DNA from: an uncultured Prevotellaceae bacterium
Lineage (GTDB): Bacteria > Bacteroidota > Bacteroidia > Bacteroidales > Bacteroidaceae
Direction of reading: 5' to 3'
Assembly (NCBI GenBank): GCA_902774925.1
Contig: CACYKE010000003.1
Location: 26,281-90,280, forward strand
Length of the DNA stretch: 64,000 nt
In this document: one piece after another, positions 1-64,000 of the stretch
How the letters are laid out: each line of letters begins with the position of its first letter
Numbering within the stretch: position 1 is the stretch's first letter
Position numbers and translations under genes: made by a program
The notes under the pieces: generated by a model
What the model was told of the DNA's origin: nothing
Databases searched by the model: none
Seen by the model: the letters and a program-made list of their open reading frames with translations, nothing else

Positions 1-449
1 GCACACATATCGACGTTAGAGTCGGAAGCCTCCTTCACATAGTCACCGGCCAGCATACCCAGACCGCCACTGTAGATCTTCAGGGCCGAGTGAATGCCAT
101 ACTCCATGCAGAAGTAAGCGACTGACGGACGTTTGGTGTCGGGCTTCACGTCCATGTACTTACGGAACTTTGCGTAAACGTCTTTGATGCGCTTCATCAG
201 TGCCTTGTCCTTCAGGATTTCTCCCTTACGGACGAACGTTAGTTGTTCCAATAGCATCACGGGGTTGTGCCTCGTCGTATGATAGAGGTCGGTATCGATG
301 TCGCGGAACAGGTCGCGCGCCTCGTGGTTCCACACCCACCACATGTTGCGGGCCATTTCGTCCAAACACTTCAATTCCTCAGGCAGCGTAGCCTTCACAG
401 TCAAAATCTTCCACTGCGGTTCGTTTACGTAGTCAGCTTTTATTTTCAT
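1..449 (-). CDS. alpha-glucan (glycogen/maltodextrin) phosphorylase family protein, N-terminal part; the gene runs off the left edge of the window
   Basis: Absent from the ORF track because it has no stop inside the window. My reverse translation from ATG 449-447 reads [48 protein letters not shown]...[28 protein letters not shown]. The YSGGLG.LAGD motif and N-terminal region are typical of GT35 alpha-glucan phosphorylases. Confidence 0.75.
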
Positions 450-542
450 ATCTTTTTACAGGTTAGTTTTTGGACTACAAATTTACGGATTATTTCCGAA
501 ACACGAAAGGATTTAACAATATTTTGCATTCTGCATTGCCGG

Positions 543-2333
543 TCAAAGTTTCGGTATCGAGAGAATAAACTGACATCCGTCGGTATATGCTGCGTCGAGG
601 GTAATCTCGCCGCCTATGGAACTGGCGAGTCGCTGACTGATAGCCAGACCGAGGCCGATGCCTTCCTTGAAATTGTCGGATGCCTTCTCGAAACGGCCGA
701 AGATGCGGTCCCTGTCCTCAGGATTGATGCCGACGCCGGTATCCTCGACAACCAACCGCACCTGACGGGCGGCCTTGTCATACTCGCAACGCAGTTCGAT
801 ATATCCCTTCTCCGTGAATTTCTGGGCATTATCAAACAGATGCGTCAGGATGCGGCTCACGGTAGAGGGATGGGTATGCACCATGAAGTCGTCGGCAACA
901 TTGGTGGTAAATCGGGTCTCTACACCCTCGTGGCTGTCGTCTGCCTTTGAATGCAGCAGTTTGCGGCACAGGTCGTTGATGGCGACATCCGTCATTTCCG
1001 AGTCGGGACGCAGGCTCTTCTCGCTCTCACTCTTCGAGAGTTCCAGCACCTCGTTGACAATGGTGGTGATGAGCTCGACATTATAGGTGATGTGCTCCCG
1101 CATGTTTTTCTTCTCCTCTTCGCTCAGCTCGATACCCGGCTGGCAAAGCACGCTGGAGAATCCTCCGATGGCATTCAGGGGCGTGCGTATCTCGTGACTC
1201 ATGTTGTTGATGAATGCCGACTTCATGTGGTTCGACTCCTCGGCTCGTTCAAGGGCAACCTTCAATTTCTTGTTCTTATCCCAGATGATACGCGTCAGGC
1301 GGCGACGCCCCATGATATAGATAATCAGGAAGGCCACACAGATGCCGATGATCCAGTTGGTGAGCCGCCTCACCGACTTTTTATGTTCCATAGCCTCCTC
1401 GCGCGTCCTCATCAGCGACCGCCCCGTAGCCATCTGGTTGTAGTGGGCATCCTGGATAAGACCGAATACAGAATCCATTTCGAAGATCTTGTATTTCATA
1501 GCCTGGAGGCTGTTGTCAATATCTCCTGCATTATGGTAGATCGTTGCAGCCACCAGCGCACTGTCCACATAGACACGGCCCTCCTTCAGCTTGTCGATGG
1601 CTTTCTGGTAGGCACCGTCGAAGGTGAGACGGGCAATTTCTACCATATTGTCATACTGGTGATTGAATGTCGTGTCGCCTTGCTGCCGCAGTTGCTCATA
1701 CTCCCGATAGGTGTTCTCGAAATCCGCCTTGTCGCCATTGAGGAACTGGACATACAGTTTGATGGCCTTCGAAAGTGAGATGTTGTCCATGTCCTCCCTC
1801 TTCACTGCGAGCTGTTCCGCCTGTGTGACGTATTCGATAGCCCTGGCGGGTTCCTTGATACAGAGCAATTGGGCCAGGTCGCGCAGGGTGACCATTGTAA
1901 ATTTGGGATCGCGGTCGTCCACTTCGTCGAGTGCCTGAACGAAATACTCTTCTGCCCTGCGGGTGTCGTGCGAGGCACGATAGATGTTTCCCATCAGGGC
2001 TGTGGCAAGGTAATAATACTCTACGTCCTTGTTTTTTCTGGCATCGGCATCCAGATACTGAGCCGTCACGATGGCACGGAACAGATGTTTCTGCTTGATG
2101 TCGTAGAAACCCTCGTTGGTTTTCGTCTTGTAGTACGACTTCCAGTCATTCGTGCTCTTCAGATATTCCTCAAAGGCATGTGCATGCTGGTAGAAAGCAC
2201 TGTCGTCGCCCTTGTCATAGAGGACACGGAACTGACGGTACATTTGCGAGGCCTTCTTACTCTCTTCTGTCGCCCATGCCCCCTGTGCAACTGCGCACAG
2301 CAGGATGAGAAGAACTGATAACGTCTTTTTCAT
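543..2333 (-). CDS. TPR-containing sensor histidine kinase (signal peptide, TPR-like sensor region, one TM, HisKA + HATPase_c)
   Basis: 596 aa ORF. H-box FINNMSHEIRTPLNAI, N-box LFDNAQKFT, G-boxes EDTGVGI and GIGLGLAISQRL. N-terminal signal peptide and a TM segment (WIIGICVAFLIIYIM). No response regulator is adjacent. Confidence 0.85.
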   Translation of the reverse strand: MKKTLSVLLILLCAVAQGAWATEESKKASQMYRQFRVLYDKGDDSAFYQHAHAFEEYLKSTNDWKSYYKTKTNEGFYDIKQKHLFRAIVTAQYLDADARKNKDVEYYYLATALMGNIYRASHDTRRAEEYFVQALDEVDDRDPKFTMVTLRDLAQLLCIKEPARAIEYVTQAEQLAVKREDMDNISLSKAIKLYVQFLNGDKADFENTYREYEQLRQQGDTTFNHQYDNMVEIARLTFDGAYQKAIDKLKEGRVYVDSALVAATIYHNAGDIDNSLQAMKYKIFEMDSVFGLIQDAHYNQMATGRSLMRTREEAMEHKKSVRRLTNWIIGICVAFLIIYIMGRRRLTRIIWDKNKKLKVALERAEESNHMKSAFINNMSHEIRTPLNAIGGFSSVLCQPGIELSEEEKKNMREHITYNVELITTIVNEVLELSKSESEKSLRPDSEMTDVAINDLCRKLLHSKADDSHEGVETRFTTNVADDFMVHTHPSTVSRILTHLFDNAQKFTEKGYIELRCEYDKAARQVRLVVEDTGVGINPEDRDRIFGRFEKASDNFKEGIGLGLAISQRLASSIGGEITLDAAYTDGCQFILSIPKL

Positions 2334-3424
2334 TATTGGAAGGTGAAGTTTGTTTTCTCCACGCTGTAGCCATAGATGGTCTTGAAGTCATTCTTCATGG
2401 AGATGACGGTGTATCCGGCCTCGCGCCATTTCGCCTCACGACGGGCACCCTCTGCAAGGTCGGCATGGTCGCGGGCATCGTCATCAGCCACGAGCATGAA
2501 GGTGGCGGTGCGGTACTTCGGGTTGCCCATGCAGTAGTTGTGCATGGCACAGTCGCCGCTGCTGTTGCCGAACGACAATACGGGCTGCTTGCCAATCTCC
2601 TGACTGATCTGCCGCACCTTGTTGGTCTTCAGATTCTTGATGATGAGGCTGTCCGTGCGTATCAGATACTCATCCTTGCCCATGGTGTAGTCGACACCGA
2701 CGTTATCGCCCTGTTTGTTGGAACTGAGGCACACGTCCATGCCAATGACCCTGTTGGGCTCGATGCCAATCGATTCCACCAGGGAACGACAGATGAAACG
2801 GTCGGAACCGGACACGACGTAATAGGTGAAGCCGTTGTCTTTCAGGTAGTCGAACACCTCCAGCATGGGCTTGTAGAAGCTCTCAGCATAGGTCATTCCC
2901 TTGAATCCGTTAGCCGGAGTGGCAGCATATTTTTTTACGTAGGTGTCGAACTCTTTGAGCGTCATGCCAGCGTAAGCCTTGGCGGCTGCATAGGCGTGAA
3001 TCATGTCGAAGTGGTCGGGCAGTTTCTTGCCGTTACGCACGAAATCGCGGATGTCCTGTGCTGCTTGGCGCACATCATCGGGAGCCTTGTCCTTGTACGT
3101 GGGATCATCCAAGGCTCTGTATTCCAATAGGTTGTACTCAAAGTATGTGGGATAGAGTTCGCCGATGAACGTGCCGTCCATATCGAACGTGGCAATGCGG
3201 TCCTCCTCCTTGATGTAGTTGCTGGAGTTCGGGTTGGTCACGTCCTCGACATACGCCTTCAATGTCGTCAATGCCTCACATTGGTTCCACAGGGTGAAAT
3301 ACTCTTTCGGTGTTGGCGGTGTTACCGATTTCTTATCATCATCCTTGCTGCACGATGTCAGCAATGGCCCTTGTGCCACCACGCACATCAAGGCGAGAAT
3401 AAGGAAAAAATGCTTCTTTATCAT
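2333..3424 (-). CDS. HAD-superfamily hydrolase, lipoprotein
   Basis: DMDGTF (DxDxT) HAD motif I, and lipobox LLTSC after a hydrophobic leader. I start at ATG 3424 (MIKKHFF...) because the upstream ATG 3460 lies inside the predicted -7 promoter box. Stop TAA overlaps the kinase ATG by 1 nt (TAATG). Confidence 0.75.
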   Translation of the reverse strand: MIKKHFFLILALMCVVAQGPLLTSCSKDDDKKSVTPPTPKEYFTLWNQCEALTTLKAYVEDVTNPNSSNYIKEEDRIATFDMDGTFIGELYPTYFEYNLLEYRALDDPTYKDKAPDDVRQAAQDIRDFVRNGKKLPDHFDMIHAYAAAKAYAGMTLKEFDTYVKKYAATPANGFKGMTYAESFYKPMLEVFDYLKDNGFTYYVVSGSDRFICRSLVESIGIEPNRVIGMDVCLSSNKQGDNVGVDYTMGKDEYLIRTDSLIIKNLKTNKVRQISQEIGKQPVLSFGNSSGDCAMHNYCMGNPKYRTATFMLVADDDARDHADLAEGARREAKWREAGYTVISMKNDFKTIYGYSVEKTNFTFQ

Positions 3425-3457
3425 ATTTTTTGTTGTGGTTAGTGTATTTATAATTTG

Positions 3458-3465
3458 CAAAGGTA
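3458..3465 (-). promoter_or_regulatory. Bacteroidota -7 promoter box TACCTTTG (TAnnTTTG)
   Basis: Plus strand reads caaaggta, about 34 nt upstream of ATG 3424. Confidence 0.5.
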
Positions 3466-3560
3466 CATAATTTCAAACATAACACCGACAAAAAAGTCGA
3501 TTTTAACATAATTTTAAGCCGAATGAGCGTTGGACCGGAATGGTCCAGCTGAGCATAGCT

Positions 3561-5084
3561 TTACTTACGTACGGTGAAGGGTGTACGGGAGGGGTCGTTG
3601 ATGATGCGTGCGGCATGGCGGCCGTCGAAGCGCGTGGGGGCGATGATGAATTCGGGGACGTTGAACGACAGGAAACGGTCGCGATAGAACTGGCGGGGAT
3701 TGCGCTGAGGCAGCATAAAGGCCTTGCTGACGCGGCCGTCGGCATCGACGTGACAGAAATAGGGACGGGTGAAGAGACCGTCGTCGCGGCGGGAACTGAC
3801 GACGAGCCAGCGGGAGTTGGCGGTCCAGTTGTGGAACGATTCCGTGTCGTCGGAGTTGGCCGCGGTCATAGGACGGCTCTCACCGGTAGTGAGGTCGAGG
3901 AGCCAGAGGTCGGCCTCGTGGTGCCAGATGCTGAACTGTCCGTAGTCGGAGAGCGTGTAGCACAGGAAACGACCGTTGTAGGAGGGTCGGGGGAAGGAGA
4001 TAGATTTTTGTTGAGCTGCGGCATCGATGATGGTGTCTATATGGTCGCCGAAGGTTCCTGTGGCAGGGTCGAAATCGATGCGGCAGAGGTTATAGCGAAT
4101 GGAGTCGAGTAGGACCGAAGATTGCTCAGATTGATTGGTTTCGGGGATGGCGCGCGCGGCACAGAAATAGAGCGACCGCCCGTCGGCCGAGAAGACGGGG
4201 AAGGTCTCGAAGATGGAGTCCTGTTTGAGCAGGGGCGAGAGGATGAGCTCGTTTTTCTCAACATCGTAGACCTGAACATCGGAGGCTTCATCGAAGACCT
4301 CGATGCGGTTGGGGTCGGCACTATGGAAGAGTTGACGCGTGGTGTTGGTGGAATAGGCGATATAGCGGCCCGACGGATGCCAGTAAGGATAGACGCAGAG
4401 GCCGAGGGTCTGTGGGGTCTTGGTGTCGTAGGCAGCCATTGACCATTGACCATTGACCATTGACCTTTGACCATTATGTCGTAGCAGGGTGGCACCATGC
4501 GGGCCACGGATGTGGAGGCTCATGTCGGCGGGGTTGCCGCGGTTGAAGCTGTGGCAGTTGACGCAGCCCTCGAACTGGGTATTTTCAATCAGCGCACGCT
4601 CGTCGAACGACGAGAGGTCGCGTTCGTAGATACCCATTTTGCTCCATACCTCGTAGCCCGGTGCTATCAGGCGGTAGCAGAGACCGTAGTCGATACTGTC
4701 GGGGCTGACGTAGAGGACGAAGGGACGGTAGGTGTGCCAGCCGTCGTCGTATTTGGCGGAAACGGTGACGGTGAGCGAGTCGCCGGGGGTATCGCCAAGT
4801 AACGTGTGCCAGTCATCAAGGTCGAAATCGACGGCATCGTCGCCCTGACTGTGCAATTCGTGTCCGTGACGGTCGGTAATGACGGCATCGATGCGCAAGG
4901 CTGTCTCGTCGGCCATATTGAAGTTGAGCGGGGCGATATTGACGGGTATGGTGACACCGATGTAGTCGGGGTATATATCGGGCTGTGCGGCCTCTTGCTT
5001 CGCGTCGCTGACGGTTTCTGTGCAAGCGGCCAACAGCCAACAGCCAATAGCCAATAGCCAGCATCTATATAGAATTTTTTTCAT
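3561..5084 (-). CDS. lipoprotein with a single CxxCH motif and a PD40/TolB-like beta-propeller region (module copy A, gene 2)
   Basis: 507 aa. Lipobox LLAAC; CVNCHS; repeated P.WSPDG-like blades (YWHPSGRYIAYS, FSADGRSLYF, PSYNGRFLCY, WTANSRWLVV). Clear paralog of 6468..8051 (IYPDY..VT.P.NIAPLNF, YRLI.P.Y, C.NCHS, YP.WHP). Confidence 0.7.
   Translation of the reverse strand: MKKILYRCWLLAIGCWLLAACTETVSDAKQEAAQPDIYPDYIGVTIPVNIAPLNFNMADETALRIDAVITDRHGHELHSQGDDAVDFDLDDWHTLLGDTPGDSLTVTVSAKYDDGWHTYRPFVLYVSPDSIDYGLCYRLIAPGYEVWSKMGIYERDLSSFDERALIENTQFEGCVNCHSFNRGNPADMSLHIRGPHGATLLRHNGQRSMVNGQWSMAAYDTKTPQTLGLCVYPYWHPSGRYIAYSTNTTRQLFHSADPNRIEVFDEASDVQVYDVEKNELILSPLLKQDSIFETFPVFSADGRSLYFCAARAIPETNQSEQSSVLLDSIRYNLCRIDFDPATGTFGDHIDTIIDAAAQQKSISFPRPSYNGRFLCYTLSDYGQFSIWHHEADLWLLDLTTGESRPMTAANSDDTESFHNWTANSRWLVVSSRRDDGLFTRPYFCHVDADGRVSKAFMLPQRNPRQFYRDRFLSFNVPEFIIAPTRFDGRHAARIINDPSRTPFTVRK
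4436..4475. repeat. heptanucleotide tandem repeat CCATTGA x about 5.7 (one unit CCTTTGA), in frame inside CDS 3561..5084
   Basis: ccattga ccattga ccattga ccattga cctttga ccatt; encodes NGQRSMVNGQWSM on the minus strand. Confidence 0.95.
5029..5063. repeat. heptanucleotide tandem repeat GCCAAYA x5, encoding the signal-peptide h-region of CDS 3561..5084
   Basis: gccaaca gccaaca gccaata gccaata gccagca; the minus strand encodes CWLLAIGCWLLA. Confidence 0.9.
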
Positions 5085-6502
5085 TGCTTAGTGGACATGA
5101 ATTGATTGAAGCGTTCGCGGTCGCCCGTCAGCATATAGTAAGCCAAGAGGTATTGATAGGCCATGCGATTGTCAGGATTGCGGGAATAGAGGCTTTCGAG
5201 CATCTCGGGGGTCGTATGGTCGCTGAAGTAGCTGTCATCCTTGTAGTTCCACTGGCGCAGGTGCCCGTATTCGGGATGTTTGGCAATGGCCTCTTCATTA
5301 CCCAACAGCGGGAGGGTCTCGTTGGCCCAGTCACGATAGAAGAGGGTCTTCTGCAGGGCCATGAGGTATTTGCGGGCCACCTCGTACTGGCCGTTGATGA
5401 GATTGGTCTGTGCCAGACGCTGGTAACAGCGACCGCTCTTCTGGAAGTCGAGAATGGCCTCCTGAGCCTCGAATACCGTTCGCTGGGCAACATTGATCAT
5501 GCCCAGCTGGTAGAAGGCCTCAGCGGTGGGCAGAGGGCTTGTGGCATCTTCCTTGACGTCGGGCAACAGACCCGCTATGCCATTCTGATTGAAATTACCC
5601 ATTTGTTCCAAGAGCATACCGTTCATTGCCAAGGCTAGATTCTGTACCGTCACACCGATTTGATTGTTGGGCTTTTCGGCACTGATGGTCTGAAGGATGC
5701 GGTTCCACTGCTGGTGGCGCGCCATGAAGTCGTATTGCATCACCTTCTCGGCCTTGATATTGGCGTTTTTCCAGACAAAAGAGCCCATGATGATGGCTAC
5801 GATTGCAAAGGAGAGGTAAGGGGTGAGAGATGAGAGGTGAGAGAAATGTACCTGGCGACGACGGATTAGAAAATTCAACCCGAAAATCACCCAAATAGAC
5901 AGGGCTGCTCCCCAAAGGAGCCACGGAAATACGGTGGGATAGCGGTGGTAGTGTATGCCGGTCCAGAGACTGTCGATGGGTATGGGGAAACATACGGGGC
6001 CTATCAGGAAGTAGAGTAGGGGAATGGCGACGATGAGCAGTATGCGGCATGTCCATCCTTTTGACAATGATACGATAACCCAGACTATGAGCAATGTAAT
6101 CAGGACTGCCCAGACACCACTCATCAGTGCATTCTCGTCGAGCAGATAAAGCCACAGCAGGAACGAAGGTACAAAGGTCAGGCCGTAGGACCATTGACCA
6201 TTGACCATTGACCATTGACCATTGGATAGCCGGAGGGTTAGGAGTTGTATCACCGAGAGCAGAATGGCAATGATGGCAGCGCCTACCCAGGCATAGAGGA
6301 AGAACTGCGTACAGAAACGCCCGAGCAGGTCGGCGATGCCTCCGGGTTGCCTGACAATCTCCCACACATACGTGCTATCGAAGAGGAAAATCTGGTACTG
6401 CTCCTGATAGTGCAGATGATGCGGATAGGTCAGTCCGAAAAAGATGAGGACAGCCACACCGAACAGACTACTTGTCAAATACTTTACTGAATTCATCGAC
6501 AC
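5081..6502 (-). CDS. polytopic inner-membrane protein with a helical-repeat (TPR-like) C-terminal domain (module copy A, gene 1; possibly DUF6057-like, unverified)
   Basis: 473 aa with multiple hydrophobic segments, then a soluble tail. Paralogous to 8035..9864 (shared LFY(R/D)DW region and overall layout). Its stop overlaps the start of 3561..5084 by 4 nt. Confidence 0.7.
   Translation of the reverse strand: MSMNSVKYLTSSLFGVAVLIFFGLTYPHHLHYQEQYQIFLFDSTYVWEIVRQPGGIADLLGRFCTQFFLYAWVGAAIIAILLSVIQLLTLRLSNGQWSMVNGQWSYGLTFVPSFLLWLYLLDENALMSGVWAVLITLLIVWVIVSLSKGWTCRILLIVAIPLLYFLIGPVCFPIPIDSLWTGIHYHRYPTVFPWLLWGAALSIWVIFGLNFLIRRRQVHFSHLSSLTPYLSFAIVAIIMGSFVWKNANIKAEKVMQYDFMARHQQWNRILQTISAEKPNNQIGVTVQNLALAMNGMLLEQMGNFNQNGIAGLLPDVKEDATSPLPTAEAFYQLGMINVAQRTVFEAQEAILDFQKSGRCYQRLAQTNLINGQYEVARKYLMALQKTLFYRDWANETLPLLGNEEAIAKHPEYGHLRQWNYKDDSYFSDHTTPEMLESLYSRNPDNRMAYQYLLAYYMLTGDRERFNQFMSTKQ
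5808..5849. repeat. imperfect heptad repeat (GGTGAGA type) about 5-6 units inside CDS 5081..6502
   Basis: aaggaga ggtaagg ggtgaga gatgaga ggtgaga gaaatgt; encodes HFSHLSSLTPYLSF on the minus strand. Confidence 0.7.
6191..6225. repeat. heptanucleotide tandem repeat CCATTGA x5 (last unit CCATTGG), in frame inside CDS 5081..6502
   Basis: ccattga x4 + ccattgg; encodes NGQWSMVNGQWS. Confidence 0.95.
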
Positions 6503-8051
6503 TGATTTTAACCGGTTCCACCATGAATTCCGGACGGTTGTAACTCTTCAGCAGGAAGGTGTTGTGTTCGGGGTCTTCCTGTGGTAGCATAAAGGCCTTT
6601 TCAAACTTCCCATCGTGGAAATAGGAGAAATAGACGCGGCAGAAATTGCCATCGTCACGACGACTGGCAACCATAATCCAATGGCCATTGCTCGACCATG
6701 AAGGATAGCTGTCGGGGCGGCCTTCACTATTGACGTTGGTCATATCAAGGAAAGTCGGATTTTGTGTATGAGCCGCTATCGAATCCTGGTCCAGCGGCAT
6801 ACAAACGATATCACCATCGTTGTGACGGATATGGAAACAACCATACTGACCCAGGGCAAAGAGCAGATAACGCCCATCGGGACTGACACGTGGCAAGGTA
6901 ACACTCTTGTCGTTCCCGGCAGCGTCGTACACCAGTTCTTCGTCACCGAAATTGTGCGTTGCCACGTCGAACGAACGGCGATAGAGGTTGTATTGCACTT
7001 TCGGGTAGGTGGTACGGATATCTTTGTCGTGCATCTCTTCAGGCAGTGGAATCGTCTTGCAGTAATAGAGCCATTTGCCGTCGGGCGACCAAGTAGGATA
7101 CACCTCCAAGAGCGTGGAATCGTTGCTGACGACCTGCACCGAATCGGTCTCCACATCGTAGAGAATCAGGTCGCTCTCCAGGTCGTAAACCTCAATCTTG
7201 TTGGGATTGAGTGTATGGAATCCCTGTCGTGTCTTGTTCGTCGAGAAGGCTATCAGCTTGGCGGTAGGATGCCATGCGGGATAGACACCCGAGGAGATGG
7301 TATAGTCGCGCTTCAGGTTGACTCTTGAAATCTTGCCGTCGTTCACCAATACGGTACCGCTATTGGCAAGACGCACGTGGAAGAGCATATTGTCGGTCTT
7401 GTAGTTCTGATAGCTGTGACAGTTGATACACTGACCGATCTTCCTGTTATTCATGGTGATCTCGTTGTTGAAGATCTGCGTCTCTTCGAACGTGGTGAGG
7501 TTACGCTGGGCGATTTCCATGAAGGTCCAGGCAACATACGACGGTTCGATGAGGCGGTACGAGATATAATCATCGATGGGTTCCTTCGCCACATGTATCT
7601 CAAAGGGATTGAACGACAGCCATTCCCCCTTCTGTTGCCCCCAAACCTCGACCTTGATGCTCTTGCCCTTTGCCGTGTTGAGCATCTCGTGCCATTCCTC
7701 CTCGGGAATCTGCACCTTTACGCCTTTACCGTAGGTCTGTTGTTGCCCGTCTGGCGTGGTGATACGAGCCACGCATGCCTCGTATTCATCAGCTGGGAGC
7801 ATGAAGTTGAGCGGTGCGATATTGTAAGGCACGGTGACATTGCAATAGTCGGGATAGATGGCCGGCAGACTCTTGACCTCCTTACTGGAAGAAGGCACAT
7901 CGGGGTGATTCGCACACGATGACAAGAATAAAAGTAAAAAGGTAAAAAGGTAAAGAGGTAAAAACACTTTCACCCAATTTCTTTCCTTGTAACTATTACT
8001 TGCTTTCATATTTTTTACTTTTTTACTTTTTTCATTATGACTGTACTTCAT
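6468..8051 (-). CDS. lipoprotein with a single CxxCH motif and a PD40/TolB-like beta-propeller region (module copy B, gene 2)
   Basis: 527 aa; CINCHS; lipobox LSSC; paralog of 3561..5084. The true start may be ATG 8009 (MKASNSY...), which would remove the overlap with the upstream gene. Confidence 0.7.
   Translation of the reverse strand: MKYSHNEKSKKVKNMKASNSYKERNWVKVFLPLYLFTFLLLFLSSCANHPDVPSSSKEVKSLPAIYPDYCNVTVPYNIAPLNFMLPADEYEACVARITTPDGQQQTYGKGVKVQIPEEEWHEMLNTAKGKSIKVEVWGQQKGEWLSFNPFEIHVAKEPIDDYISYRLIEPSYVAWTFMEIAQRNLTTFEETQIFNNEITMNNRKIGQCINCHSYQNYKTDNMLFHVRLANSGTVLVNDGKISRVNLKRDYTISSGVYPAWHPTAKLIAFSTNKTRQGFHTLNPNKIEVYDLESDLILYDVETDSVQVVSNDSTLLEVYPTWSPDGKWLYYCKTIPLPEEMHDKDIRTTYPKVQYNLYRRSFDVATHNFGDEELVYDAAGNDKSVTLPRVSPDGRYLLFALGQYGCFHIRHNDGDIVCMPLDQDSIAAHTQNPTFLDMTNVNSEGRPDSYPSWSSNGHWIMVASRRDDGNFCRVYFSYFHDGKFEKAFMLPQEDPEHNTFLLKSYNRPEFMVEPVKISVDEFSKVFDK
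7930..7961. repeat. octanucleotide tandem repeat AAAGGTAA x4, encoding the signal-peptide h-region of CDS 6468..8051
   Basis: aaaagtaa aaaggtaa aaaggtaa agaggtaa; the minus strand encodes LPLYLFTFLLL. Confidence 0.85.
8011..8034. repeat. octanucleotide repeat TTTTTTAC x3 at the junction of genes 8035..9864 and 6468..8051
   Basis: ttttttac ttttttac ttttttca, directly abutting stop codon 8035-8037. Confidence 0.8.
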
Positions 8052-9864
8052 GACCGGTATAGCCGTTTAAAACAGGAACTTTTTTGCCAAAGATGTTGTA
8101 CCACCAGTAGGTGTCTCCCCATTCCTTACGCATGCCTTCACCAACTTGATCGATAGTCATATCAGGCTTTACCCGACTTTCAAGATCCTTCCAGAACCGC
8201 TTATAGCGGTCATAGACTGTCTGTTCTACGGGGAGCATCATGCGTTTCTTTTCAGGAGCCTTGTCCATAAATAGGATATAGGCCTCTTGTGCATGCAAGG
8301 GAAATTCCTCGTCCATGTGCGTCTTCACATAATTGCGCAGCGAAGACCAGAAACGACGGGAGTCGCAGCGTAGCATGGAATAGAACAATGCCTGTTCCGA
8401 AACAGCCTTGCTAATGGAGTCGGACCAGAGGCTGATGGTGTTGACGATATAGCTGTCGCTGTTCTCAACGCCAGTGAGTTCATCGGGGAAGGCTTTCTCC
8501 AGTTCCTTGACTTTTTCCGTAACCGGAGACGGCTGCCAATCATCATAAAACAGATGGTGGTGCAGCTGGGTGGTATAGCGTTCTACCAGTTCTTTGTCTC
8601 CGCAAGCCAAGGCACAGCGGGAGAGCATCTTCAGGTAGAAGGGTGAGAAACCTGCTTGTATGGCATTCTCGAAATTCAGGCGGATGGCTTCATTCATCAT
8701 GCCGTAGTTGTAATAGACCAGCGGTGAAGCAATATCCAGAAGGGTGACATGGAGAGAATCGGGGTTATAGAGCGGATAACTACTGTTACCCAATTTAAAC
8801 GAACGGTCGAACAGCCCGCCTTCGTTTGTCAGGGCGATGTTCTTGAGAAAAACCATCGTAGTAGTAGGTTTAGGGCTCTCGGTTGCAATACTAAGCACCC
8901 CCTGCCAGTTGTCGTCTTCGGCATAGCGTACCATGCGCATCTCGTTGATGTAGTTCTTGTCGTAGAACTTCAGTGACGAGGTAAAGACGATGCCGGCAAC
9001 GGCACATAATACTGGAATCATTGACCATTGACCTTTGACCTTTGACCATTGACCATTGACCATTGACCATTGGCCTTTAGTAGTCAGGTAGTGACCCACC
9101 ATCGCGATTCCGACAGAAACGGCTCCCAGCACCCAGAATGGGATGGACAGATGCTCGCTGCTGTCGCTTGGGATGATGAAGCGGGGCAAGCCTGCAAATA
9201 CAACATCGTCGAATCTCAGGTTCGAATAGAATTGGGTATGCCAGATATTGGCGGTAAAGAGGAGCAATACAATGCCCACAAGTTCGCGCCATGTTGGTTT
9301 TTCGCAAAGTGCCAGACAAAGCACGAACAGCATGGCAAACCACCCTAACACCGGGTAGATGCAAAAGCCTATCAGATACCAGGCCAGATGCCATTTACGC
9401 GGTGTCTGGCGTGCTGCCCACAAGAGCAGCAGCATGATGAGATAAGCTACCGACTGCGAGAACCAATAGCCTCTGATGGTAGATATATATACCCAATAGC
9501 CCAAATCGACAATAGAGGTGAGCAGGCAAGCTACAGGCAAGAGCATCAGTGCTGATGCACTGGATTTTAAGCGGAATGCTTTGGCTCCCACTATGAAGAT
9601 AAGCGTCCAGATAGCTATTAGGACGGCTGATCCTACTGCCGGATGATAGAAAAGCTGTGTGAGCCATGCTCCCACATACTGCATCAGGCCAAAGGGCTTC
9701 TGCATCAGGGCGTGGAAGAAGGGTGTTCCGAAGAGGAACTCCGAACGGTCGTGAGCCGTATAGAATACCTCTTGATTGATATATAAGATATAAATGACAA
9801 ATGCTATGTAGGCCAATAGACTTCCTAAAAAGATGGCCCTGGATATCTTGTTTTCTTTATTCAT
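8035..9864 (-). CDS. polytopic inner-membrane protein with a helical C-terminal domain (module copy B, gene 1; possibly DUF6057-like, unverified)
   Basis: The ORF track gives 8035..9981. I start at ATG 9864 (MNKENKISRAIFLG...) because a TACCTTTG box at 9888-9895 lies inside the longer ORF. Many TM segments; paralog of 5081..6502. Confidence 0.7.
   Translation of the reverse strand: MNKENKISRAIFLGSLLAYIAFVIYILYINQEVFYTAHDRSEFLFGTPFFHALMQKPFGLMQYVGAWLTQLFYHPAVGSAVLIAIWTLIFIVGAKAFRLKSSASALMLLPVACLLTSIVDLGYWVYISTIRGYWFSQSVAYLIMLLLLWAARQTPRKWHLAWYLIGFCIYPVLGWFAMLFVLCLALCEKPTWRELVGIVLLLFTANIWHTQFYSNLRFDDVVFAGLPRFIIPSDSSEHLSIPFWVLGAVSVGIAMVGHYLTTKGQWSMVNGQWSKVKGQWSMIPVLCAVAGIVFTSSLKFYDKNYINEMRMVRYAEDDNWQGVLSIATESPKPTTTMVFLKNIALTNEGGLFDRSFKLGNSSYPLYNPDSLHVTLLDIASPLVYYNYGMMNEAIRLNFENAIQAGFSPFYLKMLSRCALACGDKELVERYTTQLHHHLFYDDWQPSPVTEKVKELEKAFPDELTGVENSDSYIVNTISLWSDSISKAVSEQALFYSMLRCDSRRFWSSLRNYVKTHMDEEFPLHAQEAYILFMDKAPEKKRMMLPVEQTVYDRYKRFWKDLESRVKPDMTIDQVGEGMRKEWGDTYWWYNIFGKKVPVLNGYTGHEVQS
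9018..9080. repeat. heptanucleotide tandem repeat CCATTGA/CCTTTGA x9 (63 bp), in frame inside CDS 8035..9864
   Basis: tcattga ccattga cctttga cctttga ccattga ccattga ccattga ccattgg cctttag; encodes KGQWSMVNGQWSKVKGQWSM. Confidence 0.95.
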
Positions 9865-9887
9865 TGTTGTTACTTTACTTTTCGATG

Positions 9888-9895
9888 CAAAGGTA
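9888..9895 (-). promoter_or_regulatory. -7 promoter box TACCTTTG for the four-gene cluster 9864->3561
   Basis: Plus strand reads caaaggta, 24 nt upstream of ATG 9864. Confidence 0.5.
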
Positions 9896-10008
9896 GTAAC
9901 AATATTCAAAAAAGCCAAACTTTTTCCTGAAAAACTTGATGTCTTTAATAATATAAAAGAGGGTGTGCCTATTTGGCGCACCCTCTAATAAAGCATTTAC
10001 ATCAAACT

Positions 10009-11319
10009 CTATTTTGTTACGGGTCTAACAGAAACTCCGAAACTGGTACTCAGATTGTTGTAGATGTCCAGAGAATTATACTGACCATGCTGGAAAATCA
10101 ACATGTTCGGCATATTTTCAGAACTACCAATAGATCCTTCTGAACCATTAAGCTGCTCTGCCATTGAGGGGAAATTGTAAGTACCGGTAATCTCTCCAGT
10201 AGCATAATAGCCTGCATTTCCGTTTCCATACCATTGGTCTTTGTAACGGAAGCCTGCAGCGGGCAAGAAGATGCTGTTGCTATTGCCTTCGACTTTGCTG
10301 GAGACTCTATATCCATTTCCAACAAATTCCCATTTGCAATACTCAAGCAACTCTACGAAATCAGCGGTGGATGGCATTCTCCAGTTGCCACCCCAATTTG
10401 CAGTAGCAGGATCATGGCTGGCATCTGAAATAATGCTATAGACAGGAACGAAGTGTAAGTTGTTTTTCTTCTTGTCATCAAGTCTGTCTTTCGGAGCATT
10501 TCCAATAACACCACCAGTATAGTCCTTACGAATCGTATTGCCAAACAGGTCTTTTACTTCAGCATAATTGTTTGCTAGCCCTGAGAAATAATACGAGACT
10601 TGTGTTAAGCCAATTTCTTCGATATTGAGTTTAGATACTTTTTCGTATTGATACTTCTTAAAATAATCTAATGTGTCCTGGAGGGTTACATCACGATCTT
10701 TAATTTTAAGAACATCTTTAAGATTCGGATATCTCTCAATATACTCACCATCCTCATTCAGATTAATGATGAGCTGAAATTCTTCATTTTCGAGTGTTGC
10801 CTCAAGGAGTTTTGTATAAGACTTACTTCTGAGATCAGCCAACTTAACCTTTACGAATGAAAGAATTGCTTCCCTTATTTTTACATCTTCAGTTATGGAC
10901 GATGTGTTAATAAGCTTAGACTCTTCAAGTTTGACAATACTTGTTGTGTCACAAACAGTACCATCATCCTTCTTCTCTCCTTGGTACAATTTAAACAAAG
11001 TAGATACAGGTGTTTCCTCTGTTACATTCAAATATGATAGGTCATCGGTTGCCTGAACTTGGTTTCCTGTGGCATCTCCCCAAACGAAGAGAATACCATT
11101 ATCAGACTCTGAAGTTGCACCAACATTCATATTAGCCCACTTGGTACCACTGGGAAGTCCCAAATCTACAGCCTGACCTGCATTTTTGATACTACTGGTG
11201 TTTGCTGTATATTTGGCGTCCACAGAATTTTCCTCAATCTTGTCACTACAAGCCACGAACACGCTTGATGTGATAAGTGCGGTAATTGCGAGCTTACTTA
11301 AATTCATTAATTGTTTCAT
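10009..11319 (-). CDS. lipoprotein with a C-terminal FISUMP/DUF1566-like domain
   Basis: 436 aa; lipobox FVACS. The C-terminus GGNWRMPSTADFVELL...IFLPAAGFRY...GNAGYYATGE resembles the Fibrobacter succinogenes major paralogous domain pattern (WR.PT..E...L, LPAAG.R, G.YW). Confidence 0.6.
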   Translation of the reverse strand: MKQLMNLSKLAITALITSSVFVACSDKIEENSVDAKYTANTSSIKNAGQAVDLGLPSGTKWANMNVGATSESDNGILFVWGDATGNQVQATDDLSYLNVTEETPVSTLFKLYQGEKKDDGTVCDTTSIVKLEESKLINTSSITEDVKIREAILSFVKVKLADLRSKSYTKLLEATLENEEFQLIINLNEDGEYIERYPNLKDVLKIKDRDVTLQDTLDYFKKYQYEKVSKLNIEEIGLTQVSYYFSGLANNYAEVKDLFGNTIRKDYTGGVIGNAPKDRLDDKKKNNLHFVPVYSIISDASHDPATANWGGNWRMPSTADFVELLEYCKWEFVGNGYRVSSKVEGNSNSIFLPAAGFRYKDQWYGNGNAGYYATGEITGTYNFPSMAEQLNGSEGSIGSSENMPNMLIFQHGQYNSLDIYNNLSTSFGVSVRPVTK

Positions 11320-11356
11320 TATAACGATGTTTTAATATTATACATATAAGAACTTA

Positions 11357-12451
11357 TTATTCCTCATAGTAAACGGTCTTGAGCAGCATAGAGCCACTAT
11401 ACAGCATGAGGTCGAGGTCACGGCCTTCACCACCCTTGGCACATTCATTTGCCATTGTCTGAGTGATAGGAAGCTCGTTCAAGCCATCCACCCACTTAAC
11501 ATGATCGTAATAAGTGTTACTCCACCAACCGTTCATGACCTTCAGGTCAAAGTCGGGAGTTACATTTGCTACATCAAAGATTAGCGTCTTCAGGCCGAAG
11601 TAAACTTCATCGGGAATGGTGGGCAGATGTGCACCTTCGGTAGAACTGAAACGCATGGCTGCAGCATCCCAAGCACCAGGTACGAACGGCTCTTGCGGAT
11701 TCTCTGCCTTTTCATCATCTGGTCTGTTAGGATCACCATAGATATAGTACTTCACGAGCGGGTTAGAGATTTTTTCACACTTTACGGGGTAAACAGCAAC
11801 AAGCTCTGTACCATCAGGACAAATAGCAGTAAGCTTAATGTCATAATCAGTGGTAATGTAATCACCATTCTCATTCCAATTAACCTTCATTTTCTTCGAT
11901 GCGAAGTTTCCAATTAATTCCTTACCGGCGAAATCCCACTTTGCATTGACGGGAGCAGAGGTTTGACAGGTAATAACGTTACCGAATTCACCTTCTTTTT
12001 CAGGAGCCACCTTAGGACCATAGGTTTTATAGATGGCTTTGACGGTAATAGTTCCAGTGCTATTGATATGCTTTAAAGCGATGCTCGGCAGGGTAGTAGC
12101 TCCATCGCCAAGTTCATACCTGTAGAATGCAGAACTTCTCTGAATTTTCTTAAAGTTTGCACCATCGAAGGATACCATCCAACATGTGTCAGCAACGGTC
12201 TCTGCGTCAAAATAAATGGTGACACCCTCGCAGTCTTTGACATCAACGTTCTCCGCCAAGACAACTGGTGTCTCTGGGGCAGCCGTATAGGTCTTCAGAC
12301 CCGCAATCGGAGCTACCTTGTCAACAATAACTGTAGACATTGCCTTGAGCTCCTCAACAGTGATGTGATCGCCATTATTGATTTTCTCATGAACAGGATC
12401 GCAGGCAAAAAGCACACCTACTGCGGCAATTAACAAATATATCTTTTTCAT
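11357..12451 (-). CDS. PUL-associated hypothetical lipoprotein
   Basis: 364 aa; signal peptide plus lipobox LFACD; sits immediately downstream of SusD. No domain recognised. Confidence 0.6.
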   Translation of the reverse strand: MKKIYLLIAAVGVLFACDPVHEKINNGDHITVEELKAMSTVIVDKVAPIAGLKTYTAAPETPVVLAENVDVKDCEGVTIYFDAETVADTCWMVSFDGANFKKIQRSSAFYRYELGDGATTLPSIALKHINSTGTITVKAIYKTYGPKVAPEKEGEFGNVITCQTSAPVNAKWDFAGKELIGNFASKKMKVNWNENGDYITTDYDIKLTAICPDGTELVAVYPVKCEKISNPLVKYYIYGDPNRPDDEKAENPQEPFVPGAWDAAAMRFSSTEGAHLPTIPDEVYFGLKTLIFDVANVTPDFDLKVMNGWWSNTYYDHVKWVDGLNELPITQTMANECAKGGEGRDLDLMLYSGSMLLKTVYYEE

Positions 12452-12470
12452 ATTGTTTCATTTAATAATA

Positions 12471-14423
12471 TTAGTACATAACTCTATAGGTATACTCATT
12501 AGCAGGAGTATGTTTCGGATCATCGTCTCCGCCCCATCCTGGGTTCTGCTTCATCGCACCGTTCATCAGGGTCATCTGAGCCTGAGGCTTAGGCAAGAAA
12601 CCGTTGGTGTCTGCATAACGCTTCGCCCAACCGGCCTTGGTCATGTGTTCCATAACCCTGCTGTTCTTCTTGCCGAGGCATGTAATTTGTTGACCACTCT
12701 GAGCCTGAAGAGCCTTGGCAGCGTATGAACCTTCGCCAGAGTCGATACCTGACCAACGACGCATATCGTTGAAACGAATACCCTCCAATGCGAACTCCCA
12801 GCGGCGCTCATTCTGAACAGCCTTCAAAGAGTAAGCTGTCGTAGGTACACCAGCACGTTTCTGAACCTGGTTCATGTAGGAAGCCTCACCTGTGAGCTCG
12901 GTCAGCATCAGCAGCACGTCGGCATAACGCATCAGGTAGAAGTCCTCGAAGTGGTCACCCTGTTGCGGATTGTCAAGTGAACTGGAGGAATAGCCAGGAG
13001 CCTTTTTCCACCATGAATCATTATCTGCAGGATTGGCGTCAAGGTTCACGTCAGCGTACTTCTTGACAGCATAGCCGGACTCCTCGCAGTCGTCCTTCTC
13101 ATAAGTATAGCTCTCGAGTTCATTATCGAGGTCAATCAAAGTAGCCTTCTTGCGTTTGTCAGTGTAGTTACCAGCCTGCTCTGCAGCAGTCCAATCGTTC
13201 CAGATGTTGCATGAAGGAGTACCCTGACCCCAACCCTGGTTGAATGGATAAGTCTTGTCGCGCTTACCATTGTCATTGGTAGCACCATTACGAAGACCCC
13301 AGAAGCAAGAGAGGTAGTTTGAATACATACGCGGGTTGTTATAGGTACCACCGATAGCCCACTTAGAAGCATTCATGAACTGAATCTGGAAGATTTCCTC
13401 GGTGTTGCCGTTACCCATGCCTGGCTGGTCGAAGCAGTTCTCACGCTTCATGTCAGCGATGAACGCATAAGCATGTCCTTTACCATCTTTTGCCTCATCA
13501 TAGAGAAGGCTGTTTGAATACTGCCAAAGTGAACGGAAATCCTCACAGAGCTTGTAACGACCGCTGGCAACGATATCCTTAAGGGCAGCTACAACATCAG
13601 ACTGAGAAATCTTATCAACCGAGCAACCTTCCTGCTTGATAGCCTCACCAGTGCGGTCTTTGAGCTCGATAGCGGGACCTGAGCCATTAGCTAGTTCACC
13701 AGCTTTCTTATAGAAGCCAGCCCAGAACATGTAGGCACGTGCAAGGAAAGCCTCGGCAGCATACCTGTTGGCATGGCCATCACCATTGATACCATATCCT
13801 GATGCTACGTTCATGAGGTTCGTGCCAGACACAAAGTCAGCGATAATCTGAGGATAGATTACCTCACCAGCACTTACCTCATTCTGCATGTCGTCAGTAA
13901 CGGTAGTAGAGGTGATCAGAGGTACGTCACCGTACATCTGGGTCAGCAAGAGCGTATAGAAACCGCGCATGAAAAAGCCCTCACCAAGGAGCTGTTTGCG
14001 CTGTGCATTTTCTTTGCCACCAGCCCAGTTCACGTTATCGATGGTCTCAATCTGGTTGTTAGCACGGGAGATACCGCCATAGAGCAGGATGAAATCCTGT
14101 TCATACTGGTTGGCACTTGCCGTTGTAAAGTGATGGAGTGACTTTGCCACATTGTCCTGCAAACCGCCACTTCCGTAGCAGTCGTCAGACATAAGACACC
14201 ACCAATAGAATGGATTGTTCAATATACCGCTTTGGTCACCGCCACCCAGTGTATTCATAATACTATAGGTAGCTGCATTCAAAGCTTCTACATCTGCTGG
14301 TTTACCAGGGAAAGTTGCTGCAGTCAACTCTGTAACACGTGGATCTGTGTCCAGATTATCGTTACAAGCTGTAAACAAAGTTGCTGCAGACAAAACAGCT
14401 AATGATAAAATATATTTCTTCAT
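12471..14423 (-). CDS. SusD/RagB family nutrient-binding outer-membrane lipoprotein (PUL 1)
   Basis: 650 aa; lipobox FTACN; SusD-like helical N-terminal region; placed directly after SusC with a 15-nt gap. Confidence 0.85.
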   Translation of the reverse strand: MKKYILSLAVLSAATLFTACNDNLDTDPRVTELTAATFPGKPADVEALNAATYSIMNTLGGGDQSGILNNPFYWWCLMSDDCYGSGGLQDNVAKSLHHFTTASANQYEQDFILLYGGISRANNQIETIDNVNWAGGKENAQRKQLLGEGFFMRGFYTLLLTQMYGDVPLITSTTVTDDMQNEVSAGEVIYPQIIADFVSGTNLMNVASGYGINGDGHANRYAAEAFLARAYMFWAGFYKKAGELANGSGPAIELKDRTGEAIKQEGCSVDKISQSDVVAALKDIVASGRYKLCEDFRSLWQYSNSLLYDEAKDGKGHAYAFIADMKRENCFDQPGMGNGNTEEIFQIQFMNASKWAIGGTYNNPRMYSNYLSCFWGLRNGATNDNGKRDKTYPFNQGWGQGTPSCNIWNDWTAAEQAGNYTDKRKKATLIDLDNELESYTYEKDDCEESGYAVKKYADVNLDANPADNDSWWKKAPGYSSSSLDNPQQGDHFEDFYLMRYADVLLMLTELTGEASYMNQVQKRAGVPTTAYSLKAVQNERRWEFALEGIRFNDMRRWSGIDSGEGSYAAKALQAQSGQQITCLGKKNSRVMEHMTKAGWAKRYADTNGFLPKPQAQMTLMNGAMKQNPGWGGDDDPKHTPANEYTYRVMY

Positions 14424-14438
14424 AACTTAATTGTCGAA

Positions 14439-17400
14439 TTAGAATTTAATACTTGCACCTACCAAATATGTACGAGATGGCGGGTAGAGACCCAGGTCGA
14501 TACCAGAAGCCCAACCATTACCACCTGCTGAGTTACCAACCTCAGGATCGAGACCGGTGTAACTGGTGAAGGTGTAGAGGTTCTGAGCCTGAACATAGAA
14601 ACGAAGCTGCTGGAACGGACAAGCCTTCCAGAGATGCTTGAAGTCGTAACCGAGGGTGATAGTCTTGATCTTAAAGTAGTCGGCATCTTCCATGTAACGG
14701 GTAGAAACCCAGTTCGTGTTCTCACTACCAGTACTTGTAATACGTGGCTGGTTGCCAGAAGTACCCTCACCAACCCAACGATTCAGGATCGTAGTGTCAT
14801 AGTTCTGATAAGGAGCATCACTGAATGAACGGTAAGAACGCATAATCTGCATACCGAATGCACCGGCACCGTTTACAGCGAAGTCGAAGCCCTTCCATGT
14901 GCAGCCGAGGTTGACACCCAGCATCACATCGGGGTTAGGATTACCAATCTCATGACGGTCACAAGTTTGACCTTCTGAATAGGTAATCACACCGTCACCG
15001 TTCCAGTCATCCCAGATGAGGTCACCGGGCTGTGCGCCGTCAAGAACTGCCTTTCCGGCCTTACGTGCAGCATCAATCTCATCCTGATTCTGCCAAACAC
15101 CGCTGTATGACATGCCGTAGAAGTAACCGATGGGCTTACCTTCTTCAGCACGATAGACGTACTCAGTACCCTGTGAGAGGACGCCGCTAGGACCATTGAT
15201 GTAGTGGTTGTCGTTAGCGATACGCGTTACCTCGTTCTTGTTGGTGGTAAAGTTTACACTGGCGTTGTAACGGAAGTCCTTACCAATTCTGTCATTCCAA
15301 GAGAGGGCGATCTCAACACCCGTATTCTTCACGTCACCACCATTGATGGCAGCGGGATTAGTACCATAGATGGCCAGCAGGTTACCTCCGATAAGCCAGT
15401 CCTTAGTGGTCTTCTTATACCAGTCGAAAACCAAACCTAAACGGCTGTTGAGGAAACGAGCGTCGAAACCGAAGTCGAGCTGCTCAGAAGTCTCCCAAGT
15501 CAGGTCAGGATTCGGTACGATATTAGCGTAGGCACCGGTATTGGGCGTTCCGCTAGTTGAGGTCTTGATGTCAGAACCGAATTTATAACCGCTGTCGCCA
15601 GATTCACCTGACAGGGCGATGGTAGCAAGATATTGGTACTTGCTGATATCTTTGTTACCGTTCTGTCCCCAAGATGCACGAATCTTGAAGAAGTCGAGCC
15701 AACTCTTGGTCTTCTCCATGAATTTCTCGTTGGTGACTACCCAACCTGCAGATACAGAGGGGAACCAACCCCAGCGCTTACCGTCAGTGAAGATACTTGA
15801 ACCATCATAACGCAGGGTAACAGTAGCCATATAGGTCTCGTTCCAGTCCCAAGTAACACGACCGAACCAAGAAGCGAGATACTCCTCGTCATTGGGCTTA
15901 CCAGTCAAAGTAAGATCGGTAGCATTTAACAACTTGAAGTTTGACAACCATGCAGAATCCCAACCCTTCAGCGTTGCGAGCTGCTCACCATAATTAACCT
16001 TGTTAGATCCACCGATGTTATAGCTCCAAGCGGTGCTCTGGTAGCTCTGACCAACCATGGCGCTGATCTTGTGACCAGAAATGATAGGAAGATCATAGGT
16101 AAGGGTGTTTTCAATAGACCAGTTGGTGTTCAACCATGCACTCTGGGAAACACTATAGACAACTGATGTGGCATTACCATAACCAGAAGAACGTGGCTCG
16201 TTATAGTTACGATATGAACCAGAACCCCAGTTGTAGTTGAACTGAGAGCGGAGTCTCAGACCCTTGATAGGCTGAATAACGGCGAAAGCAGTAGCACTGG
16301 TATTGACGCTGCGGCTCTCTGCCATAGAGTTGAAACCACCATGAGAGAGGTTCTCCCATGGGTTGCTGAACAGAGAAGAGTTCCAGCCTTTACCATACTT
16401 CACATTACCGTCAAAATCCTGATAGGAATATATTTCGCCATTGTAAGCGTACTGTGGCATAAGCGGAGTGGTCTGGAGCAAGCTGTGGATATAGCTCCAG
16501 TACATACCATCCTCAGCCAGGTCGTGGTTCCTGTTGTAGCTGATAGAAATATTCTCACCGATGGTGATGGCATCGAAGTCCTTAGCCTTCAAGAGCACAT
16601 GATCGCTGTTCAGACGGATCGTGTGGCGCTTGTAGTAAGAAGCCTCACTTGCACCCATGATACCTTCGTTGCCGGTATAGGTATAAGACATGTTAAACTT
16701 AGACATGTCGGTACCACCAGTCAGGGTGATAGAATGGTTGTTCTGCAGGGCATTCTTGTTCTCGAACTTACCCCACCAGTCAGTGCCTGACCAACCACTG
16801 TTAACCTTGGTGATAATGTCTTGGGGAACAAAGCCTGCCCAATCCATCTTAGCACCTGAAGTGTTGAAGGTGTATTCGTCAAGGATGGTCATGAACTGTG
16901 AAGCATTGAGCAGCTGCGGGCGCTTGTAAGCATTTGACCAACCCATAGCACCATTGTAGCTAATCTCAATCTTACCAGCCTTACCCTGCTTGGTAGTAAC
17001 GAGGATAACGCCGTTTGCAGCACGGGCACCATAGATGGCTGCCGATGCAGCGTCCTTCAAAATATCGATGCTCTCAATATCAGCGGGGTTGATGTCATCA
17101 AGGCTACCACCTGCTACACCGTCGATGACGTAAAGAGGTGCGGAGTTACCGGTGGTACCGATACCACGGATGTAAACCTTGTAACCCTTACCGGGCTGTG
17201 AAGATGCTTGAGTAATCTGCACACCAGGAGTGCTTGACTGCATGGCTTCCAGTGCGTTCGTAGTGTTCAGTTTGGCGATGTCCTCACCCTTTACCTGAAC
17301 GGTAGCACCGGTCAACAACTTTTTCTTCTGCACACCGTAACCCACAACGACGACTTCCTCCAGTGCGGTGTTGTCTTCCTGCAGGGTTACATTGAAAGAA

Positions 17401-17708
17401 CTCTGACTGCCAGTGGCAATCTCCTGAGTAGTGTAGCCGATGTAGCTGATGACCAGCGTAGCACCGGGCTTCACGTTGAGCGTAAAGTTACCGTCGAGAT
17501 CTGTTACTGTACCATTGGTGGTACCCTTTTCAACGATACTTGCACCAATCACGGGACCCTGAGCGTCAGAGACGGTACCCGTAATCTTCTTCGTCGACTG
17601 TTGAACAGCCTGTACCGAATTTTCAGCATTAGCTACTAATGGTGAGTACATTCCTAACAGGGAACATGCACCCATCAACAGCGCTGTTTTTCTGATTTTT
17701 TGATTCAT
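14439..17708 (-). CDS. SusC/RagA family TonB-dependent outer-membrane transporter (PUL 1)
   Basis: 1089 aa. CarboxypepD_reg-like ITGTVSDAQGPVIGASIVEKGTTNGTVTDLDGNF, plug region VVVVGYGVQKKK...SIDILKDAASAAIYGARAANGVILVTTK, C-terminal ...YLVGASIKF. Confidence 0.9.
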   Translation of the reverse strand: MNQKIRKTALLMGACSLLGMYSPLVANAENSVQAVQQSTKKITGTVSDAQGPVIGASIVEKGTTNGTVTDLDGNFTLNVKPGATLVISYIGYTTQEIATGSQSSFNVTLQEDNTALEEVVVVGYGVQKKKLLTGATVQVKGEDIAKLNTTNALEAMQSSTPGVQITQASSQPGKGYKVYIRGIGTTGNSAPLYVIDGVAGGSLDDINPADIESIDILKDAASAAIYGARAANGVILVTTKQGKAGKIEISYNGAMGWSNAYKRPQLLNASQFMTILDEYTFNTSGAKMDWAGFVPQDIITKVNSGWSGTDWWGKFENKNALQNNHSITLTGGTDMSKFNMSYTYTGNEGIMGASEASYYKRHTIRLNSDHVLLKAKDFDAITIGENISISYNRNHDLAEDGMYWSYIHSLLQTTPLMPQYAYNGEIYSYQDFDGNVKYGKGWNSSLFSNPWENLSHGGFNSMAESRSVNTSATAFAVIQPIKGLRLRSQFNYNWGSGSYRNYNEPRSSGYGNATSVVYSVSQSAWLNTNWSIENTLTYDLPIISGHKISAMVGQSYQSTAWSYNIGGSNKVNYGEQLATLKGWDSAWLSNFKLLNATDLTLTGKPNDEEYLASWFGRVTWDWNETYMATVTLRYDGSSIFTDGKRWGWFPSVSAGWVVTNEKFMEKTKSWLDFFKIRASWGQNGNKDISKYQYLATIALSGESGDSGYKFGSDIKTSTSGTPNTGAYANIVPNPDLTWETSEQLDFGFDARFLNSRLGLVFDWYKKTTKDWLIGGNLLAIYGTNPAAINGGDVKNTGVEIALSWNDRIGKDFRYNASVNFTTNKNEVTRIANDNHYINGPSGVLSQGTEYVYRAEEGKPIGYFYGMSYSGVWQNQDEIDAARKAGKAVLDGAQPGDLIWDDWNGDGVITYSEGQTCDRHEIGNPNPDVMLGVNLGCTWKGFDFAVNGAGAFGMQIMRSYRSFSDAPYQNYDTTILNRWVGEGTSGNQPRITSTGSENTNWVSTRYMEDADYFKIKTITLGYDFKHLWKACPFQQLRFYVQAQNLYTFTSYTGLDPEVGNSAGGNGWASGIDLGLYPPSRTYLVGASIKF

Positions 17709-17917
17709 ACTTAAGTGTTTTCTTTATAAATTAGTTGTAATGAACTCAAACTTGGTTTAAGGTGGAAGCAATAACTTCCATGTAGTTAATACGACCTGCC
17801 TAGCAAGCATATTGCTGTCATTTAAGAGGTGTTGTTAAATTTCATAATTTTTTGGTTATTACTTAATTATTATAATGATTTTGGTTATTTTCAAGAAAAC
17901 TCTTAGTTGCGGTGGTG

Positions 17918-17925
17918 CAAAATTA
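17918..17925 (-). promoter_or_regulatory. -7 promoter box TAATTTTG upstream of SusC 14439..17708 (implies a roughly 200-nt leader)
   Basis: Plus strand reads caaaatta. Confidence 0.4.
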
Positions 17926-18113
17926 GGACATTTTAAGAAAATGGACTTTGTTTTGTGTTACAAATACTTTGCGAAATGTGCTAACATGTCTTATCAGTAT
18001 GCTTCCCATATATAAAACCGGTGTTTTTCCTCTATTAGGAGCTTGTGTTTAATATTTATTTGGAATAGTTTTTTATGGCTTAATAACATGTGTTTTTACT
18101 TTCGTTTTTGTTC

Positions 18114-18341
18114 TTATGTCGCTGGCAATTTCGCGATCTCATCAATCGTAGGCTTTCGAGAGGTTGTATTCATAGACCATGCATTGTACACCATGCGGGC
18201 TTTCTCATATAAATTAAGGTGGAAATGCTTGATGTCTTCTTCTTCCACAGGCAGGCCGCCTCCAAAGATTTCTCCACGACATACAATCTTCACGCTTCTC
18301 CCGCTCGCCCCGATAAAGGCCAGCAGTGTCTGTGGCATCAT
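18114..18341 (-). CDS. hypothetical small protein (75 aa), weakly supported
   Basis: Only an ORF downstream of a TACCTTTG box. No recognisable motif. It overlaps a second ORF (18214..18417) in another frame. Confidence 0.25.
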   Translation of the reverse strand: MMPQTLLAFIGASGRSVKIVCRGEIFGGGLPVEEEDIKHFHLNLYEKARMVYNAWSMNTTSRKPTIDEIAKLPAT

Positions 18342-18414
18342 GGTGGCTCCCTGTCGGTACGATAGTTACTCTTGCCATATCAGTTGTTTTTAGTTTAATG
18401 TTTGTAATTGGATG

Positions 18415-18422
18415 CAAAGGTA
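18415..18422 (-). promoter_or_regulatory. -7 promoter box TACCTTTG
   Basis: Plus strand reads caaaggta; faces the small ORFs at 18114..18380. Confidence 0.4.
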
Positions 18423-18463
18423 ATCAAAATTTTAAAAATTGTCTATCCAATTTTATAAAAACA

Positions 18464-18866
18464 CTATTCACTATTCATTATTTCTTGTAAATCACTCAAT
18501 ATCAGTATATTACAGAATGAATAGTAGTAATGAATAGTGCTCTGACTATTCATTATTTGTCTGATTTCGCTGTGATTATACCAATTCTCGCTTTCAAAAA
18601 AAGCGTGTTACTAATATTGAATAATGCAGGAAACACTTTGTCACACGTATGGTGACACTTTGTTTCTCTGCCAGTTACAACTTGTAACGAATTTCTTTGC
18701 TATCGCGTAACTTTCTAATATTTAGGATATTAACCTATTATATGGTAATAAATAATGTTGTAAAAAACGAAAAGATGAATGGTTATAAGTTTTACTTGTA
18801 CTACTATTCATGCTATAATCCTTTAATTATCAGCAAATTACCTTTAATAATGAATAAATGAATAGT
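18464..18866. repeat. cluster of at least 7 copies of the 9-10-mer ACTATTCAT(T) in both orientations within an AT-rich gap
   Basis: Forward copies at about 18465, 18471, 18545 and 18804. Reverse copies (AATGAATAGT) at 18516, 18529 and about 18857. Includes a perfect 10-bp inverted repeat AATGAATAGT-gctctg-ACTATTCATT at 18529..18554. Confidence 0.85.
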
Positions 18867-18915
18867 TTTTTTAAAATTTCTCCTTGATATATTTTTTAGT
18901 ATCACATTTTTTTAC

Positions 18916-18923
18916 TACCTTTG
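18916..18923 (+). promoter_or_regulatory. -7 promoter box TACCTTTG
   Basis: 29 nt upstream of ATG 18952. Confidence 0.5.
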
Positions 18924-18951
18924 CAGGCAGAATGATAAAATACCTCCTGAA

Positions 18952-19413
18952 ATGAAGACAAAAGAAACTGCACCACAGACCCGCGAACAGCTTTTTGCTG
19001 AGAAAGCCGCCAAGAATTATACCATTTGCCACTCACAGACATGCCCCCTGCGTGCACACTGCCTGAGGTGGCTGTTGCGCACCTATACGCTGCAAAGTCG
19101 CCGCATCACTACCTGCGTCAACCTCAATCATCCGGCGATGCAGACAGAAACGTGTCCAATGTATCGTAACGATCAGCCCATCCGCATGCCACTCGGCATT
19201 GCAAAGATGTATTATGACATGCCCCAGCGCATAGCCCATCCACTGAAGCAGCATCTCATTGAGTACTTCAATCGCAAGCGCTACTACGAATACCACAGCG
19301 GCTACCGTCCAGTGCCCCCTGTACACGAAGAGTACATTCGCCATGCTGCACAATCCTATGGATGGACTGGGCCCATCGAGTTTGGTAGCTATGTCGAGGA
19401 TTATCTATGGTAA
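18952..19413 (+). CDS. small Cys-rich hypothetical protein (Bacteroidales-type; possibly DUF6078-like, unverified)
   Basis: 153 aa. CHSQTCPLRAHCLRW and TCPMY cysteine motifs; C-terminal FGSYVEDYLW. Has its own promoter box and terminator. Confidence 0.55.
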   Translation: MKTKETAPQTREQLFAEKAAKNYTICHSQTCPLRAHCLRWLLRTYTLQSRRITTCVNLNHPAMQTETCPMYRNDQPIRMPLGIAKMYYDMPQRIAHPLKQHLIEYFNRKRYYEYHSGYRPVPPVHEEYIRHAAQSYGWTGPIEFGSYVEDYLW

Positions 19414-19463
19414 TTAATCAATGAAGGTTCCCGTCGTAATCAATCTGAAGAGTCCCAGTGTAA

Positions 19464-19498
19464 TCAATAAAGGCTCCCTCGTGGGGAGCCTTTATTGA
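19464..19498. terminator. bidirectional intrinsic terminator hairpin between convergent genes
   Basis: Perfect 15-bp stem tcaataaaggctccc / gggagcctttattga with loop tcgtg, AT-rich on both sides. Confidence 0.8.
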
Positions 19499-19516
19499 TA
19501 TTAATAAGGTAGATAC

Positions 19517-21490
<1,974 letters not shown>

Positions 21491-21521
21491 TTATTTTCGT
21501 TGTTGATTGTTATAACGCTTG

Positions 21522-21529
21522 CAAAGTTA
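21522..21529 (-). promoter_or_regulatory. -7 promoter box TAACTTTG for the esterase gene
   Basis: Plus strand reads caaagtta, 41 nt upstream of ATG 21481. Confidence 0.45.
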
Positions 21530-21668
21530 AGCATTATTTTGTTTCGAAGTAACATAATTACTTTTTGTAGTGTAACAAAATGCTTGTTAACTGTAATATT
21601 TGTTGTAATACGGGATAAATAATGAATTTCATGTTACATATAAAAAAGCTTATATCGTAGATAATGTC

Positions 21669-21676
21669 TAATTTTG
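21669..21676 (+). promoter_or_regulatory. orphan -7 promoter box TAATTTTG (no ORF follows)
   Basis: Exact TAnnTTTG match. A strong terminator lies about 135-165 nt downstream on the same strand. Confidence 0.4.
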
Positions 21677-21762
21677 CATTCGTAAAAACTCGGGCCAGTG
21701 GCCTTGGGCATCAAATTAGAATTCTTTTTCAAATCGCTTTATTTTTAAGTTAAGGCTTATAA

Positions 21763-21797
21763 TAGTTAATAGTTACTAAGAGTTAGTAGTTTTGGTA
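21763..21797. repeat. imperfect heptad repeat TAGTTAA type x5
   Basis: tagttaa tagttac taagagt tagtagt tttggta. Confidence 0.6.
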
Positions 21798-21809
21798 TGT
21801 AAAAACGAC

Positions 21810-21842
21810 TGGGGGCCGATGCGAATCGCCTCCCATTTTTTT
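21810..21842 (+). terminator. intrinsic terminator
   Basis: Stem tgggggc-cgat / atcg-gcctccca (10 pairs including one G-U, plus one C/C mismatch). GCGA (GNRA) tetraloop at 21821-21824, followed by T7 at 21836-21842. An A-tract precedes the stem. Confidence 0.7.
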
Positions 21843-22015
21843 ATATTATGTTCGCGCGCGAAATAGTCGTAAACATGGTGTTTTGCAGGTTCTAATTAGT
21901 AATATGAATGCTTTAAATGTATCGAAAAATGGCTAAAAAGCTAATTTTTTTAAGGGGTGTTACAAAAACGAAAAATCATGTTACAATCTATAAATAATAA
22001 TTAAAATAATCGATG

Positions 22016-22023
22016 TACCTTTG
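22016..22023 (+). promoter_or_regulatory. -7 promoter box TACCTTTG for the xylan cluster
   Basis: 59 nt upstream of ATG 22082. Confidence 0.5.
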
Positions 22024-22081
22024 CCCCGTCATTTGAATTTTAACTAACAAAAAAATAATTTATGAATCAAAATCTGTCAAA

Positions 22082-25000
22082 ATGAAGAATCTAAAGCAAC
22101 TGATCAGACAGACTCTTCCAACCATCTTGATGCTGGTGGCATTCTGCACAACAATGCAGGCTCAAAACGGCATCACGGTAACGGGTACAGTCACAGACGG
22201 TGCCGGGGATGCATTGATAGGCGCCTCGGTAGTAGTGAAGGGAAACACTTCAACAGGTACTGTGACTGATTTCGATGGTAACTTCCAACTGAAGGTGCCG
22301 TCGGAGTCGACGGTACTGGTGATTTCTTATGTGGGTATGACCACTAAGGAAGTCAAGATCGGCAAGCAGCGCAAGTTCGACGTTACGCTGTATGATGACA
22401 CCCAGTTGGAAGAAGTCGTAGTAGTAGGCTACGGCCAACAAAAGAAAGCCTCAGTGGTGGGTGCTATTACCCAGACCACAGGTGAAGTTCTAGAACGTGC
22501 AGCCGGTATCGGTAGTGTCAGTGCGGCACTTACTGGTAACCTCCCCGGTGTTGCAACCATCGCTTCTACCGGTCAGCCCGGTGAAGAGGACCCGCGTATT
22601 TACATCCGTGGTGCAGCAGCTTGGAATACAGATGCTCAGCCTCTGATCCTCGTCGATGGTGTCGAGCGTGAAATCAAGTCTGTGGATGTTTCGTCCGTAG
22701 CTACGGTTTCTGTGTTGAAAGACGCCTCTGCTACAGCCGTGTATGGTGTGAAGGGTGCTAATGGTGTTGTCCTGATTACCACCAAGCGTGGTCAGGAAGG
22801 TAAGGCACGTATTGATGTCGGTTTCAACGCTACCCTGAAGGCCGTTTCGAAACTCCCCCGCAAGTATGACTCTTACGATGGCTATATGCTTCGCAACGAG
22901 GCACTCGAACACGAGCTTGCCATTGGCGGTGACGCTTCTTGGGCATATTATCGTCCACAGACCTTCATCAACAACTTCCGCAATCAAGACCGAACTGTTA
23001 AGCCGAACTATGATGCCAACGGCATTTTCCTCGGTGACTACAGCCAGGCAGAACGTTATCCAAACGTAGACTGGCAGGACGAGATGTTCAAGAGTACCGC
23101 TTTATCTTATAATGCCAACCTGAATATTTCCGGTGGTACGCAGTTCGTGAAGTATTTCGTGGCATTCGACTACCAGAACGAAGGTGATATGACCAAGATC
23201 TGGGATAACCATCAGGGTTATGAAGGCGGTTATGCTTACAATCGTCTGAATGTACGTTCAAATCTGGACTTCCAGATTACGAAGACTACTCAGTTCAGAG
23301 TCAACCTGGCTGGTTCTAATGCCCAGCAGAAGACCCCACGTTATTATTATGGTAATAGTGGTGAGTACTTCCAGCAGCAGAACTGGGCAGGTGCTTACGG
23401 TATGCCGCCCAACGTGTTCCCTGTACAGTTCTCAGACAACTCATGGGGTTACTATCCGTTGGTATCCAACGTTGCCAACTCTCCCATGAACGTTGCATTG
23501 TCAGGTTATGAGTTGAAAACCATCACACGTGTATTTACCGACTTTGCACTCGAGCAGAAACTCGATTTCATTACTAAGGGTCTTGTTGCACGTGGTACCA
23601 TTTCTTGGGATAACCAGTTCAATGAAGGCGACCGTGGTATTACCCAGGCCGGTGGTGGTCACGCTACCAAGAGAATGTATATGCTTCCTGAGGACGGTGT
23701 GCTGCGTCCCGAAAACCAGATTTTCACGAATACCGGTTTCGATTTCTATGAAAAGGTGGACTGGGACATCGTTGCAGGTAGCGTAGGTAGTACCTATCGT
23801 GCTACGGAAATGTCACTCCAGCTCTTCTGGGGTCGTCAGTTCGGTGACCATAACGTCACTGCGATGGGTAACTGGAAACGTCGTATTGATGCAAGTGGTA
23901 CCACACTTGAGAATCGTCGTGAGGACTGGGTGTTCCGTACTACCTATGATTATAAGAGCAAGTATTTTGCTGAGTTCAACGGTGCTTACAACGGTTCACA
24001 GAAGTTCTCTCCCGACAACCGCTTTGCATTCTTCTGTTCAGGAGCTGCAGGTTGGATGTTGTCTGAGGAACCCTTCATGAAGAAACTGAAGGACAAGGGA
24101 ATCGTTGATATGTTTAAGATCCGTGGTTCTATCGGTGAGATTGGTGACGATAACGCTGGTGCTCGTTGGGCTTACATGAACCAGTGGGCAGTAACTGGCA
24201 AGGTCCATATGACTCTTACCGATGGTGAAAGTCCCTTCCAGGGCTATAAGGAGTCTGTTATTGCCTCTCCTGACTTGAAGTGGGCTACGGTGTCAAAGAA
24301 GAACCTCGGTTTCGACTACGCATTCCTGCATGGCATGTTTGCTGGTAGCTTTGACTGGTTCCGTGATGACCGCAAAGACATCTTCGTTTCCGGTGGCAAC
24401 CGTTCTGTACCTTCTTACTATGGTGCAGGCACAGTCCCCGATATCAACAAGGGTGAGATTAAGAATACCGGTTTCGAATTTGAAGTTCGATTCAATAAGG
24501 TGCTGAAGAACAGTATGCGTTTCTGGGCAAATGCCAACTATACCTACGCGCACAATACTATTAAAATTAAGGATGACCCCGCATTGCTGCCGTCTTATCG
24601 TCGTGCTCAGGGTTATTCTCAGGGCCAATACGTTTCATTCATTGACAACGGCTATATTGGTACCTACGATGAACTCTACAGTACGCCAAAGCGTGAGAAG
24701 GACGATACACAGGTCTTGATTGGTGACCACTATATCGTTGACTTCAATGCTGATGGTGTCGTTGATGAAACATACGACCAGGCTCCATTCGGCTATACAG
24801 GTAACCCCGAACACACCTACAATGCCACTATCGGCTGGGAGTGGAAAGGCTGGAGCTGGTTCGCCCAGTTCTATGGTGTAACAGGCGTCACACGTGACGT
24901 TGGTATTACCTCTTTTAATAATAAACTGCTTACTGTATATGATAATGGTACTTGGTGGAATCCTGTCGATGGAAACGGTGAGGTCGTCGTACCACGCTTT

Positions 25001-25270
25001 ACCACTCAGGTTGCCTACAATGACGGTACACAGTATCTCTACGACGGTTCCTATTTCCGTCTGAAGAATGTGGAGATTGCTTACACGTGGACAAAGGGTT
25101 GGATTAAGAGGCTTGGCTTCTCAAGTCTGAAGATTTACGTGAATGGTAACAACCTCTTCCTGATCACAAAGATGCCTGACGACCGCGAGAGTAACTACGG
25201 ATGGAGTGGCGGTGGCGGTGCTTACCCGACTGTCAGACGTTATAACTTCGGATTCAAGCTTAACATTTAA
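22082..25270 (+). CDS. SusC-like TonB-dependent transporter (xusA position)
   Basis: 1062 aa. ITVTGTVTDGAGDALIGASVVVKGN...DFDGNF CarboxypepD_reg-like region; plug region VSVLKDASATAVYGVKGANGVVLITTKRG. Confidence 0.9.
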   Translation: MKNLKQLIRQTLPTILMLVAFCTTMQAQNGITVTGTVTDGAGDALIGASVVVKGNTSTGTVTDFDGNFQLKVPSESTVLVISYVGMTTKEVKIGKQRKFDVTLYDDTQLEEVVVVGYGQQKKASVVGAITQTTGEVLERAAGIGSVSAALTGNLPGVATIASTGQPGEEDPRIYIRGAAAWNTDAQPLILVDGVEREIKSVDVSSVATVSVLKDASATAVYGVKGANGVVLITTKRGQEGKARIDVGFNATLKAVSKLPRKYDSYDGYMLRNEALEHELAIGGDASWAYYRPQTFINNFRNQDRTVKPNYDANGIFLGDYSQAERYPNVDWQDEMFKSTALSYNANLNISGGTQFVKYFVAFDYQNEGDMTKIWDNHQGYEGGYAYNRLNVRSNLDFQITKTTQFRVNLAGSNAQQKTPRYYYGNSGEYFQQQNWAGAYGMPPNVFPVQFSDNSWGYYPLVSNVANSPMNVALSGYELKTITRVFTDFALEQKLDFITKGLVARGTISWDNQFNEGDRGITQAGGGHATKRMYMLPEDGVLRPENQIFTNTGFDFYEKVDWDIVAGSVGSTYRATEMSLQLFWGRQFGDHNVTAMGNWKRRIDASGTTLENRREDWVFRTTYDYKSKYFAEFNGAYNGSQKFSPDNRFAFFCSGAAGWMLSEEPFMKKLKDKGIVDMFKIRGSIGEIGDDNAGARWAYMNQWAVTGKVHMTLTDGESPFQGYKESVIASPDLKWATVSKKNLGFDYAFLHGMFAGSFDWFRDDRKDIFVSGGNRSVPSYYGAGTVPDINKGEIKNTGFEFEVRFNKVLKNSMRFWANANYTYAHNTIKIKDDPALLPSYRRAQGYSQGQYVSFIDNGYIGTYDELYSTPKREKDDTQVLIGDHYIVDFNADGVVDETYDQAPFGYTGNPEHTYNATIGWEWKGWSWFAQFYGVTGVTRDVGITSFNNKLLTVYDNGTWWNPVDGNGEVVVPRFTTQVAYNDGTQYLYDGSYFRLKNVEIAYTWTKGWIKRLGFSSLKIYVNGNNLFLITKMPDDRESNYGWSGGGGAYPTVRRYNFGFKLNI

Positions 25271-25285
25271 TTGCGATTATCTATT

Positions 25286-27313
25286 ATGAAATACTATAAT
25301 AATATCAAATCCTTTTCGTGTGGTTTGCTGCTCTTTCTGGTAGGCGCAGTTTCCTTCACTTCTTGTACCGACTGGCTGGACAAGGATCCGGATTCTATCG
25401 TTGCTGAGGATGAAGCATTCAAGAACTTCCGAAATTTCCAGGGTTATATCGAGGAAATCTATTCCTTGATTCCCAGTAAGGAGATGGTCAACTATTGTAC
25501 CGCCTGGAACTTCGGTGATGACGCTGTCCATAACCCGGAAGGCTATGCACACATGGATCACCAGGTAGACCTGGGTAACTATCGTAACTGGTACACCAAC
25601 AACCAGTGCTGGCTGAATGGTGCAAGAAGTTCTCTTTGGAGAAACTCTTGGTACTCTATCCGTAAGTGTAACATGGGTCTTGACAATCTCAAATCGCTTG
25701 TCGGAACGGATGAGGAGCGCGATATCCTGCGCGGACAGATGCTTTTCTTCCGTGCATGGTGGCATTTCGAGCTGATGTGCTATTTCGGTGGCCTGCCCTA
25801 TATTGACCAGACTTTTGTAGATGGTCATATTCCCGAACTTCCCCGTCTGTCTTTCCAGGAGTGTGCATTGCGTTGTGCTCAAGACTTCGAAGAAGCATAT
25901 AACCTTCTTCCCATGGACTCTAAGGAATGGGATGAGACACTTATCGCTCAGGACAATAATACCAAGAACAACAACTTCCTGCGTGTCAACAAGTTCATGG
26001 CTCTCTGCTACTTAGGCAAGTGCTACCTCTGGGCTGGTTCTCCGCTCATGAAGGAGTTTGAGAAATGGAATCAAGGTGGTCAGCCTGTTCTGTTGGGAGC
26101 AAGTCAGGGTGGTGCCAATGCCAAGACCTATGACTATGATGCGAAGTTCTGTAAATTGGCTGCCGAGGCTCTTGGTAAGGCGCTTGATTTGGTCAATAAA
26201 GGTCAGGTGGAATACCACCTCGCCACTTTCAAGTTCTCAAGCATCTACGATCATGAGAGACCTGAGTCAACAGTTGCTGAGGACGAGTTCTATTCAAACA
26301 TCTTCTATACTGTCAAGCAAGGTTGGAAGATGCCGGGTGCTTGTGAGGCTATTTTCCGTGGTGCTCACCCTGGTGCGAACTCATCTAACTGGAACTGTGC
26401 CAAGATCTTTGGTCCGAAGGTTGCCGGTCTGGTGGAGCATGATAACATTATCCATCACCCCACAGGTAACCTGATTGACCAGTACGGTATGGCTAATGGT
26501 CAGCCCATCTATTTGGTAGAGAATGGTCACTATGTGATCAATCCAAAGGCTGAGTGGGATCCCACACATCCTTATAAAGGTCGCGACCCACGTTTCTATC
26601 ATGATATTGTATTCGACGGTTTCCACTATGTTCTGAAGACCGATGGTTTGAATGCAGCTCAGAAAGAGCATGAATATTGCTCACTGTACACAAATGGTGC
26701 CATGCGTTCTGTCGATAACGGTAGTAGCACGGGTTACTTCATCCAGAAGCTGGTTCCTCACCAGTGTAATATTGGTGACAAGTGGTATGACTGGGGTTAT
26801 AATCTCCAGACCTATCTCCCATATATGCGTCTGGCTGATGTCTATCTGATGTTTGCAGAGGCCATGGCAGGTTTTGCTACGGATATGTCGGAATTGAAAC
26901 AATCGACGACCTATTGCCCCTCCATGTCGGCAGTTGGCGCCATCAATGCCCTTCGCGACCGCGTAGGTATGGAAAGTGTACAGGATAACTTCCTGGATAC
27001 CCGTGAGCATTTCATTGATGAGGTACGCCGCGAACGTACGGTAGAACTTGCATTTGAGGGTTTCCGCTGGTGTGACCTTCAGCGTTGGCTCCTCCTGACA
27101 GAGGCTCCTTACACGGAGAAATACTCTCATGAGTTTGAGCGTATGCAGAAGGATTCCTGGTTCAAGAAGAACGATCCGAAGGATGCTGAAGTTGCTAATT
27201 TCCACAGGGAAAGTCTTATCAAACGTCCCTTGGAAGCAAAGCACTATTGGTTCCCGTTCCCGGAGAAGGATGTTTATCTGTATGAAGGTTTCAAACAGAA
27301 CCCAGGATGGTAA
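25286..27313 (+). CDS. SusD-like lipoprotein (xusB position)
   Basis: The ORF track starts at TTG 25271; I use ATG 25286 (MKYYNNIK...). Lipobox FTSCTD; SusD-like C-terminus ...EGFKQNPGW. Confidence 0.85.
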   Translation: MKYYNNIKSFSCGLLLFLVGAVSFTSCTDWLDKDPDSIVAEDEAFKNFRNFQGYIEEIYSLIPSKEMVNYCTAWNFGDDAVHNPEGYAHMDHQVDLGNYRNWYTNNQCWLNGARSSLWRNSWYSIRKCNMGLDNLKSLVGTDEERDILRGQMLFFRAWWHFELMCYFGGLPYIDQTFVDGHIPELPRLSFQECALRCAQDFEEAYNLLPMDSKEWDETLIAQDNNTKNNNFLRVNKFMALCYLGKCYLWAGSPLMKEFEKWNQGGQPVLLGASQGGANAKTYDYDAKFCKLAAEALGKALDLVNKGQVEYHLATFKFSSIYDHERPESTVAEDEFYSNIFYTVKQGWKMPGACEAIFRGAHPGANSSNWNCAKIFGPKVAGLVEHDNIIHHPTGNLIDQYGMANGQPIYLVENGHYVINPKAEWDPTHPYKGRDPRFYHDIVFDGFHYVLKTDGLNAAQKEHEYCSLYTNGAMRSVDNGSSTGYFIQKLVPHQCNIGDKWYDWGYNLQTYLPYMRLADVYLMFAEAMAGFATDMSELKQSTTYCPSMSAVGAINALRDRVGMESVQDNFLDTREHFIDEVRRERTVELAFEGFRWCDLQRWLLLTEAPYTEKYSHEFERMQKDSWFKKNDPKDAEVANFHRESLIKRPLEAKHYWFPFPEKDVYLYEGFKQNPGW

Positions 27314-27340
27314 GCAATGGAGAATTGAAAATGATAATTC
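27311..27340. repeat. AATTGA-family spacer element following the stop codon
   Basis: taagcaatggagaattgaaaatgataattc. It shares the 13-mer GAGAATTGAAAAT with 30416-30428 and GATAATTC with 50869-50876. Confidence 0.7.
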
Positions 27341-27393
27341 TTTGACCTAAAGGAACAAAGCGTACTAAAGAAACGATTAGACAATTGAAGATT

Positions 27394-30300
27394 ATGAAAC
27401 ATATGAAAACAAACATATTTCTTTTGGCCATGATGGCAGTATCGCCACTGACGGCTGGTGCCCAGACCGCTGACGACGCTGACTCTACAGTGGTGAAAAA
27501 GAAAGTCCATGTTGCATTCCGCGACGTAGATCCCGACCATCTTCTCGGAGGTGTTTCCTATGTCGATATGGAAGAGCTGTCGAAGAAGGACTATACACAA
27601 AGTAGTCTGGAAGACATGTATGGCCTTGTCGGCGGATGGAACGGCAACAACCTTTGGGGTATGGACAATGACCGTCTGGATAACAACGACAACGACAATA
27701 TGCCGCTCGTGATCATTGACGGTGTAAAGCGTCCGTCCAACAACGTGCTACCTTCTGAGATTGAGCAGATTACCTTCCTGAAGGGCGCACAGGCTGTCGT
27801 GCTCTATGGTTCCAAGGGTGCCAAGGGTGCTATCCTGATTACCACCAAGCGTGGTAAGGTGGATGGCCTGCAGATTGATGCCAATGCCAACACCGGTTGG
27901 CACTTTGCCAAGGTGTTCCCGGAGTATTTAGGCTCTGCAGAGTATATGACACTCTTTAACGAAGCCACCTATAACGATGCTCTTGGTCAGGGTAATGCTG
28001 CCAATGTAAAGCTGCCGTACTCTCAGCAGGATATCTATAATCATGCTGCAGGTGTCAATCCCTACCGTTATCCCAATGTGAACTACTATTCTGACGAGTA
28101 TATCCGCAAGGCGTATAACCGTTCAGAAGGAACGTTGGAGATTCAGGGTGGTGGTAAGCGTGCTCACTTCTACACCAACATCAACTACTACCGTGCTGAA
28201 GACCTTATCAACTTTGGTAAAGCCAAGGATAACTACACCGACCGCTTCAGCGTACGTGGTAACGTTGACCTTGTCGTGAACAAATTCATTACCGGTTGGG
28301 CAAACGTCAGTGCTACCTATTATAATGAATATAAGAACAAGGGTAATTTCTGGAGTGATGCGTCTAGTATGCGTCCCAACTTCCCGCAGGGCGCTGCTCC
28401 ATTGATTCCTCTGACCATGGTCGATCCCAATGCCTCAAAGGCACTCGCTACCCTCGGCAAGTCACTGAACCTGCTGGATGGAATGTGGTTCCCTGGCGGT
28501 GGTACGGATGGTGCACAATCGAATGCCATTGCTGACTGTTACTTCGGCGGTGAGACACAGAAGGTCAGCCGTCAGTTCCAGTTCGATGCCGGTATCAACT
28601 ATGACATGAACAAGTTCCTCAAGGGCTTGACTTTCAAGACGCTGTTCTCTATTGACTATGCTGCCAATTATGACTTGGCATACAACAATACGTATTCGCT
28701 GTTCTTCCCCACATGGAGTAACTATAACACAGGGGATGCCATTGTTGACATCAAACAGCCGAAGGATGAGGTGGTGACCGGTACGATGACCATGTCTAAT
28801 TCAGCATATCGTCAGACCATCACTTGGAACGGTCATTTCGACTATGATAATACTTTTGCGGAAAAGCACCATGTAACGGGTATGCTGCTCGCCAGTATGT
28901 ACACGACTACCAAGAGTGGCGAATATCACCGTTATGCCAATGCGAACTTAGGTCTTCAGGGCGGTTACGACTTCATGAGTCGCTACTTTGCCGAGGTTGG
29001 TCTGGCTGCTGTACATTCAGCCCGTCTTCCTGAGGGCAACCGTGGGGCCATCTCGTATTCTTTCACCCTCGGCTGGAACATTGCCAAGGAGAGTTTTATG
29101 AAGGACACCTTCGTTGACGACCTCATGCTTAGCGCATCCTATAGCAATCTGAATGATGACGCGGATGTCTATTATGGAAGCAAGTACTTCTATATCTACG
29201 ATGCAGCATGGTCGGATGGCGGTACGGGCTATACATGGGCTGATGGTGCAAACTCTCACAATTCTACTTATTCTACAGTAGGTAGCAACCCTTCTCTTGA
29301 CTACATTCATCGCAAGGAATTATCCGTTTCATTGCGCGGCTCGTTCTTCAACAAGTTGATCAGTACTGAGCTGACTTACTTCAATACGGACATGGATGGC
29401 TACATTATCCAGAACCCGACTTCGTATCCGTCACACTTGAAGAATGGTCTTAACAGTGGTAAGTTCTCCCCTGCATTGAACAACAATATTGCCAACCGCA
29501 AGGGTCTCGATTTCAGCATCAAAGCCCAGAAGCAGTTTGGTCAGGTGCATGCTGAACTCGGCTTCGTTGGTACTTATCTCAAGACCGAATGGAAGAAGTA
29601 TGATGAAGTAGCCGATTCAAAGTCACCTTGGCTGAATTCTTCTAAGCAGCTTATGCACGAGGGTACCCCTCTTGATGTCATTCAAGGCTACAATTGTCTG
29701 GGTGTCTATACCATTGATGACTTTGATGTGAAGACGGACGACAACGGCAAGACTACCTATGAGTTGAAGGAGTTGGTAAAGGGTGTTCAAAAACCCTATG
29801 GTCTCGGTGGTACTCCCATGCCCGGCGACTTAAAGTATGAAGATGTGAATGGTGACGGTAAAATCAATAACCAGGACCAGGTAGAGTTGGGCAAGTGGGG
29901 TACATACGGTGCACCCTGGACCATCGGCCTGAACCTCACGCTGAAGTATAAGAACTGGACGCTCTTCATACTGGGTAATGGACAGTTTGGCGCTTCTGCT
30001 TTGTCTAATGGCGCATATTACTATATGTCGGGTACCAACAAGTATTCTGTGAATGTACGTGACCACTACCAGTACACTTATGATGATGCTGGCATTATCA
30101 CTGGTTTTGTAAATCCGAATGCTACTCATCCCCGTCTGAGTGTTAATAACACACCTGCCAATGGTGCAACTTCTACCTACTGGTTGTATAGCACAGACCG
30201 CTTCAACCTCCGTAAGGTACAGGTGACCTACGACTTCCCGAAGGAATGGTTCGAAGGTAAGTGGGTCAAGGCACTCTCTGTTTATTTGAACGGAAACGAC

Positions 30301-30399
30301 CTCCTCACGATTTCTAAGAATCGTAAGATCATGGAGACAAGCATTGGCTATGCCCCACAGACTCGTTTCTATAACCTCGGTGTTAAAGTAACTCTCTAA
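27394..30399 (+). CDS. second SusC-like TonB-dependent transporter (xusC position)
   Basis: ATG 27394 (MKHMKTNIFLL...); plug motif ITFLKGAQAVVLYGSKGAKGAILITTKRG. No CarboxypepD_reg-like N-terminal domain was recognised. Confidence 0.85.
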   Translation: MKHMKTNIFLLAMMAVSPLTAGAQTADDADSTVVKKKVHVAFRDVDPDHLLGGVSYVDMEELSKKDYTQSSLEDMYGLVGGWNGNNLWGMDNDRLDNNDNDNMPLVIIDGVKRPSNNVLPSEIEQITFLKGAQAVVLYGSKGAKGAILITTKRGKVDGLQIDANANTGWHFAKVFPEYLGSAEYMTLFNEATYNDALGQGNAANVKLPYSQQDIYNHAAGVNPYRYPNVNYYSDEYIRKAYNRSEGTLEIQGGGKRAHFYTNINYYRAEDLINFGKAKDNYTDRFSVRGNVDLVVNKFITGWANVSATYYNEYKNKGNFWSDASSMRPNFPQGAAPLIPLTMVDPNASKALATLGKSLNLLDGMWFPGGGTDGAQSNAIADCYFGGETQKVSRQFQFDAGINYDMNKFLKGLTFKTLFSIDYAANYDLAYNNTYSLFFPTWSNYNTGDAIVDIKQPKDEVVTGTMTMSNSAYRQTITWNGHFDYDNTFAEKHHVTGMLLASMYTTTKSGEYHRYANANLGLQGGYDFMSRYFAEVGLAAVHSARLPEGNRGAISYSFTLGWNIAKESFMKDTFVDDLMLSASYSNLNDDADVYYGSKYFYIYDAAWSDGGTGYTWADGANSHNSTYSTVGSNPSLDYIHRKELSVSLRGSFFNKLISTELTYFNTDMDGYIIQNPTSYPSHLKNGLNSGKFSPALNNNIANRKGLDFSIKAQKQFGQVHAELGFVGTYLKTEWKKYDEVADSKSPWLNSSKQLMHEGTPLDVIQGYNCLGVYTIDDFDVKTDDNGKTTYELKELVKGVQKPYGLGGTPMPGDLKYEDVNGDGKINNQDQVELGKWGTYGAPWTIGLNLTLKYKNWTLFILGNGQFGASALSNGAYYYMSGTNKYSVNVRDHYQYTYDDAGIITGFVNPNATHPRLSVNNTPANGATSTYWLYSTDRFNLRKVQVTYDFPKEWFEGKWVKALSVYLNGNDLLTISKNRKIMETSIGYAPQTRFYNLGVKVTL

Positions 30400-30432
30400 T
30401 TGACAATTGATAATTGAGAATTGAAAATTATG
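30398..30432. repeat. heptad tandem repeat AATTGAN x5 (35 bp) filling the whole spacer from the susC-2 stop to the susD-2 ATG
   Basis: aattgac aattgat aattgag aattgaa aattatg. Stop TAA at 30397-30399, ATG at 30430-30432. Confidence 0.9.
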
Positions 30433-32235
30433 AAGACAAAAAATATTATATTCTATCTCATCGGTCTTCTTTTGTTCAGCTCCTGCGATGACATGTTTGA
30501 GCCGGCAAAGGAAAATACCCGACAGTTGGAGGCGATGGTCCAGGAGACGGACTATGTGTATGGCCTGCTGATTTATGGCTATAACCGTCTGCCTTATTTA
30601 AGGGTCACCACGACCGACGTAGCTACCGACGATGCTGTCACCAACAATTCTGGTGATAATTATAAGAAAATGGCTCTCGGTACATGGACATCAGACAATG
30701 ACCCTATGACACAGTGGAATGCCTGCAAGGACGGTATCCAGTATGTCAATCTTTTCCTGAAGTATGTCAATGACGTGAATTGGGCTAAGAGTGCTGAATC
30801 CAAGCAGCAGATGTTCATTGACCGTCTGACTGGTGAGGCCCTCGGTCTCCGCGCTATCTTCTACTATCATCTGCTGCTGGCTCATGCCGGTTATGCTGAC
30901 GATGAAAAGCTCTATGGCGTTCCCCTGCTGACAGAGTCGGAAGACGGTAGCTCTAACTACAATCAGCCGCGTGCCGAATTCTCAAAAGTCGTGGAGCAGA
31001 TTTTCAAAGATTGCGATCAGGCTGATACCCTGCTTCCCGCTCAGTATAAGGATCTTGACGACGAGAGCTTGATTCCTAAGAAATATTTGGCTCTTGGTGC
31101 ACAGCTGTCAGGTTATAACCTCGTATTTGGCGCTAAGATGGCCAAGAACCTGATTTGTGGTAAGGTCGTTCAGGCTATCAAGGCACAAACAGCCTTGTTG
31201 GCAGCAAGTCCTGCCTACCGTGACCAGAGTGGTGTATCCTCTGAAACAGCTGCCAAAATTTGTGCTGCTGTACTGAAGGACGTGGAGTTCGATCCGGAAG
31301 GTAACATCTGGTATCGTAATGTCACCCAACTGTCATCCAGTACAAGTGTCATGCCGGAAATTCTTTGGCGTGCTGAGTGGGAAAAAGCGAATTCTGAACA
31401 GGAAAGTGACAACTTCCCTCCCTCGCAGAATGGTGGTGGTAAAATCAATCCCACACAGAATCTCGTGGATGCATTCCCCATGGCTAACGGATACCCCATC
31501 ACTGATTCGAGATCGAATTACGATCCCAAGAATCCTTACGCCAACCGTGACCCGCGTCTGGATGAGGATATTATTTATGATGGTTCCGTATTCAAAGGCA
31601 CCGTGATTATTACTGGCACATACGGACCGGCTGATAATAAGGACAATATCAACAATTCCGGTTCCCAGCATACGCTTACAGGCTATTACATGAAGAAGTT
31701 GCTTCGTGATGATGCCGGTCCATCGGCAAAGTCAACGACACCGGCAAATCAGCCGCACATCTTCCCACGTATCCGTTATACAGAGATGTTCTTGGCATAC
31801 GCCGAGGCCGCCAATGACGCTGGTGGCGCAAACTATAAAGTTCCTGGTTTCAACCTTTCTGCTTACGATGTCATCAAGATGATCCGTCAGCGTGGTGGTA
31901 TCGGAAAGGATGAGAAGGGAGAATATGTTGGCGACCCCTATCTGGATGAGTGCGCAAGCGATAATACAGGTGCTAAGATGCGTGACCTGATTCGTAACGA
32001 GCGTCGTATTGAGCTCTGCTTTGAGAACAAGCGTTTCTATGATCTCCGTCGCTGGTTGTTGCCCATCAATGTCAGTGCGAAGGGCGTGCAGGTTGATCAG
32101 AATGACGATGAGACCCTGAGATATACTATCCTTGACGTGGAGCCTCGTCAGTACGAGTCTTACCAGTACTATGGTCCCATTCCTAACAGTGAAGTGCTCC
32201 AGTGGAGTGCACTGCAACAGAACAAGGGATGGTAA
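30430..32235 (+). CDS. second SusD-like lipoprotein (xusD position)
   Basis: ATG 30430 (MKTKNIIF...); lipobox FSSCDD; C-terminus ...LQQNKGW. Confidence 0.85.
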   Translation: MKTKNIIFYLIGLLLFSSCDDMFEPAKENTRQLEAMVQETDYVYGLLIYGYNRLPYLRVTTTDVATDDAVTNNSGDNYKKMALGTWTSDNDPMTQWNACKDGIQYVNLFLKYVNDVNWAKSAESKQQMFIDRLTGEALGLRAIFYYHLLLAHAGYADDEKLYGVPLLTESEDGSSNYNQPRAEFSKVVEQIFKDCDQADTLLPAQYKDLDDESLIPKKYLALGAQLSGYNLVFGAKMAKNLICGKVVQAIKAQTALLAASPAYRDQSGVSSETAAKICAAVLKDVEFDPEGNIWYRNVTQLSSSTSVMPEILWRAEWEKANSEQESDNFPPSQNGGGKINPTQNLVDAFPMANGYPITDSRSNYDPKNPYANRDPRLDEDIIYDGSVFKGTVIITGTYGPADNKDNINNSGSQHTLTGYYMKKLLRDDAGPSAKSTTPANQPHIFPRIRYTEMFLAYAEAANDAGGANYKVPGFNLSAYDVIKMIRQRGGIGKDEKGEYVGDPYLDECASDNTGAKMRDLIRNERRIELCFENKRFYDLRRWLLPINVSAKGVQVDQNDDETLRYTILDVEPRQYESYQYYGPIPNSEVLQWSALQQNKGW

Positions 32236-32240
32236 ATACT

Positions 32241-32275
32241 AGTTTAAAGTTTAAAGTTGAAAGTTTAAAGTTTTA
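32241..32275. repeat. heptad tandem repeat AGTTTAA x5 (35 bp) occupying the spacer between susD-2 and the next gene
   Basis: agtttaa agtttaa agttgaa agtttaa agtttta. Stop at 32233-32235, next ATG at 32278. Confidence 0.9.
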
Positions 32276-32277
32276 CA

Positions 32278-33453
32278 ATGATGAAACTGAAGAAATATAT
32301 ATACGGTGTAGCTTTGGGAGCCCTTTCTCTCACATTGGCAGCTTGCTATAATGCAGACAAGGACTTCCCAGACTATGAAGGTGGTACGAAGGCTTATTTT
32401 GCCTACCAGAACCCCATACGTACGCTTATACTTGGTACTGACATCTATGACAATGAACTTGACAATGCGCACAAGTGTCGTATTTGGTCTACCATGGGTG
32501 GTGCTTATGGTGGACGTGACGCAGCGATAGATGTTATCATTGACGAGTCGCTTTGCGACAACCTCTACTTCCTGGATGATGGTGGATACGAGCGTGCCAA
32601 GGTGGCTCCTTTACCTCACGATTACTATAACTACGATGAGGTGAAAAACGCTGTTATCAGATACAATGGTAATCCTCGTGGCTATTTGGAAATCCAGTTT
32701 ACGGATAAATTCTTCCAGGATCCCAAGACCACTTCTAACGACACCACCTATGTGATTCCCGTTAGAATGGTGAAAGCGACGGGCATTGATGCCATTCTTT
32801 CCGGTACGCCCAATACCTCTAACCCTGTCCGCCAGAACGCGAAGGACTGGACAGTGCTTCCCCAGGACTATGTGCTCTACTGCGTGAGATATATGAACCC
32901 CTGGCAGGGTAAGTACATCCGCCGTGGTGTTGATATGGTGACAGAAAATGGTGGCGAGCCAACAAAGGTCGTTCGTAAGGATTTCAGCATGTACAATTCT
33001 GACATCGAGCGTTACAGCAAGATGGATCCCTCGAATCCTGTGAACCAGTATGACGAGGTTTGCGGTATTACTACCAAGAACATGACCCAGGCCATTTTCC
33101 CGGTATCGTTCAAAACCTCTGGAGCTTCTGTTAGTTGCAGACTCCTTCTGACCTTCAATGGTAACCAGTGCACCATCTCTACTGAAGATGAGGGTGTAAC
33201 AGTTACTGGTTCCGGCGAATACATCGTAGGTGGAACTGATATGTCTGAATATAAGGACTATCAGTGGGGAAGCATGAATGAAAAGCCTGTTTCTCGTGAC
33301 ATTCTCCGTTTGAGTTACAATGTCAACTTTGAAGATAAGAATATTCAGGTGGCAACAACTGACACCATGGTTGTTCAGACGCGTGAGTCGAACAAGAGAG
33401 AGTGGTTCGATTACAAGTACAATGACCAACCTGTTGTTCTTCCAGGTAATTAA
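32278..33453 (+). CDS. PUL surface lipoprotein (xusE position; DUF1735/DUF5627-like, unverified)
   Basis: 391 aa; lipobox LAACYN; position conserved after the second SusD. Confidence 0.6.
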   Translation: MMKLKKYIYGVALGALSLTLAACYNADKDFPDYEGGTKAYFAYQNPIRTLILGTDIYDNELDNAHKCRIWSTMGGAYGGRDAAIDVIIDESLCDNLYFLDDGGYERAKVAPLPHDYYNYDEVKNAVIRYNGNPRGYLEIQFTDKFFQDPKTTSNDTTYVIPVRMVKATGIDAILSGTPNTSNPVRQNAKDWTVLPQDYVLYCVRYMNPWQGKYIRRGVDMVTENGGEPTKVVRKDFSMYNSDIERYSKMDPSNPVNQYDEVCGITTKNMTQAIFPVSFKTSGASVSCRLLLTFNGNQCTISTEDEGVTVTGSGEYIVGGTDMSEYKDYQWGSMNEKPVSRDILRLSYNVNFEDKNIQVATTDTMVVQTRESNKREWFDYKYNDQPVVLPGN

Positions 33454-33471
33454 TAATAGGAGGATTGGAAT

Positions 33472-35205
33472 ATGAAAAAAATTGTAAATGAGCTTTTAGC
33501 TTTTAGCTGTTTGCTGTTGGCCGCTTCGTGTGCTGACTATAACGATTTGGGTGGCTTTAAAGCAGAACCGGATCCCAGCTACACAGATGAGTATGCTGAG
33601 CTGAATCCTGTCAAGGACTATATTGACAGAACGGCCAATCCGAATATGTCAATGGAGACATCCATGGCCCTGACAACCTATAACAAGCAGGCCTTGGAGC
33701 ATTCAGTGGCAGTGACCAACTTTGATGGTGTTGCTTTTGGCTATACCTTTATGCCGGACAAGTACGTCAGTAAGAAGGGTTATATGAACTTCATGGCTTT
33801 GAAGGAAGCCCTTGGTCACTCGGAAACGATTGGCTATAAGGTGTACGGTAGTCCTATCGTCGCTAACGAGCAACAGTCTGATGTATGGTTTGAATCGCTG
33901 ACAGCTCCTATTGAAGTCTCGGTGCTTCCCATCAATGATGTGGATTTGGACTACTCTACGGTAGATGAATTTACAGGTACGGCGCTGAAAGGTAAACCTG
34001 CCATCGAAAAGAATTTCGATGACAAAGGTAATGCCCTTATGATTCCGAGGAGATCACAGGTTTATATCGTTGAAGGCTTCCCTTCCGATCCTCTTGGCTA
34101 TTATACCGTGACTTTCACCGTGAGGGGTTACAAAGACAACAAGAAGACGGAAATGGCTCAGGAAGAGAACATTCAATGTACTTTTACCGACAGTCTGGTG
34201 AATACCGGTAAGGATAAGAATGGTAATCTTGTTGCCAAGAAGTTCACCATCAGACCTGGTGCCTGGCAGACTGTCAAGGTGGAGTGGTCTCCGTCAAAGG
34301 CTGCCACACAGGGTTACTTGATGATTGAGGGTAACTTGAATGCAGTTCTCTATATCCGTAATGTGCATGTTGAGCACACACCGGACAACCACCGTGAGCA
34401 GACCAAGCAGGAGAAGAACGACACCATTCAGTATGCACTCAGAAAGTGGTGTGATGGTCTGATGGAGGCCAATGCCGGACGTATCAAGTCGTTCGACCTT
34501 GTTGACAAGGCGCTTGGCACAACGGAACTCGAGGGTGTTACTTTCGAGGGTGAGAATGTGCTCGACCTGAAGCACTCTGATGAAAAGATCTTCTGGCAGG
34601 ACTATCTGGAGGAAGGCACCAAGAGTGGCAGTGAGCTCTATGCTGCTACCGTATCAAAGGTGGCAAAGTCTGCCTTCGAGAAGCATGGTGGTAACTCGGA
34701 AGAGTTGAAGTTCTTTATCAGTGAGACAGGCTTGGAGAAGCAGCAGAGACTGTCGAGCCTCAAGTATTGGATCAATGTATGGGAGTCAAATGGTGCCAAG
34801 ATTGATGGTATCAACGGCGAGCTGAATCTCACCTATAGCGAGGATGCTACCACGCAGGCTGCTAATGAGGCTGCGTTGAAGGTCTACTTCGAAAAACTTG
34901 CTCAAACAGGAAAACTCATTCGTCTCTCTAACTTCGACATCAAGTATCAGGATGCTGACGGTGCTCCAGTAGCAGCAGATAAGATTTCGAAGGACCAGCG
35001 TCAGGCTCTGGCCGACTACTATGCCCGTGTCATCAGGGCCTATATGACCCTGGTTCCTGCTGCACAGCAGGCAGGCCTCTGCAAAGGAAACTTCTTTGAT
35101 ACGTCGTCCGATCCTGTGGGCCTTTGGTCTAAGGCTGCTAACGGCGACTATATGCGTAATGCCACTTACGAGGCTTTCTGCAAAGCGCTCACGGGACTAC
35201 AATAA
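33472..35205 (+). CDS. GH10-like lipoprotein with an inserted CBM-like module and both catalytic glutamates substituted (probable non-catalytic xylan-binding protein)
   Basis: 577 aa; lipobox LAASC. GH10 layout is recognisable, but WDVVNE is FDLVDK (Lys codon 34507-34509) and (I/T)SELDI is LSNFDI (Asn codon 34930-34932). GH.L.WH.QQ is degraded to GSPIVANEQQ. Confidence 0.65.
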   Translation: MKKIVNELLAFSCLLLAASCADYNDLGGFKAEPDPSYTDEYAELNPVKDYIDRTANPNMSMETSMALTTYNKQALEHSVAVTNFDGVAFGYTFMPDKYVSKKGYMNFMALKEALGHSETIGYKVYGSPIVANEQQSDVWFESLTAPIEVSVLPINDVDLDYSTVDEFTGTALKGKPAIEKNFDDKGNALMIPRRSQVYIVEGFPSDPLGYYTVTFTVRGYKDNKKTEMAQEENIQCTFTDSLVNTGKDKNGNLVAKKFTIRPGAWQTVKVEWSPSKAATQGYLMIEGNLNAVLYIRNVHVEHTPDNHREQTKQEKNDTIQYALRKWCDGLMEANAGRIKSFDLVDKALGTTELEGVTFEGENVLDLKHSDEKIFWQDYLEEGTKSGSELYAATVSKVAKSAFEKHGGNSEELKFFISETGLEKQQRLSSLKYWINVWESNGAKIDGINGELNLTYSEDATTQAANEAALKVYFEKLAQTGKLIRLSNFDIKYQDADGAPVAADKISKDQRQALADYYARVIRAYMTLVPAAQQAGLCKGNFFDTSSDPVGLWSKAANGDYMRNATYEAFCKALTGLQ

Positions 35206-35213
35206 ACGATCTC

Positions 35214-35265
35214 AGATGATTGCCAGTGAACAAAAGGATTCGTCTGATTTTCCTGGCAATCATCT
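35214..35265 (+). other. 13-bp perfect inverted repeat with a 26-nt loop in the intergenic spacer
   Basis: agatgattgccag (35214-35226) pairs with ctggcaatcatct (35253-35265). No U-tract follows. Confidence 0.8.
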
Positions 35266-35332
35266 CTCTCTAAAGTATATCAATTATTATTTTTTTTTAA
35301 TTCATTTATTTATTAACTAATTTTTTTCTATT

Positions 35333-37573
35333 ATGAAGAAACTATTTACTCTCGTTGCTCTCTTGGCATGTTTCCTGGGAGCAAAGGCTGAGTGGCAGGA
35401 AGTCTACAAGATTGACTACTCCACTTATCAGGGTTTCCCCTTCTATGTGATGGGTTATGTGCCAGAGTTTGACAATGGTTGCATGACCGACTTTGGTTCT
35501 AATTTCAGGTATGAAACACAAGCAAACCTTGACGGTGATGGTGACGGCAAATGGAAAGACGGAGAGTCTTCTGTTGGTACAGTTAAGACCTCGGGTGGAA
35601 CTGAGTATCAGAAGGTAACAGGTGCAGGCCCATATTGGCACCAGTATTTCATTGCTGATGGTATCCAGACCAAGCTTGATGGTAAGTATAAAGTTATTGC
35701 ACGCGTAAAGGCTTCAGCAGCTTGCAGCATCGGCGTCAACATGGGTTGGGGCTGGGGTAACGGCGAGCAGGCCGGTGCTACAGTAGCCATCCCTGACGGC
35801 GGTGACTTCCAGGAGGTAACATGGGAGTACAGTGGCATCAATGGTCAGAGCTGTAACCTCGTTGCACAGCCTGGTACTTGCGCTGAAACCATCGAATGGC
35901 TGGACCTTGTTGTGTATGAATGGGTGAAACCCGGTCAGAGACCTAAGGAGTGGCTCGAGGACCTCGAGAACGGTAATGCTGAGACTCCCTGGACTGATGC
36001 GCAGAAGGCTATCAAGTTCGACGATATGGACAACAACTTCACCATTTGTGCTTGGTCAAAGGAGAAGGGTCATAACATGAATGCAAATGATGGTTGGGAT
36101 CCATTCGTTTCTCCTATTGTAGTTGACCCAAAGGATGAAAACAACCACGTATTTATGGTTGATGGTCAGTTAGCTGATTCGAAAGATGATGAGGGCAATG
36201 ATGCTCCTTCAGCATGGGACAACCAGTTCTGGATTCAGTCAAAGCATGCTTGGCCATCAGGTACAACACTGAAGATTAAGTTCCGCTACATGTCTGATCA
36301 TGCCAGTGTAAAAACGAACACTCAGGTTCACCATCAGACTCCTTCTGACTACCTGGTTTGGCACGCTATCGGTGACATTACTTTCACAGACGAATGGCAG
36401 ACCTTTGATGGTACAATGTCTATCGCTGATGATATGGCAGGTGGTTGGTCAATCGCCTTCAACCTGAATGCAGAAGTTAAGGAGCCTGTTAAATTCTACT
36501 TCGATGACCTCTCTTGGCAGTATCTGAAACTTGACGAGGGTTACTTTATCTCTGGTATTAACACCAATACCACCGACTCATACGATGATTTGGACAACGC
36601 TATTCCGTTTGAAGATGGTGAATTGGGCTTGGAAGCTACTTTTGGTACCAAGGGTGATGCAAATACTTATGTTAATCAGGTGATGATTTCTACTAAGCGT
36701 GGTGATGATCAGGCCTTCAAGGGCGCTACATTGAAACCCGGTGAAAAGGTTGATCTTGATCCTGAACATTGGATTGACTATACTGCATCTTCTAATTGTA
36801 AGATTGATCTCCCAGGTCTTGGTGTTTGGAAGGTTATCATTGACGAGTCATACAACGCTATGGCATTCGAGATGCTCGAAGGTACTCCTGATGAGCCGGC
36901 TGAGCCTATTGACATCATTACCAACGCAACAGAGGTTACTGTAAAGGGTCTGGAGCGTGAGTACACTGAAGCTGAGGCTGAAGCTGCTGGCATCGAAAAA
37001 CCAGTTCCTGCTGGTCAGCCTTGGGACAACCAGTTCTTCCTGGTTGCTAACCGCACATTGAAGCCTGGTGAGGTAACTGTTGTTAAGTTCTCTTATAAGG
37101 CTAGCAAGGAAGCCAAGACGACTACACAGCTTCATGGTAATCCTGGTACTTACATCCACTGGGCTGCTATCGGTGATGTGAACTTCACTGAGGAGTGGCA
37201 GGACTTCGAAAATGAATACACTATTCCTAATGAGGCAGAAGGTAAGGATGCAAAGTCTATCGCATTCAACATGGCTGAAATCAAGGAGGCTTGCGACTAT
37301 CTGTTGAAGGACTTCCAGTGGTATATTAAGTGCGATGAAGATCCTACCAAGACTTATGAGAACCTGCTTGATGAAACCGGTTCTGCGAACCTCTACGTGA
37401 AGGAAGGTGCTGGTACTTCTCCTTATCAGTTCGGTACTGATCCTTCTGGTATCACCAACATTACTGCTAAGCAGAACTCTTCTGCTGCTATCTACAACAT
37501 CGCTGGTCAGAAGGTTGACAACAACTTCAAGGGCCTCGTTGTTAAGGACGGCAAGAAGTTCGTGAATAAGTGA
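35333..37573 (+). CDS. secreted non-catalytic protein with two internally repeated CBM-like domains and a T9SS C-terminal sorting-domain-like tail
   Basis: 746 aa. The internal duplication is SAWDNQFWIQSKHAWPSGTTLKIKFRY...GDITFTDEWQTF...SIAFNL versus QPWDNQFFLVANRTLKPGEVTVVKFSY...GDVNFTEEWQDF...SIAFNM. C-terminus SAAIYNIAGQKVDNNFKGLVVKDGKKFVNK. Confidence 0.7.
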   Translation: MKKLFTLVALLACFLGAKAEWQEVYKIDYSTYQGFPFYVMGYVPEFDNGCMTDFGSNFRYETQANLDGDGDGKWKDGESSVGTVKTSGGTEYQKVTGAGPYWHQYFIADGIQTKLDGKYKVIARVKASAACSIGVNMGWGWGNGEQAGATVAIPDGGDFQEVTWEYSGINGQSCNLVAQPGTCAETIEWLDLVVYEWVKPGQRPKEWLEDLENGNAETPWTDAQKAIKFDDMDNNFTICAWSKEKGHNMNANDGWDPFVSPIVVDPKDENNHVFMVDGQLADSKDDEGNDAPSAWDNQFWIQSKHAWPSGTTLKIKFRYMSDHASVKTNTQVHHQTPSDYLVWHAIGDITFTDEWQTFDGTMSIADDMAGGWSIAFNLNAEVKEPVKFYFDDLSWQYLKLDEGYFISGINTNTTDSYDDLDNAIPFEDGELGLEATFGTKGDANTYVNQVMISTKRGDDQAFKGATLKPGEKVDLDPEHWIDYTASSNCKIDLPGLGVWKVIIDESYNAMAFEMLEGTPDEPAEPIDIITNATEVTVKGLEREYTEAEAEAAGIEKPVPAGQPWDNQFFLVANRTLKPGEVTVVKFSYKASKEAKTTTQLHGNPGTYIHWAAIGDVNFTEEWQDFENEYTIPNEAEGKDAKSIAFNMAEIKEACDYLLKDFQWYIKCDEDPTKTYENLLDETGSANLYVKEGAGTSPYQFGTDPSGITNITAKQNSSAAIYNIAGQKVDNNFKGLVVKDGKKFVNK

Positions 37574-37673
37574 GTGAAGTGAGAGCTCGCTCACACTTCC
37601 GAGCGTGAGCGGACTCGAGCTTTAGCTCAAGTTCGTGAATAAGTAAGATAAGTGAGAGTGAGTTCGCTCACAC
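37556..37673. repeat. direct duplication (about 41-45 bp copies at 37556-37596 and 37629-37673) of the gene 3' end plus hairpin
   Basis: aagttcgtgaataagtGAgtgaagtgagag..ctcgctcacac versus aagttcgtgaataagtAAgataagtgagagtgagttcgctcacac. Confidence 0.8.
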
Positions 37674-37699
37674 GCTTATATTGAACTTTACATGTGAAA

Positions 37700-37731
37700 G
37701 TCTCGGGCTCGAGAGAGTCCGAGACCTTTTT
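37700..37731 (+). terminator. intrinsic terminator
   Basis: Stem gtctcgg / ccgagac (7 bp), 12-nt loop, then cTTTTTc. The segment gtccgagacctttttctaa recurs at 37789-37808. Confidence 0.6.
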
Positions 37732-37812
37732 CTAAAGTCTCGCAGTAAAGCGAGAACTTTAGGAAAAGGTCCTGGGACGATTGAAAATAGTCCGAGACCT
37801 TTTTCTAAGATT

Positions 37813-38613
37813 ATGAAAAAGCTATTATTATCGCTTGCAGCTATGGCTACTATTTCAACAGCCTATGCCCAGAAGGCACTGGTGCTTTATTATTCAGAAA
37901 CGGGAACAACGAAGACCGTTGCTGAAGAGATACAGGCGCAGACGGGTGCCGACATTGAGGGAATTGAGGCCGAAGTGCCTTATTCCGGAAACTTCCAGGA
38001 GACCATTCAGCGTTCCGGTCGTGAACGTGAGAGTGGAGAGACTCCTGCTCTGAAACCGCTGAAAAAGCGTGTTGCCGACTATGACGTCATCTTCCTCGGC
38101 TATCCCATTTGGTTTGGCACCTACGCCCTGCCGATTGCTACGCTCGTGAAGGAACAGGACTTTGCCGGCAAGACCGTGGTGCCGTTCTGCACCTTCGGCA
38201 GTGGTGGACTGAACACCTCGTCGGCCGATTTGAAGAAGGCACTGCCTAAGGCCAACATCGCTGCAGGCTATGGCGTTCGTACAGCCCGCGTGGCTGCTGC
38301 TCCCAAGGAACTCGACCGTTTCCTGAAAGAGAACGGCTATAAGCAGGGTACAGTAGAAAAGCTGCCGGACTATTCAGCCCAGCAGCCTGTAACCGATGCC
38401 GAGCGTGCCATCTTTGATGCAGCATGCTCCAGCTACCAATTTCCGTTGGGTACTCCCCAGACCTTCGGCAAGCGTACGACAAGCGACAGTACGGACTATA
38501 AGTTCACTGTCAAAAGCCGCGGCATGAACGGCGAAGAATCTACTTCCATCATCTACGTTACCGTCGGTAAAGCAGCTGATGCTAAGCCCGAATTCACGGA
38601 AGTGGTACGATAA
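37813..38613 (+). CDS. flavodoxin-like protein with an N-terminal signal peptide and an extra C-terminal domain
   Basis: I use ATG 37813 (MKKLLLSLAAMATISTAYAQ); the ORF-track start TTG 37681 lies over terminator hairpins. ALVLYYSETGTTKTVAEEI... and DVIFLGYPIWFGT match flavodoxin-family motifs. Confidence 0.7.
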   Translation: MKKLLLSLAAMATISTAYAQKALVLYYSETGTTKTVAEEIQAQTGADIEGIEAEVPYSGNFQETIQRSGRERESGETPALKPLKKRVADYDVIFLGYPIWFGTYALPIATLVKEQDFAGKTVVPFCTFGSGGLNTSSADLKKALPKANIAAGYGVRTARVAAAPKELDRFLKENGYKQGTVEKLPDYSAQQPVTDAERAIFDAACSSYQFPLGTPQTFGKRTTSDSTDYKFTVKSRGMNGEESTSIIYVTVGKAADAKPEFTEVVR

Positions 38614-38634
38614 ACGTAACCACCTGGTTATAAT

Positions 38635-38661
38635 AAAAGGCTCCCACCGTGGGAGCCTTTT
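38635..38661. terminator. bidirectional intrinsic terminator
   Basis: aaaaggctccca ccg tgggagcctttt: 12-bp perfect stem flanked by A and T tracts, between convergent genes. Confidence 0.8.
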
Positions 38662-38666
38662 GTTTC

Positions 38667-39239
38667 TTAGTCATCCGGATTGCCTTTATAATGGAAAGGC
38701 TGGATATTCGGATTATCTCCTGTGTACATGTCAGGTACTGTGGCGTCCTTGATGAGTTTCTGGTTATAGTCACCGCGAACGGCGCCGGTATTCATCAGGA
38801 GGTCGGAGTACTTGACAGTTGGGATGACAATGCCAAAGATACCGATACCCACACGCACACCCTCAGGATGGATGTTGTTGATGATACGTGCCGTCTTGAA
38901 GAACGTGTGCGGATAAATCTCCAACCTGTTCAACTTCTTGTAGGTCTCCCACAGCTCGGGATTCACCTCCGTACTGTCGGCATGTGTAAAGATACGTCCG
39001 ATGTTGCCTACGTAATCGTCGATGATGTCACTTTCAATGCTGTCGCTGGAAGCAATACATTCCGTGATGTTGTCTTCCATCTGCCAGCGCATATAGCTGT
39101 CAGAAGGACGTGAGATGGCTGCAACAATCAGCAAGACGATACAGATGGCGGCACAAATGATAATCTTTCCGAGACAACTGCCAGTGAATTGCTGGGCAGT
39201 GTTCTGTTTCTTGTAGGTGTTAGGATTAAACTGTTCCAT
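38667..39239 (-). CDS. hypothetical membrane-anchored protein
   Basis: 190 aa with one N-terminal TM (IIICAAICIVLLIVAAI). No domain recognised. Confidence 0.55.
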   Translation of the reverse strand: MEQFNPNTYKKQNTAQQFTGSCLGKIIICAAICIVLLIVAAISRPSDSYMRWQMEDNITECIASSDSIESDIIDDYVGNIGRIFTHADSTEVNPELWETYKKLNRLEIYPHTFFKTARIINNIHPEGVRVGIGIFGIVIPTVKYSDLLMNTGAVRGDYNQKLIKDATVPDMYTGDNPNIQPFHYKGNPDD

Positions 39240-39253
39240 GTTTATTTTTTTTT

Positions 39254-39288
39254 TAGTTGTTTAGGGTTTCGGGGTTAGTGACTATTGA
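39254..39288. repeat. degenerate heptad module x5 in the folE-downstream spacer
   Basis: tagttgt ttagggt ttcgggg ttagtga ctattga; overlaps the folE stop at 39282-39284. Confidence 0.45.
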
Positions 39289-39863
39289 TTATGCAATAGA
39301 TTCATGAATTCCTGACGGGTCTTGGCTTGGTTGAAGGCACCGCTGAATTCACTGGTGGTAGTGATGCTGTTCTGTTTCTCCACACCGCGCATCTGCATAC
39401 ACATGTGGCGGGCTTCAATGACTACCATGACACCCAGTGGGTGCAACGTCTCCTGAATGCACTGCTTGATTTGCAGCGTCATTCGTTCCTGGACCTGCAG
39501 CCGGTGGGCATAGATGTCCACCACACGGGCAATCTTCGACAGTCCCGTGATGTAGCCGTTAGGAATATAGGCAACGTGTGCCTTGCCGTAGAACGGCAGC
39601 ATATGGTGTTCGCAGAGTGAAAAGAAGTCAATGTCCTTGACAATGACCATCTGCGAGTAATCTTCGCGAAATAATGCCTGACGCAGTATCTCGTGGGCAT
39701 CCTGCTCGTAGCCTTGCGTTAGGAACTGCATGGCCTTGGCCACGCGCATCGGGGTCTTTTGCAGCCCCTCACGGTCAGGATTCTCGCCCAACAATTCCAG
39801 GATGCGGTGGTATTGTGCTGCCAACTCATCCAGTCCTGCGCGATATTCGTATTCTTCTGCCAT
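39282..39863 (-). CDS. folE: GTP cyclohydrolase I
   Basis: 193 aa. [22 protein letters not shown] and QVQERMT motifs are typical of FolE. Confidence 0.9.
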
Positions 39864-40463
39864 TTAGTCGTAAACTGTTATTTTCCCTTTGACGATGACA
39901 GCCTCAGTAAAGCCCATCTTCCGCAGACTGAGCAGCATCTGGTGTGCTTCCTCGTAGGTGCGGTAGTTGCCCACACGGCATATCCATCGTGGGGAGATGA
40001 AGTGAGTATAGACAGGTACTTCGGGGTAACTGCCCTTGATTCTGCTGGCCACGCTTTCTGCCTGTATGCGGTCTTTGCGTGAATTGCCGCCAGCAAAGGC
40101 CTGTACGCGATAACCGGTAACCTTCGTACCGCCAGTCCTGATTTTCTTGGTAATCTCCACGGGTGCCTCTTCGGCGGTGGTGCCGTTGTCAGTGGTGGTG
40201 GTTGGTTTCGTTGTCGTCGTAGAAGAGGTAGGGTTGGTAGGTTTCGTGGGGGAAGTAGGGGAGGTGGGGGTGGTAGGTTTTGTGGTAGTTGTCGTAGCAC
40301 CGAGCACGGCGCTGTTTACCAATTGGTCTATCTCCGCACTCTCCTCAATGGTCACCGTACCCTGCCCGGCCTTCTTTTGCTGGACACGCTGAGTAAACGT
40401 CTGTGCACTGGCATTGACGACAATGCCAGCACACAGCGTGAAAAATAGGATGAGACGTCTCAT
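39864..40463 (-). CDS. SPOR domain protein with a Thr/Pro-rich linker
   Basis: I use ATG 40463 (MRRLILFFTLCAGIVVNASAQ). C-terminal SPOR-like YRVQAFAGGNSRKDRIQAESVASRIK...WICRVGNYRTYEEA. Confidence 0.75.
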   Translation of the reverse strand: MRRLILFFTLCAGIVVNASAQTFTQRVQQKKAGQGTVTIEESAEIDQLVNSAVLGATTTTTKPTTPTSPTSPTKPTNPTSSTTTTKPTTTTDNGTTAEEAPVEITKKIRTGGTKVTGYRVQAFAGGNSRKDRIQAESVASRIKGSYPEVPVYTHFISPRWICRVGNYRTYEEAHQMLLSLRKMGFTEAVIVKGKITVYD

Positions 40464-40465
40464 TA

Positions 40466-41227
40466 TTACTTCTTCCAAGCATCGATGATGCCCTTGAAGT
40501 CTGCGCACTTCAGCGAAGCACCGCCGATGAGACCACCGTCGATGTCGGCCTTGGCAAACAGTTCAGGGGCGTTAGAGGCCTTGCACGAACCACCATATAG
40601 GATGCTGGTGTTGTCGGCAACAGCCTGACCATATTTCTCAGCAACGATAGAGCGGATGTAGGCGTGAATCTCCTCAGCCTGCTCAGCGGTAGCGGTCTTG
40701 CCGGTACCGATGGCCCAGATGGGCTCGTATGCAATGACGATATTCTTGAACTCCTCTTCGCTGAGGTTGAATACGCTACCCTCGAGTTCAGCCTTCACAA
40801 CCTCGTTCTGCTTGTTAGCCTCGCGCTCTGCCAGTGTCTCACCGATGCAGAAGATAACCTTCAGACCGTTCTTCAGTGCCAGCAGCACCTTCTCCTTCAG
40901 GATCTCGGGAGTCTCTTTGTAGTACTCGCGACGCTCTGAGTGACCCAGAATGACATACTGAGCACCCGTGCTCTTCACCATCTCAGCGCTTACCTCACCT
41001 GTGAAGGCACCCTTCTCCTTGTCGGCGCAGTTCTCGGCACCCAGACCTACCAGCTGAGCATCCAGTACGTTAGCTACTGATGCCAGGTGGATAAACGGTG
41101 TGCAGATAATCACGTCACAGTTGGGCTTGTCAGCCTTCAGTGCGTCGTTCAGTTCCTTTGCCAGGGCAATGCCCTCCTGCAGGTTCAGGTTCATTTTCCA
41201 GTTGCCTGCTACGATTTTCTTTCTCAT
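40466..41227 (-). CDS. tpiA: triosephosphate isomerase
   Basis: 253 aa from ATG 41227: [13 protein letters not shown]..., [25 protein letters not shown]. In the ORF track it is the C-terminal part of a 645-aa ORF. Confidence 0.9.
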
Positions 41228-42403
41228 TGTTGTGTTACTTTTAAATTGTTGATTGATATCTATATTTGATACTTTTTTCTTCTTAAGCCATTGTGTCCAC
41301 GTCCAAAGCCTGTCGGCAATGACCAGCAGCACGAGCGGCAGCACATACCACAGCAGAATGACCAGAATCTTGCCGGGGACCGAATTGCCGGGCATCTGTC
41401 CCAGTGCCGTATGTTCCAGACGTCCGTCCAGTGCCTGTTCGTCCGGCAGACGGTTGTGGCTCCACTTACGGATAATGACGCCGTCCTTCAACAACAGCAC
41501 GCCGGGATTGCTGCGAATCATGGTCTTCAGCGTTGTCTCGTCGGTCTGACAGTACGGATATTCCGCTCCAGTCATCTCACGCCATATATTGATGGCTTCT
41601 GGTCCGCTGGCTGTCAGACAGTAGAACGGGTATCCGTGTCCGGCAGCATATTCATACAGCTGGTTGATGCGGTCCAGCTGACTGTCGTCGGCCTGTTCCA
41701 AGTGCGGTGCCGCCATCAGGAACGTATAGCCTTTGTTCAGCAGCATCGGTTCCGTGATATCGTCTCCCTCGGCGATTCGTTCCACGAAGAAGTCGACGTA
41801 TGGCGAGTCCTGTCCGTCCATCATCTTCTGCCATCCCTCGCGCAGATTCGTTCCTACGTGGTAGGGGCGGAAATCGAAGTAGGGCAGGTCGTACAGCGAC
41901 CATCCCGACACGGCCAGTATGAATATTGCCGTATAGTTGATGACAATCCACTGGTTGCTCTTCGACACGAAGCGCATCATGTCCAGCGGCCGCCACGCAA
42001 CGAGGATGGCACATGCCAGCAGTACGACATTCTTCCAGAACGTCTGCCAGTTGGTCAATACCAACGCGTCACCGAAACATCCGCAGTCGCTTACGGGGTC
42101 GGCCACTGCCAGCCACAGCGTCAGCGGAGTCATCACGAGCATCACCAGCAACACCAGTCGCGACACCAGTCGGCGGCGGATGGCGAACATCAGGCAGATG
42201 CCCAACACAAATTCAATGGCCGACAACAGCACGGAGGCTCCCAGCGTCATAAAGTCGGGCAGTGTTCTGCCCAACCCCATCGCCGTCAGGTAGTCGGCAA
42301 TCTTATATTGTGTGCCCAGCGGGTCAACGGCCTTCACGAATCCTGACAGAATCAGTACGGTGGCCAATATAAACCGGGCTATGTTGACTATCGTCTTTCT
42401 CAA
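41228..42403 (-). CDS. DoxX-like membrane protein with a thioredoxin-like domain (BT_3928-type); no stop codon of its own, reads in frame into tpiA
   Basis: N-terminal 392 aa of the 645-aa ORF. DoxX-like TM helices ([18 protein letters not shown]...), CGCFG motif, and a late TM ([18 protein letters not shown]). The linker [19 protein letters not shown] looks like translated intergenic DNA. Confidence 0.6.
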
Positions 42404-42954
42404 TGCTCTTCTTTCAACTTTATCGCGCCAAACACGGCGTAGTTGATAATATCCATGTAGTTGGCGTCGATGCCTTCGCTGACCAGCGTCTCGCCGCCGA
42501 GGTTCTCAATCTCCTTGATGCGCTCAATCTTCGTCAGGATGAAGTCCGTATAGCTGCTCACCCGCATGCCTCGCCACGCCTCGTCATAGTCGTGGTTCTT
42601 GCGTTTCATCAGTTCCAGTGCTTCGTTGGCATACTTGTCGTACAGCTTCATGGCCTCTTCGACACTGATGTCCACCGTGTCGCTGAATCCGTTGTATATC
42701 TGGATGAGTCCTACGATACCGTAGTTGATGAGTGCAATGAACTCCGGTCGGATACCTTCTCCCACCAGTGACTCCTTCTTGATTTCCAGCGAACGGATAC
42801 GCTTGGCCTTGATAAACAGCTGGTCGGTCAGCGACGATGGTCGCAATATACGCCACGAAGCCCCGTAGTCGTGGAGCTTCTTCTCGAACAGCGTGCGGCA
42901 TTCACCGACGATCTGCTCAAACTGGCGGTTGGTTATTTCAAAATTACTTTCCAT
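42400..42954 (-). CDS. DUF1599 domain protein
   Basis: 184 aa with two internal repeats ([10 protein letters not shown]... and [10 protein letters not shown]...). Shows the 4-nt ATGA overlap typical of an operon. Family assignment is from memory. Confidence 0.6.
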
Positions 42955-42989
42955 TTCTTACCTCTTACCTCTCACCTCTTACCTCTTAA
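42955..42989. repeat. heptad tandem repeat CTCTTAC x5 (35 bp) filling the spacer between the PAP2 stop and the DUF1599 start
   Basis: ttcttac ctcttac ctctcac ctcttac ctcttaa. ATG at 42954-42952; stop TTA at 42986-42988. Confidence 0.9.
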
Positions 42990-44818
42990 AGATTCACCAT
43001 GAACGACAGTCCGATGGTAACATAGTTCATTTTCTTGTCCTTCTTGTAAACAACTGGGTCGAGCAACACGTTATAGGGTGATACGATACTGGTGCTCAAC
43101 AGGTCGTAAGTCGTTGGCGTCACCGCATGCTTCATGAAATTAAACGAATCGGCGGTCAGCGTGAAGGTCTTCTTCGTATAGTCGTAGTCAACGAACAGAC
43201 GCCACGAGAAGTTCGATTTATATTTATATGTCAGCGAAATGCCCGTACCCCACGACGTAGAACTCTCGGCACCCAGTGTCAGGTAGTCCCAATCGACGTT
43301 GTATTTCTCGCCAGTAGACTTTGGATCTTCTAGAATGAACCAACGGCCGAGTTCATTCTCGTAAATCTTACCGTTGGAAATCCACAGGTCGTATGGAATA
43401 TCCTTGACGTTACCCTCTGCATGACCGTCAATATCGAGTTCCTGCGTGAATGAACGTCCGATGAGCAACTTGGTGCCGAGTGCAAAGTGCTTGCTCAAGG
43501 GGATGTTAAAGTAGAGGCCACAGCTGGCGGTGAATTCTGCCAAATGGTCACTCTTCACCGTACCGGTCATGTTGGTGACGGGCAGGCCGCCTTCGCTGAG
43601 AGATGCTTCGGGGAAAGTCAGCTGAGCTTCATTATAAACGGGAGCTACTATTGTGGACCAATAATCAGTGGGGGAATCTGTGGAGATATAGTTATATTGT
43701 CCGAAACTTTTTGCCGACATGGCACGAACACGTAAACGGCCGCCGATACCAATATATTTATTGAAGAAATAAGCTCCCTCGGCGTCCACTACGGTAGCAG
43801 CACGGAACTGTATGTAGTCTTCCTCAGAGTCTACATCGCCTATTTCCATGATTCCGTATTTCTCGCGATCCTGCAGGTCGTTAAGGCTAAAGCCGATATC
43901 CTTGCCGCCAAGGCCTACACCCATCGAGATGCCGAAGAACGAAGGATTCTCGAAGTCCATCTCCAGATCGTTGCGCAACAGACCCTTGCCCTTGAACAGC
44001 AGGTCGCCGAAGGCATAACCGAGCTCGGTGGACAGAATACCAATACCTGCACCCGACATGACATCGGAAACCCAGTGGCGGTTGTTCAGCACACGCATCA
44101 CACCTGTAGCAGTAGCCACACCATAACCAGCTACCGAGAACCACGGCGAGCGCGTCAGACCATACTCCTTGTGCAACAATGTGGCACCAACGAACGACGT
44201 GGCCGTATGCCCTGAAGGCCATGCGTTGGCAGAAGAACCGTCGGGACGCATCTCTTTGGCGGTATATTTGATGCCATTCACGAGAATGGCCATCAATCCG
44301 TAGGACATCGCTGCGCTGGCCAGCAGTCGTGGCCAATCACTACGACCTTCATAGCCACCCAGTTTCAGACCAACCGTCAAGGCCGGACCGAAAAACTGTG
44401 TATAGTCGTCAATACCCGTCTTGAAGTCCGTCAGCAACTGTGTATTCTTCTTGCCGTCCTTGTTGTTGACACGGAACATGGCCTTGTCGCCCTTGATGAG
44501 CATACCGGCTACAAACAAGGGAACGCCCACGAATGTCATGTCGTCCATAAACTGATAGGGCTTCACGCCGGGATTGGTCTTCGACTTGAAGAAATCGAAG
44601 TCCATCTTCGGTAAAGCCTCGGGCATTTTCATGTCCAGCGTCAACATATCAGTTGACGGAATGTTCTCTGACCAATAGTCAGAGTGTGGCGCATTTACCA
44701 ACTCTGCCTTCATCTCCGGAACTTCCAGTTTCAGAGGTTCCGTTGCCGTAAAAGTATATGCAGCTGCAAAACTGCATATTCCGCAGACAATTATGGCCAG
44801 AATAGCTCGTAGTTTCAT
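42986..44818 (-). CDS. PAP2 superfamily phosphatase fused to a C-terminal beta-rich (outer-membrane-like) domain
   Basis: 610 aa. PAP2 motifs KYTAKEMRPDG, PSGHTA and NRHWVSDV. Confidence 0.75.
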   Translation of the reverse strand: MKLRAILAIIVCGICSFAAAYTFTATEPLKLEVPEMKAELVNAPHSDYWSENIPSTDMLTLDMKMPEALPKMDFDFFKSKTNPGVKPYQFMDDMTFVGVPLFVAGMLIKGDKAMFRVNNKDGKKNTQLLTDFKTGIDDYTQFFGPALTVGLKLGGYEGRSDWPRLLASAAMSYGLMAILVNGIKYTAKEMRPDGSSANAWPSGHTATSFVGATLLHKEYGLTRSPWFSVAGYGVATATGVMRVLNNRHWVSDVMSGAGIGILSTELGYAFGDLLFKGKGLLRNDLEMDFENPSFFGISMGVGLGGKDIGFSLNDLQDREKYGIMEIGDVDSEEDYIQFRAATVVDAEGAYFFNKYIGIGGRLRVRAMSAKSFGQYNYISTDSPTDYWSTIVAPVYNEAQLTFPEASLSEGGLPVTNMTGTVKSDHLAEFTASCGLYFNIPLSKHFALGTKLLIGRSFTQELDIDGHAEGNVKDIPYDLWISNGKIYENELGRWFILEDPKSTGEKYNVDWDYLTLGAESSTSWGTGISLTYKYKSNFSWRLFVDYDYTKKTFTLTADSFNFMKHAVTPTTYDLLSTSIVSPYNVLLDPVVYKKDKKMNYVTIGLSFMVNL

Positions 44819-44851
44819 CGTCTAATACCTAAATATTATTTTATTTGGGTG

Positions 44852-44859
44852 CAAAGATA
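44852..44859 (-). promoter_or_regulatory. -7 promoter box TATCTTTG for the PAP2-to-folE operon
   Basis: Plus strand reads caaagata, 34 nt upstream of ATG 44818. Confidence 0.45.
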
Positions 44860-44901
44860 ATAAAAAAAACTAAATTATCTCTCTAAACCCTAAATTTTTT
44901 G

Positions 44902-44909
44902 TACTTTTG
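44902..44909 (+). promoter_or_regulatory. -7 promoter box TACTTTTG
   Basis: 28 nt upstream of ATG 44937. Confidence 0.45.
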
Positions 44910-44936
44910 CAGCCGCATTCATTGATTTTACGCAAG

Positions 44937-46448
44937 ATGAAACTATATTCGGACGCAGCACTGGCAAAGATATTGGACAAAGATATCTTCCATCTTATCG
45001 GCAATGTTGCCGACGAGTTGGGGGTGGAGTGTTACGTCGTCGGGGGTTACGTGCGCGATATATTCCTCGAACGGCCTTCTGACGATATCGATGTCGTCGT
45101 CGTGGGTTCGGGCATTCGCGTTGCTGAGGCCCTGAAACAGCGTCTTGGCCGTCGTGCCCATCTCTCGGTATTCCGTAATTTTGGCACAGCCCAGGTGAAG
45201 GTGGCAGTTGGCAATTGGCAGTTAGCAAATAGCCAAGAGCCAGGAGCCAAGAGCCTCGAAATAGAGTTCGTCGGAGCGCGAAAGGAAAGCTACAGCCACG
45301 ACTCGCGCAAACCCATTGTTGAGGACGGCACGCTGGAGGATGACCAGAATCGCCGTGACTTCACCATCAATGCGATGGCTATCTGCTTGAACCACAATCG
45401 CTTCGGACAACTTGTCGACCCCTTCAACGGCATTGCTGACCTCGAAGACGGCATTATTGCCACGCCGCTCGACCCTGAGGTGACATTCTCCGACGACCCG
45501 CTGCGCATGATGCGTTGTATTCGTTTTGCCACCCAACTGAACTTCCAGATTGAGGACGAAACCTTCGAGGCCCTGCAACGGATGGCTGCACGTATCAAGA
45601 TTGTCAGTGCCGAACGTATCGAGGTGGAACTGAACAAAATCATGATGGCTCCTCATCCGAGCATCGGGTTCGAACTCCTCCAGCGCTCAGGGCTGCTTCA
45701 GATTATCCTGCCCGAACTCGCAGCTCTCGACATCGTTGAAAAGCGTGACAACCGTGCTCATAAAAACAATTTCTATCATACCCTCGAAGTCCTCGAAAAC
45801 GTCGTGATAGCCAACTGCCAAGAGCCAATGGCTAATAGCCAAAACATCCTTTGGCTCCGCTGGGCGGCCTTGCTGCATGATGTGGGAAAAACGAAGTCTA
45901 AACGCTGGGAACCAGGCATTGGCTGGACCTTCCACAACCACAATACCATCGGTGCCCGGATGGTGCCGCAGATTTTCCGGCGCCTTAAACTTCCCATGGG
46001 TACCGAGATGAAGTATGTCCAGCTGCTTGTCGACCTCCACATGCGACCGCAGGTCATTGCTGACAGTGAAGTTACCGACTCTGCCGTGCGCCGTCTGTTA
46101 AACGATGCCGGCGACTACATCGACGACCTCATGCTGCTCTGCGAGGCAGATATCACATCGAAGAACGAGGTAAAAAAACGGATGTTCCTCGAGAATTTCC
46201 GTATGGTTCGCGAAAAACTTGCCGATTTGCAGGTAAAAGACTACAAACGCCTTCTTCAGCCTGTCATCGACGGCAACGAGATTATGGAGCTCTTCCATCT
46301 CAAACCTTCCCGCGAGGTGGGTGTCCTCAAGCAATACCTCAAGGATGCCGTTCTTGACAACCGTGTTGAAAACGAGCGTGAGCCTTTGATGGCTCTCCTT
46401 CTCGAAAAAGCCCGCCAAATGGGTCTGATATCTTTACAGTCATCATAA
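44937..46448 (+). CDS. CCA-adding enzyme-like tRNA nucleotidyltransferase with an HD domain
   Basis: ATG 44937 (MKLYSDAALAKIL...). GGYVRDIFL...DIDVVV nucleotidyltransferase motif, FVGARKESY, RRDFTINA, LLHDVGK HD motif. Confidence 0.8.
   Translation: MKLYSDAALAKILDKDIFHLIGNVADELGVECYVVGGYVRDIFLERPSDDIDVVVVGSGIRVAEALKQRLGRRAHLSVFRNFGTAQVKVAVGNWQLANSQEPGAKSLEIEFVGARKESYSHDSRKPIVEDGTLEDDQNRRDFTINAMAICLNHNRFGQLVDPFNGIADLEDGIIATPLDPEVTFSDDPLRMMRCIRFATQLNFQIEDETFEALQRMAARIKIVSAERIEVELNKIMMAPHPSIGFELLQRSGLLQIILPELAALDIVEKRDNRAHKNNFYHTLEVLENVVIANCQEPMANSQNILWLRWAALLHDVGKTKSKRWEPGIGWTFHNHNTIGARMVPQIFRRLKLPMGTEMKYVQLLVDLHMRPQVIADSEVTDSAVRRLLNDAGDYIDDLMLLCEADITSKNEVKKRMFLENFRMVREKLADLQVKDYKRLLQPVIDGNEIMELFHLKPSREVGVLKQYLKDAVLDNRVENEREPLMALLLEKARQMGLISLQSS
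45203..45255. repeat. heptad repeat block in frame inside the cca-like gene (GGCARTT x3, then AGCAAAT, then AGCCARG x3.5)
   Basis: ggcagtt ggcaatt ggcagtt agcaaat agccaag agccagg agccaag agcc; encodes VAVGNWQLANSQEPGAKS. Confidence 0.85.
45809..45843. repeat. heptad repeat block x5 in frame inside the cca-like gene
   Basis: agccaac tgccaag agccaat ggctaat agccaaa; encodes IANCQEPMANSQ, just before the LLHDVGK HD motif. Confidence 0.8.
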
Positions 46449-46504
46449 CTGGGGTACTTGCCTAGGCCGTGAGAGGCCGACCCCCTTTAACAAAACAAGA
46501 AAAA
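46449..46504 (+). promoter_or_regulatory. candidate preQ1-I-like riboswitch (H-type pseudoknot with an inserted hairpin)
   Basis: P1 is GGGG 46451-54 paired with CCCC 46482-85. U 46455, A-C at 46480-81, A-rich tail UUUAACAAAA 46486-95. P2 is CUUG 46457-60 paired with CAAG 46496-99, 5 nt before ATG 46505. The downstream genes are yhhQ and queF. Confidence 0.6.
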
Positions 46505-47209
46505 ATGGAACAAGAAAAAAGAAAAGTCAGCGTGCTTTTTATGCTTTTCGGCACACTGTTCTGCGTCTGCCTGATAACGGCAAACGTATTGGAAACAAAG
46601 CAATTGTCTTTCGGACCAGTGAACCTGACGGCGGGAATCATCGTGTTCCCCGTGTCGTACATCATCAACGATGTGGTGTGCGAGGTATGGGGCTATGCAC
46701 GTACACGAATGCTGATATGGATGGGCTTCGCCATGAACTTCTTTTTCGTCATCATGGGAGCCATAGCCGACTGGATTCCAGGGGCTCCCTACTGGCATGG
46801 TGACGAGGGGTTCCATGTTATCTTTGGACTGGCTCCACGTATTGCTCTGGCATCGTTTATCGCCTTTATCGCCGGTTCGTTTATCAACGCCTACGTGATG
46901 TCAAAGATGAAGATTTCGGCCAAGGACAGTGGGGCATATCGTACGAATTTCTCGGCACGTGCCATCCTAAGTACGGTATTCGGTGAACTGACGGACTCCG
47001 TCATCTTCTTCCCGTTGGCACTGGGTGGCGTGATTCCCTGGGAGGAGATGCCGTCGCTGATGATTTCGCAGGTGACACTGAAGACACTGTACGAAATCGT
47101 GGTGCTGCCAGTGACCATTCGTGTGGTGGAATACACGAAGAAGCGCGATCAGGAGGATGTGTACGATGAGGATATCAATTATAACATATTTAATGTTTTA
47201 AAAATATGA
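46505..47209 (+). CDS. yhhQ: queuosine-precursor (preQ0/preQ1) transporter, YhhQ/DUF165 family
   Basis: ATG 46505 ([16 protein letters not shown]...). Polytopic. [17 protein letters not shown] resembles the YhhQ-family motif. 4-nt overlap with queF. Confidence 0.75.
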
Positions 47210-47673
47210 ACAGAGAAAACGAGGGCCTACAGCAGTTAGGCCGCAAGACAGAATACAAGATGACGTATGCTCCAGAAGTTCTGGAGACGTTTGAGAACAA
47301 GCATAAGGAGAACGACTATTGGGTGCAGTTCAACTGCCCGGAATTTACGTCGCTTTGTCCGATTACCGGTCAGCCGGACTTCGCGGAAATCAAGATTGCG
47401 TACATTCCTGGTGAACGCATGGTGGAGTCGAAGAGTCTGAAACTTTACCTTTTTTCGTTCCGTAACCACGGTGACTTCCACGAGGATTGCGTGAACATCA
47501 TCATGAAGGACTTGGTGAAGCTGATGCAACCGAAGTATATCGAGGTGGTTGGGTTGTTTACACCCCGTGGCGGCATCAGCATCTGGCCTTATGCCAACTA
47601 CGGTCAGCCGGGCACGAAGTACGAGCGCATGGCCGAAGAACGATTGCTGAACCGTCAAATGGTTAACGGTTAA
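47206..47673 (+). CDS. queF: NADPH-dependent 7-cyano-7-deazaguanine (preQ0) reductase, type I
   Basis: 155 aa. [17 protein letters not shown]...[24 protein letters not shown]...[12 protein letters not shown] is near-identical in motifs to Bacillus YkvM/QueF as I recall it. Confidence 0.92.
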
Positions 47674-47702
47674 TGGTTATTGGTTATAGTTTATTGGCTT
47701 AC
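47654..47702. repeat. graded heptad repeat GGTTAAY type x7 spanning the queF stop and the HAD start
   Basis: gtcaaat ggttaac ggttaat ggttatt ggttata gtttatt ggcttac. TAA at 47671-73 and ATG at 47673-75 both lie inside it. Confidence 0.85.
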
Positions 47703-48332
47703 GACATTTACATATTCGACCTTGACGGGACGCTGCTGGATACCCTGCAGGATTTGGCAGCGAGCGTGAACTATGCCCTGCGTCAGCACCACATGCCGGA
47801 ACATTCAATAGATGATGTGCGGAGGTTTGTGGGCAATGGCGTGCGACGCTTGATGGAGCGTGCGGTTCCTGAAGGAGCGGCAAATCCAGCATTCGAGGCG
47901 GCGTTTGTCACGTTCCGTGAATATTATATGGAACACTCGTTGGACACCACACGGCCGTATGACGGAATTCTGGAACTGATCCATGAACTGAAACAGCGTG
48001 GATGCCGGATGGCGGTGGTGAGCAACAAGATGATGGCTGCGACACAGGAACTGGTGCGCCACTTCTTTCCGGAGATTGAGGTGGCTATCGGCGAACATGA
48101 GGCTGCGGGTATCCGTAAAAAGCCCGCACCGGATACGGTGTTTGCCGCGATGCAGCAGTTGGGAGAGGGTAGTGCCGTCTATGTCGGCGACAGTGATGTG
48201 GACCTTGCAACGGCTCGGAACAGTGGCTTGCCGTGTATCAGTGTGCTATGGGGCTTCCGCGACCGTGAGTTCCTATTGGAGCACGGTGCCACGACATTTG
48301 TAGAACAACCACGTGAAATACTTTGTATTTAA
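47673..48332 (+). CDS. HAD-superfamily hydrolase (phosphoglycolate-phosphatase-like)
   Basis: 219 aa. IFDLDGTLLDT motif I, VSNK, GDSDVD motif. The first ~10 residues, [10 protein letters not shown], are repeat-encoded. Confidence 0.8.
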   Translation: MVIGYSLLAYDIYIFDLDGTLLDTLQDLAASVNYALRQHHMPEHSIDDVRRFVGNGVRRLMERAVPEGAANPAFEAAFVTFREYYMEHSLDTTRPYDGILELIHELKQRGCRMAVVSNKMMAATQELVRHFFPEIEVAIGEHEAAGIRKKPAPDTVFAAMQQLGEGSAVYVGDSDVDLATARNSGLPCISVLWGFRDREFLLEHGATTFVEQPREILCI

Positions 48333-48348
48333 TTGACAATTAATAATG
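48330..48348. repeat. AATTGA-family stop-to-start spacer element
   Basis: TAATTGACAATTAATAATG. Its first 12 nt are identical to 30397-30408. It runs from the HAD stop to ATG 48346. Confidence 0.7.
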
Positions 48349-48948
48349 ATTATATTTAACCACGAATTTCACGAATTACACGAATCTTGGCTGCGCATGG
48401 CTTTTATGGTGTTGCTGCTAAGCTTGGTGTCAGTAAGAGCTACGGCACAGCCTGCCGGCGTTCGACTCGACACGCTGGCGGTGAAACATGTTGATTTTCA
48501 GGGTCGTACGCAGGAGGGGGTTGTTATCTGTAACCACATCATTGCCGACGACCTGCGTGCCATCTTCGAACAGCTCTACAAGGAGAAATATCCTATTGAA
48601 CGCATCCGTCCCATCTCGGAATATGGTGACGACGACGAACGTTCGATGCGTGCCAACAACACGTCGTGCTACTGTTACCGCGTGGTGGAAGGCAGTACGA
48701 AGTTGTCGAAACACGCACGGGGAATGGCCATTGACATCAATCCGCTGTATAACCCCTGTGTGCGTCGGCAGAAGGACGGTACGCTGCTTATCCAACCCGA
48801 AACAGGTAAGCCGTATGTAGACAGGAAAAAACTATTTCGGTATAAAATCAGTCGTAGCGACCTGTGTTATAGGCTGTTCACACGATATGGTTTCCGTTGG
48901 GGCGGTGACTGGCGCTCGCTGAAGGACTACCAGCACTTCGAGAAGTAA
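48346..48948 (+). CDS. M15-family metallopeptidase (D-Ala-D-Ala carboxypeptidase/VanY-like)
   Basis: 200 aa. SKHARGMAIDINP and FRWGGDW...DYQHFE motifs. The alternative start ATG 48397 (MAFMVLLLSLVSVRATAQ) would give a cleaner signal peptide. Confidence 0.75.
   Translation: MIIFNHEFHELHESWLRMAFMVLLLSLVSVRATAQPAGVRLDTLAVKHVDFQGRTQEGVVICNHIIADDLRAIFEQLYKEKYPIERIRPISEYGDDDERSMRANNTSCYCYRVVEGSTKLSKHARGMAIDINPLYNPCVRRQKDGTLLIQPETGKPYVDRKKLFRYKISRSDLCYRLFTRYGFRWGGDWRSLKDYQHFEK
48361..48387. repeat. 9-bp tandem repeat CACGAATTN x3
   Basis: cacgaattt cacgaatta cacgaatct; encodes HEFHELHES if ATG 48346 is used. Confidence 0.85.
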
Positions 48949-48972
48949 GAAGTCAGTGGTAAGAGGTATTTT
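48945..48972. repeat. imperfect heptad module GTAAGAR type x4 at the M15 gene stop
   Basis: gtaagaa gtcagtg gtaagag gtatttt. Confidence 0.5.
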
Positions 48973-48977
48973 TAAAG

Positions 48978-49022
48978 GCAAAGTGCAAATAAATCGAAAA
49001 TTATTTTGCACTTTGCGCTTTT
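48978..49022 (+). terminator. intrinsic terminator
   Basis: 12-bp perfect stem gcaaagtgcaaa (48978-89) / tttgcactttgc (49005-16), extendable with one bulge, followed by gcTTTTaTT. Confidence 0.75.
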
Positions 49023-49027
49023 ATTCG

Positions 49028-49035
49028 TAATTTTG
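49028..49035 (+). promoter_or_regulatory. -7 promoter box TAATTTTG
   Basis: 37 nt upstream of ATG 49072. Flanked by the 7-bp inverted repeat attcgta/tacgaat (49023-29 and 49044-50). Confidence 0.5.
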
Positions 49036-49071
49036 TGCCACAATACGAATAATTAAGCCTTTTATCACATT

Positions 49072-50856
49072 ATGAAGAAAAAGATTAAGTTTAGTCTCGT
49101 GTACCGCGACATGTGGCAGTCGTCAGGTAAATTCCAGCCTCGTAAGGACCAGTTGGAGCGCATTGCCCCAGTGATTATCGATATGGGTTGCTTTGCCCGT
49201 GTGGAAACGAATGGTGGTGCCTTCGAACAGGTAAACCTCATGGCTGGCGAGAACCCCAACTTGGCTGTACGTGCCTTTTGTAAGCCCTTCAACGAGGTGG
49301 GCATCCAGACCCACATGTTGGATCGTGGTCTGAACGCTCTGCGTATGTATCCCGTTCCCGACGATGTCCGTGAACTGATGTATAAAGTCAAGAAGGCCCA
49401 AGGTGTGGATATCCCCCGTATTTTCTGCGGTCTGAACGACACGCGTAATATCATCCCCTCTATCAAGTGGGCCAAGGCCGCTGGCATGATTCCACAGGCT
49501 ACGCTGTGTATCACCACCAGTCCTGTGCATACCGTTGAGTATTACTCAAACATTGCCGACGAGGTGATTGCCGCCGGTGCCGAGGAAATCTGCTTGAAGG
49601 ATATGGCCGGTATTGGTCAGCCCGCACTGCTTGGTGCCCTGACGAAGGCCATCAAGACCAAGCATCCCGATATCATTATTCAGTACCACGGTCACTCTGG
49701 CCCTGGACTGTCGATGGCTTCTATCCTCGAGGTTTGTAACAATGGTGCCGATATCATCGATACCGCTATCGAGCCGCTGAGCTGGGGTAAGGTACATCCC
49801 GATATCATCTCTGTCCAGTCGATGCTGAAGAACGAAGGCTTCGAGGTGGCAGATATCAATATGAACGCCTACATGCAGGCACGTTCGCTGACTCAGGAAT
49901 TTGTGGATGACTGGCTCGGCTACTTCATAAATCCCGCCAACAAGCACATGTCGAGTCTGTTGCTCGGCAGCGGTCTGCCTGGTGGTATGATGGGTTCGAT
50001 GATGGCTGACCTCGGTCCTATCCAGACGATGATCAACAAGCTCCGTGAGAAGAAGGGTGAGCCCACTCTCTCGATGGATGACATGCTGGTGAAGCTGTTC
50101 AATGAGGTAGAGTACGTATGGCCGAAGGTGGGTTATCCCCCACTGGTTACGCCGTTCTCGCAGTACACGAAGAACATTGCGCTGATGAACTTGCTCACCA
50201 TCGAACAGGGCAAGGGCCGCTACGTCATGATGGACGACGCCATTTGGGGTATGATTCTTGGCAAGAGCGGCAAGGTGCCTGGCACCATCGATCCCGAATT
50301 CATCGAACTGGCCAAGAAGCAGAAACGCGAATTTACCACTGCTGACCCGCACACGCTTATCCCCAATGCCCTCGACGGCTTCAAGAAGGAGATGGACGAA
50401 AACGGCTGGGACTATGGACAGGACAACGAAGAACTCTTCGAGCTCGCTATGCACCCAGAGCAGTATCGTCCGTTCCGCAGTGGTCAGGCCAAGAAACAGC
50501 TCTTGGCTGACATCCAGAAGGCTAAGGACGCCAAGCTCGGTTCTAAGCTGAGCCCCGCCGAGATTGCCGCCTTCAAGCATGCCAAGGCCGATCCTATCAC
50601 CGCTCCCGTTGCCGGACAGGTCTATTACGAATTCTCTGGCGAAGGTGCCTGCGAACCGTGCCTCGAACCGTTCATCGGTCAGAAGTACAACGAAGGCGAC
50701 ACCTTCTGCTACATTCAGGCTCCTTGGGGTGAGATTGTTCCCATTCCCGCCTGCCTCGGTGGCAAACTCGTTGAGGTCGCTGCCAAGCAGGGTGCCAAGG
50801 TGCGCCGTGGCGACAACCTCGGATGGATTGAGCGACCAGAGCCGAGCGATAAGTAA
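49072..50856 (+). CDS. oxaloacetate decarboxylase alpha / pyruvate carboxylase subunit B / transcarboxylase 5S-like carboxyltransferase, with a C-terminal biotinyl-like domain lacking the AMKM lysine
   Basis: 594 aa. TIM-barrel carboxyltransferase motifs (RDMWQS..., ETNGGA, LKDMAGI, HGHSGPG). At the C-terminus, ITAPVAGQV...CYIQAPWGEIVPIP stands where E-A-M-K-M is expected. Confidence 0.75.
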   Translation: MKKKIKFSLVYRDMWQSSGKFQPRKDQLERIAPVIIDMGCFARVETNGGAFEQVNLMAGENPNLAVRAFCKPFNEVGIQTHMLDRGLNALRMYPVPDDVRELMYKVKKAQGVDIPRIFCGLNDTRNIIPSIKWAKAAGMIPQATLCITTSPVHTVEYYSNIADEVIAAGAEEICLKDMAGIGQPALLGALTKAIKTKHPDIIIQYHGHSGPGLSMASILEVCNNGADIIDTAIEPLSWGKVHPDIISVQSMLKNEGFEVADINMNAYMQARSLTQEFVDDWLGYFINPANKHMSSLLLGSGLPGGMMGSMMADLGPIQTMINKLREKKGEPTLSMDDMLVKLFNEVEYVWPKVGYPPLVTPFSQYTKNIALMNLLTIEQGKGRYVMMDDAIWGMILGKSGKVPGTIDPEFIELAKKQKREFTTADPHTLIPNALDGFKKEMDENGWDYGQDNEELFELAMHPEQYRPFRSGQAKKQLLADIQKAKDAKLGSKLSPAEIAAFKHAKADPITAPVAGQVYYEFSGEGACEPCLEPFIGQKYNEGDTFCYIQAPWGEIVPIPACLGGKLVEVAAKQGAKVRRGDNLGWIERPEPSDK

Positions 50857-50888
50857 TAATGGACAATTGATAATTCATGGATTATCAA
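50854..50888. repeat. AATTGA-family spacer element plus an 8-bp inverted repeat embracing the start codon
   Basis: TAATAATGGACAATTGATAATTCATGGATTATCAA. The 14-mer GACAATTGATAATT is identical to 30402-30415. The inverted repeat is ttgataat (50867-74) / attatcaa (50881-88), with ATG 50877 in the 6-nt spacer. Confidence 0.75.
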
Positions 50889-51419
50889 GCAATCATTGAT
50901 AAGTATTACCCTGCGGACGATGAAGCGCTCCGCAGGGTATTACTACAACATTCACGGCAGGTGGCTGACCGCTGTCTGCTGATAGCACGTACGCATCGGG
51001 AACTGCCTGTGGACGTGCAATTTCTGGAGGAGGCAGCCATGTTACACGATATTGGCATCTTCCGCTGTAATGCCCCTAGCATCTGTTGTAACGGTACGGA
51101 GCCATATATCCGTCACGGAGTCATCGGTGGTGAGATACTGCGCAACGAAGGCTTTCCCCGTCATGCCCGTGTGGCCGAGCGACATACGGGAACGGGACTG
51201 ACGCTGCAACAGATAGAGCGCCAGAAACTTCCCCTGCCGCACGAAGATTTCTCGCCCGAGACGCTGGAAGAACAGATTGTCTGCTATGCCGATAAGTTCT
51301 ATTCTAAGTCTCGAATGGAACGTGTGCTGACCGTTGCCGAGGCAGCGCAGTCGTTAGAGAAGTTCGGTCACGAAGGCGTACTGAAGTTCCTCGAGTGGTC
51401 ACGCATGTTCGAACGTTGA
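50877..51419 (+). CDS. HD-domain phosphohydrolase
   Basis: 180 aa; AAMLHDIG... and ERHTGTG motifs. Confidence 0.75.
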   Translation: MDYQAIIDKYYPADDEALRRVLLQHSRQVADRCLLIARTHRELPVDVQFLEEAAMLHDIGIFRCNAPSICCNGTEPYIRHGVIGGEILRNEGFPRHARVAERHTGTGLTLQQIERQKLPLPHEDFSPETLEEQIVCYADKFYSKSRMERVLTVAEAAQSLEKFGHEGVLKFLEWSRMFER

Positions 51420-51558
51420 ACATTGAACATGTTTACAAAGTGCAACTTTTCTGCATGAAAACACACCAAAATGAGTGCAAAGAAGTGACATTTCGTAATT
51501 TCTTGTATAGTTTTGTGATTTTTTTATAAATTTATTCGTTTTTTAGAGAACTATCCAT

Positions 51559-51566
51559 TACCTTTG
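51559..51566 (+). promoter_or_regulatory. -7 promoter box TACCTTTG for PUL 3
   Basis: 108 nt upstream of ATG 51674. Confidence 0.45.
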
Positions 51567-51673
51567 CACGGTCTTAGCTTAAAAAAGTTTAAAACCGAGT
51601 GAGGACAAGTAATGCTCTTATAATGTACACGTACATATTTTAATTAACTATTTATAAAAAACGAGAGAGATTT

Positions 51674-54600
51674 ATGAAACAAAGATTAACAATGATTCTG
51701 GCCAGCATGTTCCTCATGGTAGGAGTGGCTCTGGCCCAGACAAAGGTTAGCGGTACCGTGACCTCTCAGGAAGACGGACAGCCCGTCATCGGTGCTTCCG
51801 TACTCGTTGTGGGAACACAGGTAGGTACCGTGACAGATGCAGACGGTAAGTTCTCGCTGACATGTCCTGCCGGCAAGTCTACCCTGCGTATTACCTATGT
51901 AGGTATGGAACCGCTCGAGGTGAGTGCCCGTCCAAACATGCGTATCGTGTTGACCAGCGACCAAACAGCTCTCGACGAGGTGCTCGTCGTGGCTTATGGT
52001 ACCGCTAAGAGGTCTGCTTTTACCGGTGCTGCCACTCAGGTGAAGTCAGACGTGATCAGCCGTCGTCAAGTGTCGTCTGCTTTGGACGCTCTGGCAGGTG
52101 CAGCTTCTGGTGTTCAGGTGACGCAGTATAACGGTCAGCCAGGTACCGACCCCACCATCCGTGTGCGTGGTATTGGTTCTCTGTCAGCTAGCAGCAACCC
52201 ACTGTATGTTGTTGACGGTGTTCCCTACGACGGTAAGATTACGTCTATCAACCCTGCCGATATTGAGTCGATGAGTGTGCTGAAGGATGCTTCGGCTTCT
52301 GCCATCTATGGTGCCCGTGGTGCCAATGGTGTCGTCATTATCACGACTAAGTCGGCCAAGCGCGGTGAGGATGCCAAGGTGACGTTTAATGCTCGTTTGG
52401 GTGTCAATAAGCGTGGTGTTCCTAACTACGACGTACTGGAGGACGCTGGTGACTATTACGAGAAGTACTATCGTGCTCTTTACAATGAGAAGTTCTATTC
52501 TGCAGCTGGTGGTGATGTTGCCGCTGCTCATGCTTATGCCAACAATAACCTGTTTTCACAGCTGGGTGCCAAGGTGTTTACCGTTCCCACTGGTGAAACG
52601 CTCATTGGTACTAATTTCAAGTTGAACCCCAATGCTAAGCTCGGTTATGTTGAGGGTAATTACTATTATACACCCGATGACTGGTACGACGAGATGTATA
52701 ACAACAACAACCTTCGTCAGGAATACAATGCTACAGTTTCCGGTGCTACAGATCGCATGACTTACTACATGTCGTTAGGTATGCTCGACGAAAAGGGTAT
52801 CATCAATAGTTCTGAGTATCGTCGTTATACGGGTCGTTTGAGTGCTGACTATCAGGCTAAGGAATGGCTGAAGGTTGGTGCCAACTTCGGTTATGCATTC
52901 GAAAAGCAGGGTGCACCAGGAGCTCAGAACAGCTGGGGTTCGTCAGGTAATTCATTCTATATTGCTGACAACATCGCCCCCATCTATCCGCTTTATGTGC
53001 GTAACGCCGATGGTACCAATAAAATTGACGACATGGGTATCACCGTGATGGATACTGGTACGAACACGAATTGGAAGCGTAAGTTCTCGGCAGGTAACCC
53101 GCTGATTGATCTGACACTCAACAGCTACAACCTGGAGCGCAGTTCTATCAATGCCAAGGGCTTTGCCTTGATTGACCTGCCTTTGGAGGGTCTGCGTTTC
53201 AATGCCAATATCAGTGCAAATATCTACGATATACGTGAGAACAATCTTTACAATCCTCATTATGGCACGTCTTCGTCATCGGGCGGTTCTGTGAATGTAG
53301 GGCACTATCGCCGTATCGGTATCAACCACCAGTATCTGCTGACTTATCAGCATAGCTTTGGTGACCATAACGTCGATCTGCTGGCTGGTTATGAGAACTA
53401 CCACATGAAGTACCAGACACTGGAGACATCAAAACAGAATCTGTATCTCGACAATGTCGCTGAGCTGGATAATGCCATTGCCTATCCTTCTTCACCCGTG
53501 TCGAACACGATTGACTATACCACTTGCGGTTGGTTGTTCCGTGCACAGTATAACTATCAGGAGAAGTATTTCGCTTCGGCTTCTTATCGTCGCGACGGTT
53601 CTTCACGCTTTGCCTCCGGTCACAAGTGGGGTAACTTCGGTAGCTTCGGTGTGGCCTGGATGATTTCAAAGGAGAACTTCATGGAGAGCACCAAGTCGTG
53701 GCTCAACGAACTGAAGATCAAGGCCAGTATCGGTCAGCAGGGTAACGATGCCCTGATGTACGATGGCGCTCTGAACTACTATCCCGCTGAGGACCGTTAC
53801 AAGGTCAGCGACGTCAACGGCATCGCTGTTCCCGTGTTCGATGCATATAAGGGTAATCGCGACATCACTTGGGAAACGTCGACCTCTACCAATATTGGTA
53901 TCGAGTTCTCGATGTTCAAGAACCGCCTGAGCGGTAGCATCGAGTACTACAACCGTTCGACGAAGGATATGCTCTACTATCGTCCTGTTGCCGTATCACT
54001 GGGTTACGACAGCTATCCTGTCAACGAAGGAAGCATGTATAACCGCGGTGTTGAGGTACAGTTGAGCGGCACTGTCTTCAAGACGAAGGATGTCAGTGTG
54101 GAGTTGAATGCCAATTTAACGACTTTGAAGAACAAGATTACGGAGTATCCTCAGGTGATGAAGGGTAGCATGCTCATCCGTGAAGAGGGTGGTAGCATCT
54201 ATGAGTCTTACCTGAAGTCATACGCTGGTGTATGGCATGGCGATGAAAGCGAGTATTCGTTCGGTAAGGACTTTGACAAGTCGACGCTCGTGCTGGGTGA
54301 CGGTCTGTATTACGTTGATCCCGATAATGGTGATTATACGGTTACCAACGTCTACAACGATGCCAAGCAGGCTCATCAGGGCTCTACAGCTCCGAAGGCT
54401 TATGGTGGCTTTGGTCTGACGGCTACAGCCTATGGCTTTGACTTCAGCGTACAGTTTGCTTACCAGCTGGGTGGCCGGCTCTACGACCACAAGTATCAGG
54501 GTCTGATGTCAAGTAATGGTGGAACTGGTCACAACTGGAGCACTGATATTAATAATGCTTGGAGTCCTGAGAATCCCAACAGCAATGTTCCCCGTCTGGA

Positions 54601-54895
54601 TACCGGTGTTGACGATGAGCAGCGCAACTCTAACCGCTTCCTCGTTAGCAGCAACTATCTCTGCATGAACAATATCACGCTGGGTTATACGTTGCCTAAG
54701 AAATGGCTCTCCGCTATCAAACTGAGCAATGTACGCGTTTATATAACAGGTGATAACCTCGCTCTCTGGAGCAAGCGCAAGGGTCTTGACCCGCGTCGTT
54801 CGCTGACCATGGGTGTCAGCACTCTCGGTGGTGGCTATTCTGATACATACGCCGGTCTGAAGACAATCTCGGGTGGTATCTCTGTGACATTCTAA
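51674..54895 (+). CDS. SusC-like TonB-dependent transporter (PUL 3)
   Basis: 1073 aa. VSGTVTSQEDGQPVIGASVLVVGTQVGTVTDADGKF; plug region SMSVLKDASASAIYGARGANGVVIITTK; ends ...GISVTF. Confidence 0.9.
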   Translation: MKQRLTMILASMFLMVGVALAQTKVSGTVTSQEDGQPVIGASVLVVGTQVGTVTDADGKFSLTCPAGKSTLRITYVGMEPLEVSARPNMRIVLTSDQTALDEVLVVAYGTAKRSAFTGAATQVKSDVISRRQVSSALDALAGAASGVQVTQYNGQPGTDPTIRVRGIGSLSASSNPLYVVDGVPYDGKITSINPADIESMSVLKDASASAIYGARGANGVVIITTKSAKRGEDAKVTFNARLGVNKRGVPNYDVLEDAGDYYEKYYRALYNEKFYSAAGGDVAAAHAYANNNLFSQLGAKVFTVPTGETLIGTNFKLNPNAKLGYVEGNYYYTPDDWYDEMYNNNNLRQEYNATVSGATDRMTYYMSLGMLDEKGIINSSEYRRYTGRLSADYQAKEWLKVGANFGYAFEKQGAPGAQNSWGSSGNSFYIADNIAPIYPLYVRNADGTNKIDDMGITVMDTGTNTNWKRKFSAGNPLIDLTLNSYNLERSSINAKGFALIDLPLEGLRFNANISANIYDIRENNLYNPHYGTSSSSGGSVNVGHYRRIGINHQYLLTYQHSFGDHNVDLLAGYENYHMKYQTLETSKQNLYLDNVAELDNAIAYPSSPVSNTIDYTTCGWLFRAQYNYQEKYFASASYRRDGSSRFASGHKWGNFGSFGVAWMISKENFMESTKSWLNELKIKASIGQQGNDALMYDGALNYYPAEDRYKVSDVNGIAVPVFDAYKGNRDITWETSTSTNIGIEFSMFKNRLSGSIEYYNRSTKDMLYYRPVAVSLGYDSYPVNEGSMYNRGVEVQLSGTVFKTKDVSVELNANLTTLKNKITEYPQVMKGSMLIREEGGSIYESYLKSYAGVWHGDESEYSFGKDFDKSTLVLGDGLYYVDPDNGDYTVTNVYNDAKQAHQGSTAPKAYGGFGLTATAYGFDFSVQFAYQLGGRLYDHKYQGLMSSNGGTGHNWSTDINNAWSPENPNSNVPRLDTGVDDEQRNSNRFLVSSNYLCMNNITLGYTLPKKWLSAIKLSNVRVYITGDNLALWSKRKGLDPRRSLTMGVSTLGGGYSDTYAGLKTISGGISVTF

Positions 54896-54932
54896 CCCAT
54901 CGGTACATTCAATATTAAAAAGGAAAAGAATT

Positions 54933-56624
54933 ATGAAATACAACAAGTATTATATCTTAGGTGTTCTTGCTGCTGGACTGATGGCAACATCGTGTTCCGA
55001 TTTGGACACCAAGCCGGAGGGACAGATGACAGGTGAGCAGTATGCTGAGTCATTGGAAAAGGATCCCTCGAAGCTGGCTGCTTCGGTGAGTGCTATTAAC
55101 TACGCCATTGCCAAGGAATACTGTGTGTTCGGCATCAGCTCTGGTCGTGCCGATGACTTCGGATGGCCTGCACAGTGTTTGTCGGAGGGTTGTAACTCTG
55201 CCGATATCTCTGGTGTTGTTTCCGGTTACAACTGGTTCTCGACACCTTCGACCTACTCAGACCGTATTTGGAACTATGCCAACCCCTACGAGCGTTGGGC
55301 CATGTTCTATAATCAGATCAAGTCTTGTAACGACTTGCTCGACCAGATTCCTGCAGAAACCGATGTCGAGACGCTGAAGCAGTACAAGGGCATTGCCAAG
55401 GCTGTGCGCGCCTGGGACTACCTGCAACTGGTACAGGCCTATGCCAAGACCTATGTAGGTCATCAGGGTGAGCCTGCCGTTCCTCTCTATATCTCTCAGA
55501 ATGAAGAAGGTTATGACACGCTATCAAGCCGTCGTCAGACTGTAGAGACTATCTATGCCAAGATTGACAAGGACCTGGCCGAGGCTGCCGAAGTTCTGGG
55601 AGGCTTTAAACGTGGCGACAAGACGTTTGTCAATCAAGCTGTTGTCTTCGGCCTGCAGGCTCGTGTGGCTTTGATTAAGAACAAGTGGAGCGAGGCTGAG
55701 ACGCTGGCCCAGAAGGCTATCGACGCTGCTGCCGCTGAGGGTATCTATCCTGCCAGCATCAATGATGTCAGCCAAGTTGGTACTATGTTCTCCAGCATCA
55801 GCGAAGGTAACTGGATGTGGGGTATGACGTTCTCGATTACCAACATTCCTTCCGACGGCGAGTATGAGACATGGGTTTCGCAGTTCTCTTCACTGGCTTC
55901 TTACAGCTACACCACGGAGACAGGCAGCTACCGTACCATCAACTCTCACCTGTGGAACTCTATTCCTGAGACCGATGTCCGTAAGGGCTGGTGGGTCGAT
56001 GAGGAACTGAACTCTCCGCTGATTGCCGGTCTGTTGTGGAGCAATAGCGGTGAGAGCGCAGCCCTAGGACACGCCTGCGGTAACCTGCTTGACTTCATTC
56101 CCTATACCAACGTGAAGTTTGGTTGCTACAACGGTGAACTGGGTACGACCCATACCTGTGCTGACTTCCCCTTCATGCGTGTGGAGGAGATGTATCTCAT
56201 CAAGGCTGAGGCTCAGGCCCATCAGGGCAAGGATGGCGATGCCATCGCGACCCTCAATTCGTTCGTGACGGTTTATCGTGACCCCTCATACAATGCCGCT
56301 TCAGCTCCTGTCAGCAATCTGGTTGACGAAGTATGGCGCCAGCGTCGTATTGAACTCTGGGGCGAAGGTTTCTCCATGGGTGATGTCATGCGTCTGAAGA
56401 AGCCGGTGGTTCGCTACCTCGGTTTGGAAGATGCAGTGACGAACTTCCCCGCTGCTTGGTGCTTTAACATCCCTGCTGAGGATGATATCCTGCTGAATGT
56501 GATTCCTCAGGACGAGATTAACGGTAATGATTGCATCAGCGAGGAAGACCAGAACCCCACCCGTTCCACACCGAAGATGGGTGAGTACCCTGACCTGCGC
56601 GATGGCGTAACGGATAATTTTTAA
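54933..56624 (+). CDS. SusD-like lipoprotein (PUL 3)
   Basis: 563 aa; lipobox MATSCSD. EVWRQRRIELWGEGFSMGDVMRL is typical of the SusD C-terminal region. Confidence 0.85.
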   Translation: MKYNKYYILGVLAAGLMATSCSDLDTKPEGQMTGEQYAESLEKDPSKLAASVSAINYAIAKEYCVFGISSGRADDFGWPAQCLSEGCNSADISGVVSGYNWFSTPSTYSDRIWNYANPYERWAMFYNQIKSCNDLLDQIPAETDVETLKQYKGIAKAVRAWDYLQLVQAYAKTYVGHQGEPAVPLYISQNEEGYDTLSSRRQTVETIYAKIDKDLAEAAEVLGGFKRGDKTFVNQAVVFGLQARVALIKNKWSEAETLAQKAIDAAAAEGIYPASINDVSQVGTMFSSISEGNWMWGMTFSITNIPSDGEYETWVSQFSSLASYSYTTETGSYRTINSHLWNSIPETDVRKGWWVDEELNSPLIAGLLWSNSGESAALGHACGNLLDFIPYTNVKFGCYNGELGTTHTCADFPFMRVEEMYLIKAEAQAHQGKDGDAIATLNSFVTVYRDPSYNAASAPVSNLVDEVWRQRRIELWGEGFSMGDVMRLKKPVVRYLGLEDAVTNFPAAWCFNIPAEDDILLNVIPQDEINGNDCISEEDQNPTRSTPKMGEYPDLRDGVTDNF

Positions 56625-56648
56625 TTATAATCCTAAGAATATACGACG

Positions 56649-58556
56649 ATGAAAAATATTAAAAGCATATTATTTGCCGCAGTAGTCGCAACCCTCACGC
56701 TGTCTTCGTGCAGCAGTGATGACTACTCATACTCGCCTGGCGAGAAGCAGGCTGGTGCCTACCTGACTGCTGCCAAGAGCTCGTTCGTTTATACTCCGGG
56801 TCAGGAACAGGTGCTTACCCTGGGTCTGGGCCGTACGGAGTCTGCCGAGGCTGAGACTGTTACTCTGTCTGGTAACAACCCTGCTTTTCAGGTTCCTGCT
56901 TCTGTCAGCTTTGCTGCCGGCGAGAAGGACAAGACGATAGCCATTCCCTTCTCTCTGGAGACTGGTGAGAGTGCGTCGCTGACCGTAAAGGTAACCAGTG
57001 CGACCTCTGCCTATGGTGCTGACTCTGTGGTTGTCAACGTGAAGTGCGATTACGAGTGGATAAGCCTTGGCATGGGTAAGTATAATGACTCTTTCCTCTT
57101 TGAGAATGGTCCTTATGAGGTAGAAATCATGCAGTGTACAGGTGTACCCAACATGTATCGCATCGTTGGTCCCTACATAGCAGCCATTGAGGCTGACGAG
57201 TACTCTCTCGAGCCATCCTGTCCTCCGACTGAGAATGTTGATATCACCATTATCAATGCAGGTGAAACCTATGCCGGACAGGTGATTGACTACGACGGAC
57301 TCGTGGGCTATAATACTATCCACTCTGGATACTATAATACCTCTAATAACTATAACACGGAGATTTATCTATATCATCCCAGCGACGGCTTTAAGGATTT
57401 TAGTACTCCTGACACTTGGGCTCACAACAAGGTGATTGTCTATCAGGATGCTGTAAGCTGCGGCGTCCAGGTTCCCGGACAGGTTCAACTGGCTCCCTTC
57501 TATTACATGGACGGTGTTGGTGGCTGGAACTATGCTGACCAGGACGAGGTCATCGTCATCACCTTCCCTGGCTACAACCCCAAGGATTACAGTCTTGATC
57601 TGACCTATACGGGTATCTTCACCAGCGTGACAGGTGAGGTCTATGCTGCCGGAAACATTGTGGCAGGTGTTGATGTTCAGGAGATGAAGGCTGTCGTCGT
57701 GGAAGGCGCTGCTGATGAGAGCGAGGTTGCTGAAGCCCTTGCCCATGGTAACCTGATGAGCACTGACGTTGAGGCTGGTAACATTAATGTGCCAATTCCC
57801 GAAGGTATGACTGGCAAGATGAAGCTGGTTGTTGCCGTTATCGAAGAGAACGAGGTGAAGTCGTATGACGCTGCTACCTTCGAGTACTACGGAGGCGGTG
57901 CTAACCCTTGGAAGTCTCTTGGTGTAGGATATATGGTTGAAGATTTCGTGGTAACGATGTACTCTCCCGACGGTGTGTCGGCCTTTGAGCCGCTGAACTG
58001 CGCTGTTGAGATTGAGGAGAATTCGGAGACTCCGGGACTCTATCGTGTTGTCGATGCCTTCAAGGAGACCGCCGAGCTCCTCGAGGTTAGCTATACATCA
58101 ACTAATTTGGAGGTGAACGCCATTGACCCCGAAGGTGTCTATATCGACTATCAGCCAACGGGTGTTGACGATGGCGACGGCGAGGCCTTTATTTGCAGCT
58201 ATGGAGCCTACTTATTGGGAAACTACGACTTTGACACGGTGAAGGGTGCAGGCTATCTCGGAACGCTGAAGGATGGTGTGATTACTCTTCCTGTCTTTGA
58301 GACGCAGAGCGGCTCACATTATCAGGGCGTATTCTTCCAAGGTTCTTCTGCTTATTATACAGGTTCTCATGGCGCGTTCCAGTTGGCACTCCCGAATACC
58401 AACGCAGCATCTATGGCAGCTAACAAGGCTGCTGTCCAGCAGTTGCGCAATGCCAACAGCTTCGTGAAGCGTCTGAATGCTTATAACAAGGTAGGCAAGG
58501 CTTACATGAAGCATGTGATGAAAATGAGGAGCATGAAGAAGGGGTTGAAGAAGTAA
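56649..58556 (+). CDS. PUL-associated hypothetical surface lipoprotein
   Basis: 635 aa; lipobox LSSCSSDD; follows SusD. No catalytic motif recognised. Confidence 0.6.
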   Translation: MKNIKSILFAAVVATLTLSSCSSDDYSYSPGEKQAGAYLTAAKSSFVYTPGQEQVLTLGLGRTESAEAETVTLSGNNPAFQVPASVSFAAGEKDKTIAIPFSLETGESASLTVKVTSATSAYGADSVVVNVKCDYEWISLGMGKYNDSFLFENGPYEVEIMQCTGVPNMYRIVGPYIAAIEADEYSLEPSCPPTENVDITIINAGETYAGQVIDYDGLVGYNTIHSGYYNTSNNYNTEIYLYHPSDGFKDFSTPDTWAHNKVIVYQDAVSCGVQVPGQVQLAPFYYMDGVGGWNYADQDEVIVITFPGYNPKDYSLDLTYTGIFTSVTGEVYAAGNIVAGVDVQEMKAVVVEGAADESEVAEALAHGNLMSTDVEAGNINVPIPEGMTGKMKLVVAVIEENEVKSYDAATFEYYGGGANPWKSLGVGYMVEDFVVTMYSPDGVSAFEPLNCAVEIEENSETPGLYRVVDAFKETAELLEVSYTSTNLEVNAIDPEGVYIDYQPTGVDDGDGEAFICSYGAYLLGNYDFDTVKGAGYLGTLKDGVITLPVFETQSGSHYQGVFFQGSSAYYTGSHGAFQLALPNTNAASMAANKAAVQQLRNANSFVKRLNAYNKVGKAYMKHVMKMRSMKKGLKK

Positions 58557-58580
58557 TTCCTTATTCCTTACAATAAAATT

Positions 58581-58618
58581 CAGGAGGCAGAGCCCAGTGC
58601 TTGCCTCCTGATTTTTTT
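58581..58618 (+). terminator. intrinsic terminator
   Basis: 9-bp stem caggaggca / tgcctcctg, 12-nt loop, then aTTTTTTTg. Confidence 0.8.
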
Positions 58619-58691
58619 GTTTTTTTTCTGTTTGGCGTTAAACCTTTGTGTGAGGTGTGCGTCATAATATGCGTAAAACGTTAAAAAGATT

Positions 58692-61664
58692 ATGGATAGT
58701 AAACGTACACTTTTGCTTATGCTGATGCCGCTGATGGCTGTGGTAGCCCTGGCTCAGCGCTCATTCACGGGTATGATCGTCGACGACGCACAGGACCCCA
58801 TTCCCCAAACAACGGTAAAACTGCTGAAGACGGACAGTACGCTCGTGAAGGGTGCGCTGACCGACATGGAGGGTAAGTTTAAGATTAACGCCCAGGCAGG
58901 TGACTATATTCTGCAGGTGACCTGCGTAGGCTTCAAGGCCTATACTAAGCGTGTCAAGATGGCTGGCAGTGACGTGATGCTGGGTACCATTGATATGGAG
59001 CCCGATGCCGTCATGTTGAAAGGTACCACCGTCACCGGTCATGCTGCTAAAGTGACGTTGAAGGCCGACACCTTTATATATAATGCCGCTGCGTTCCGTA
59101 CGCCCGAGGGTTCGGTGGTCGAGGAACTGGTGAGGCGTCTGCCTGGTGCTGAGGTCAGCGACGACGGTTCGGTGAAGATTAACGGTAAGCAGGTGAAGAA
59201 GATTCTGGTGGACGGTAAAGAATTTATGACCGGTGACACGAAGACCGCCATGAAGAACCTGCCGACGAACATCATCGACCGCATCAAGGCTTACGACAAG
59301 CAGAGTGATATGGCTCGTGTGTCAGGTATTGAGGATGGTGAGGAAGAGACGGTGCTCGACTTCGGTATCAAGGCCGGCATGAACAAGGGTATCATGGTGA
59401 ATGCCGATCTGGCAGCAGGTACGAAGAGTCGCTATGCAGGCCGCGTGTTCGGTGGTGTGATGAAGGACGACATGAAGGTGTTCCTGATGACCAATGCCAA
59501 CAATACCAACGACATAGGATTTCCCGGTGGTGGTGGCGGCGGTGGCCGTTTCGGTGCTGGCCGTCAGGGTCTGAACGCCATGAAGATGGCCGGTGTAAAC
59601 CTGAACTACGAGAAGACCAACGTGCTGACCATTGACGGTAGTGTGCGCTGGAACCACAGTGACGGCGATGCTTTTTCGAAGAGTGCTACGGAGAGTTTCT
59701 TCAGTGGTGCCACGTCGTCGTTCAGCAATAGCAGGACGCAGAACTTCACCCGCGCAAACCAGTGGAACGGTCAGATGCGCCTGGAGTGGCAGCCTGACTC
59801 GATGACGAACATTATGTTCCGCCCGAATTTCTCGTATGGCACCAACGACGGCACGAACGTCGGTCTGAATGCAACGTTCGACAAGGATCCTTACGACTAT
59901 TCGGATAACCCATTGCTCGACGTGCTGAATATTGCCCAAAAATATGGTATCGTCAAGAACTATCAATTGAATGACGGTATCAACTATAGCGATTCGAAGA
60001 CGTTGCGTGGTATGTTGCAGTTCAACCGCCGCCTGAGCAACAACGGCCGTAACATTACCGTACAGTTGAATGCTAACTGGGGCGAGGGTGTCAGCAAGTC
60101 GATGGCTAACAGCTATATCTACCTGTTTACGGTGGTCGATACGACCATTACCAACCGTTACACCGTGACGCCGCAAGACAACTGGGGCTACTCGGTGCGC
60201 GCAACCTACAGCGAGCCTATTGCCCGTCAGGTTTATCTGCAGTTCGGCTACCGCTATCAGTACAGCTATACGAAGAGTGATCGCAAGACCTATGGCCTCA
60301 ATGATTACGACTACTCGGGTATTGAGCCGGTGTATCGTAATTTCGATGCTTATCTGAATCCGCTCACCCATCCGATAGACTATTATGAGGACCAGACGCT
60401 GAGCCGTTATTCGAACTATAAGAACTATACCCATACGGCTGAGGTGACGTTGCGTGTGGTTCGTCCGTCATACAACCTGAACATCGGTTTCCAGGTAATT
60501 CCCCAGAAGTCACACTTCGTACAGGACTATACGAAGCTGGTGGATGGCAAGACAACACGTCTGCGTGCAGATACTACCCGTACCGTGACCAACTTCTCGC
60601 CGACAGTGGACTTCCGTTGGAAGAAGTCGCAGACCGGTCAGCTGCGTTTGACCTACCGTGCCAATACCCAACAGCCGTCCATGAGCGACCTGCTGGATGT
60701 GTATGATGACAGCAACCCCCTGCGTATCACTCGTGGTAACCCTGGCTTGAAGCCTTCGTTCACGCAGAACATCAACCTCTTCTACAACGATTACTTTACG
60801 AATCACCAGCGTTCCGTGATGACGTTCGTGAACTTCTCGACGACCAGCAACTCCGTGTCGAACAAGACTACTTATGTGGAGTCTACTGGTGGAACTATCA
60901 CACGTCCTGAAAATATCAACGGTAACTGGAACAGTAGCCTTGGCTTTATGTTCAATACCGCCATCGACTCGGCAGCATACTTCAATGTCAATACCTTCAC
61001 GAATCTGAGCTACAATCACAATGTTGGTTACGTCAGTGTCAACAGTCTGGCAGACTCGGAGGAGAGTGTCACCAAGTCGCTGGGTCTCGGTGAACGCCTG
61101 TCGGCCAGCTATCGTAACGAATGGTTCGAATTCGAACTCAATGGTTCACTGAACTATACCTACTCGCGCAGTGAACTACAGCCCAACAACAACCTCGATA
61201 CATGGCAGTTCGCATATGGTGCCATGACGGGTATCACGGCTCCTTGGGGTACGCAGCTGACTACGAACATCACTATGCAGAGCCGTCGTGGTTATAGCGA
61301 TGTATCGATGAATACCAACGAGCTGATTTGGAATGCGCAGTTGTCGCAGTCGTTCCTGAAGGGTAATGCACTGACTGTCTCGCTGCAGTTCTACGATATT
61401 CTGCATGAGCAGTCGACCGTCACCAGTATCCTCAACGCCATGCAGCGCAGCGATACTGAGTATAATGCCATTACAAACTATGCAATGTTGCACGTCATCT
61501 ATCGTCTGAACCTCTTTGGAGGTGGCTTCGGTGGTCGCGGTGGCCGTGGCGGTCGTGGTCAGGGTGGCCCTGGCGGCTTCGGCGGTGGTCGTGGCGGTCG
61601 CGGTGGCGGCTTCGGAGGCGGCGGCTTCGGTGGTGGCTTCGGTGGCGGACGTCCGATGATGTAA
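58692..61664 (+). CDS. large outer-membrane beta-barrel/TonB-dependent-receptor-like protein (CarboxypepD_reg N-terminus) with a 48-aa Gly/Arg/Phe-rich C-terminal tail
   Basis: 990 aa. FTGMIVDDAQDPIPQTTVKLL...DMEGKF; internal FPGGGGGGGRFGAGRQG. The barrel appears to end at ...MLHVIYRLNLF, followed by GGGFGGRGGRGGRGQGGPGGFGGGRGGRGGGFGGGGFGGGFGGGRPMM. Confidence 0.75.
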   Translation: MDSKRTLLLMLMPLMAVVALAQRSFTGMIVDDAQDPIPQTTVKLLKTDSTLVKGALTDMEGKFKINAQAGDYILQVTCVGFKAYTKRVKMAGSDVMLGTIDMEPDAVMLKGTTVTGHAAKVTLKADTFIYNAAAFRTPEGSVVEELVRRLPGAEVSDDGSVKINGKQVKKILVDGKEFMTGDTKTAMKNLPTNIIDRIKAYDKQSDMARVSGIEDGEEETVLDFGIKAGMNKGIMVNADLAAGTKSRYAGRVFGGVMKDDMKVFLMTNANNTNDIGFPGGGGGGGRFGAGRQGLNAMKMAGVNLNYEKTNVLTIDGSVRWNHSDGDAFSKSATESFFSGATSSFSNSRTQNFTRANQWNGQMRLEWQPDSMTNIMFRPNFSYGTNDGTNVGLNATFDKDPYDYSDNPLLDVLNIAQKYGIVKNYQLNDGINYSDSKTLRGMLQFNRRLSNNGRNITVQLNANWGEGVSKSMANSYIYLFTVVDTTITNRYTVTPQDNWGYSVRATYSEPIARQVYLQFGYRYQYSYTKSDRKTYGLNDYDYSGIEPVYRNFDAYLNPLTHPIDYYEDQTLSRYSNYKNYTHTAEVTLRVVRPSYNLNIGFQVIPQKSHFVQDYTKLVDGKTTRLRADTTRTVTNFSPTVDFRWKKSQTGQLRLTYRANTQQPSMSDLLDVYDDSNPLRITRGNPGLKPSFTQNINLFYNDYFTNHQRSVMTFVNFSTTSNSVSNKTTYVESTGGTITRPENINGNWNSSLGFMFNTAIDSAAYFNVNTFTNLSYNHNVGYVSVNSLADSEESVTKSLGLGERLSASYRNEWFEFELNGSLNYTYSRSELQPNNNLDTWQFAYGAMTGITAPWGTQLTTNITMQSRRGYSDVSMNTNELIWNAQLSQSFLKGNALTVSLQFYDILHEQSTVTSILNAMQRSDTEYNAITNYAMLHVIYRLNLFGGGFGGRGGRGGRGQGGPGGFGGGRGGRGGGFGGGGFGGGFGGGRPMM

Positions 61665-61676
61665 TCCCAGTGGGCG

Positions 61677-62102
61677 ATGATGGACGAAAACCGATGTGTT
61701 CAGTTGCTCGAGGAGCACGGTGTCAAGCCTACCGCCAACCGTATTGTGGTGGTGAAGGCTTTGGCCGCAGCGGGTCGTCCCATGTCGCTGAGCGAACTGG
61801 AATACAAAATACTGACTATCGATAAGTCGGGTGTATTCCGTTGCTTAACGCTGTTCAAGGAGCATCGGTTGGTACATGTCATTGAAGATGGTGGCGATGG
61901 TGTACGCTATGAGTTGTGTCACAGCCACGATAGTGAAACGGATGAAGACCTGCACGTGCATTTCTTTTGTGAACGCTGTCGGCGAACCTACTGTCTGGAG
62001 AATATCGCGATTCCGGAGGTGGCATTGCCCGAAGGCTTCGAACAATGTTCCGTGAATTTCATGGTCAAGGGTATCTGCCCGCAATGTAAAGGTAAAAAGT
62101 AA
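61677..62102 (+). CDS. Fur-family metalloregulator (Fur/Zur/PerR type not resolved)
   Basis: 141 aa. Winged-helix N-terminus, HSHD...HVHFFCERC and CPQC structural zinc motifs. 12 nt downstream of the barrel gene. Confidence 0.8.
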   Translation: MMDENRCVQLLEEHGVKPTANRIVVVKALAAAGRPMSLSELEYKILTIDKSGVFRCLTLFKEHRLVHVIEDGGDGVRYELCHSHDSETDEDLHVHFFCERCRRTYCLENIAIPEVALPEGFEQCSVNFMVKGICPQCKGKK

Positions 62103-62121
62103 AAAGATAAAAGGGAAAAAT

Positions 62122-62149
62122 AGAGGAATGAGCTGCGGCTCATTCCTCT
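62122..62149. terminator. bidirectional terminator hairpin between convergent genes
   Basis: 12-bp perfect stem agaggaatgagc / gctcattcctct, loop tgcg. The 3' arm contains the stop codon of the minus-strand gene. T-rich on the plus side. Confidence 0.75.
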
Positions 62150-62586
62150 TCTTTTCTGTCGTCGATATTATCACCCTCGGTGGGTGCCATCTCCTCTTCG
62201 AAGTCGGTGATGCCTGCCTTCACGAGGATGTTGTACCACTGGATGAGCTTCTTGATGTGGCTGTTCTGCACGCGATCCTGATCCCAGTCGGGCAGCACCT
62301 TTGTGAAGTAGTCGTGCAACTCCTTGGGAGAAGCCTTGCGGAAGTCGACGCTCGACTCCTTGCCCTGCTCCAGGTCACGCATGGATGCAAGGACCTTCAT
62401 CAGAGGAACGTCGTCCGTTTCGGTAAACATAGCGATGTCGGCCAATGATGTGATGCGGTCGGTGCCGAAGGCCGGTATGCGCTTGTGGGTGTCGTCAAGT
62501 GCCTCTACGATGAGGCTGTTCTTGGCGCGTGATACTAATTTGTAGAGTCCCGGTTTGCCCGAGATAGCTAAAATGGTCTGTTTCAT
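62140..62586 (-). CDS. DUF5606-like conserved Bacteroidota protein
   Basis: 148 aa. The N-terminus MKQTILAISGKPGLYKLVSRAKNSLIVEAL matches my memory of the DUF5606 family start; unverified. Confidence 0.55.
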   Translation of the reverse strand: MKQTILAISGKPGLYKLVSRAKNSLIVEALDDTHKRIPAFGTDRITSLADIAMFTETDDVPLMKVLASMRDLEQGKESSVDFRKASPKELHDYFTKVLPDWDQDRVQNSHIKKLIQWYNILVKAGITDFEEEMAPTEGDNIDDRKEEE

Positions 62587-62617
62587 TTTTTTTTTTTTAT
62601 TATGTTATTTTTTTTTT

Positions 62618-62657
62618 CGTTATTTCGTTATTACGGGATTCCAGTATTCCGTTATTC
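62618..62657. repeat. octanucleotide tandem repeat CGTTATTN type x5 (40 bp) in the coaE-to-DUF5606 spacer
   Basis: cgttattt cgttatta cgggattc cagtattc cgttattc; overlaps the coaE stop at 62652-54. Preceded by T12 and T10 tracts (62587-62617). Confidence 0.8.
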
Positions 62658-63182
62658 CGACGTTAATAATTTTTCGATTTGACTGTTGAGGTCGGCTTGG
62701 CCGTCGTTGACAATCTCGAAGTCGGCGCGTGCCTTTACTTGTTCCTGCGGCCATTGGCGGGCAATCCATTGCAAGGCTTTTTCGCGAGTGATGCCGTCAC
62801 GCTGCATGACACGTTGGATGCGTATCTCCTCGGGAGCCGTTACCACAATGACGCGGTCAACGAGTTTGTCGGCACCCGACTCAAACAGAATAGCACTCTC
62901 CATCCACAGCATACCACTCTCCTCGAAGTCCTGAAAGACGGCAGGGTGAACGATGGCATTCACGGCCTGCTGGTTTTCCTCGTTAGCCAACAGAAAACGG
63001 CTGATGGCTGCTTTGTCGAGTGAACCGATGAGTGCCTTCAATTGCTGACGCAGGCGCGGCGAGGTACGTATCAGTCGCTTGGCAGCTGCATCGCAGTCGT
63101 ACACCTCAATGCCCCGTTGTGCCAACAGCTTGCAGACGTAGCTCTTGCCAGAGCCGATGCCTCCTGTGATACCTGTCTTCAT
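62652..63182 (-). CDS. coaE: dephospho-CoA kinase
   Basis: 176 aa. P-loop GITGGIGSGKS, then FDCDAAAK-type region. 4-nt overlap with the upstream gene. Confidence 0.88.
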   Translation of the reverse strand: MKTGITGGIGSGKSYVCKLLAQRGIEVYDCDAAAKRLIRTSPRLRQQLKALIGSLDKAAISRFLLANEENQQAVNAIVHPAVFQDFEESGMLWMESAILFESGADKLVDRVIVVTAPEEIRIQRVMQRDGITREKALQWIARQWPQEQVKARADFEIVNDGQADLNSQIEKLLTSE

Positions 63183-64000
63183 GGGATGGAATCAGTTGCT
63201 CCCTCTTCGATGAGGTAATCCACCTGCTTGACGCTGAGTGTGGCACGGCTGATGCCATGAGGTACGCTTTGCAGGTAGAGGTTACACTTGTCGGACGGCT
63301 TTTGCTCAATCTCAAGATAGTCGGCAACAACACTGAAATCGTCTGGCGACAGTGTACGAACCAAGCTGATGCCTGCCACGAAATTCACCTTAACCTTGGA
63401 CGGGAACGTACGCAGCGTCTTGCCATGAGGCAGGTTAACACACTTGACTGGAACCTCGATGCTCTCTTCGGTGAGTACGTCGGTATGGAACACTATTCGT
63501 ACACGTTCAGGAACAACTTTCACGTCAGCAGGGTGAGCAAGTTTGCAGTTGACTACCAGCGTGTCACGGAAACCTACGTAGTTGAGCGGTTCGCTATAGA
63601 TGATGCGTATGCTATCCAACTTTTCGCGCGTGGCATAGACATCTACGCTGTCGGGGTTGTAGACGACATGCGAGATGAAGTAGAGCTGTTCGGGAATGAC
63701 GCGGCCAGTCCAATGAACGGGAACACGCTTGCGTTCACCGTTATTGTAGAAAAACTCAAGTTTCTCAGGTTTGACGGAGGTAATCTTCGACGACATCTCG
63801 AAACATTGCTCGATGGCCCGTTTCAGATCTGCTGCGGGAACAATGCCTTTGCCATTTTCTTTGTCGTAGTTCCTGAAGTCAATCTTGATGCTGTGGTTGT
63901 GCTCGCCATAGAGGTAGTTCAGTAGCACCCATCCCTGATCGTGTACGGTAGCACGTACTGTGTCGACATGGGCAGATGTCAACATCACGTTCTTAGGTAC
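63179..64000 (-). CDS. YbbR-like domain protein, C-terminal part; probably continues beyond the right edge of the window
   Basis: The reading frame is open to the window edge (…VPKNVMLTSAHVDTV…). Repeated YbbR-type segments (VPVKCVNLP, VKVVPERVRIV). Family assignment is by pattern only. Confidence 0.55.
   Translation of the reverse strand, partial: VPKNVMLTSAHVDTVRATVHDQGWVLLNYLYGEHNHSIKIDFRNYDKENGKGIVPAADLKRAIEQCFEMSSKITSVKPEKLEFFYNNGERKRVPVHWTGRVIPEQLYFISHVVYNPDSVDVYATREKLDSIRIIYSEPLNYVGFRDTLVVNCKLAHPADVKVVPERVRIVFHTDVLTEESIEVPVKCVNLPHGKTLRTFPSKVKVNFVAGISLVRTLSPDDFSVVADYLEIEQKPSDKCNLYLQSVPHGISRATLSVKQVDYLIEEGATDSIP

What the first reader, a model, noticed from the sequence alone, without database searches (positions are those of the whole stretch)
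4436..62657. Pervasive modules of about five tandem 7-bp (sometimes 8-9-bp) units in spacers and in frame inside genes
I found at least 20 short tandem-repeat modules by eye. Most are close to 35 bp (5 x 7) and typically carry one or two wobbling positions per unit. They group into sequence families.

- GGTCAAT family (plus strand CCATTGA): 4436-4475, 6191-6225, 9018-9080. The related GGTTAAY type is at 47654-47702.
- GCCAAYA/GGCARTT family: 5029-5063, 45203-45255, 45809-45843.
- AATTGAN family: 27311-27340, 27380-27396, 30398-30432, 48330-48348, 50854-50879.
- GGTRAGA family (reverse complement CTCTTAC): 5808-5849, 42955-42989, 48945-48972.
- AGTTTAA type: 32241-32275.
- TAGTTAA type: 21763-21797. 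A degenerate module is at 39254-39288.
- Octamers: 7930-7961, 8011-8034, 62618-62657.
- Nonamers: 48361-48387.

Most of the G-containing families (not the AATTGA/AGTTTAA types) can be phased to begin GGY-N-A-N-N. Three spacers consist of nothing but one 35-bp module from stop codon to start codon.

Inside CDSs the modules always sit in the orientation that has no stop codon in any of the three frames. That fits filtered insertions rather than ordinary codon-level repeats.

This density and the shared about-5-unit size suggest one generating process. Candidates are a tiny mobile or templated element, or a polymerase/primase slippage signature, rather than independent microsatellites. I am not aware of a description of this.
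Basis: seen in the sequence. Interest (0 to 1): 0.8.

Follow-up and report, generated by a model that had tools for sequence, protein, structure and literature searches.

The report
Heptamer tandem repeats in rumen Prevotella
This rumen Prevotella genome piece carries many short tandem repeats of 7-base units in gene junctions, signal peptides and protein loops; they are real and vary between strains, but belong to a repeat class already described in other bacteria, whose cause is still unknown.

Summary
The core observation holds. The window has 14 period-7 tandem arrays against 0.2 expected from dinucleotide shuffles. Every other period is near background.

The host is a rumen Prevotella-like Bacteroidota. 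Independent metagenome assemblies carry the same arrays, so they are not artefacts.

Between strains, arrays differ by +7 nt in a spacer and by 21 or 42 nt inside genes. Orthologous sites in species only 78-87% identical keep an array whose units have drifted together.

Arrays sit only where sequence is weakly constrained:
- stop-to-start operon spacers
- three signal-peptide cores
- protein loops and tails

The "five-unit quantum" is mostly ascertainment. Six listed modules are not detectable repeats.

Excess heptanucleotide repeats are already published: cyanobacterial STRRs, Mrazek's long simple sequence repeats, and TAACTGA repeats in Beggiatoaceae, Cyanobacteria and Bacteroidetes. I call this a new member of a known kind.

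The best explanation is gain and loss of whole units by slippage, followed by selective filtering.

Two things stay unexplained:
- The unit repertoire is non-random. GGTCAAT-like units make up 6 of 14 arrays, and the same unit recurs in six phyla.
- Related genomes carry a palindromic element with heptamer arms inserted in frame.

The parts
4436..4475 (-). (GGTCAAT)x5.7, in frame in PD40 lipoprotein A, aa 204-217 (NGQRSMVNGQWSMA)
   Evidence: Identical in 8 strain contigs.
5029..5063 (-). (GGCTRTT)x4.6. It encodes the hydrophobic core of a lipoprotein signal peptide (MKKILYRCWLLAIGCWLLAAC).
   Evidence: Strains L003-L006 and L010 have the same length with different unit variants.
5808..5849 (-). 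Degenerate (CTCTCAY) array in DUF6057 A, aa 216-230
   Evidence: A weak array (score 9).
6189..6225 (-). (GGTCAAT)x5.1, in frame in DUF6057 A, aa 91-103
   Evidence: Strain L009 has 2 units (-21 nt). Six strains have an unrelated segment 21 nt shorter.
7930..7964 (-). Octamer array (TTTACCTT)x4.4. It encodes the signal-peptide core of PD40 lipoprotein B (FLPLYLFTFLLL).
8010..8034 (-). Whole 25-nt spacer from the DUF6057 B stop codon to the PD40 B start codon. It is an A-rich octamer array: TAA TGAAAAAAGTAAAAAAGTAAAAAAT ATG.
9018..9080 (-). (GGTCAAT/GGTCAAA)x8-9, in frame in DUF6057 B, aa 277-298
   Evidence: Strains L003-L007 and L010 have 21 nt of unrelated sequence instead, a difference of 42 nt or 6 units.
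18462..18546 (.). (CACTATT)x3 with an inverted partner array about 35 nt downstream, in a 936-nt intergenic region. It is the only inverted pair in the window.
21760..21797 (.). Weak (TAATAGT) array in the 600-nt divergent intergenic region upstream of SusC
30398..30432 (+). (AATTGAN)x4.6. It fills the whole 30-nt SusC-like to SusD spacer and includes the stop codon TAA and the start codon ATG.
   Evidence: Identical in 6 strains.
32241..32275 (+). (AGTTTAA)x4.7. It fills the 42-nt spacer between SusD and the BT_3987-like gene.
   Evidence: Identical in 9 strains.
33491..33518 (+). (AGCTTTT/GCTGTTT)x4 in the signal peptide of the GH10 gene, aa 7-16 (ELLAFSCLLL)
42955..42989 (-). (GAGGTAA)x4.7. 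It fills the 31-nt spacer between PAP2 and DUF1599.
   Evidence: A 38-nt allele (+1 unit) is in L135, L156 and L157-L159. L154, 87% identical, has a 52-nt (GTTAAGA)n array at the same site.
45202..45255 (+). GGCAGTT-to-AGCCAAG array, about 7.5 units, in frame in the CCA/poly(A)-polymerase-HD enzyme, aa 89-107
   Evidence: This is a hypervariable loop among homologs. The ortholog in L153 has a clean (GCCAACA)x7.
45807..45843 (+). (GCCAAYN)x5 array, in frame in the same enzyme, aa 291-303
47654..47702 (+). (GGTTAAY)x5-6 spanning the QueF/HAD junction. The array supplies the QueF tail, the overlapping TAATG stop/start and the HAD N-terminus.
   Evidence: L156 has about 2 units here.
51411..51430 (+). 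(GAACATT)x2.9 over the stop codon of the HD-domain gene
   Evidence: 17 nt are missing in L156. L131 has the same unit family in its SusC/SusD spacer.
62587..62659 (-). Octamer array (GGAATAAC-like) plus A-runs in the 65-nt spacer between CoaE and the next gene
48361..48387 (+). Nonamer (CACGAATTN)x2.8, an ordinary codon-phase repeat (HEF HEL HES)
14427..14435 (-). GACAATTRA junction motif. The other copies are at 27380-27388, 30402-30410, 48335-48343 and 50862-50870, all on the + strand.
   Evidence: 5 copies against 1.34 expected. All are on the sense strand, 2-19 nt upstream of a start codon in a short spacer.

Best explanation
These are heptanucleotide simple-sequence repeats of the kind known as STRRs or long simple sequence repeats. 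The host is a rumen Prevotella-like bacterium.

Proposed mechanism:
1. Arrays gain and lose whole 7-nt units, most simply by slipped-strand mispairing during replication or repair. Polymorphism in whole units is shown; the enzymology is inferred.
2. New unit variants spread along an array, so its sequence drifts in concert while its position and period persist. This is shown across species.
3. Selection removes arrays wherever sequence or length matters. Survivors sit in operon junction spacers, signal-peptide cores, surface loops and protein tails.
4. Inside genes only the stop-free orientation survives, and only changes of three units (21 nt). This is shown.
5. At junctions the surviving arrays are A-rich and C-poor on the mRNA strand and weakly structured. 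That suits ribosomes that do not use Shine-Dalgarno pairing. Here the arrays are at least tolerated and may help initiation. This is inferred.

Why the period is 7 is unknown. The only published idea is that about 7 nt is the stretch of DNA held by the polymerase.
For: Excess and period:
- The period-7 excess holds in the window.
- It also holds in 120 loci from six phyla.

Unit-number polymorphism between strains 96-100% identical:
- +7 nt in the 42955 spacer
- -21 nt at 6189
- 42 nt at 9018
- -17 nt at 51411
- about 6 against about 2 units at the QueF/HAD junction

Persistence with drifting units:
- Both loops of the CCA enzyme carry arrays in species 78% identical, (GCCAACA)x7 in one and a GGCAGTT/AGCCAAG mix in the other.
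- The PAP2/DUF1599 spacer holds GAGGTAA units in the window and GTTAAGA units at 87% identity.

Shape of the arrays:
- Array lengths fall off monotonically.
- Unit-to-unit distance grows with separation: 0.86, 1.11, 1.24 and 1.54 at lags 1-4. My detection method favours similarity at lag 1, so this is weak evidence.

Filtering:
- 626 nt of short co-directional spacers, about 1% of the window, hold 4 of 17 strong arrays.
- 3 in-gene arrays lie in signal-peptide cores.
- In the CCA enzyme the arrays sit at the two main hypervariable spots among the 20 aligned homologs.

Junction arrays:
- Sense-strand composition is A 0.37, T 0.31, G 0.20, C 0.11.
- Mean folding energy over -40 to +20 is -6.6 against -10.0 kcal/mol for 555 other starts, p = 0.003.

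Literature:
- Heptamers are the commonest long simple sequence repeat, and a slippage hypothesis has been proposed (PMC4679880, PMC4692102).
- Bacteroidetes translation depends on A-rich, unstructured leaders (PMC6847099, PMC3155529).
Against: - Slippage alone does not explain the non-random units. 6 of 14 window arrays have a unit within one mismatch of GGTCAAT, against 1.9% expected.
- (GGTCAAT)4 is found in six phyla.
- GACAATTRA recurs at five junctions.
- Alleles with and without an array differ by replacement of unrelated sequence, not by visible growth from a local seed.
- Genomes 93% identical carry different unit families at the same junction.
- No within-population single-unit variation was measured.
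- The preference for 7 nt has no demonstrated cause.
- The lower folding energy of junction arrays is partly an effect of A+T content.
Confidence: 0.6

Rival explanations
1. Arrays are delivered to new sites ready-made. The vehicle would be a very small mobile or palindromic element, or template switching that copies an existing array elsewhere. Slippage then only modulates their length.
For: - The same unit families occur at many unlinked sites.
- Array-bearing alleles replace unrelated sequence.
- L131 has a 67-nt (GGATGGT)n array where the window's genes overlap.
- In other Prevotellaceae, 7 of 42 (GGTCAAT)n arrays have an inverted (CCATTGA)n partner within 150 nt.
- Copies in PurM (L016) and RibE (L087), and two further copies in L078, share the loop CATTTGGCTACGCCC between the arms and lie in frame in PurM and RibE.
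- The RibE loop ranges from 5 to about 40 residues among orthologs 80-94% identical.
- Cyanobacterial arrays are often followed by inverted arrays.
Against: - The window has no copy of that loop, even allowing 3 mismatches.
- It has no inverted partners except at 18462.
- Array ends fall at variable phases, with no fixed termini or target duplications.
- There are 134 distinct units and a continuous length distribution.
- Unit gain and loss happens in place.
- The RibE alleles form a graded series, which also fits growth in place.
- In viral contigs GGTCAAT arrays (6) are barely commoner than two permuted heptamers (4 and 2).
Confidence: 0.17
2. Junction arrays are selected cis-elements. They would be repeated binding sites for a translational or RNA-binding regulator, as proposed for TAACTGA repeats. 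Their sequences would then be maintained by function.
For: - Arrays end 0-5 nt from start codons.
- In the window's junction spacers the A-rich strand is the mRNA strand, for genes on both DNA strands.
- All five GACAATTRA copies lie on the sense strand just upstream of start codons.
- MacGregor 2015 reports a parallel case (PMC4679880).
Against: - The same units also occur inside genes, in signal peptides and in loops.
- Orthologous junctions carry different unit families or no array at all.
- GACAATTRA is not enriched in other Prevotellaceae.
- No candidate binding protein has been identified.
Confidence: 0.12
3. In-gene arrays are contingency loci. Gain or loss of one 7-nt unit would switch the gene off and on (phase variation).
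For: - Heptamer repeats do drive phase variation at the Haemophilus hmw1A/hmw2A loci (PMC8262952).
- 7 is not a multiple of 3, so a one-unit change shifts the reading frame.
Against: - All length differences seen inside genes are 21 or 42 nt.
- No frameshifted allele appears among about 10 contigs per site, and nearly all of the 120 listed CCA-enzyme homologs are close to full length.
- The hosts include housekeeping enzymes: the CCA enzyme, and PurM and RibE in relatives.
Confidence: 0.03
4. The repeats are chance matches or assembly artefacts.
For: None found.
Against: - Shuffles give 0.2 arrays against 14 observed.
- Identical arrays occur in independent assemblies from different studies.
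- They also occur in cultured isolates: Xylanibacter ruminicola KHT3, Prevotella sp. tf2-5 and Prevotellaceae bacterium MN60.
- Arrays are shorter than a sequencing read.
Confidence: 0.01

Closest known systems
Heptanucleotide long simple sequence repeats (Mrazek, Guo & Shah 2007, PNAS 104:8472; read only through its summaries in PMC4679880 and PMC4692102)
   Same: - Tandem 7-nt units longer than chance allows.
- Heptamers are the dominant class among 5-11 nt units.
- The taxonomic distribution is scattered.
- Slippage is the proposed cause.
   Different: - Prevotella was not found in any paper I could search.
- Many arrays here lie in frame inside genes, whereas that survey found mainly units in multiples of three within coding regions.
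Cyanobacterial STRR sequences (Mazel et al. 1990; unit sequences CCCCAGT, TTGGTCA and CAACAGT are from my own knowledge; PMC4692102 cites three repetitive heptanucleotides in Calothrix PCC 7601)
   Same: - Short tandem heptamers at many loci.
- The window units GGTCAAT and CAACAGC each differ by one base from STRR2 (read as GGTCATT) and STRR3 (CAACAGT).
- Exact (GGTCAAT)4 occurs in Calothrix, Fischerella and Westiellopsis.
   Different: - The host phylum differs.
- In the cyanobacterial loci I sampled the arrays are almost all intergenic (15 of 16), often longer, and often paired with inverted arrays.
- In Prevotellaceae 25 of 42 (GGTCAAT)n arrays lie inside open reading frames.
TAACTGA direct repeats of Beggiatoaceae, Cyanobacteria and five Bacteroidetes (MacGregor 2015, PMC4679880)
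   Same: - Heptamer arrays of 2-6 copies lie immediately upstream of start codons in forward orientation, in genomes that make little use of Shine-Dalgarno sites.
- Strain differences come in 7-nt steps.
- Other heptamer arrays are found nearby.
- No mechanism is known.
   Different: - The unit differs. The nearest unit in the window is TAACTAT at 21760, matching 5 of 7 bases.
- In the Maribeggiatoa genome one unit dominates, whereas this window has several families.
GGGAATC / GGGGAYT repeats of Xanthomonas and Nostoc (Rehm et al. 2015, PMC4692102)
   Same: - Intergenic heptamer arrays.
- They sit between the same genes in related strains but vary in length and sequence.
   Different: Those repeats are G-rich and can form quadruplexes. 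The window units are not.
Rickettsia palindromic elements (Ogata et al. 2000; from my own knowledge)
   Same: Small palindromic repeats inserted in frame into housekeeping genes. This resembles the composite element seen in related Prevotellaceae.
   Different: - The window holds no such composite.
- The arms here are heptamer arrays.
- Mobility has not been shown.

Membership tests
Heptanucleotide long simple sequence repeats | Head-to-tail copies of a 7-nt unit | tested here: met
   Tandem Repeats Finder and my own scan
Heptanucleotide long simple sequence repeats | Arrays longer or more numerous than the genome's composition predicts | tested here: met
   14 observed against 0.2 expected; 10 against 0 at the stricter score
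Heptanucleotide long simple sequence repeats | Period 7 predominates over neighbouring unit sizes | tested here: met
   Window counts for periods 6/7/8/9 are 2/14/3/5. In 120 loci there are 311 arrays of period 7 against at most 27 of any other period.
Heptanucleotide long simple sequence repeats | Copy number varies between strains in whole units | tested here: met
   +7, -21 and 42 nt
Heptanucleotide long simple sequence repeats | Generated by replication slippage | not testable with these tools
   This needs mutation-rate assays or read-level population data.
Cyanobacterial STRR | One of the canonical units (CCCCAGT, TTGGTCA, CAACAGT) | tested here: inconclusive
   The window units match 6 of 7 bases. 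Exact (GGTCAAT)n occurs in Calothrix and Fischerella.
Cyanobacterial STRR | Host is a heterocystous cyanobacterium | tested here: not met
   The window has SusC/SusD loci, DUF6057 and a Bacteroidota gene set. Its closest relatives are rumen Prevotella genomes assembled from metagenomes.
TAACTGA repeats | Unit is TAACTGA | tested here: not met
   No array with this unit in the scans. The nearest is TAACTAT.
TAACTGA repeats | Forward orientation immediately upstream of start codons | tested here: met
   Junction arrays at 8010, 30398, 32241, 42955 and 62587, plus junction arrays in other Prevotellaceae loci among the 29 cases.
Phase-variable contingency repeats | Frame-shifting copy-number variants in the population | tested here: not met
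   Only 21-nt multiples were seen inside genes. Minority variants at read level were not examined.
Miniature mobile or palindromic element (MITE, REP or Rickettsia-type) | Defined termini, inverted arms, target-site features | tested here: not met
   Window arrays are solo, with variable ends. The composite element's loop is absent from the window.

The most novel reading that the evidence does not exclude
A conserved, sequence-biased process writes GGTCAAT-like heptamer arrays into permissive sites. The arrays may be solo or may form inverted arms around a conserved loop. The sites include positions in frame within housekeeping genes and exactly between stop and start codons. The process would operate in several phyla and its enzyme would be unknown, for example a transposase, a reverse transcriptase or a template-switching polymerase. 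Slippage would then be only a secondary modulator.
Probability: 0.15. Interest if true: 0.75.

Novelty: new member of a known kind. Interest (0 to 1): 0.35.

Why it matters
The excess of heptamer repeats in bacteria was noted in 1990 and 2007 and still has no mechanism.

This lineage offers useful material:
- It has cultured relatives: Xylanibacter ruminicola KHT3 and Prevotella sp. tf2-5.
- Natural alleles differ by whole units.
- Some orthologous sites carry an array in one strain and none in another.

The data also show heptamer arrays acting as raw material for new sequence:
- signal-peptide cores
- protein loops of (MVNGQWS)n
- gene tails
- entire stop-to-start junctions

In practice such arrays inflate open reading frames, mislead start-codon calling and are indel hot spots in strain typing.

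Tried and rejected
- Rfam and tRNA scans of the window found nothing.
- A CRISPR-like reading is rejected because the units are contiguous, with no spacers between them.
- A fixed 35-nt module is rejected by the length distribution.
- I tested whether GGTCAAT is uniquely favoured, using viral contigs. GGTCAAT arrays gave 6 hits and three permuted heptamers gave 4, 2 and 0. This is inconclusive.
- A metagenome scan for length alleles of the 42955 spacer returned only three contigs, all the 38-nt allele.
- A cluster look-up did not name the organism.
- The Mrazek 2007 paper could not be read directly, so I rely on two papers that summarise it.
- Orientation relative to the replication strand was not assessed, because one window has too few arrays.
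- GACAATTRA as a general Prevotellaceae motif is rejected.

Full report
**What is in the window**

Tandem Repeats Finder lists period-7 arrays of 4.6-7.7 copies at 4436, 5029, 6189, 9019, 30398, 32241, 42956 and 47660. Shorter arrays are at 5824, 18462, 45202/45231 and 51411. Octamers are at 7930, 8011 and 62604.

I ran a simple self-match scan against 30 dinucleotide-preserving shuffles. It gives 14 period-7 arrays against 0.2 expected at score >=9, and 10 against 0 at score >=11. Periods 4-6 and 10-12 give 0-2 arrays. The excess is real and specific to period 7, with a small spill-over to periods 8 and 9.

**Organism and reality of the repeats**

The genes are Bacteroidota-type:
- SusC/SusD pairs
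- DUF6057 and PD40 gene pairs
- GH10
- a SASA esterase

Proteins identical to those of the window are encoded on rumen metagenome contigs from several independent studies. Close homologs carry the source name Prevotella sp.. The arrays are identical in these independent assemblies and shorter than a sequencing read, so they are not artefacts.

**Where the arrays sit**

I built a gene map from the called genes of identical contigs. The arrays fall into three settings.

1. Operon junctions.
   - The spacers 8010-8034, 30400-30429 and 42955-42985 are array from stop codon to start codon.
   - 32236-32277 is array apart from a few bases at each end.
   - The QueF/HAD junction (47654-47702) lies inside a GGTTAAY array. 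That array supplies the QueF tail, the overlapping TAATG stop/start and the HAD N-terminus.
   - Short co-directional spacers total 626 nt, about 1% of the window, yet hold 4 of 17 strong arrays.
2. Signal-peptide cores.
   - 5029: CWLLAIGCWLLA
   - 7930: FLPLYLFTFLLL
   - 33491: ELLAFSCLLL
3. Loops and internal segments of proteins.
   - (GGTCAAT)n encodes GQWSMVN repeats in two DUF6057 proteins and one PD40 protein.
   - Two arrays lie in the CCA/poly(A)-polymerase-HD enzyme.

In-frame arrays use the stop-free orientation, which is unavoidable for three or more units. The array at 33491 has TAG in its two unused frames.

**Strain and species comparison**

Contigs 96-100% identical to the window differ from it at the arrays:
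- 6189 has 5 units, 2 units or an unrelated segment.
- 9018 has 63 nt of array or 21 nt of unrelated sequence.
- The window's 136-nt spacer at 3425-3560 is replaced in other strains by TAA-AACGAAAACGATAACGAAAACGAAAATAGT-ATG.

Further differences:
- The 42955 spacer has a 38-nt allele, one unit longer.
- A genome 92.6% identical has arrays where the window has none:
  - a 67-nt (GGATGGT)n array where the window's genes overlap
  - a GAACATT array in a SusC/SusD spacer

The CCA enzyme is otherwise highly conserved. Among the 20 aligned homologs the two array sites stand out as hypervariable loops. Orthologs only 78% identical at the DNA level still carry arrays at both sites, one of them a clean (GCCAACA)x7. 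An 84% relative has none at loop 1 and a 9-nt repeat at loop 2.

Arrays are therefore long-lived at a site and keep their period. Their units change together, and they can be lost or replaced.

**Breadth**

The hits include:
- many rumen Prevotellaceae, including cultured isolates
- Chitinophagales and Saprospiraceae
- heterocystous cyanobacteria
- Chloroflexota
- Acidobacteriota
- others

Those 870 kb hold 187 further period-7 arrays with many different units. They hold 27 arrays of period 8 and 18 of period 9.

Among unselected arrays in Prevotellaceae, length declines steadily from 2 to 5 units and drops sharply above about 38 nt. The five-unit module is therefore an upper bound combined with what the eye picks out.

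**What is already known**

Full-text searches and reading show the class has been described:
- Mrazek et al. 2007 found heptanucleotides to be the commonest long simple sequence repeat and proposed polymerase slippage.
- Three heptamers were reported in Calothrix in 1990.
- MacGregor 2015 described TAACTGA arrays just upstream of start codons in Beggiatoaceae, Cyanobacteria and five Bacteroidetes. These show 7-nt indels between strains and 'no mechanism evident'.
- Rehm 2015 described GGGAATC arrays in Xanthomonas and Nostoc.

I found nothing on Prevotella.

**Mechanism**

The simplest account is gain and loss of whole units, concerted drift of units, and selective filtering.

- At junctions the arrays are A-rich and C-poor on the mRNA strand.
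- Regions from -40 to +20 that contain an array fold less stably than other starts: -6.6 against -10.0 kcal/mol, p = 0.003.
- That fits Bacteroidetes translation, which ignores Shine-Dalgarno pairing and depends on unstructured A-rich leaders (PMC6847099, PMC3155529).
- The lower folding energy partly reflects A+T content.

**What this does not explain**

- Units are not random. 6 of 14 window arrays are within one mismatch of GGTCAAT in some rotation or strand, against 1.9% expected.
- The junction families AATTGAC and GAACATT are near reverse complements of GGTCAAT.
- GACAATTRA occurs five times, always on the sense strand 2-19 nt before a start codon. It is not enriched in other Prevotellaceae.
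- 134 units share a weak common phase, although that sample is biased.
- Alleles with and without an array differ by replacement rather than by visible growth from a seed.
- In other Prevotellaceae, 7 of 42 (GGTCAAT)n arrays have an inverted partner.
  - Copies in PurM (L016) and RibE (L087), and two further copies in L078, share a conserved loop between the arms.
  - The RibE loop ranges from 5 to about 40 residues among close orthologs.

The last point resembles a small palindromic element. The window has no copy, and the graded RibE series also fits growth in place. I therefore keep a copy-and-paste or mobile origin as a minority rival.

**Verdict**

This is a real and statistically strong feature. 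It is a new host lineage for a known but mechanistically unexplained repeat class. Its unusual aspects are the frequent in-frame arrays and the stop-to-start junction arrays. Interest is moderate.

Noticed in passing
window 14427-14435(-), 27380-27388, 30402-30410, 48335-48343, 50862-50870: The motif GACAATTRA occurs five times against 1.34 expected. Every copy is on the sense strand, 2-19 nt upstream of a start codon in a short operon spacer. It is not enriched in 370 kb from other Prevotellaceae, so it may be a lineage-specific junction signal or the seed of the AATTGAN arrays.
   Followed up: partly
L016 about 4650-4760(-), L078 about 4100-4200(-), L087 about 300-420(+); also L028 and L059: A composite palindromic element: (CCATTGA)n arm, a conserved loop (CATTTGGCTACGCCC...) of about 40 nt, then a (GGTCAAT)n arm. 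L016 and L087 carry it in frame in PurM and RibE, and L078 holds two further copies. L028 (a sigma factor) and L059 (an ATPase) carry similar inverted arms with different loops. It resembles Rickettsia palindromic elements. The window has no copy.
   Followed up: partly
Alignment A2 (RibE homologs P0121-P0240), between CLTVV and TYTVTAMRETL: One loop of riboflavin synthase varies from 5 to about 40 residues among orthologs 80-94% identical elsewhere. The alleles form a graded series from no array, to one arm, to a full inverted pair.
   Followed up: partly
L037, L063, L079, L090 (Prevotellaceae): (GGTCAAT)n encodes MVNGQWS repeats at the same position in a C-terminal segment of four large proteins. 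The motifs there (YDLSGR...GVYIVNGKKV) look like type IX secretion sorting domains, but I did not check this with a domain search.
   Followed up: no
L012, L018, L052, L071, L074, L089, L105, L110 (cyanobacteria): (GGTCAAT)n arrays are followed within about 20-40 nt by inverted (TTGACNN)n arrays, giving long imperfect hairpins. This architecture is rare in the Prevotella window.
   Followed up: no
window 18462-18560: (CACTATT)3 is followed by an inverted copy (GAATGAATAGTAGTAATGAATAGTG) and then a third direct copy, within a 936-nt intergenic region. The flank differs in strains L003-L006.
   Followed up: partly
window 40466-42403(-): MauE and triose-phosphate isomerase are read as one 645-aa open frame here and in several strains. 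In L131 and L153 they are separate genes, and L131 has an A-rich AACGAAA-type array as the spacer.
   Followed up: partly
window 61529-61664(+): The 990-aa outer-membrane beta-barrel protein ends in a Gly/Arg/Phe-rich tail (FGGGFGGRGGRGGRGQGGPGGFGGGRGGRGGGFGGGGFGGGFGGGRPMM). The tail is encoded by 12-, 24- and 27-nt repeats.
   Followed up: no
window 40197-40285(-): The SPOR-domain gene has a Thr/Pro-rich linker (TTTTTKPTTPTSPTSPTKPTNPTSSTTTTKPTTTT) encoded by 9-, 18- and 36-nt repeats. It differs by 9 nt in several relatives, and the surrounding region is heavily rearranged in L132.
   Followed up: no
window 3425-3560(-): This 136-nt spacer contains a short inverted repeat (GGACCATTCCGGTCC). 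In other strains a 31-nt or about 50-nt heptamer array runs from stop to start in its place, so operon structure may differ between strains.
   Followed up: partly
L155 4637-4704(-): In a related species a 68-nt nonamer array (GAAGTTAGA/GAAGTTAAA) fills a whole stop-to-start spacer in the same conserved operon.
   Followed up: no

Follow-up and report, generated by a model that had tools for sequence, protein, structure and literature searches.

Does a repeat located inside protein-coding genes, with a unit not divisible by three, turn these genes into a phase-variable switch? The question is raised by a four-gene operon of rumen Prevotella, three genes of which carry the same heptanucleotide tract, (CCATTGA)n, in a 64-kb stretch of DNA that was analysed as a whole (hereafter, the window). 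A preliminary description of this DNA proposed a slipped-strand contingency switch, with inert in-frame insertions as the alternative. Here we compare the tracts with their counterparts in related genomes, and find that, as judged from the assembled sequences of relatives, they appear to behave as a tolerated coding microsatellite rather than as an on/off switch.

Three heptanucleotide tracts in a conserved four-gene cluster

The conserved minus-strand cluster consists of two genes for DUF6057 membrane proteins and two for PD40 lipoproteins, and adjoins SusC/SusD genes (Table 1). The stop codon of g2 overlaps the start of g1. Orthologs of g1 were found in nearly all loci with a 5' flank, g2 has 2916 homologs, and rumen metatranscriptome runs contain up to 69% of the sampled g2 words. 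The two lipoproteins, g1 and g3, share 34-37% identity (tblastn). The open reading frame of g4 runs 8035..9981, and ortholog alignments begin at the ATG at 9864, which supports the start given in Table 1. A PDB sequence search with g1 and g2 produced no match, NCBIfam returned nothing above the cut-off for the four genes, and searches of the literature yielded no relevant account of heptanucleotide repeats, simple sequence repeats (SSRs) or DUF6057 in Prevotella.

Table 1. Genes of the cluster and heptamer arrays within them (positions in the 64-kb window)
Feature	Position	Strand	Description
g1	3561..5084	-	Lipoprotein; lipobox LAAC, PD40/TolB-like beta-propeller repeats, CVNCH motif; holds tract 1
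g2	5081..6502	-	DUF6057 integral membrane protein (Pfam PF19529, E = 3.9e-135); holds tract 2
g3	6468..8051	-	PD40 lipoprotein paralog; CINCH motif; without CCATTGA tract
g4	8035..9864	-	DUF6057 paralog (Pfam PF19529, E = 6.5e-69); holds tract 3
Tract 1	4436..4475	-	In g1; coding strand AATGGTC AAAGGTC (AATGGTC)x3 AATGG; encodes NGQRSMVNGQWSM
Tract 2	6189..6224	-	In g2; five perfect AATGGTC units (5.1); encodes NGQWSMVNGQWS
Tract 3	9016..9078	-	In g4; AAAGGCC (AATGGTC)x4 (AAAGGTC)x2 AATGGTC AATGATT; encodes KGQWSMVNGQWSKVKGQWSM
Array (TGGCTRT)x4.6	5029..5060	-	g1 signal peptide; encodes CWLLAIGCWLLA
Degenerate array, CTCTCAC type	5811..5844	-	Second g2 loop, ~residue 220; encodes SHLSSLTPYLS

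The three tracts are present where they had been described, and the unit is indeed absent from the rest of the window: the pattern CCATTGACCATTGA, with up to two mismatches, has 15 matches in 64 kb, each inside one of the three tracts, compared with a mean of 0.61 matches in shuffled sequence (0 of 100 shuffles reach 15). They are also the only perfect repeats of period 4-12 with at least 3 copies in the window. Tract 1 (5.7 units, one a CCTTTGA variant) is located in a beta-turn of the g1 lipoprotein, at ~residue 204, and represents an insertion relative to the two-residue turn of 60+ orthologs. Tract 2 occupies a loop between two hydrophobic helices of g2, at ~residue 93. Tract 3, which contains two CCTTTGA variants, lies in a loop at ~residue 265 of g4; TRF delimits it to 9019-9072 (7.7 units), and it reaches 9 units if the degenerate end units are included. 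Counting perfect units only, the tracts have 4.3, 5.1 and 4.4, respectively, with variant units in two of them. The loop placement suggested earlier is consistent with the hydrophobic segments on both sides of each DUF6057 tract and with the short turn in the lipoprotein orthologs. An AlphaFold model of a DUF6057 protein, built from a 23-sequence alignment and used for secondary structure only, places residues 97-109 in a coil between helices, although the model is poor (pLDDT 46.7).

The preliminary description also noted that the encoded peptide is shared by the three genes. This is the case because every reading frame of a 7-nt repeat yields one cyclic heptapeptide, and the shared peptide is accordingly not independent evidence. 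Translation is confined to the minus strand since the plus-strand unit, CCATTGA, contains TGA.

Two other explanations were rejected. The same tracts recur in independent assemblies from different studies, which eliminates an assembly artefact, and gene conversion between the paralogs g2 and g4 is incompatible with the non-homologous positions of their tracts and the ~22% identity of the two proteins.

Tract length and reading frame among relatives

Close relatives were compared across 14 genomes, giving ~59 site-by-genome observations. Tract 2 is represented by alleles of 2, 5, 8 and 11 units (26, 47, 68 and 89 nt between fixed anchors), and tract 3 by alleles of 3, 6 and 9 units (34, 55 and 76 nt), so that the length steps in g2 and g4 are always three units, that is, 21 nt or 7 amino acids. 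The 9-unit allele of tract 3 shows three different interruption patterns, and the combinations of alleles are not tree-like. The DNA of tract 1 does not differ by a single base among 7 related genomes, and the signal-peptide array of g1 has a 33-nt or a 21-nt allele in related genomes, both in frame. None of the ~59 observations, all made on assembled sequences, is out of frame.

The same holds at greater distance. A single full-length tblastn segment covers g2 in all 80 species representatives and in every metagenome locus except one. Among ~150 loci, only one frameshifted loop allele was detected, in the g2-tract loop of a distant ortholog (L132), and its source is a 35-nt duplication, not a change of unit number. 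In most species, the g2 loop is 33 or 54 nt long and consists of species-specific, homogenised units, such as TCAATGG, TCAATTC, TCAACTC, TCATAGT, TCAACGT or TCAAAGT; across 120 protein clusters, loop lengths are mainly 11, 18, 25 and 32 amino acids. A loop of 5 units is strongly preferred across species, which could be a sign of function and not just of tolerance. Units are more alike within a species than at the equivalent position between species, a pattern of concerted evolution, and in one sister species (L002), the three tract sites are occupied by three different units.

These observations bear directly on the proposed switch, in which a single-unit change would frameshift the genes and toggle the DUF6057/lipoprotein pairs within a population. 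The locus has much of the anatomy of a contingency locus: the 7-nt unit, not a multiple of three, is found inside three open reading frames, the tracts are located early to mid-gene, and the overlapping stop and start codons provide translational coupling. Tract length differs between strains, the homogenised units imply frequent slippage, and the tract loop of the distant ortholog is frameshifted. The part of the proposal that concerns slippage-prone tracts with unit numbers varying between close strains therefore stands, whereas frameshifting between ON and OFF states is not supported. The comparison with sister strains, suggested as a check, revealed differences in unit number in g2 and g4 in three-unit steps only; single-unit steps with coexisting ON and OFF alleles were not found among these assembled sequences. 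The g1 tract does not vary among the 7 genomes, the 80 species representatives are all in frame, and the one frameshift that was found is a duplication. The tracts contain 4-5 perfect units, with interruptions in two of them, compared with mostly 8-38 units in the Haemophilus heptanucleotide tracts for which phase variation has been proposed or shown, a difference that may also speak against fast switching. No 7-nt indel was detected in contigs at ~200x word depth, which is a weak argument because contigs terminate at the tracts and rare variants are lost from them. Taken together, a contingency switch is very unlikely.

If not expression, the tracts could diversify the proteins themselves, being kept because exposed loops of envelope proteins could thereby change quickly in length and sequence, in 7-amino-acid steps, which might help the cells to evade phage, predators or host factors. 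In many species, heptamer tracts are concentrated in the same few loops of the operon (g2 residue 93 in ~30 loci, g2 residue 220 in at least 26, the g1 signal peptide in 20 and g4 residue 265 in 10), and the non-tree-like combinations of alleles fit this reading, as do the products, a lipoprotein and membrane proteins encoded beside SusC/SusD. The operon is also enriched in arrays. TRF reported 18 period-7 rows for the window, units other than CCATTGA among them; of the 11 arrays with roughly three or more copies, the operon accounts for 5 (6 with the degenerate array in the second g2 loop) in ~10% of the window length. However, heptamer tracts in the window are found in housekeeping genes and intergenic spacers as well, including a CCA-adding/poly(A) polymerase-like gene (45202-45255) and two spacers directly upstream of a start codon (30398-30429 and 32241-32273). 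In addition, the surface exposure of the loops is putative, the sole structure model is poor, and the lipoprotein tract is invariant in 7 genomes. We consider selection for loop diversity to be rather improbable as the reason why the tracts persist.

Origin of the tracts

Tract-free orthologs contain a native AATGG-type heptamer at each of the three sites, where it specifies Asn-Gly, Lys-Trp or Asn-Trp. At the site of tract 1, the native sequence is AATGGTC itself, in Asn-Gly-Pro codons; at the site of tract 3, the loop is short in most species (LTKWF) and contains a native AAATGGTT. These seeds point to local expansion by slippage. Under this scenario, each tract would have started when a heptamer that lay in a short loop, tolerant of insertions, was duplicated in tandem: AATGGTC (Asn-Gly-Pro) in the lipoprotein turn, AAATGGTT (Lys-Trp-Phe) in one DUF6057 loop and AAxTGGGGATGG (Asn-Trp-Gly-Trp) in the other. 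Replication slippage would then lengthen and shorten the tracts, with a fast turnover because a 7-nt loop-out, exceeding the size range of mismatch repair, would escape it. As the genes are needed, the survivors of selection would be net three-unit changes (21 nt, one NGQWSMV heptapeptide), with the outcome that loop length varies in 7-amino-acid quanta, the frame is kept, and the units are homogenised in each lineage. The anatomy of the tracts, the allele series, the conservation of the frame, the native seeds and the period-7 excess in the sampled sequence are direct observations, whereas we infer both that slippage is the mechanism and that selection accounts for the three-unit quantisation. 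Probably, the tracts are coding heptanucleotide microsatellites that were born from local seeds, are driven by slippage and are kept in three-unit steps by selection. The inert in-frame insertions considered in the preliminary description come closer to the evidence than the switch, except that the tracts are not static, with homogenised units and length steps of 7 amino acids. A purely local origin leaves unexplained the convergence of three slightly differing seeds on exactly AATGGTC in this lineage, which counts against it.

In cluster genes of other species, small palindromic elements, some of them embedded in heptamer tracts, are inserted in frame. One of these, core1, is a ~75-nt hairpin in which 9 of the 23 predicted pairs show compensatory changes; it has 10 full-length copies in 1.59 Mb and occurs at unrelated sites in other loci and at 37551-37633 of the window. 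Another, core2 (27 nt), is found in the g2 loop in both orientations. A third sequence, head3 followed by (TCTTCAC)n, is present in other species at two sites, residue 401 of g1 and residue 220 of g2. An Rfam search with the loci containing a palindromic core gave no match. At ~residue 401 of g1, close relatives contain two distinct insertions of 39 nt, each with a tract. One of them was found again, together with its non-repeat head, at unrelated sites, a pattern that is more suggestive of copying than of local slippage and speaks against a local origin.

Such copying suggests another source for the three tracts, which might have been copied from, or homogenised with, other AATGGTC tracts through recombination over short homologies, through templated repair or by means of small palindromic mobile elements with heptamer arms, pure tracts being 'solo' remnants. 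Non-repeat cores with heptamer tracts on both sides at unrelated sites, the two orientations of core2, the two sites of head3, and the gain of a fourth (AATGGTC)5 tract in g1 of close relatives, at a site without a seed, all favour this possibility. Nevertheless, no match to core1, core2 or head3 was detected beside 4436, 6189 or 9019, pure tracts are the majority in the data set, and the native seeds suffice for a local origin at all three sites, so that a dispersed origin of these particular tracts is very unlikely. A broader proposal, that rumen Prevotella possess a system of small cassettes, heptamer tracts often joined to short palindromic cores, which spread by copying from one locus to another and become established in frame, in either orientation, in loops of envelope and other proteins, is tentative and on balance doubtful. 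If such a system exists, the three tracts would be solo members of its commonest family (AATGGTC), and it would constitute a major, undescribed source of loop diversity in rumen Prevotella.

Local seeds and slippage, the origin that we favour, would operate in a sequence context replete with heptamers. In 1.55 Mb of rumen Prevotella sequence, consisting of loci centred on the DUF6057 operon plus one 64-kb window, period 7 accounts for 224 of the 369 arrays with at least 3 copies, with 81 canonical units (128 of 216 in another count at the same copy number). AATGGTC is the commonest unit (36 of 233 arrays), most tracts are pure, and 197 of 233 arrays (85%) are located within long open frames. 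The head-to-tail 7-nt copies exceed chance expectation, vary in number between related genomes and have homogenised units. In rumen metagenomes, tract bins recruit 13,000-25,000x word depth, compared with ~200x for the flanks; the unit must therefore be present at very many loci. Both heptamer repeats and small insertions that keep the frame appear to be abundant in rumen Prevotella. A protein database search with (NGQWSMV)x6 retrieved mostly spurious open reading frames of <75 amino acids from many phyla, including records of Oscillatoria, Calothrix, Niastella and Ignavibacteria.

The case removes a tempting false positive, showing that a non-triplet repeat inside genes does not by itself amount to a phase-variation switch, and provides a natural example of a 7-nt microsatellite under coding constraint, with growth from a seed, concerted evolution, three-unit quanta and a frame-independent peptide. 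The abundance of such repeats and insertions is relevant to gene calling, to strain typing and, as contigs break at the tracts, to the assembly of rumen metagenomes from short reads, and it may also be relevant to the diversification of envelope proteins.

Comparison with known repeat systems

Among known heptamers, the STRR repeats of cyanobacteria include STRR2, TTGGTCA, from which the unit studied here, in the rotation ATGGTCA, differs by one base. The palindromic elements of Rickettsia are selfish insertions that reside in frame within open reading frames. Like these, core1 and core2 are small palindromes that occur at unrelated sites and in frame in genes that are left intact; the tentative cassette system would be similar, but with microsatellite arms. 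The likeness to Rickettsia elements and MITEs is limited to core1 and core2, the three window tracts having no core. A MITE of Porphyromonas gingivalis contains a minisatellite, not a heptamer, and is a Bacteroidales precedent for a MITE associated with tandem repeats (PMC4596501).

In Haemophilus influenzae, heptamers are found in the hmw1A/hmw2A promoters, at or within the gene of a TonB-dependent receptor, (AACAACC)n, and inside hmw1A, (AATTTTG)14, with frameshifted alleles between strains (PMC2424069, PMC2651432). The heptanucleotide unit, the association with surface or envelope genes, and the frameshift that a single-unit change would cause within an open reading frame are common to both systems. 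The parallel drawn in the preliminary description is nonetheless loose: the classical, best-studied Haemophilus tracts are located upstream of the gene, in the hmw promoters, where they have 9-38 copies and tune transcription (PMC2424069, PMC2651432), and the Haemophilus tracts considered here mostly have 8-38 units, whereas those of the operon have 5-9, are partly interrupted and have no out-of-frame allele in close relatives.

The TAACTGA direct repeats of Beggiatoaceae, cyanobacteria and some Bacteroidetes (PMC4679880) resemble the present tracts in that one heptamer occupies many loci and, owing to a forward stop codon, is translatable only in reverse. Some TAACTGA arrays fill the spacer upstream of a start codon, as the two spacer arrays of the window do. 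Unlike these repeats, the three CCATTGA tracts lie in coding sequence and are accompanied by many other units.

More generally, for many prokaryotes, heptanucleotide units are reported to be the commonest class of long SSRs (Mrazek 2007, summarised in PMC4679880). The rumen Prevotella tracts share with these SSRs the tandem 7-nt units, the many units per genome, the excess of period 7 and a presumed origin by slippage. They differ in that 85% are located within open reading frames and in that they occupy orthologous loops in dozens of species, with lengths quantised in three-unit steps.

Anatomy of the tracts and their host genes

The preliminary description had placed in-frame (CCATTGA)n tracts in three consecutive ORFs of one operon, and this was confirmed by checking the sites, unit counts and reading frames (see the table of repeat features). 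All three tracts are contained in minus-strand ORFs and encode the peptides NGQRSMVNGQWSM, NGQWSMVNGQWS and KGQWSMVNGQWSKVKGQWSM; tract 3 consists of nine units (9016-9078) once the degenerate end units are included. A two-unit pattern allowing up to two mismatches yielded 15 matches in the window, every one within the three tracts, compared with 0.61 expected from shuffles, and these tracts are the only perfect repeats of period 4-12 with at least three copies window-wide. The unit is thus confined to these sites in the 64 kb, as proposed. The three genes also encode the same heptapeptide, as had been pointed out, but this identity is automatic given the common unit and strand: three 7-nt units make 21 nt, so that every frame yields the same cyclic heptapeptide. 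TCAATGG contains no stop in any frame and CCATTGA includes TGA, so that the tract can survive only in minus-strand genes.

Two of the host genes, g2 (5081..6502, tract 2; E = 3.9e-135) and g4 (8035..9864, tract 3; E = 6.5e-69), encode DUF6057 membrane proteins, and g1 (3561..5084, tract 1) and the tract-free g3 (6468..8051), on the minus strand, encode paralogous lipoproteins with PD40/TolB-like repeats. Both lipoproteins contain a CxxCH motif (CVNCH and CINCH), which is characteristic of c-type haem attachment. Upstream of the four-gene cluster are SusC/SusD genes and two unannotated ORFs, and downstream are a HAD-like gene and a histidine kinase. Neither solved structures nor curated families yielded a function for g1-g4. 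The homologs stem from rumen Prevotella MAGs, the nearest species representatives being RUG443 (94% aa identity) and RUG14561 (91%). The order g4-g3-g2-g1 is conserved in almost every one of the 80 species representatives retrieved; in a few it is rearranged or interrupted by contig ends. Up to 69% of the sampled g2 words were found in rumen metatranscriptome runs, indicating that g2 is transcribed.

Repeat features in the window and in related loci sampled around the operon (L-numbers)
Feature	Position	Strand	Context and remarks
Tract 1, (CCATTGA)n	4436-4475	+	5.7 units, one CCTTTGA variant
Tract 2, (CCATTGA)n	6189-6224	+	5.1 units, all perfect
Tract 3, (CCATTGA)n	9019-9072	+	7.7 units (TRF), two CCTTTGA variants
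Heptamer array	5029-5060		g1 signal peptide, same operon (TRF)
Heptamer array	5811-5844		second g2 loop, same operon (TRF)
Heptamer arrays, other units	18462-18482, 33491-33508, 47660-47697, 51411-51430		
Heptamer arrays	30398-30429, 32241-32273		GH10 xylanase PUL, SusC-SusD and SusD-next gene spacers
Heptamer array	42956-42988		PAP2-DUF1599 spacer
Double heptamer array (TGGCAGT, AGCCAAG)	45202-45255		inside CCA-adding/poly(A)-polymerase-like gene
Period-8 array, AAAGGTAA x4.4	7930-7964		g3 N-terminal/signal region
Period-8 array, TTTTTTAC x2.8	8011-8032		g3 N-terminal/signal region
GC-rich arrays, GGCGGTCGTGGC-type and GGTAGGGGT-type	61529-61648, 40197-40285		periods 9-36 nt, inside long ORFs
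Cassette AAGGCGGCAGCAGAT + (TCTTCAC)n	L003:8601-8660, L081:7122-7180, L084:7131, L031:6725, L063:6657, L126:5202		g1 residue 401 (some close relatives) and g2 residue-220 loop (other species)
27-nt core	L002:6321-6347; L148/L149/L150 g2 loop		between heptamer tracts
27-nt core	L100:5094-5161		further site
27-nt core	L004 ~3667; L006 ~8408	-	further sites
Palindromic copy	window 37551-37633	+	element continues to ~37700
Palindromic copy	L028:5826-5908		intergenic spacer
Palindromic copy	L048:1003-1085		inside g2, in frame
Palindromic copies	L031:6296-6377, L032:7255-7336, L044:4174-4255, L098:3916-3997, L094:5800-5881	-	inside g2, in frame
Palindromic copies	L145:2940-3022; L146:3236-3319		further copies

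Tract length among relatives

The tracts had been considered a possible slipped-strand ON/OFF contingency switch. At a contingency locus, out-of-frame alleles are expected among isolates. The tracts were compared at the DNA level across 14 close relatives (species representatives, metagenome contigs and contigs encoding near-identical proteins), with lengths taken between fixed flanking anchors. The g2 tract occurs in alleles of 26, 47, 68 and 89 nt (2, 5, 8 and 11 units) and the g4 tract in alleles of 34, 55 and 76 nt (3, 6 and 9 units, the 9-unit allele with three distinct interruption patterns); the g1 tract is the same base for base in seven genomes, and degenerate and 3 nt longer in four others. 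All length differences in this set are multiples of 3 nt, and of 21 nt for pure tracts, and the reading frame is kept in all ~59 site-by-genome observations. The comparison of sister strains therefore upholds the mutability of tract length in g2 and g4 but not the switch: the out-of-frame alleles that a contingency locus predicts are missing among the close relatives, leaving the frameshifting ON/OFF reading unsupported at the strain level.

On the broader scale, g2 is recovered as one full-length tblastn segment in all 80 species representatives, and across 120 protein clusters loop lengths of 11, 18, 25 and 32 residues predominate. The loop is broken in one of the 67 metagenome loci, L132 (61% identical), which is the sole frameshifted g2 ortholog among ~150 loci. 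Here, the frame is shifted not by a unit change but by a ~35-nt duplication (CAAGCCAAGCGGCAGAGCCGAGCGC repeated) in the residue-93 loop of g2 (L132:2100-2200), which could represent a pseudogene, an OFF allele or an assembly error. In Haemophilus hmw1A, a frameshifted allele of the heptanucleotide tract within the gene has been reported (PMC2651432), whereas the observations in close relatives include none for the CCATTGA tracts; the classical heptamer tracts of hmw lie in the promoters, with 9-38 copies (PMC2424069).

Origin of the tracts and the wider excess of heptamers

The CCATTGA tracts are coding heptanucleotide microsatellites in permissive loops, mutable in length yet always in frame in every assembly examined. 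In distant species, the g2 loop is 33 nt of non-repeated sequence encoding TLRLxNWGWLY, and in one subclade it contains 2 or 5 units and, in rare cases, 8 or 11. The units in this loop are alike within species and different between species (TCAATGG, TCAATTC, TCAACTC, TCATAGT, TCAATGT, TCAACGT, TCAAAGT, TCAAAGG); such homogenisation is concerted evolution, the hallmark of repeated expansion and contraction. A native near-unit is present at all three sites in tract-free orthologs, namely, an exact AATGGTC in the Asn-Gly-Pro codons of the g1 turn, AAATGGTT in the Lys-Trp-Phe codons at the g4 site, and AAxTGGGGATGG at the g2 site. Under the proposed mechanism, a native heptamer would duplicate locally and seed a tract, slippage would then lengthen or shorten it, and selection would remove any length that breaks the frame; the combination of these three processes accounts for the tract anatomy. 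A 7-nt loop-out would, as a general rule, escape mismatch repair. In the sister species represented by L002, three different units (AAAGTTT, ATAGTTC, AAAGGTC) occupy the same three sites, so that the sharing of one unit by all three sites is a feature of the window lineage and not a rule.

The CCATTGA tracts form part of a more general excess of heptamer arrays. In the window, TRF reported 18 period-7 rows whose units differ from CCATTGA, and in the window combined with 147 related loci (1.55 Mb), period 7 accounts for 224 of the 369 tandem arrays of at least three copies. The period-7 arrays in this census represent 81 canonical units, the commonest being AATGGTC, equivalent to CCATTGA (36 of 233 arrays), and long open frames hold 197 of the 233. 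Each of the three spacer arrays in the window makes up almost all of the spacer between consecutive genes. In rumen metagenomes, word depth reaches 13,000-25,000x at the tracts versus ~200x at the flanks, stemming from hundreds of contigs whose flanks are unrelated; the assembled contigs of these runs stop at the tracts. Heptanucleotide units are the commonest class of long SSRs in many prokaryotes, according to a summary of Mrazek 2007 (PMC4679880); our literature search found no published description of a heptamer-array excess in Prevotella. This kind of feature is ordinary, rumen Prevotella seems undescribed for such tracts, and their interest lies in the unusually clean comparative data and the associated in-frame palindromic insertions.

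Other periods are represented as well. The bin containing the period-8 arrays of g3 has a word depth of ~3,000-5,600x in rumen metagenomes versus roughly 30-230x in neighbouring bins (~200x in run X1), so that this repeat is likewise widespread. The ORFs with GC-rich arrays presumably encode Gly/Arg-rich or similar low-complexity tails.

Inserted segments and a palindromic element

Three features do not fit a purely local model: the insertions at residue 401 of g1, a 27-nt core and a palindromic core. The turn at residue 401 is in its ancestral state in the window and in two relatives (L002, L004); four relatives carry TCTCAAACTGACGAGCC(AATGGTC)5 and two carry GAAAAGGCGGCAGCAGAT(TCTTCAC)4, each insertion adding 39 nt. 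The latter, including its non-repeat head, is also found in the residue-220 loop of g2 in three other species; this occurrence of one cassette at two unrelated sites suggests copying of tract-bearing segments from one locus to another. The 27-nt core, TCTCTCTGAGAGTGTGGCGTTGCAATC, interrupts the residue-93 tract of g2 in some lineages, and L002 and L148-L150 carry it in this loop in opposite orientations; the six matches in five loci compare with ~0.1 expected by chance (a rough hand estimate).

The palindromic core (~75 nt, in an element of ~75-83 nt) has AATGGTC tracts on either side and is predicted to form a hairpin of 23 pairs, nine of which show compensatory changes; its landmarks are RTAAGCGAG, the hairpin and CCGAGCGTGAG. 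A covariance model detected ten full-length copies in 1.59 Mb, and a search of Rfam with loci that carry the core gave no match. Within g2, the element occupies three different in-frame sites, in either orientation, and in four loci (L032, L044, L098 and L094) its insertion between NYKDD and SYFSDH adds 24 residues. Because no core adjoins any of the three window tracts, we treat the element as a side finding, and as the basis of the most novel, if less likely, reading of the tracts. By analogy with the Rickettsia palindromic elements, to which it is similar in being palindromic and inserted at in-frame ORF sites, the element looks like their counterpart in Prevotella. Among the Bacteroidales, a MITE with an internal tandem repeat is known in Porphyromonas gingivalis (PMC4596501).

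Follow-up and report, generated by a model that had tools for sequence, protein, structure and literature searches.

A predicted class I, type II preQ1 riboswitch aptamer with a hairpin in loop L2 precedes yhhQ-queF in an uncultured Prevotellaceae bacterium

The leader of a yhhQ-queF operon in an uncultured Prevotellaceae bacterium, a rumen Prevotella, very probably contains a class I, type II preQ1 riboswitch aptamer (positions 46450-46499), to judge from its homology to characterised members and from its relatives. Positions refer to the window, the whole 64,000-nucleotide stretch of DNA analysed here (GCA_902774925.1, contig CACYKE010000003.1, 26,281 to 90,280, forward strand). The initial annotation, made from the letters alone, had proposed a preQ1-I pseudoknot with an inserted hairpin in its second loop, L2, upstream of these two genes; the comparative data support this predicted aptamer, together with the proposed registers of P1 and P2, C46481 as the candidate specificity cytosine and the insert being a hairpin. 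Taken over all its parts as a compromise, the reading of a functional aptamer that carries an L2 hairpin and acts by occlusion independent of a Shine-Dalgarno (SD) sequence is likely to be right. The class itself is known; the window has a structural variant of it and not a new kind of switch.

The aptamer lies between two genes on the forward strand, which all features described below share. Upstream, a cca-like gene (44907-46448) encodes a CCA-adding-enzyme-like tRNA nucleotidyltransferase with PolyA_pol head, RNA-binding and HD domains (Pfam), and its TAA stop codon occupies 46446-48. Downstream, yhhQ (46505-47209, ATG at 46505), the predicted first regulated gene, encodes a queuosine-precursor transporter of the Vut_1 family (Pfam, 1.1e-45). 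The start of queF (47206-47673), which encodes the preQ0 reductase, overlaps the yhhQ stop codon (ATGA), implying that the two genes are translationally coupled, and the queF stop codon is in turn overlapped (TAATG) by a gene for a HAD-family hydrolase (47673-48332, Pfam). The original calls of cca-like, YhhQ and QueF products thus agree with the Pfam assignments (PolyA_pol plus HD, Vut_1 and QueF). Adjacency of yhhQ and queF is kept in 71/78 loci. The hydrolase gene was found downstream in 8/80 loci only and is a lineage-specific operon passenger. Of the orthologous loci compared, the window, L001-L003 and L023 alone have cca 5' of yhhQ; this arrangement is likewise lineage-specific, and the cca gene is outside the switch.

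Re-reading the window confirmed the sequence quoted for 46449-46504 and every coordinate given with it. The 5' strand of P1 (UGGGG, 46450-46454) faces the 3' strand (CCCCU, 46482-46486), with G46451-54 paired to C46482-85, and at the fifth P1 position (46450/46486) the window has a U.U mismatch where 59 of the 62 distinct relatives show A-U. L1 (UA, 46455-46456) follows, in which U46455 would by homology be the ligand-contacting U6 of the Thermoanaerobacter tengcongensis (Tte) and Bacillus subtilis (Bsu) aptamers, and then the 5' strand of P2 (CUUG, 46457-46460), predicted to pair with CAAG at 46496-99. L2 (46461-46481) is 21 nt long and is made up of a 4-nt 5' linker (CCUA), the inserted hairpin (46465-46478; stem GGCC 46465-68 / GGCC 46475-78, loop GUGAGA 46469-74) and G-A-C. 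At its 3' end, A46480 corresponds by homology to Tte A14, and C46481, the putative preQ1-pairing specificity cytosine, to Tte C15 and Bsu C17. The A-rich L3 (UUAACAAAA, 46487-46495) is identical to Tte U21-A29, spans -18 to -10, counted from the A of the AUG, and ends in A46495, the homologous counterpart of the ligand-contacting A29; the tract had been annotated as 46486-95, and its start moves to 46487 since 46486 is the fifth P1 position. The 3' strand of P2 (CAAG, 46496-46499), a putative expression-platform element, occupies -9 to -6, and an AAAAA spacer (46500-46504) without an SD sequence fills the 5 nt between the end of the aptamer and the yhhQ AUG.

The Tte sequence given with the initial annotation is correct (CUGGGUCGCAGUAACCCCAGUUAACAAAACAAGGG; PMC10639078), and the identity of the 13-nt tail with that of the crystallised Tte aptamer holds, UUAACAAAACAAG being 46487-99. 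The 20-nt 3' half occurs a single time in the window, where 0.00 matches would be expected if up to 3 mismatches are allowed; coincidental similarity of a low-complexity, A-rich tail, the objection raised at the outset, is not borne out by a match so far beyond random expectation. Plain MFE folding of the window element against shuffles showed no gain (z = -0.08), as is expected of a small pseudoknot, for which this kind of folding is uninformative.

Among 79 orthologous leaders of Prevotella and Xylanibacter, whose YhhQ proteins are 73-98% identical to that of the window, 70 have an invariant core in common and 9 lack any aptamer. The core stays while flanks, spacers and L2 inserts diverge. 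Leaders with inserts were aligned under the guidance of a covariance model, as MAFFT put the insert stems in inconsistent registers, and 25 core columns are invariant across the 31 hairpin-bearing sequences. The lineage covariance model (R1) gave one match per orthologous locus, always in the yhhQ leader (508 kb, both strands). Of P1 and P2, for which covariation had been suggested as the check, only the former varies: over 62 distinct sequences P1 is paired in 99.0% of cells, with one pair varying (GC57/GU4/AU1), and P2 is paired in 99.1% of cells but invariant. No Watson-Crick covariation in P2 was detected in the 62 relatives or in a metagenome scan with both P2 strands left free. Alternative forms that keep the pairing potential by one-sided extension were seen (UUCUUG/CAAGAA and CUUUG/CAAGG), and 2 distinct sequences combine GUUG with CAAA. 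Invariance of P2 neither supports nor contradicts its pairing, and the assignment draws on conservation and on homology to solved structures.

Several features point to type II within class I. Type II is marked by an 'AC' directly before the 3' strand of P1 (PMC11625349), and preQ1 pairs with the last nucleotide of L2 (PMC3905878). The dinucleotide is present in all aptamer-bearing relatives inspected and is A46480-C46481 in the window, and the equivalent of U46455 is an invariant T in all aligned relatives. Counterparts of Tte U6, A14, C15 and A29 are all found in the window. P1 (with its terminal U.U pair), the U after P1, the A-rich L3 and a location in the leader of queuosine genes complete the type II features. 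The short L2 of characterised members (4-6 nt, typical of the type and not a defining trait) is replaced by 21 nt with a hairpin, and the window is counted as a variant because of this expansion. Relatives without an insert fit the textbook picture of a type II aptamer.

The same core was found in a metagenome sample, in which it is tied exclusively to yhhQ, queC and queF. Ninety-two of 98 full metagenomic aptamers lead into an ORF (80 YhhQ-like, 9 QueC-like and 3 QueF-like), representative proteins being confirmed with Pfam. By comparison, of 21 matches to the pattern alone, in which the 3' strand of P2 is missing, none (0/21) was followed by a Q-gene-like ORF.

The Rfam model for this class (RF00522, PreQ1; gathering threshold 39 bits) recovered the class I register in relatives, and its match to the window fell short of that threshold. 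It aligned with 11/12 insert-free or short-insert leaders over model positions 1-45, in the P1 register first proposed, at 21.1-30.7 bits. The window itself scored 14.1 bits (E = 1.4) with a different P1, AGAGG 46471-75 / CCCCU with a 5-nt loop, which we rejected: AGAGG lies within the non-conserved insert and is missing in relatives. At the gathering threshold, RF00522 found 0/38 aptamer-bearing sources (the window and 37 related loci), and queuosine-salvage regulation in the abundant Prevotellaceae of rumen and gut consequently goes unannotated, although the lineage-specific model finds it at each locus.

The suggestion that preQ1-I had not been reported from Bacteroidota does not stand, as a 2024 JBC review lists the phylum for type I, gives type II a 'similar phylogenetic distribution' and cites McCown 2014 (PMC11625349). 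The presence of preQ1-I in Bacteroidota is therefore already known. Members with an L2 insert are not mentioned in the reviews and structural papers on preQ1-I that were consulted, and the L2-hairpin variant is not described in the accessible literature. McCown et al. 2014 is reportedly the primary preQ1-I survey.

The L2 hairpin is a real and variable expansion. The insert had been put at about 19 nt; its existence is confirmed, with a net size nearer 15 nt (21 nt of L2 against 5-6 nt in insert-free relatives). All 4/4 stem pairs changed on both sides across relatives, giving a covariation score of 0.097 against 0.040 for shuffled alignments (0/500 shuffles reach 0.097), and in an alignment-free test the inserts fold below their own shuffles (mean -5.12 versus -2.31 kcal/mol, p = 1.5e-8). 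Other species carry unrelated, covarying hairpins at the same site. Inserts in relatives amount to 0, ~15-25, ~35-50 or ~85 nt, the whole of L2 ranging from 4 to ~85 nt, and some relatives have a hairpin at the P1/L3 turn instead. L2 has 4 nt in Tte, where A13 is bulged out, and 6 nt in Bsu, and the insertion site is the counterpart of L2 nucleotides that are flexible and unresolved in solved structures; the hairpin thus appears to replace the flexible middle of the loop. Most likely it would be a tolerated expansion, whose stem would have to remain paired so as to join both ends of L2 and spare the core. The stacked A13-A14-C15 spine in L2 of Tte has been proposed to relay ligand binding to P2, and a hairpin placed there could impair coupling or lower affinity.

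A scan for sigma-70 promoters and terminators returned 0 and 0; the promoter type relevant here is the Bacteroidetes TAnnTTTG box. Within the last cca codons, TATCTTTA (46429-46436) matches this -7 box with one mismatch and ends 13 nt 5' of the aptamer, a spacing that matches the bona fide boxes of relatives; in 31 of these a perfect TAnnTTTG ends 13-18 nt 5' of the aptamer (script search). It may be a weak internal promoter, which makes the earlier statement that the aptamer has no promoter box of its own doubtful. At some loci the aptamer directly follows an unrelated upstream gene (cca, or one for a CaCA-type exchanger), so closely that a promoter would not fit in between. The P2-to-AUG spacer measures 3-9 nt in 67/70 aptamers, three values of 1 nt looking like mis-called in-spacer ATGs, and the spacers are A/U-rich and devoid of SD sequences. 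The point made initially about an SD-less phylum is well taken, for Bacteroidetes lack SD sequences, and adenines at -3, -6, -12 and -13 together with low structure favour initiation (PMC6847099); A46492 and A46493 are -13 and -12.

We propose the following mechanism, in which ligand binding, translational repression, coupling and promoter use are all predicted. As preQ1 builds up (preQ0 may bind too), the ligand would pair with C46481 and stack between P1 and P2, and the A-rich tail (46487-95) would dock along P1, so locking positions -18 to -6 in a compact pseudoknot whose 3' end lies 5 nt before AUG 46505. Prevotella mRNAs have no SD, and their initiation depends on an A-rich leader free of structure; once folded, the aptamer would therefore keep the 30S subunit off yhhQ by occlusion and not by hiding an SD, a reading we moderately favour. 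QueF synthesis would follow that of YhhQ through coupling at the ATGA overlap; overall, both precursor import and preQ0 reduction would come under feedback repression.

Other readings concern what the hairpin does and whether the RNA still works. A specific function of the hairpin, such as adjusting affinity or the kinetics of folding, ordering L2 in advance or offering a docking site, would fit the compensatory changes that keep the stems, the constant layout of the inserts (4-5 nt linker, stem-loop, 1-3 nt) and a two-hairpin module with a conserved AAGGA pentaloop and covarying stems that recurs in ~10 species. However, sequence, length and loop of the inserts are not conserved, a locus whose YhhQ is 97% identical to that of the window (L004) has no insert, ~80% of metagenomic aptamers are insert-free (in a scan allowing gaps of up to 37 nt), and selection on pairing is also expected for an insert that is simply tolerated; we hold such a function to be rather unlikely. 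Neither do we put much weight on decay, by which the insertion and the U46450.U46486 mismatch at the base of P1, A-U in relatives, would have inactivated a former riboswitch. Aptamers have been lost from nine loci and decayed 5'-half copies occur at some, yet the ligand-contacting and pairing positions are intact throughout the 31 distinct hairpin-bearing sequences, compensatory change maintains the hairpin stem, and four G-C pairs are left in P1, all of which makes a relic very improbable.

Still further from the evidence is the view, anticipated by the initial annotation, that the GGCC hairpin, alone or with P1, is merely a cca terminator or intergenic hairpin with a coincidentally Tte-like tail, or that the switch works by transcription termination. 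The element does start 2 nt past the cca stop codon, and UUU follows P1; but these are only three U's, separated from the hairpin by GACCCCC, nothing terminator-like was detected, and an AUG 5 nt from P2 leaves no space for a terminator. In 31 loci, moreover, the aptamer stands, with or without hairpin, behind promoter boxes with no upstream gene, elsewhere it follows unrelated genes, and its 3' half is too close a match for chance, so that we give this view almost no credence. The ligand is a finer question. A real aptamer might sense preQ0, or both preQ0 and preQ1, and the L2 expansion may shift its specificity: the operon joins a YhhQ-type transporter to QueF, a consumer of preQ0; YhhQ has reportedly been implicated in preQ0 transport (PMC5372724); and in a related aptamer the preQ1 aminomethyl group makes contact with a phosphate of L2, so changes in L2 could matter. 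Against this, the ligand-contacting bases all match those of preQ1-binding type II aptamers, and insert-free and insert-bearing relatives precede the same genes, with no sign of a change in specificity. A preQ0 sensor is accordingly improbable, and we retain preQ1 as the preferred ligand of a functional aptamer.

The predicted aptamer resembles the type II aptamers of Tte and Bsu (RF00522) in its H-type pseudoknot, its five-position P1 followed by a U, the P2 predicted between loop and 3' tail, the AC with C as specificity base, the A-rich L3 and the queuosine-precursor genes downstream. With Tte it further shares 13/13 tail positions, C interruption included, and a translational design, predicted here, in which the 3' strand of P2 adjoins the start codon. 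It differs from both in the length of L2 and its internal hairpin, and in having no SD to occlude and a P2 only 5 nt from the AUG; the predicted P2 has four canonical pairs in the window as against two canonical and two non-canonical pairs in Tte. Type I (Carnobacterium antarcticum) and type III (E. coli, yhhQ-associated) have class and ligand in common with the Prevotella RNA, and a review describes preQ1 riboswitches as controlling yhhQ in addition to queCDEF and queT. In type I the P1 3' strand is preceded by UC, the 5' strand is followed by UU and two ligands are bound, whereas the Prevotella RNA has AC and UA; type III has UU after P1, buries an SD (AAGG) and occurs almost exclusively in Pseudomonadota, in contrast to UA and no SD here. 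preQ1-II, an HLout pseudoknot confined to Bacillota, shares translational control and an extra hairpin (P4) embedded in a pseudoknot loop, but has another fold, binding pocket and consensus, and its embedded hairpin is constant where that of Prevotella preQ1-I is optional and variable.

preQ1-I has been studied as a minimal aptamer, with L2 thought to relay ligand binding to the expression platform. The natural variants described here, in which L2 holds one hairpin, two hairpins or ~85 nt or the P1/L3 turn bears a hairpin, provide a test of how much of L2 is needed, and the leader offers a very small system for riboswitch shut-off of translation in an SD-less phylum. A bolder idea, which we think doubtful, is that Prevotellaceae preQ1-I forms an expandable scaffold, in which L2 (or, in some species, the P1/L3 turn) would accept modules of 15-85 nt, the AAGGA two-hairpin module among them, arising from 5'-half duplication and tuning the switch or adding inputs, with the A-tract from -18 to -6 (including -12/-13) buried in place of an SD. 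If true, this would be a minimal, tractable model of riboswitch control of translation in Bacteroidota. At seven loci (L019, L024, L031, L041, L044, L045 and L060), a conserved element 5' of the aptamer was suspected of being a tRNA; it proved to be no tRNA, and is a hairpin formed between duplicated 5' halves of the aptamer.

Between cca (a PolyA_pol/HD tRNA nucleotidyltransferase gene ending at 46448) and yhhQ (a Vut_1/YhhQ transporter gene starting at 46505), positions 46449-46504 of the window read C-UGGGG-UA-CUUG-CCUA-GGCC-GUGAGA-GGCC-GAC-CCCCU-UUAACAAAA-CAAG-AAAAA-AUG, exactly as quoted in the initial annotation, which had proposed a preQ1-I-like riboswitch with a hairpin inserted in loop L2. 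Here P1 joins G46451-54 to C46482-85, P2 joins CUUG 46457-60 to CAAG 46496-99, and the hairpin stem joins GGCC 46465-68 to GGCC 46475-78. Pfam domains bore out the genes claimed on either side, including queF (start 47206), whose ATG overlaps the yhhQ stop as ATGA. The Thermoanaerobacter tengcongensis (Tte) aptamer is CUGGGUCGCAGUAACCCCAGUUAACAAAACAAGGG (PMC10639078); the sequence given for it initially was correct, so the proposed identity of 46487-46499 with the Tte tail holds at 13/13 positions. A single copy of the 20-nt 3' half ACCCCCTTTAACAAAACAAG is present in the window; the expected number of matches with ≤3 mismatches is 0.00.

Nowhere in the window did any Rfam family reach its gathering score. 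The Rfam PreQ1 model RF00522, which had been named as a check, did give a match in permissive mode, but at 14.1 bits (E = 1.4) against a gathering score of 39 and with a different P1; that alternative P1 was rejected, being built from non-conserved insert sequence. The MFE fold holds P1 and the hairpin, yet is no better than shuffles, as expected of a small pseudoknot. Since database models and folding were indecisive, the decision had to rest on comparative data.

Searching the YhhQ protein against species-representative genomes yielded 80 loci, all from rumen or gut Prevotella/Xylanibacter, with YhhQ 73-98% identical to that of the window; queF adjoins yhhQ in 71 of 78 loci. Upstream sequence was present for 79 loci, and 70 of these leaders carry AGGGG-U(A)-CUUG ... 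(A/G)AC-CCCCU-UUAACAAAA-CAAG, followed after a few nucleotides by the start codon. They vary in the segment from CUUG to AC: L2 has 5-6 nt (e.g. CUCAAC) in about 21 textbook-like aptamers, one hairpin (insert of 15-25 nt) in about 35 loci, the window among them, two hairpins (35-50 nt) in about 10, and about 85 nt in three. A covariance model made from the one-hairpin leaders matched exactly once per locus, always in the yhhQ leader (508 kb, both strands), its single match in the window being 46450-46499. RF00522 matched 11 of 12 insert-free or short-insert leaders, each full-length at 21-31 bits, in the P1 register originally proposed plus one more A-U pair, which upholds that register; its threshold was reached by none of the 38 aptamer-bearing sources tested. 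In Bacteroidaceae, a survey based on Rfam reported no preQ1 regulog (PMC3766115), and Prevotella preQ1 elements in practice escape annotation. By its structural hallmarks and regulon, though not by Rfam threshold, the element belongs to a well-known class. Nine species (L040, L042, L047, L052, L058, L059, L064, L065 and L067) carry no aptamer within 2.5 kb upstream, so part of the genus has lost the riboswitch; at several of these loci a CaCA-type membrane-protein gene lies upstream, its stop overlapping or directly adjoining the yhhQ start.

Pairing was quantified in a covariance-model-guided alignment of 62 distinct sequences. P1 was paired in 99.0% of cells, with one varying pair (GC57/GU4/AU1, among them the compensatory AGAGG/CCUCU of L053). 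P2, written as a pseudoknot, was paired in 99.1% of cells and invariant, and is thus neither supported nor contradicted by covariation; of the two helices for which covariation had been suggested as a check, only P1 showed compensatory variation. The insert hairpin was paired in 84.9% of cells, and each of its four pairs varies on both strands (e.g. GC17/CG16/UA4/GU2 and CG12/UA12/UG5/AU4). Overall, covariation scored 0.097 against 0.040 in shuffles (0/500 reached 0.097), and slid controls gave ≤0.046. Because this alignment had been fitted using P1 and the hairpin, an alignment-free folding test was added: 28 distinct inserts averaged -5.12 kcal/mol, their shuffled versions -2.31 (Wilcoxon p = 1.5e-8). 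The inserts share one layout, a linker of 4-5 nt, the stem-loop, then 1-3 nt. Given covarying pairs, folding beyond shuffles and constant layout, the inserted hairpin is real; its sequence is free and its pairing selected.

A metagenome scan with GGGGU and ACCCCCUNNAACAAAA fixed, L1, both P2 strands and the insert free, and gaps of ≤37 nt allowed, gave at least 120 matches. Among the matches listed, at least 98 were full aptamers, having A ahead of GGGG and a tail followed by CAA, and 92 of these 98 lead into an ORF (80 YhhQ-like, 9 QueC-like, 3 QueF-like); Pfam confirmed representative proteins of these kinds downstream. As an internal negative control, none of the 21 listed matches without the P2 3' strand precedes a YhhQ/QueC/QueF-like gene. 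Within that gap limit, the full aptamers listed comprise 80 insert-free and 18 insert-bearing ones, and all 18 precede yhhQ. Pairing potential is kept in several P2 forms among the listed matches: UUCUUG/CAAGAA, CUUUG/CAAGG and a UCGNNG subtype like that of Tte. CAAA accompanies GUUG in two distinct listed sequences; C-UUG is always accompanied by CAAG. A C-to-G change at the first P2 position occurs only together with a G-to-A change of its partner (L021 2463-2497 and metagenomic L188), upstream of different genes (yhhQ, queF); this correlated change gives a non-standard G.A pair and, though not standard covariation, hints at contact. In one subtype (L066 and L075; L127, L163, L180 and L187 from metagenomes), L1 is UC and the loop, UCG(N)(N)GAAUAC, is similar to that of Tte (UCGCAGUAAC); just one or two pairs of P2 are canonical there, and two members have the tail CAAA, not CAAG.

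According to a 2024 review (PMC11625349), preQ1 type II is recognised by AC preceding the P1 3' strand; in type I this dinucleotide is UC, with UU after the P1 5' strand; type III, almost exclusive to Pseudomonadota, combines UU and AC with a buried AAGG SD. The Prevotella RNA has UA and AC, sharing AC with type II but differing from the UC/UU of type I and the UU of type III, and its tail is identical to that of Tte, on which grounds we assign it to preQ1 class I type II. Hallmarks, leaders and regulon together support the overall reading of a preQ1-I-like riboswitch with an inserted hairpin. The class is not, as had been thought, unreported in Bacteroidota, because the same review lists the phylum for type I and calls the type II distribution "similar", citing McCown 2014. 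Two features are undescribed in the accessible literature, the SD-free expression platform and the set of structured expansions in L2 (and at the L3 turn); neither that review nor the retrieved L2-loop structural papers mention class I insertions or optional stems.

In solved structures L2 has 4 nt (Tte) or 6 nt (B. subtilis), the two extra B. subtilis nucleotides being unresolved and flexible, and preQ1 pairs with its last nucleotide, a cytosine (PMC3905878); in Tte, A13 is bulged out into the solvent, with A14 and C15 stacked in the pocket (PMC7641330). The Prevotella hairpin, flanked by a retained 5' linker C-N-N-A and a retained (G/A)-A-C, occupies this flexible position, and the A14/C15 equivalents (A46480, C46481) are intact beside it in the window. 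Its presence switches between close relatives: L004, with a YhhQ 97% identical to that of the window, lacks an insert and has a promoter box of its own. For these reasons we favour a tolerated expansion, whose ends are necessarily held together by pairing, over the minority alternative of a specific tuning role.

Several leaders bear on the origin of the inserts. In L023 (2380-2493), L028 (2383-2496) and L060 (2382-2496), GGGG is lost in the copy adjoining the 3' half, the sole P1 5' strand lies about 100 nt upstream, and L2 holds a strongly folded 84-85-nt insert (-31 to -33 kcal/mol), which suggests that L2 inserts arise by duplication of the 5' half and decay of one copy. Two copies of the 5' half AGGGGUACUUG, separated by 73-75 nt, occur in L031, L041, L044 (~2369-2452) and L045, and in degenerate form in L019 and L048, downstream of a single TACCTTTG box and accompanied by one 3' half only. 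An 11-bp hairpin, GGUACUUGUGG / CCACGAGUACC, whose distal part covaries, locks up the promoter-proximal copy, and between the copies lies a conserved covarying hairpin, CAAUUCGAAC-AAG-UUCGAUUG and variants; the duplicate might be an intermediate in evolution, or else a 5' strand that competes with the other. A two-hairpin L2 module recurs in L005, L006, L011, L025, L026, L033, L038, L048, L032, L016 and metagenomic L085; hairpin A is variable, and in hairpin B a roughly symmetric internal loop separates the outer stem from an inner one of 4-5 bp, which is capped by a conserved, SD-like AAGGA pentaloop (GGAAGGACC); both stems covary. The P1/L3 turn is a second insertion-tolerant site: a hairpin is inserted there in L005/L006/L011, L055 (2446-2497) and L061/L063 (e.g. 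CCCCU-C-ACGCUUGAAAGAGCGU-AAAACAAAACAAG), with the ACAAAA-CAAG tail intact, and the covariance model misses or shortens such aptamers.

P2 ends 3-9 nt before AUG in 67 of 70 aptamers (5 nt in the window); the other three, with 1-nt spacers, look like mis-called in-spacer ATGs. These spacers are A/U-rich and none of the 70 contains an SD. The idea that the hairpin merely acts as the cca terminator was examined and is excluded by the comparative data and by a terminator scan, which found none; there is no room for one either. The aptamer sits directly behind unrelated genes (cca in the window and L023, a CaCA-type exchanger at L062-type loci), consistent with control of translation. A decayed relic is unlikely, as core positions are invariant in 31 distinct hairpin-bearing sequences. 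Bacteroidetes mRNAs lack SDs, and low structure with A at -3, -6, -12 and -13 favours initiation, the adenines at -12/-13 possibly being read by bS1 (PMC6847099). With the A of AUG 46505 as 0, L3 spans -18 to -10 and the P2 3' strand -9 to -6, and A46493 and A46492 are -12 and -13. We infer that ligand would stabilise tail docking and P2 formation, burying -18 to -6, and that the resulting pseudoknot, abutting the start codon, would prevent 30S loading on yhhQ; queF, following through the ATGA overlap, would be translationally coupled. A less likely possibility is that the physiological signal is preQ0 rather than preQ1.

An exact Bacteroidetes -7 box (TAnnTTTG) ends 13-18 nt upstream of the aptamer in 31 relatives. 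The window element had been described as having no promoter box of its own; a candidate does exist there and in L001-L003, a one-mismatch box, TATCTTTA (46429-36), lying within the final codons of the cca ORF and ending 13 nt upstream of the aptamer, the spacing of the exact boxes in L013, L072, L077, L078 and L079. Since L023, also downstream of cca, has no such box, transcription from a weak internal promoter and joint transcription with cca are both possible.

After queF, the window (47673-48948), L001-L003 and L023 carry genes for a HAD-family hydrolase and an M15 peptidase, the HAD start overlapping the queF stop (TAATG) in the window; HAD follows queF in 8 of 80 loci and M15 in 5 of 80, restricted to the window's lineage. 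In L060 cca directly follows queF, and in L049 it is encoded on the opposite strand; it remains close to the yhhQ-queF operon yet shifts position around it.
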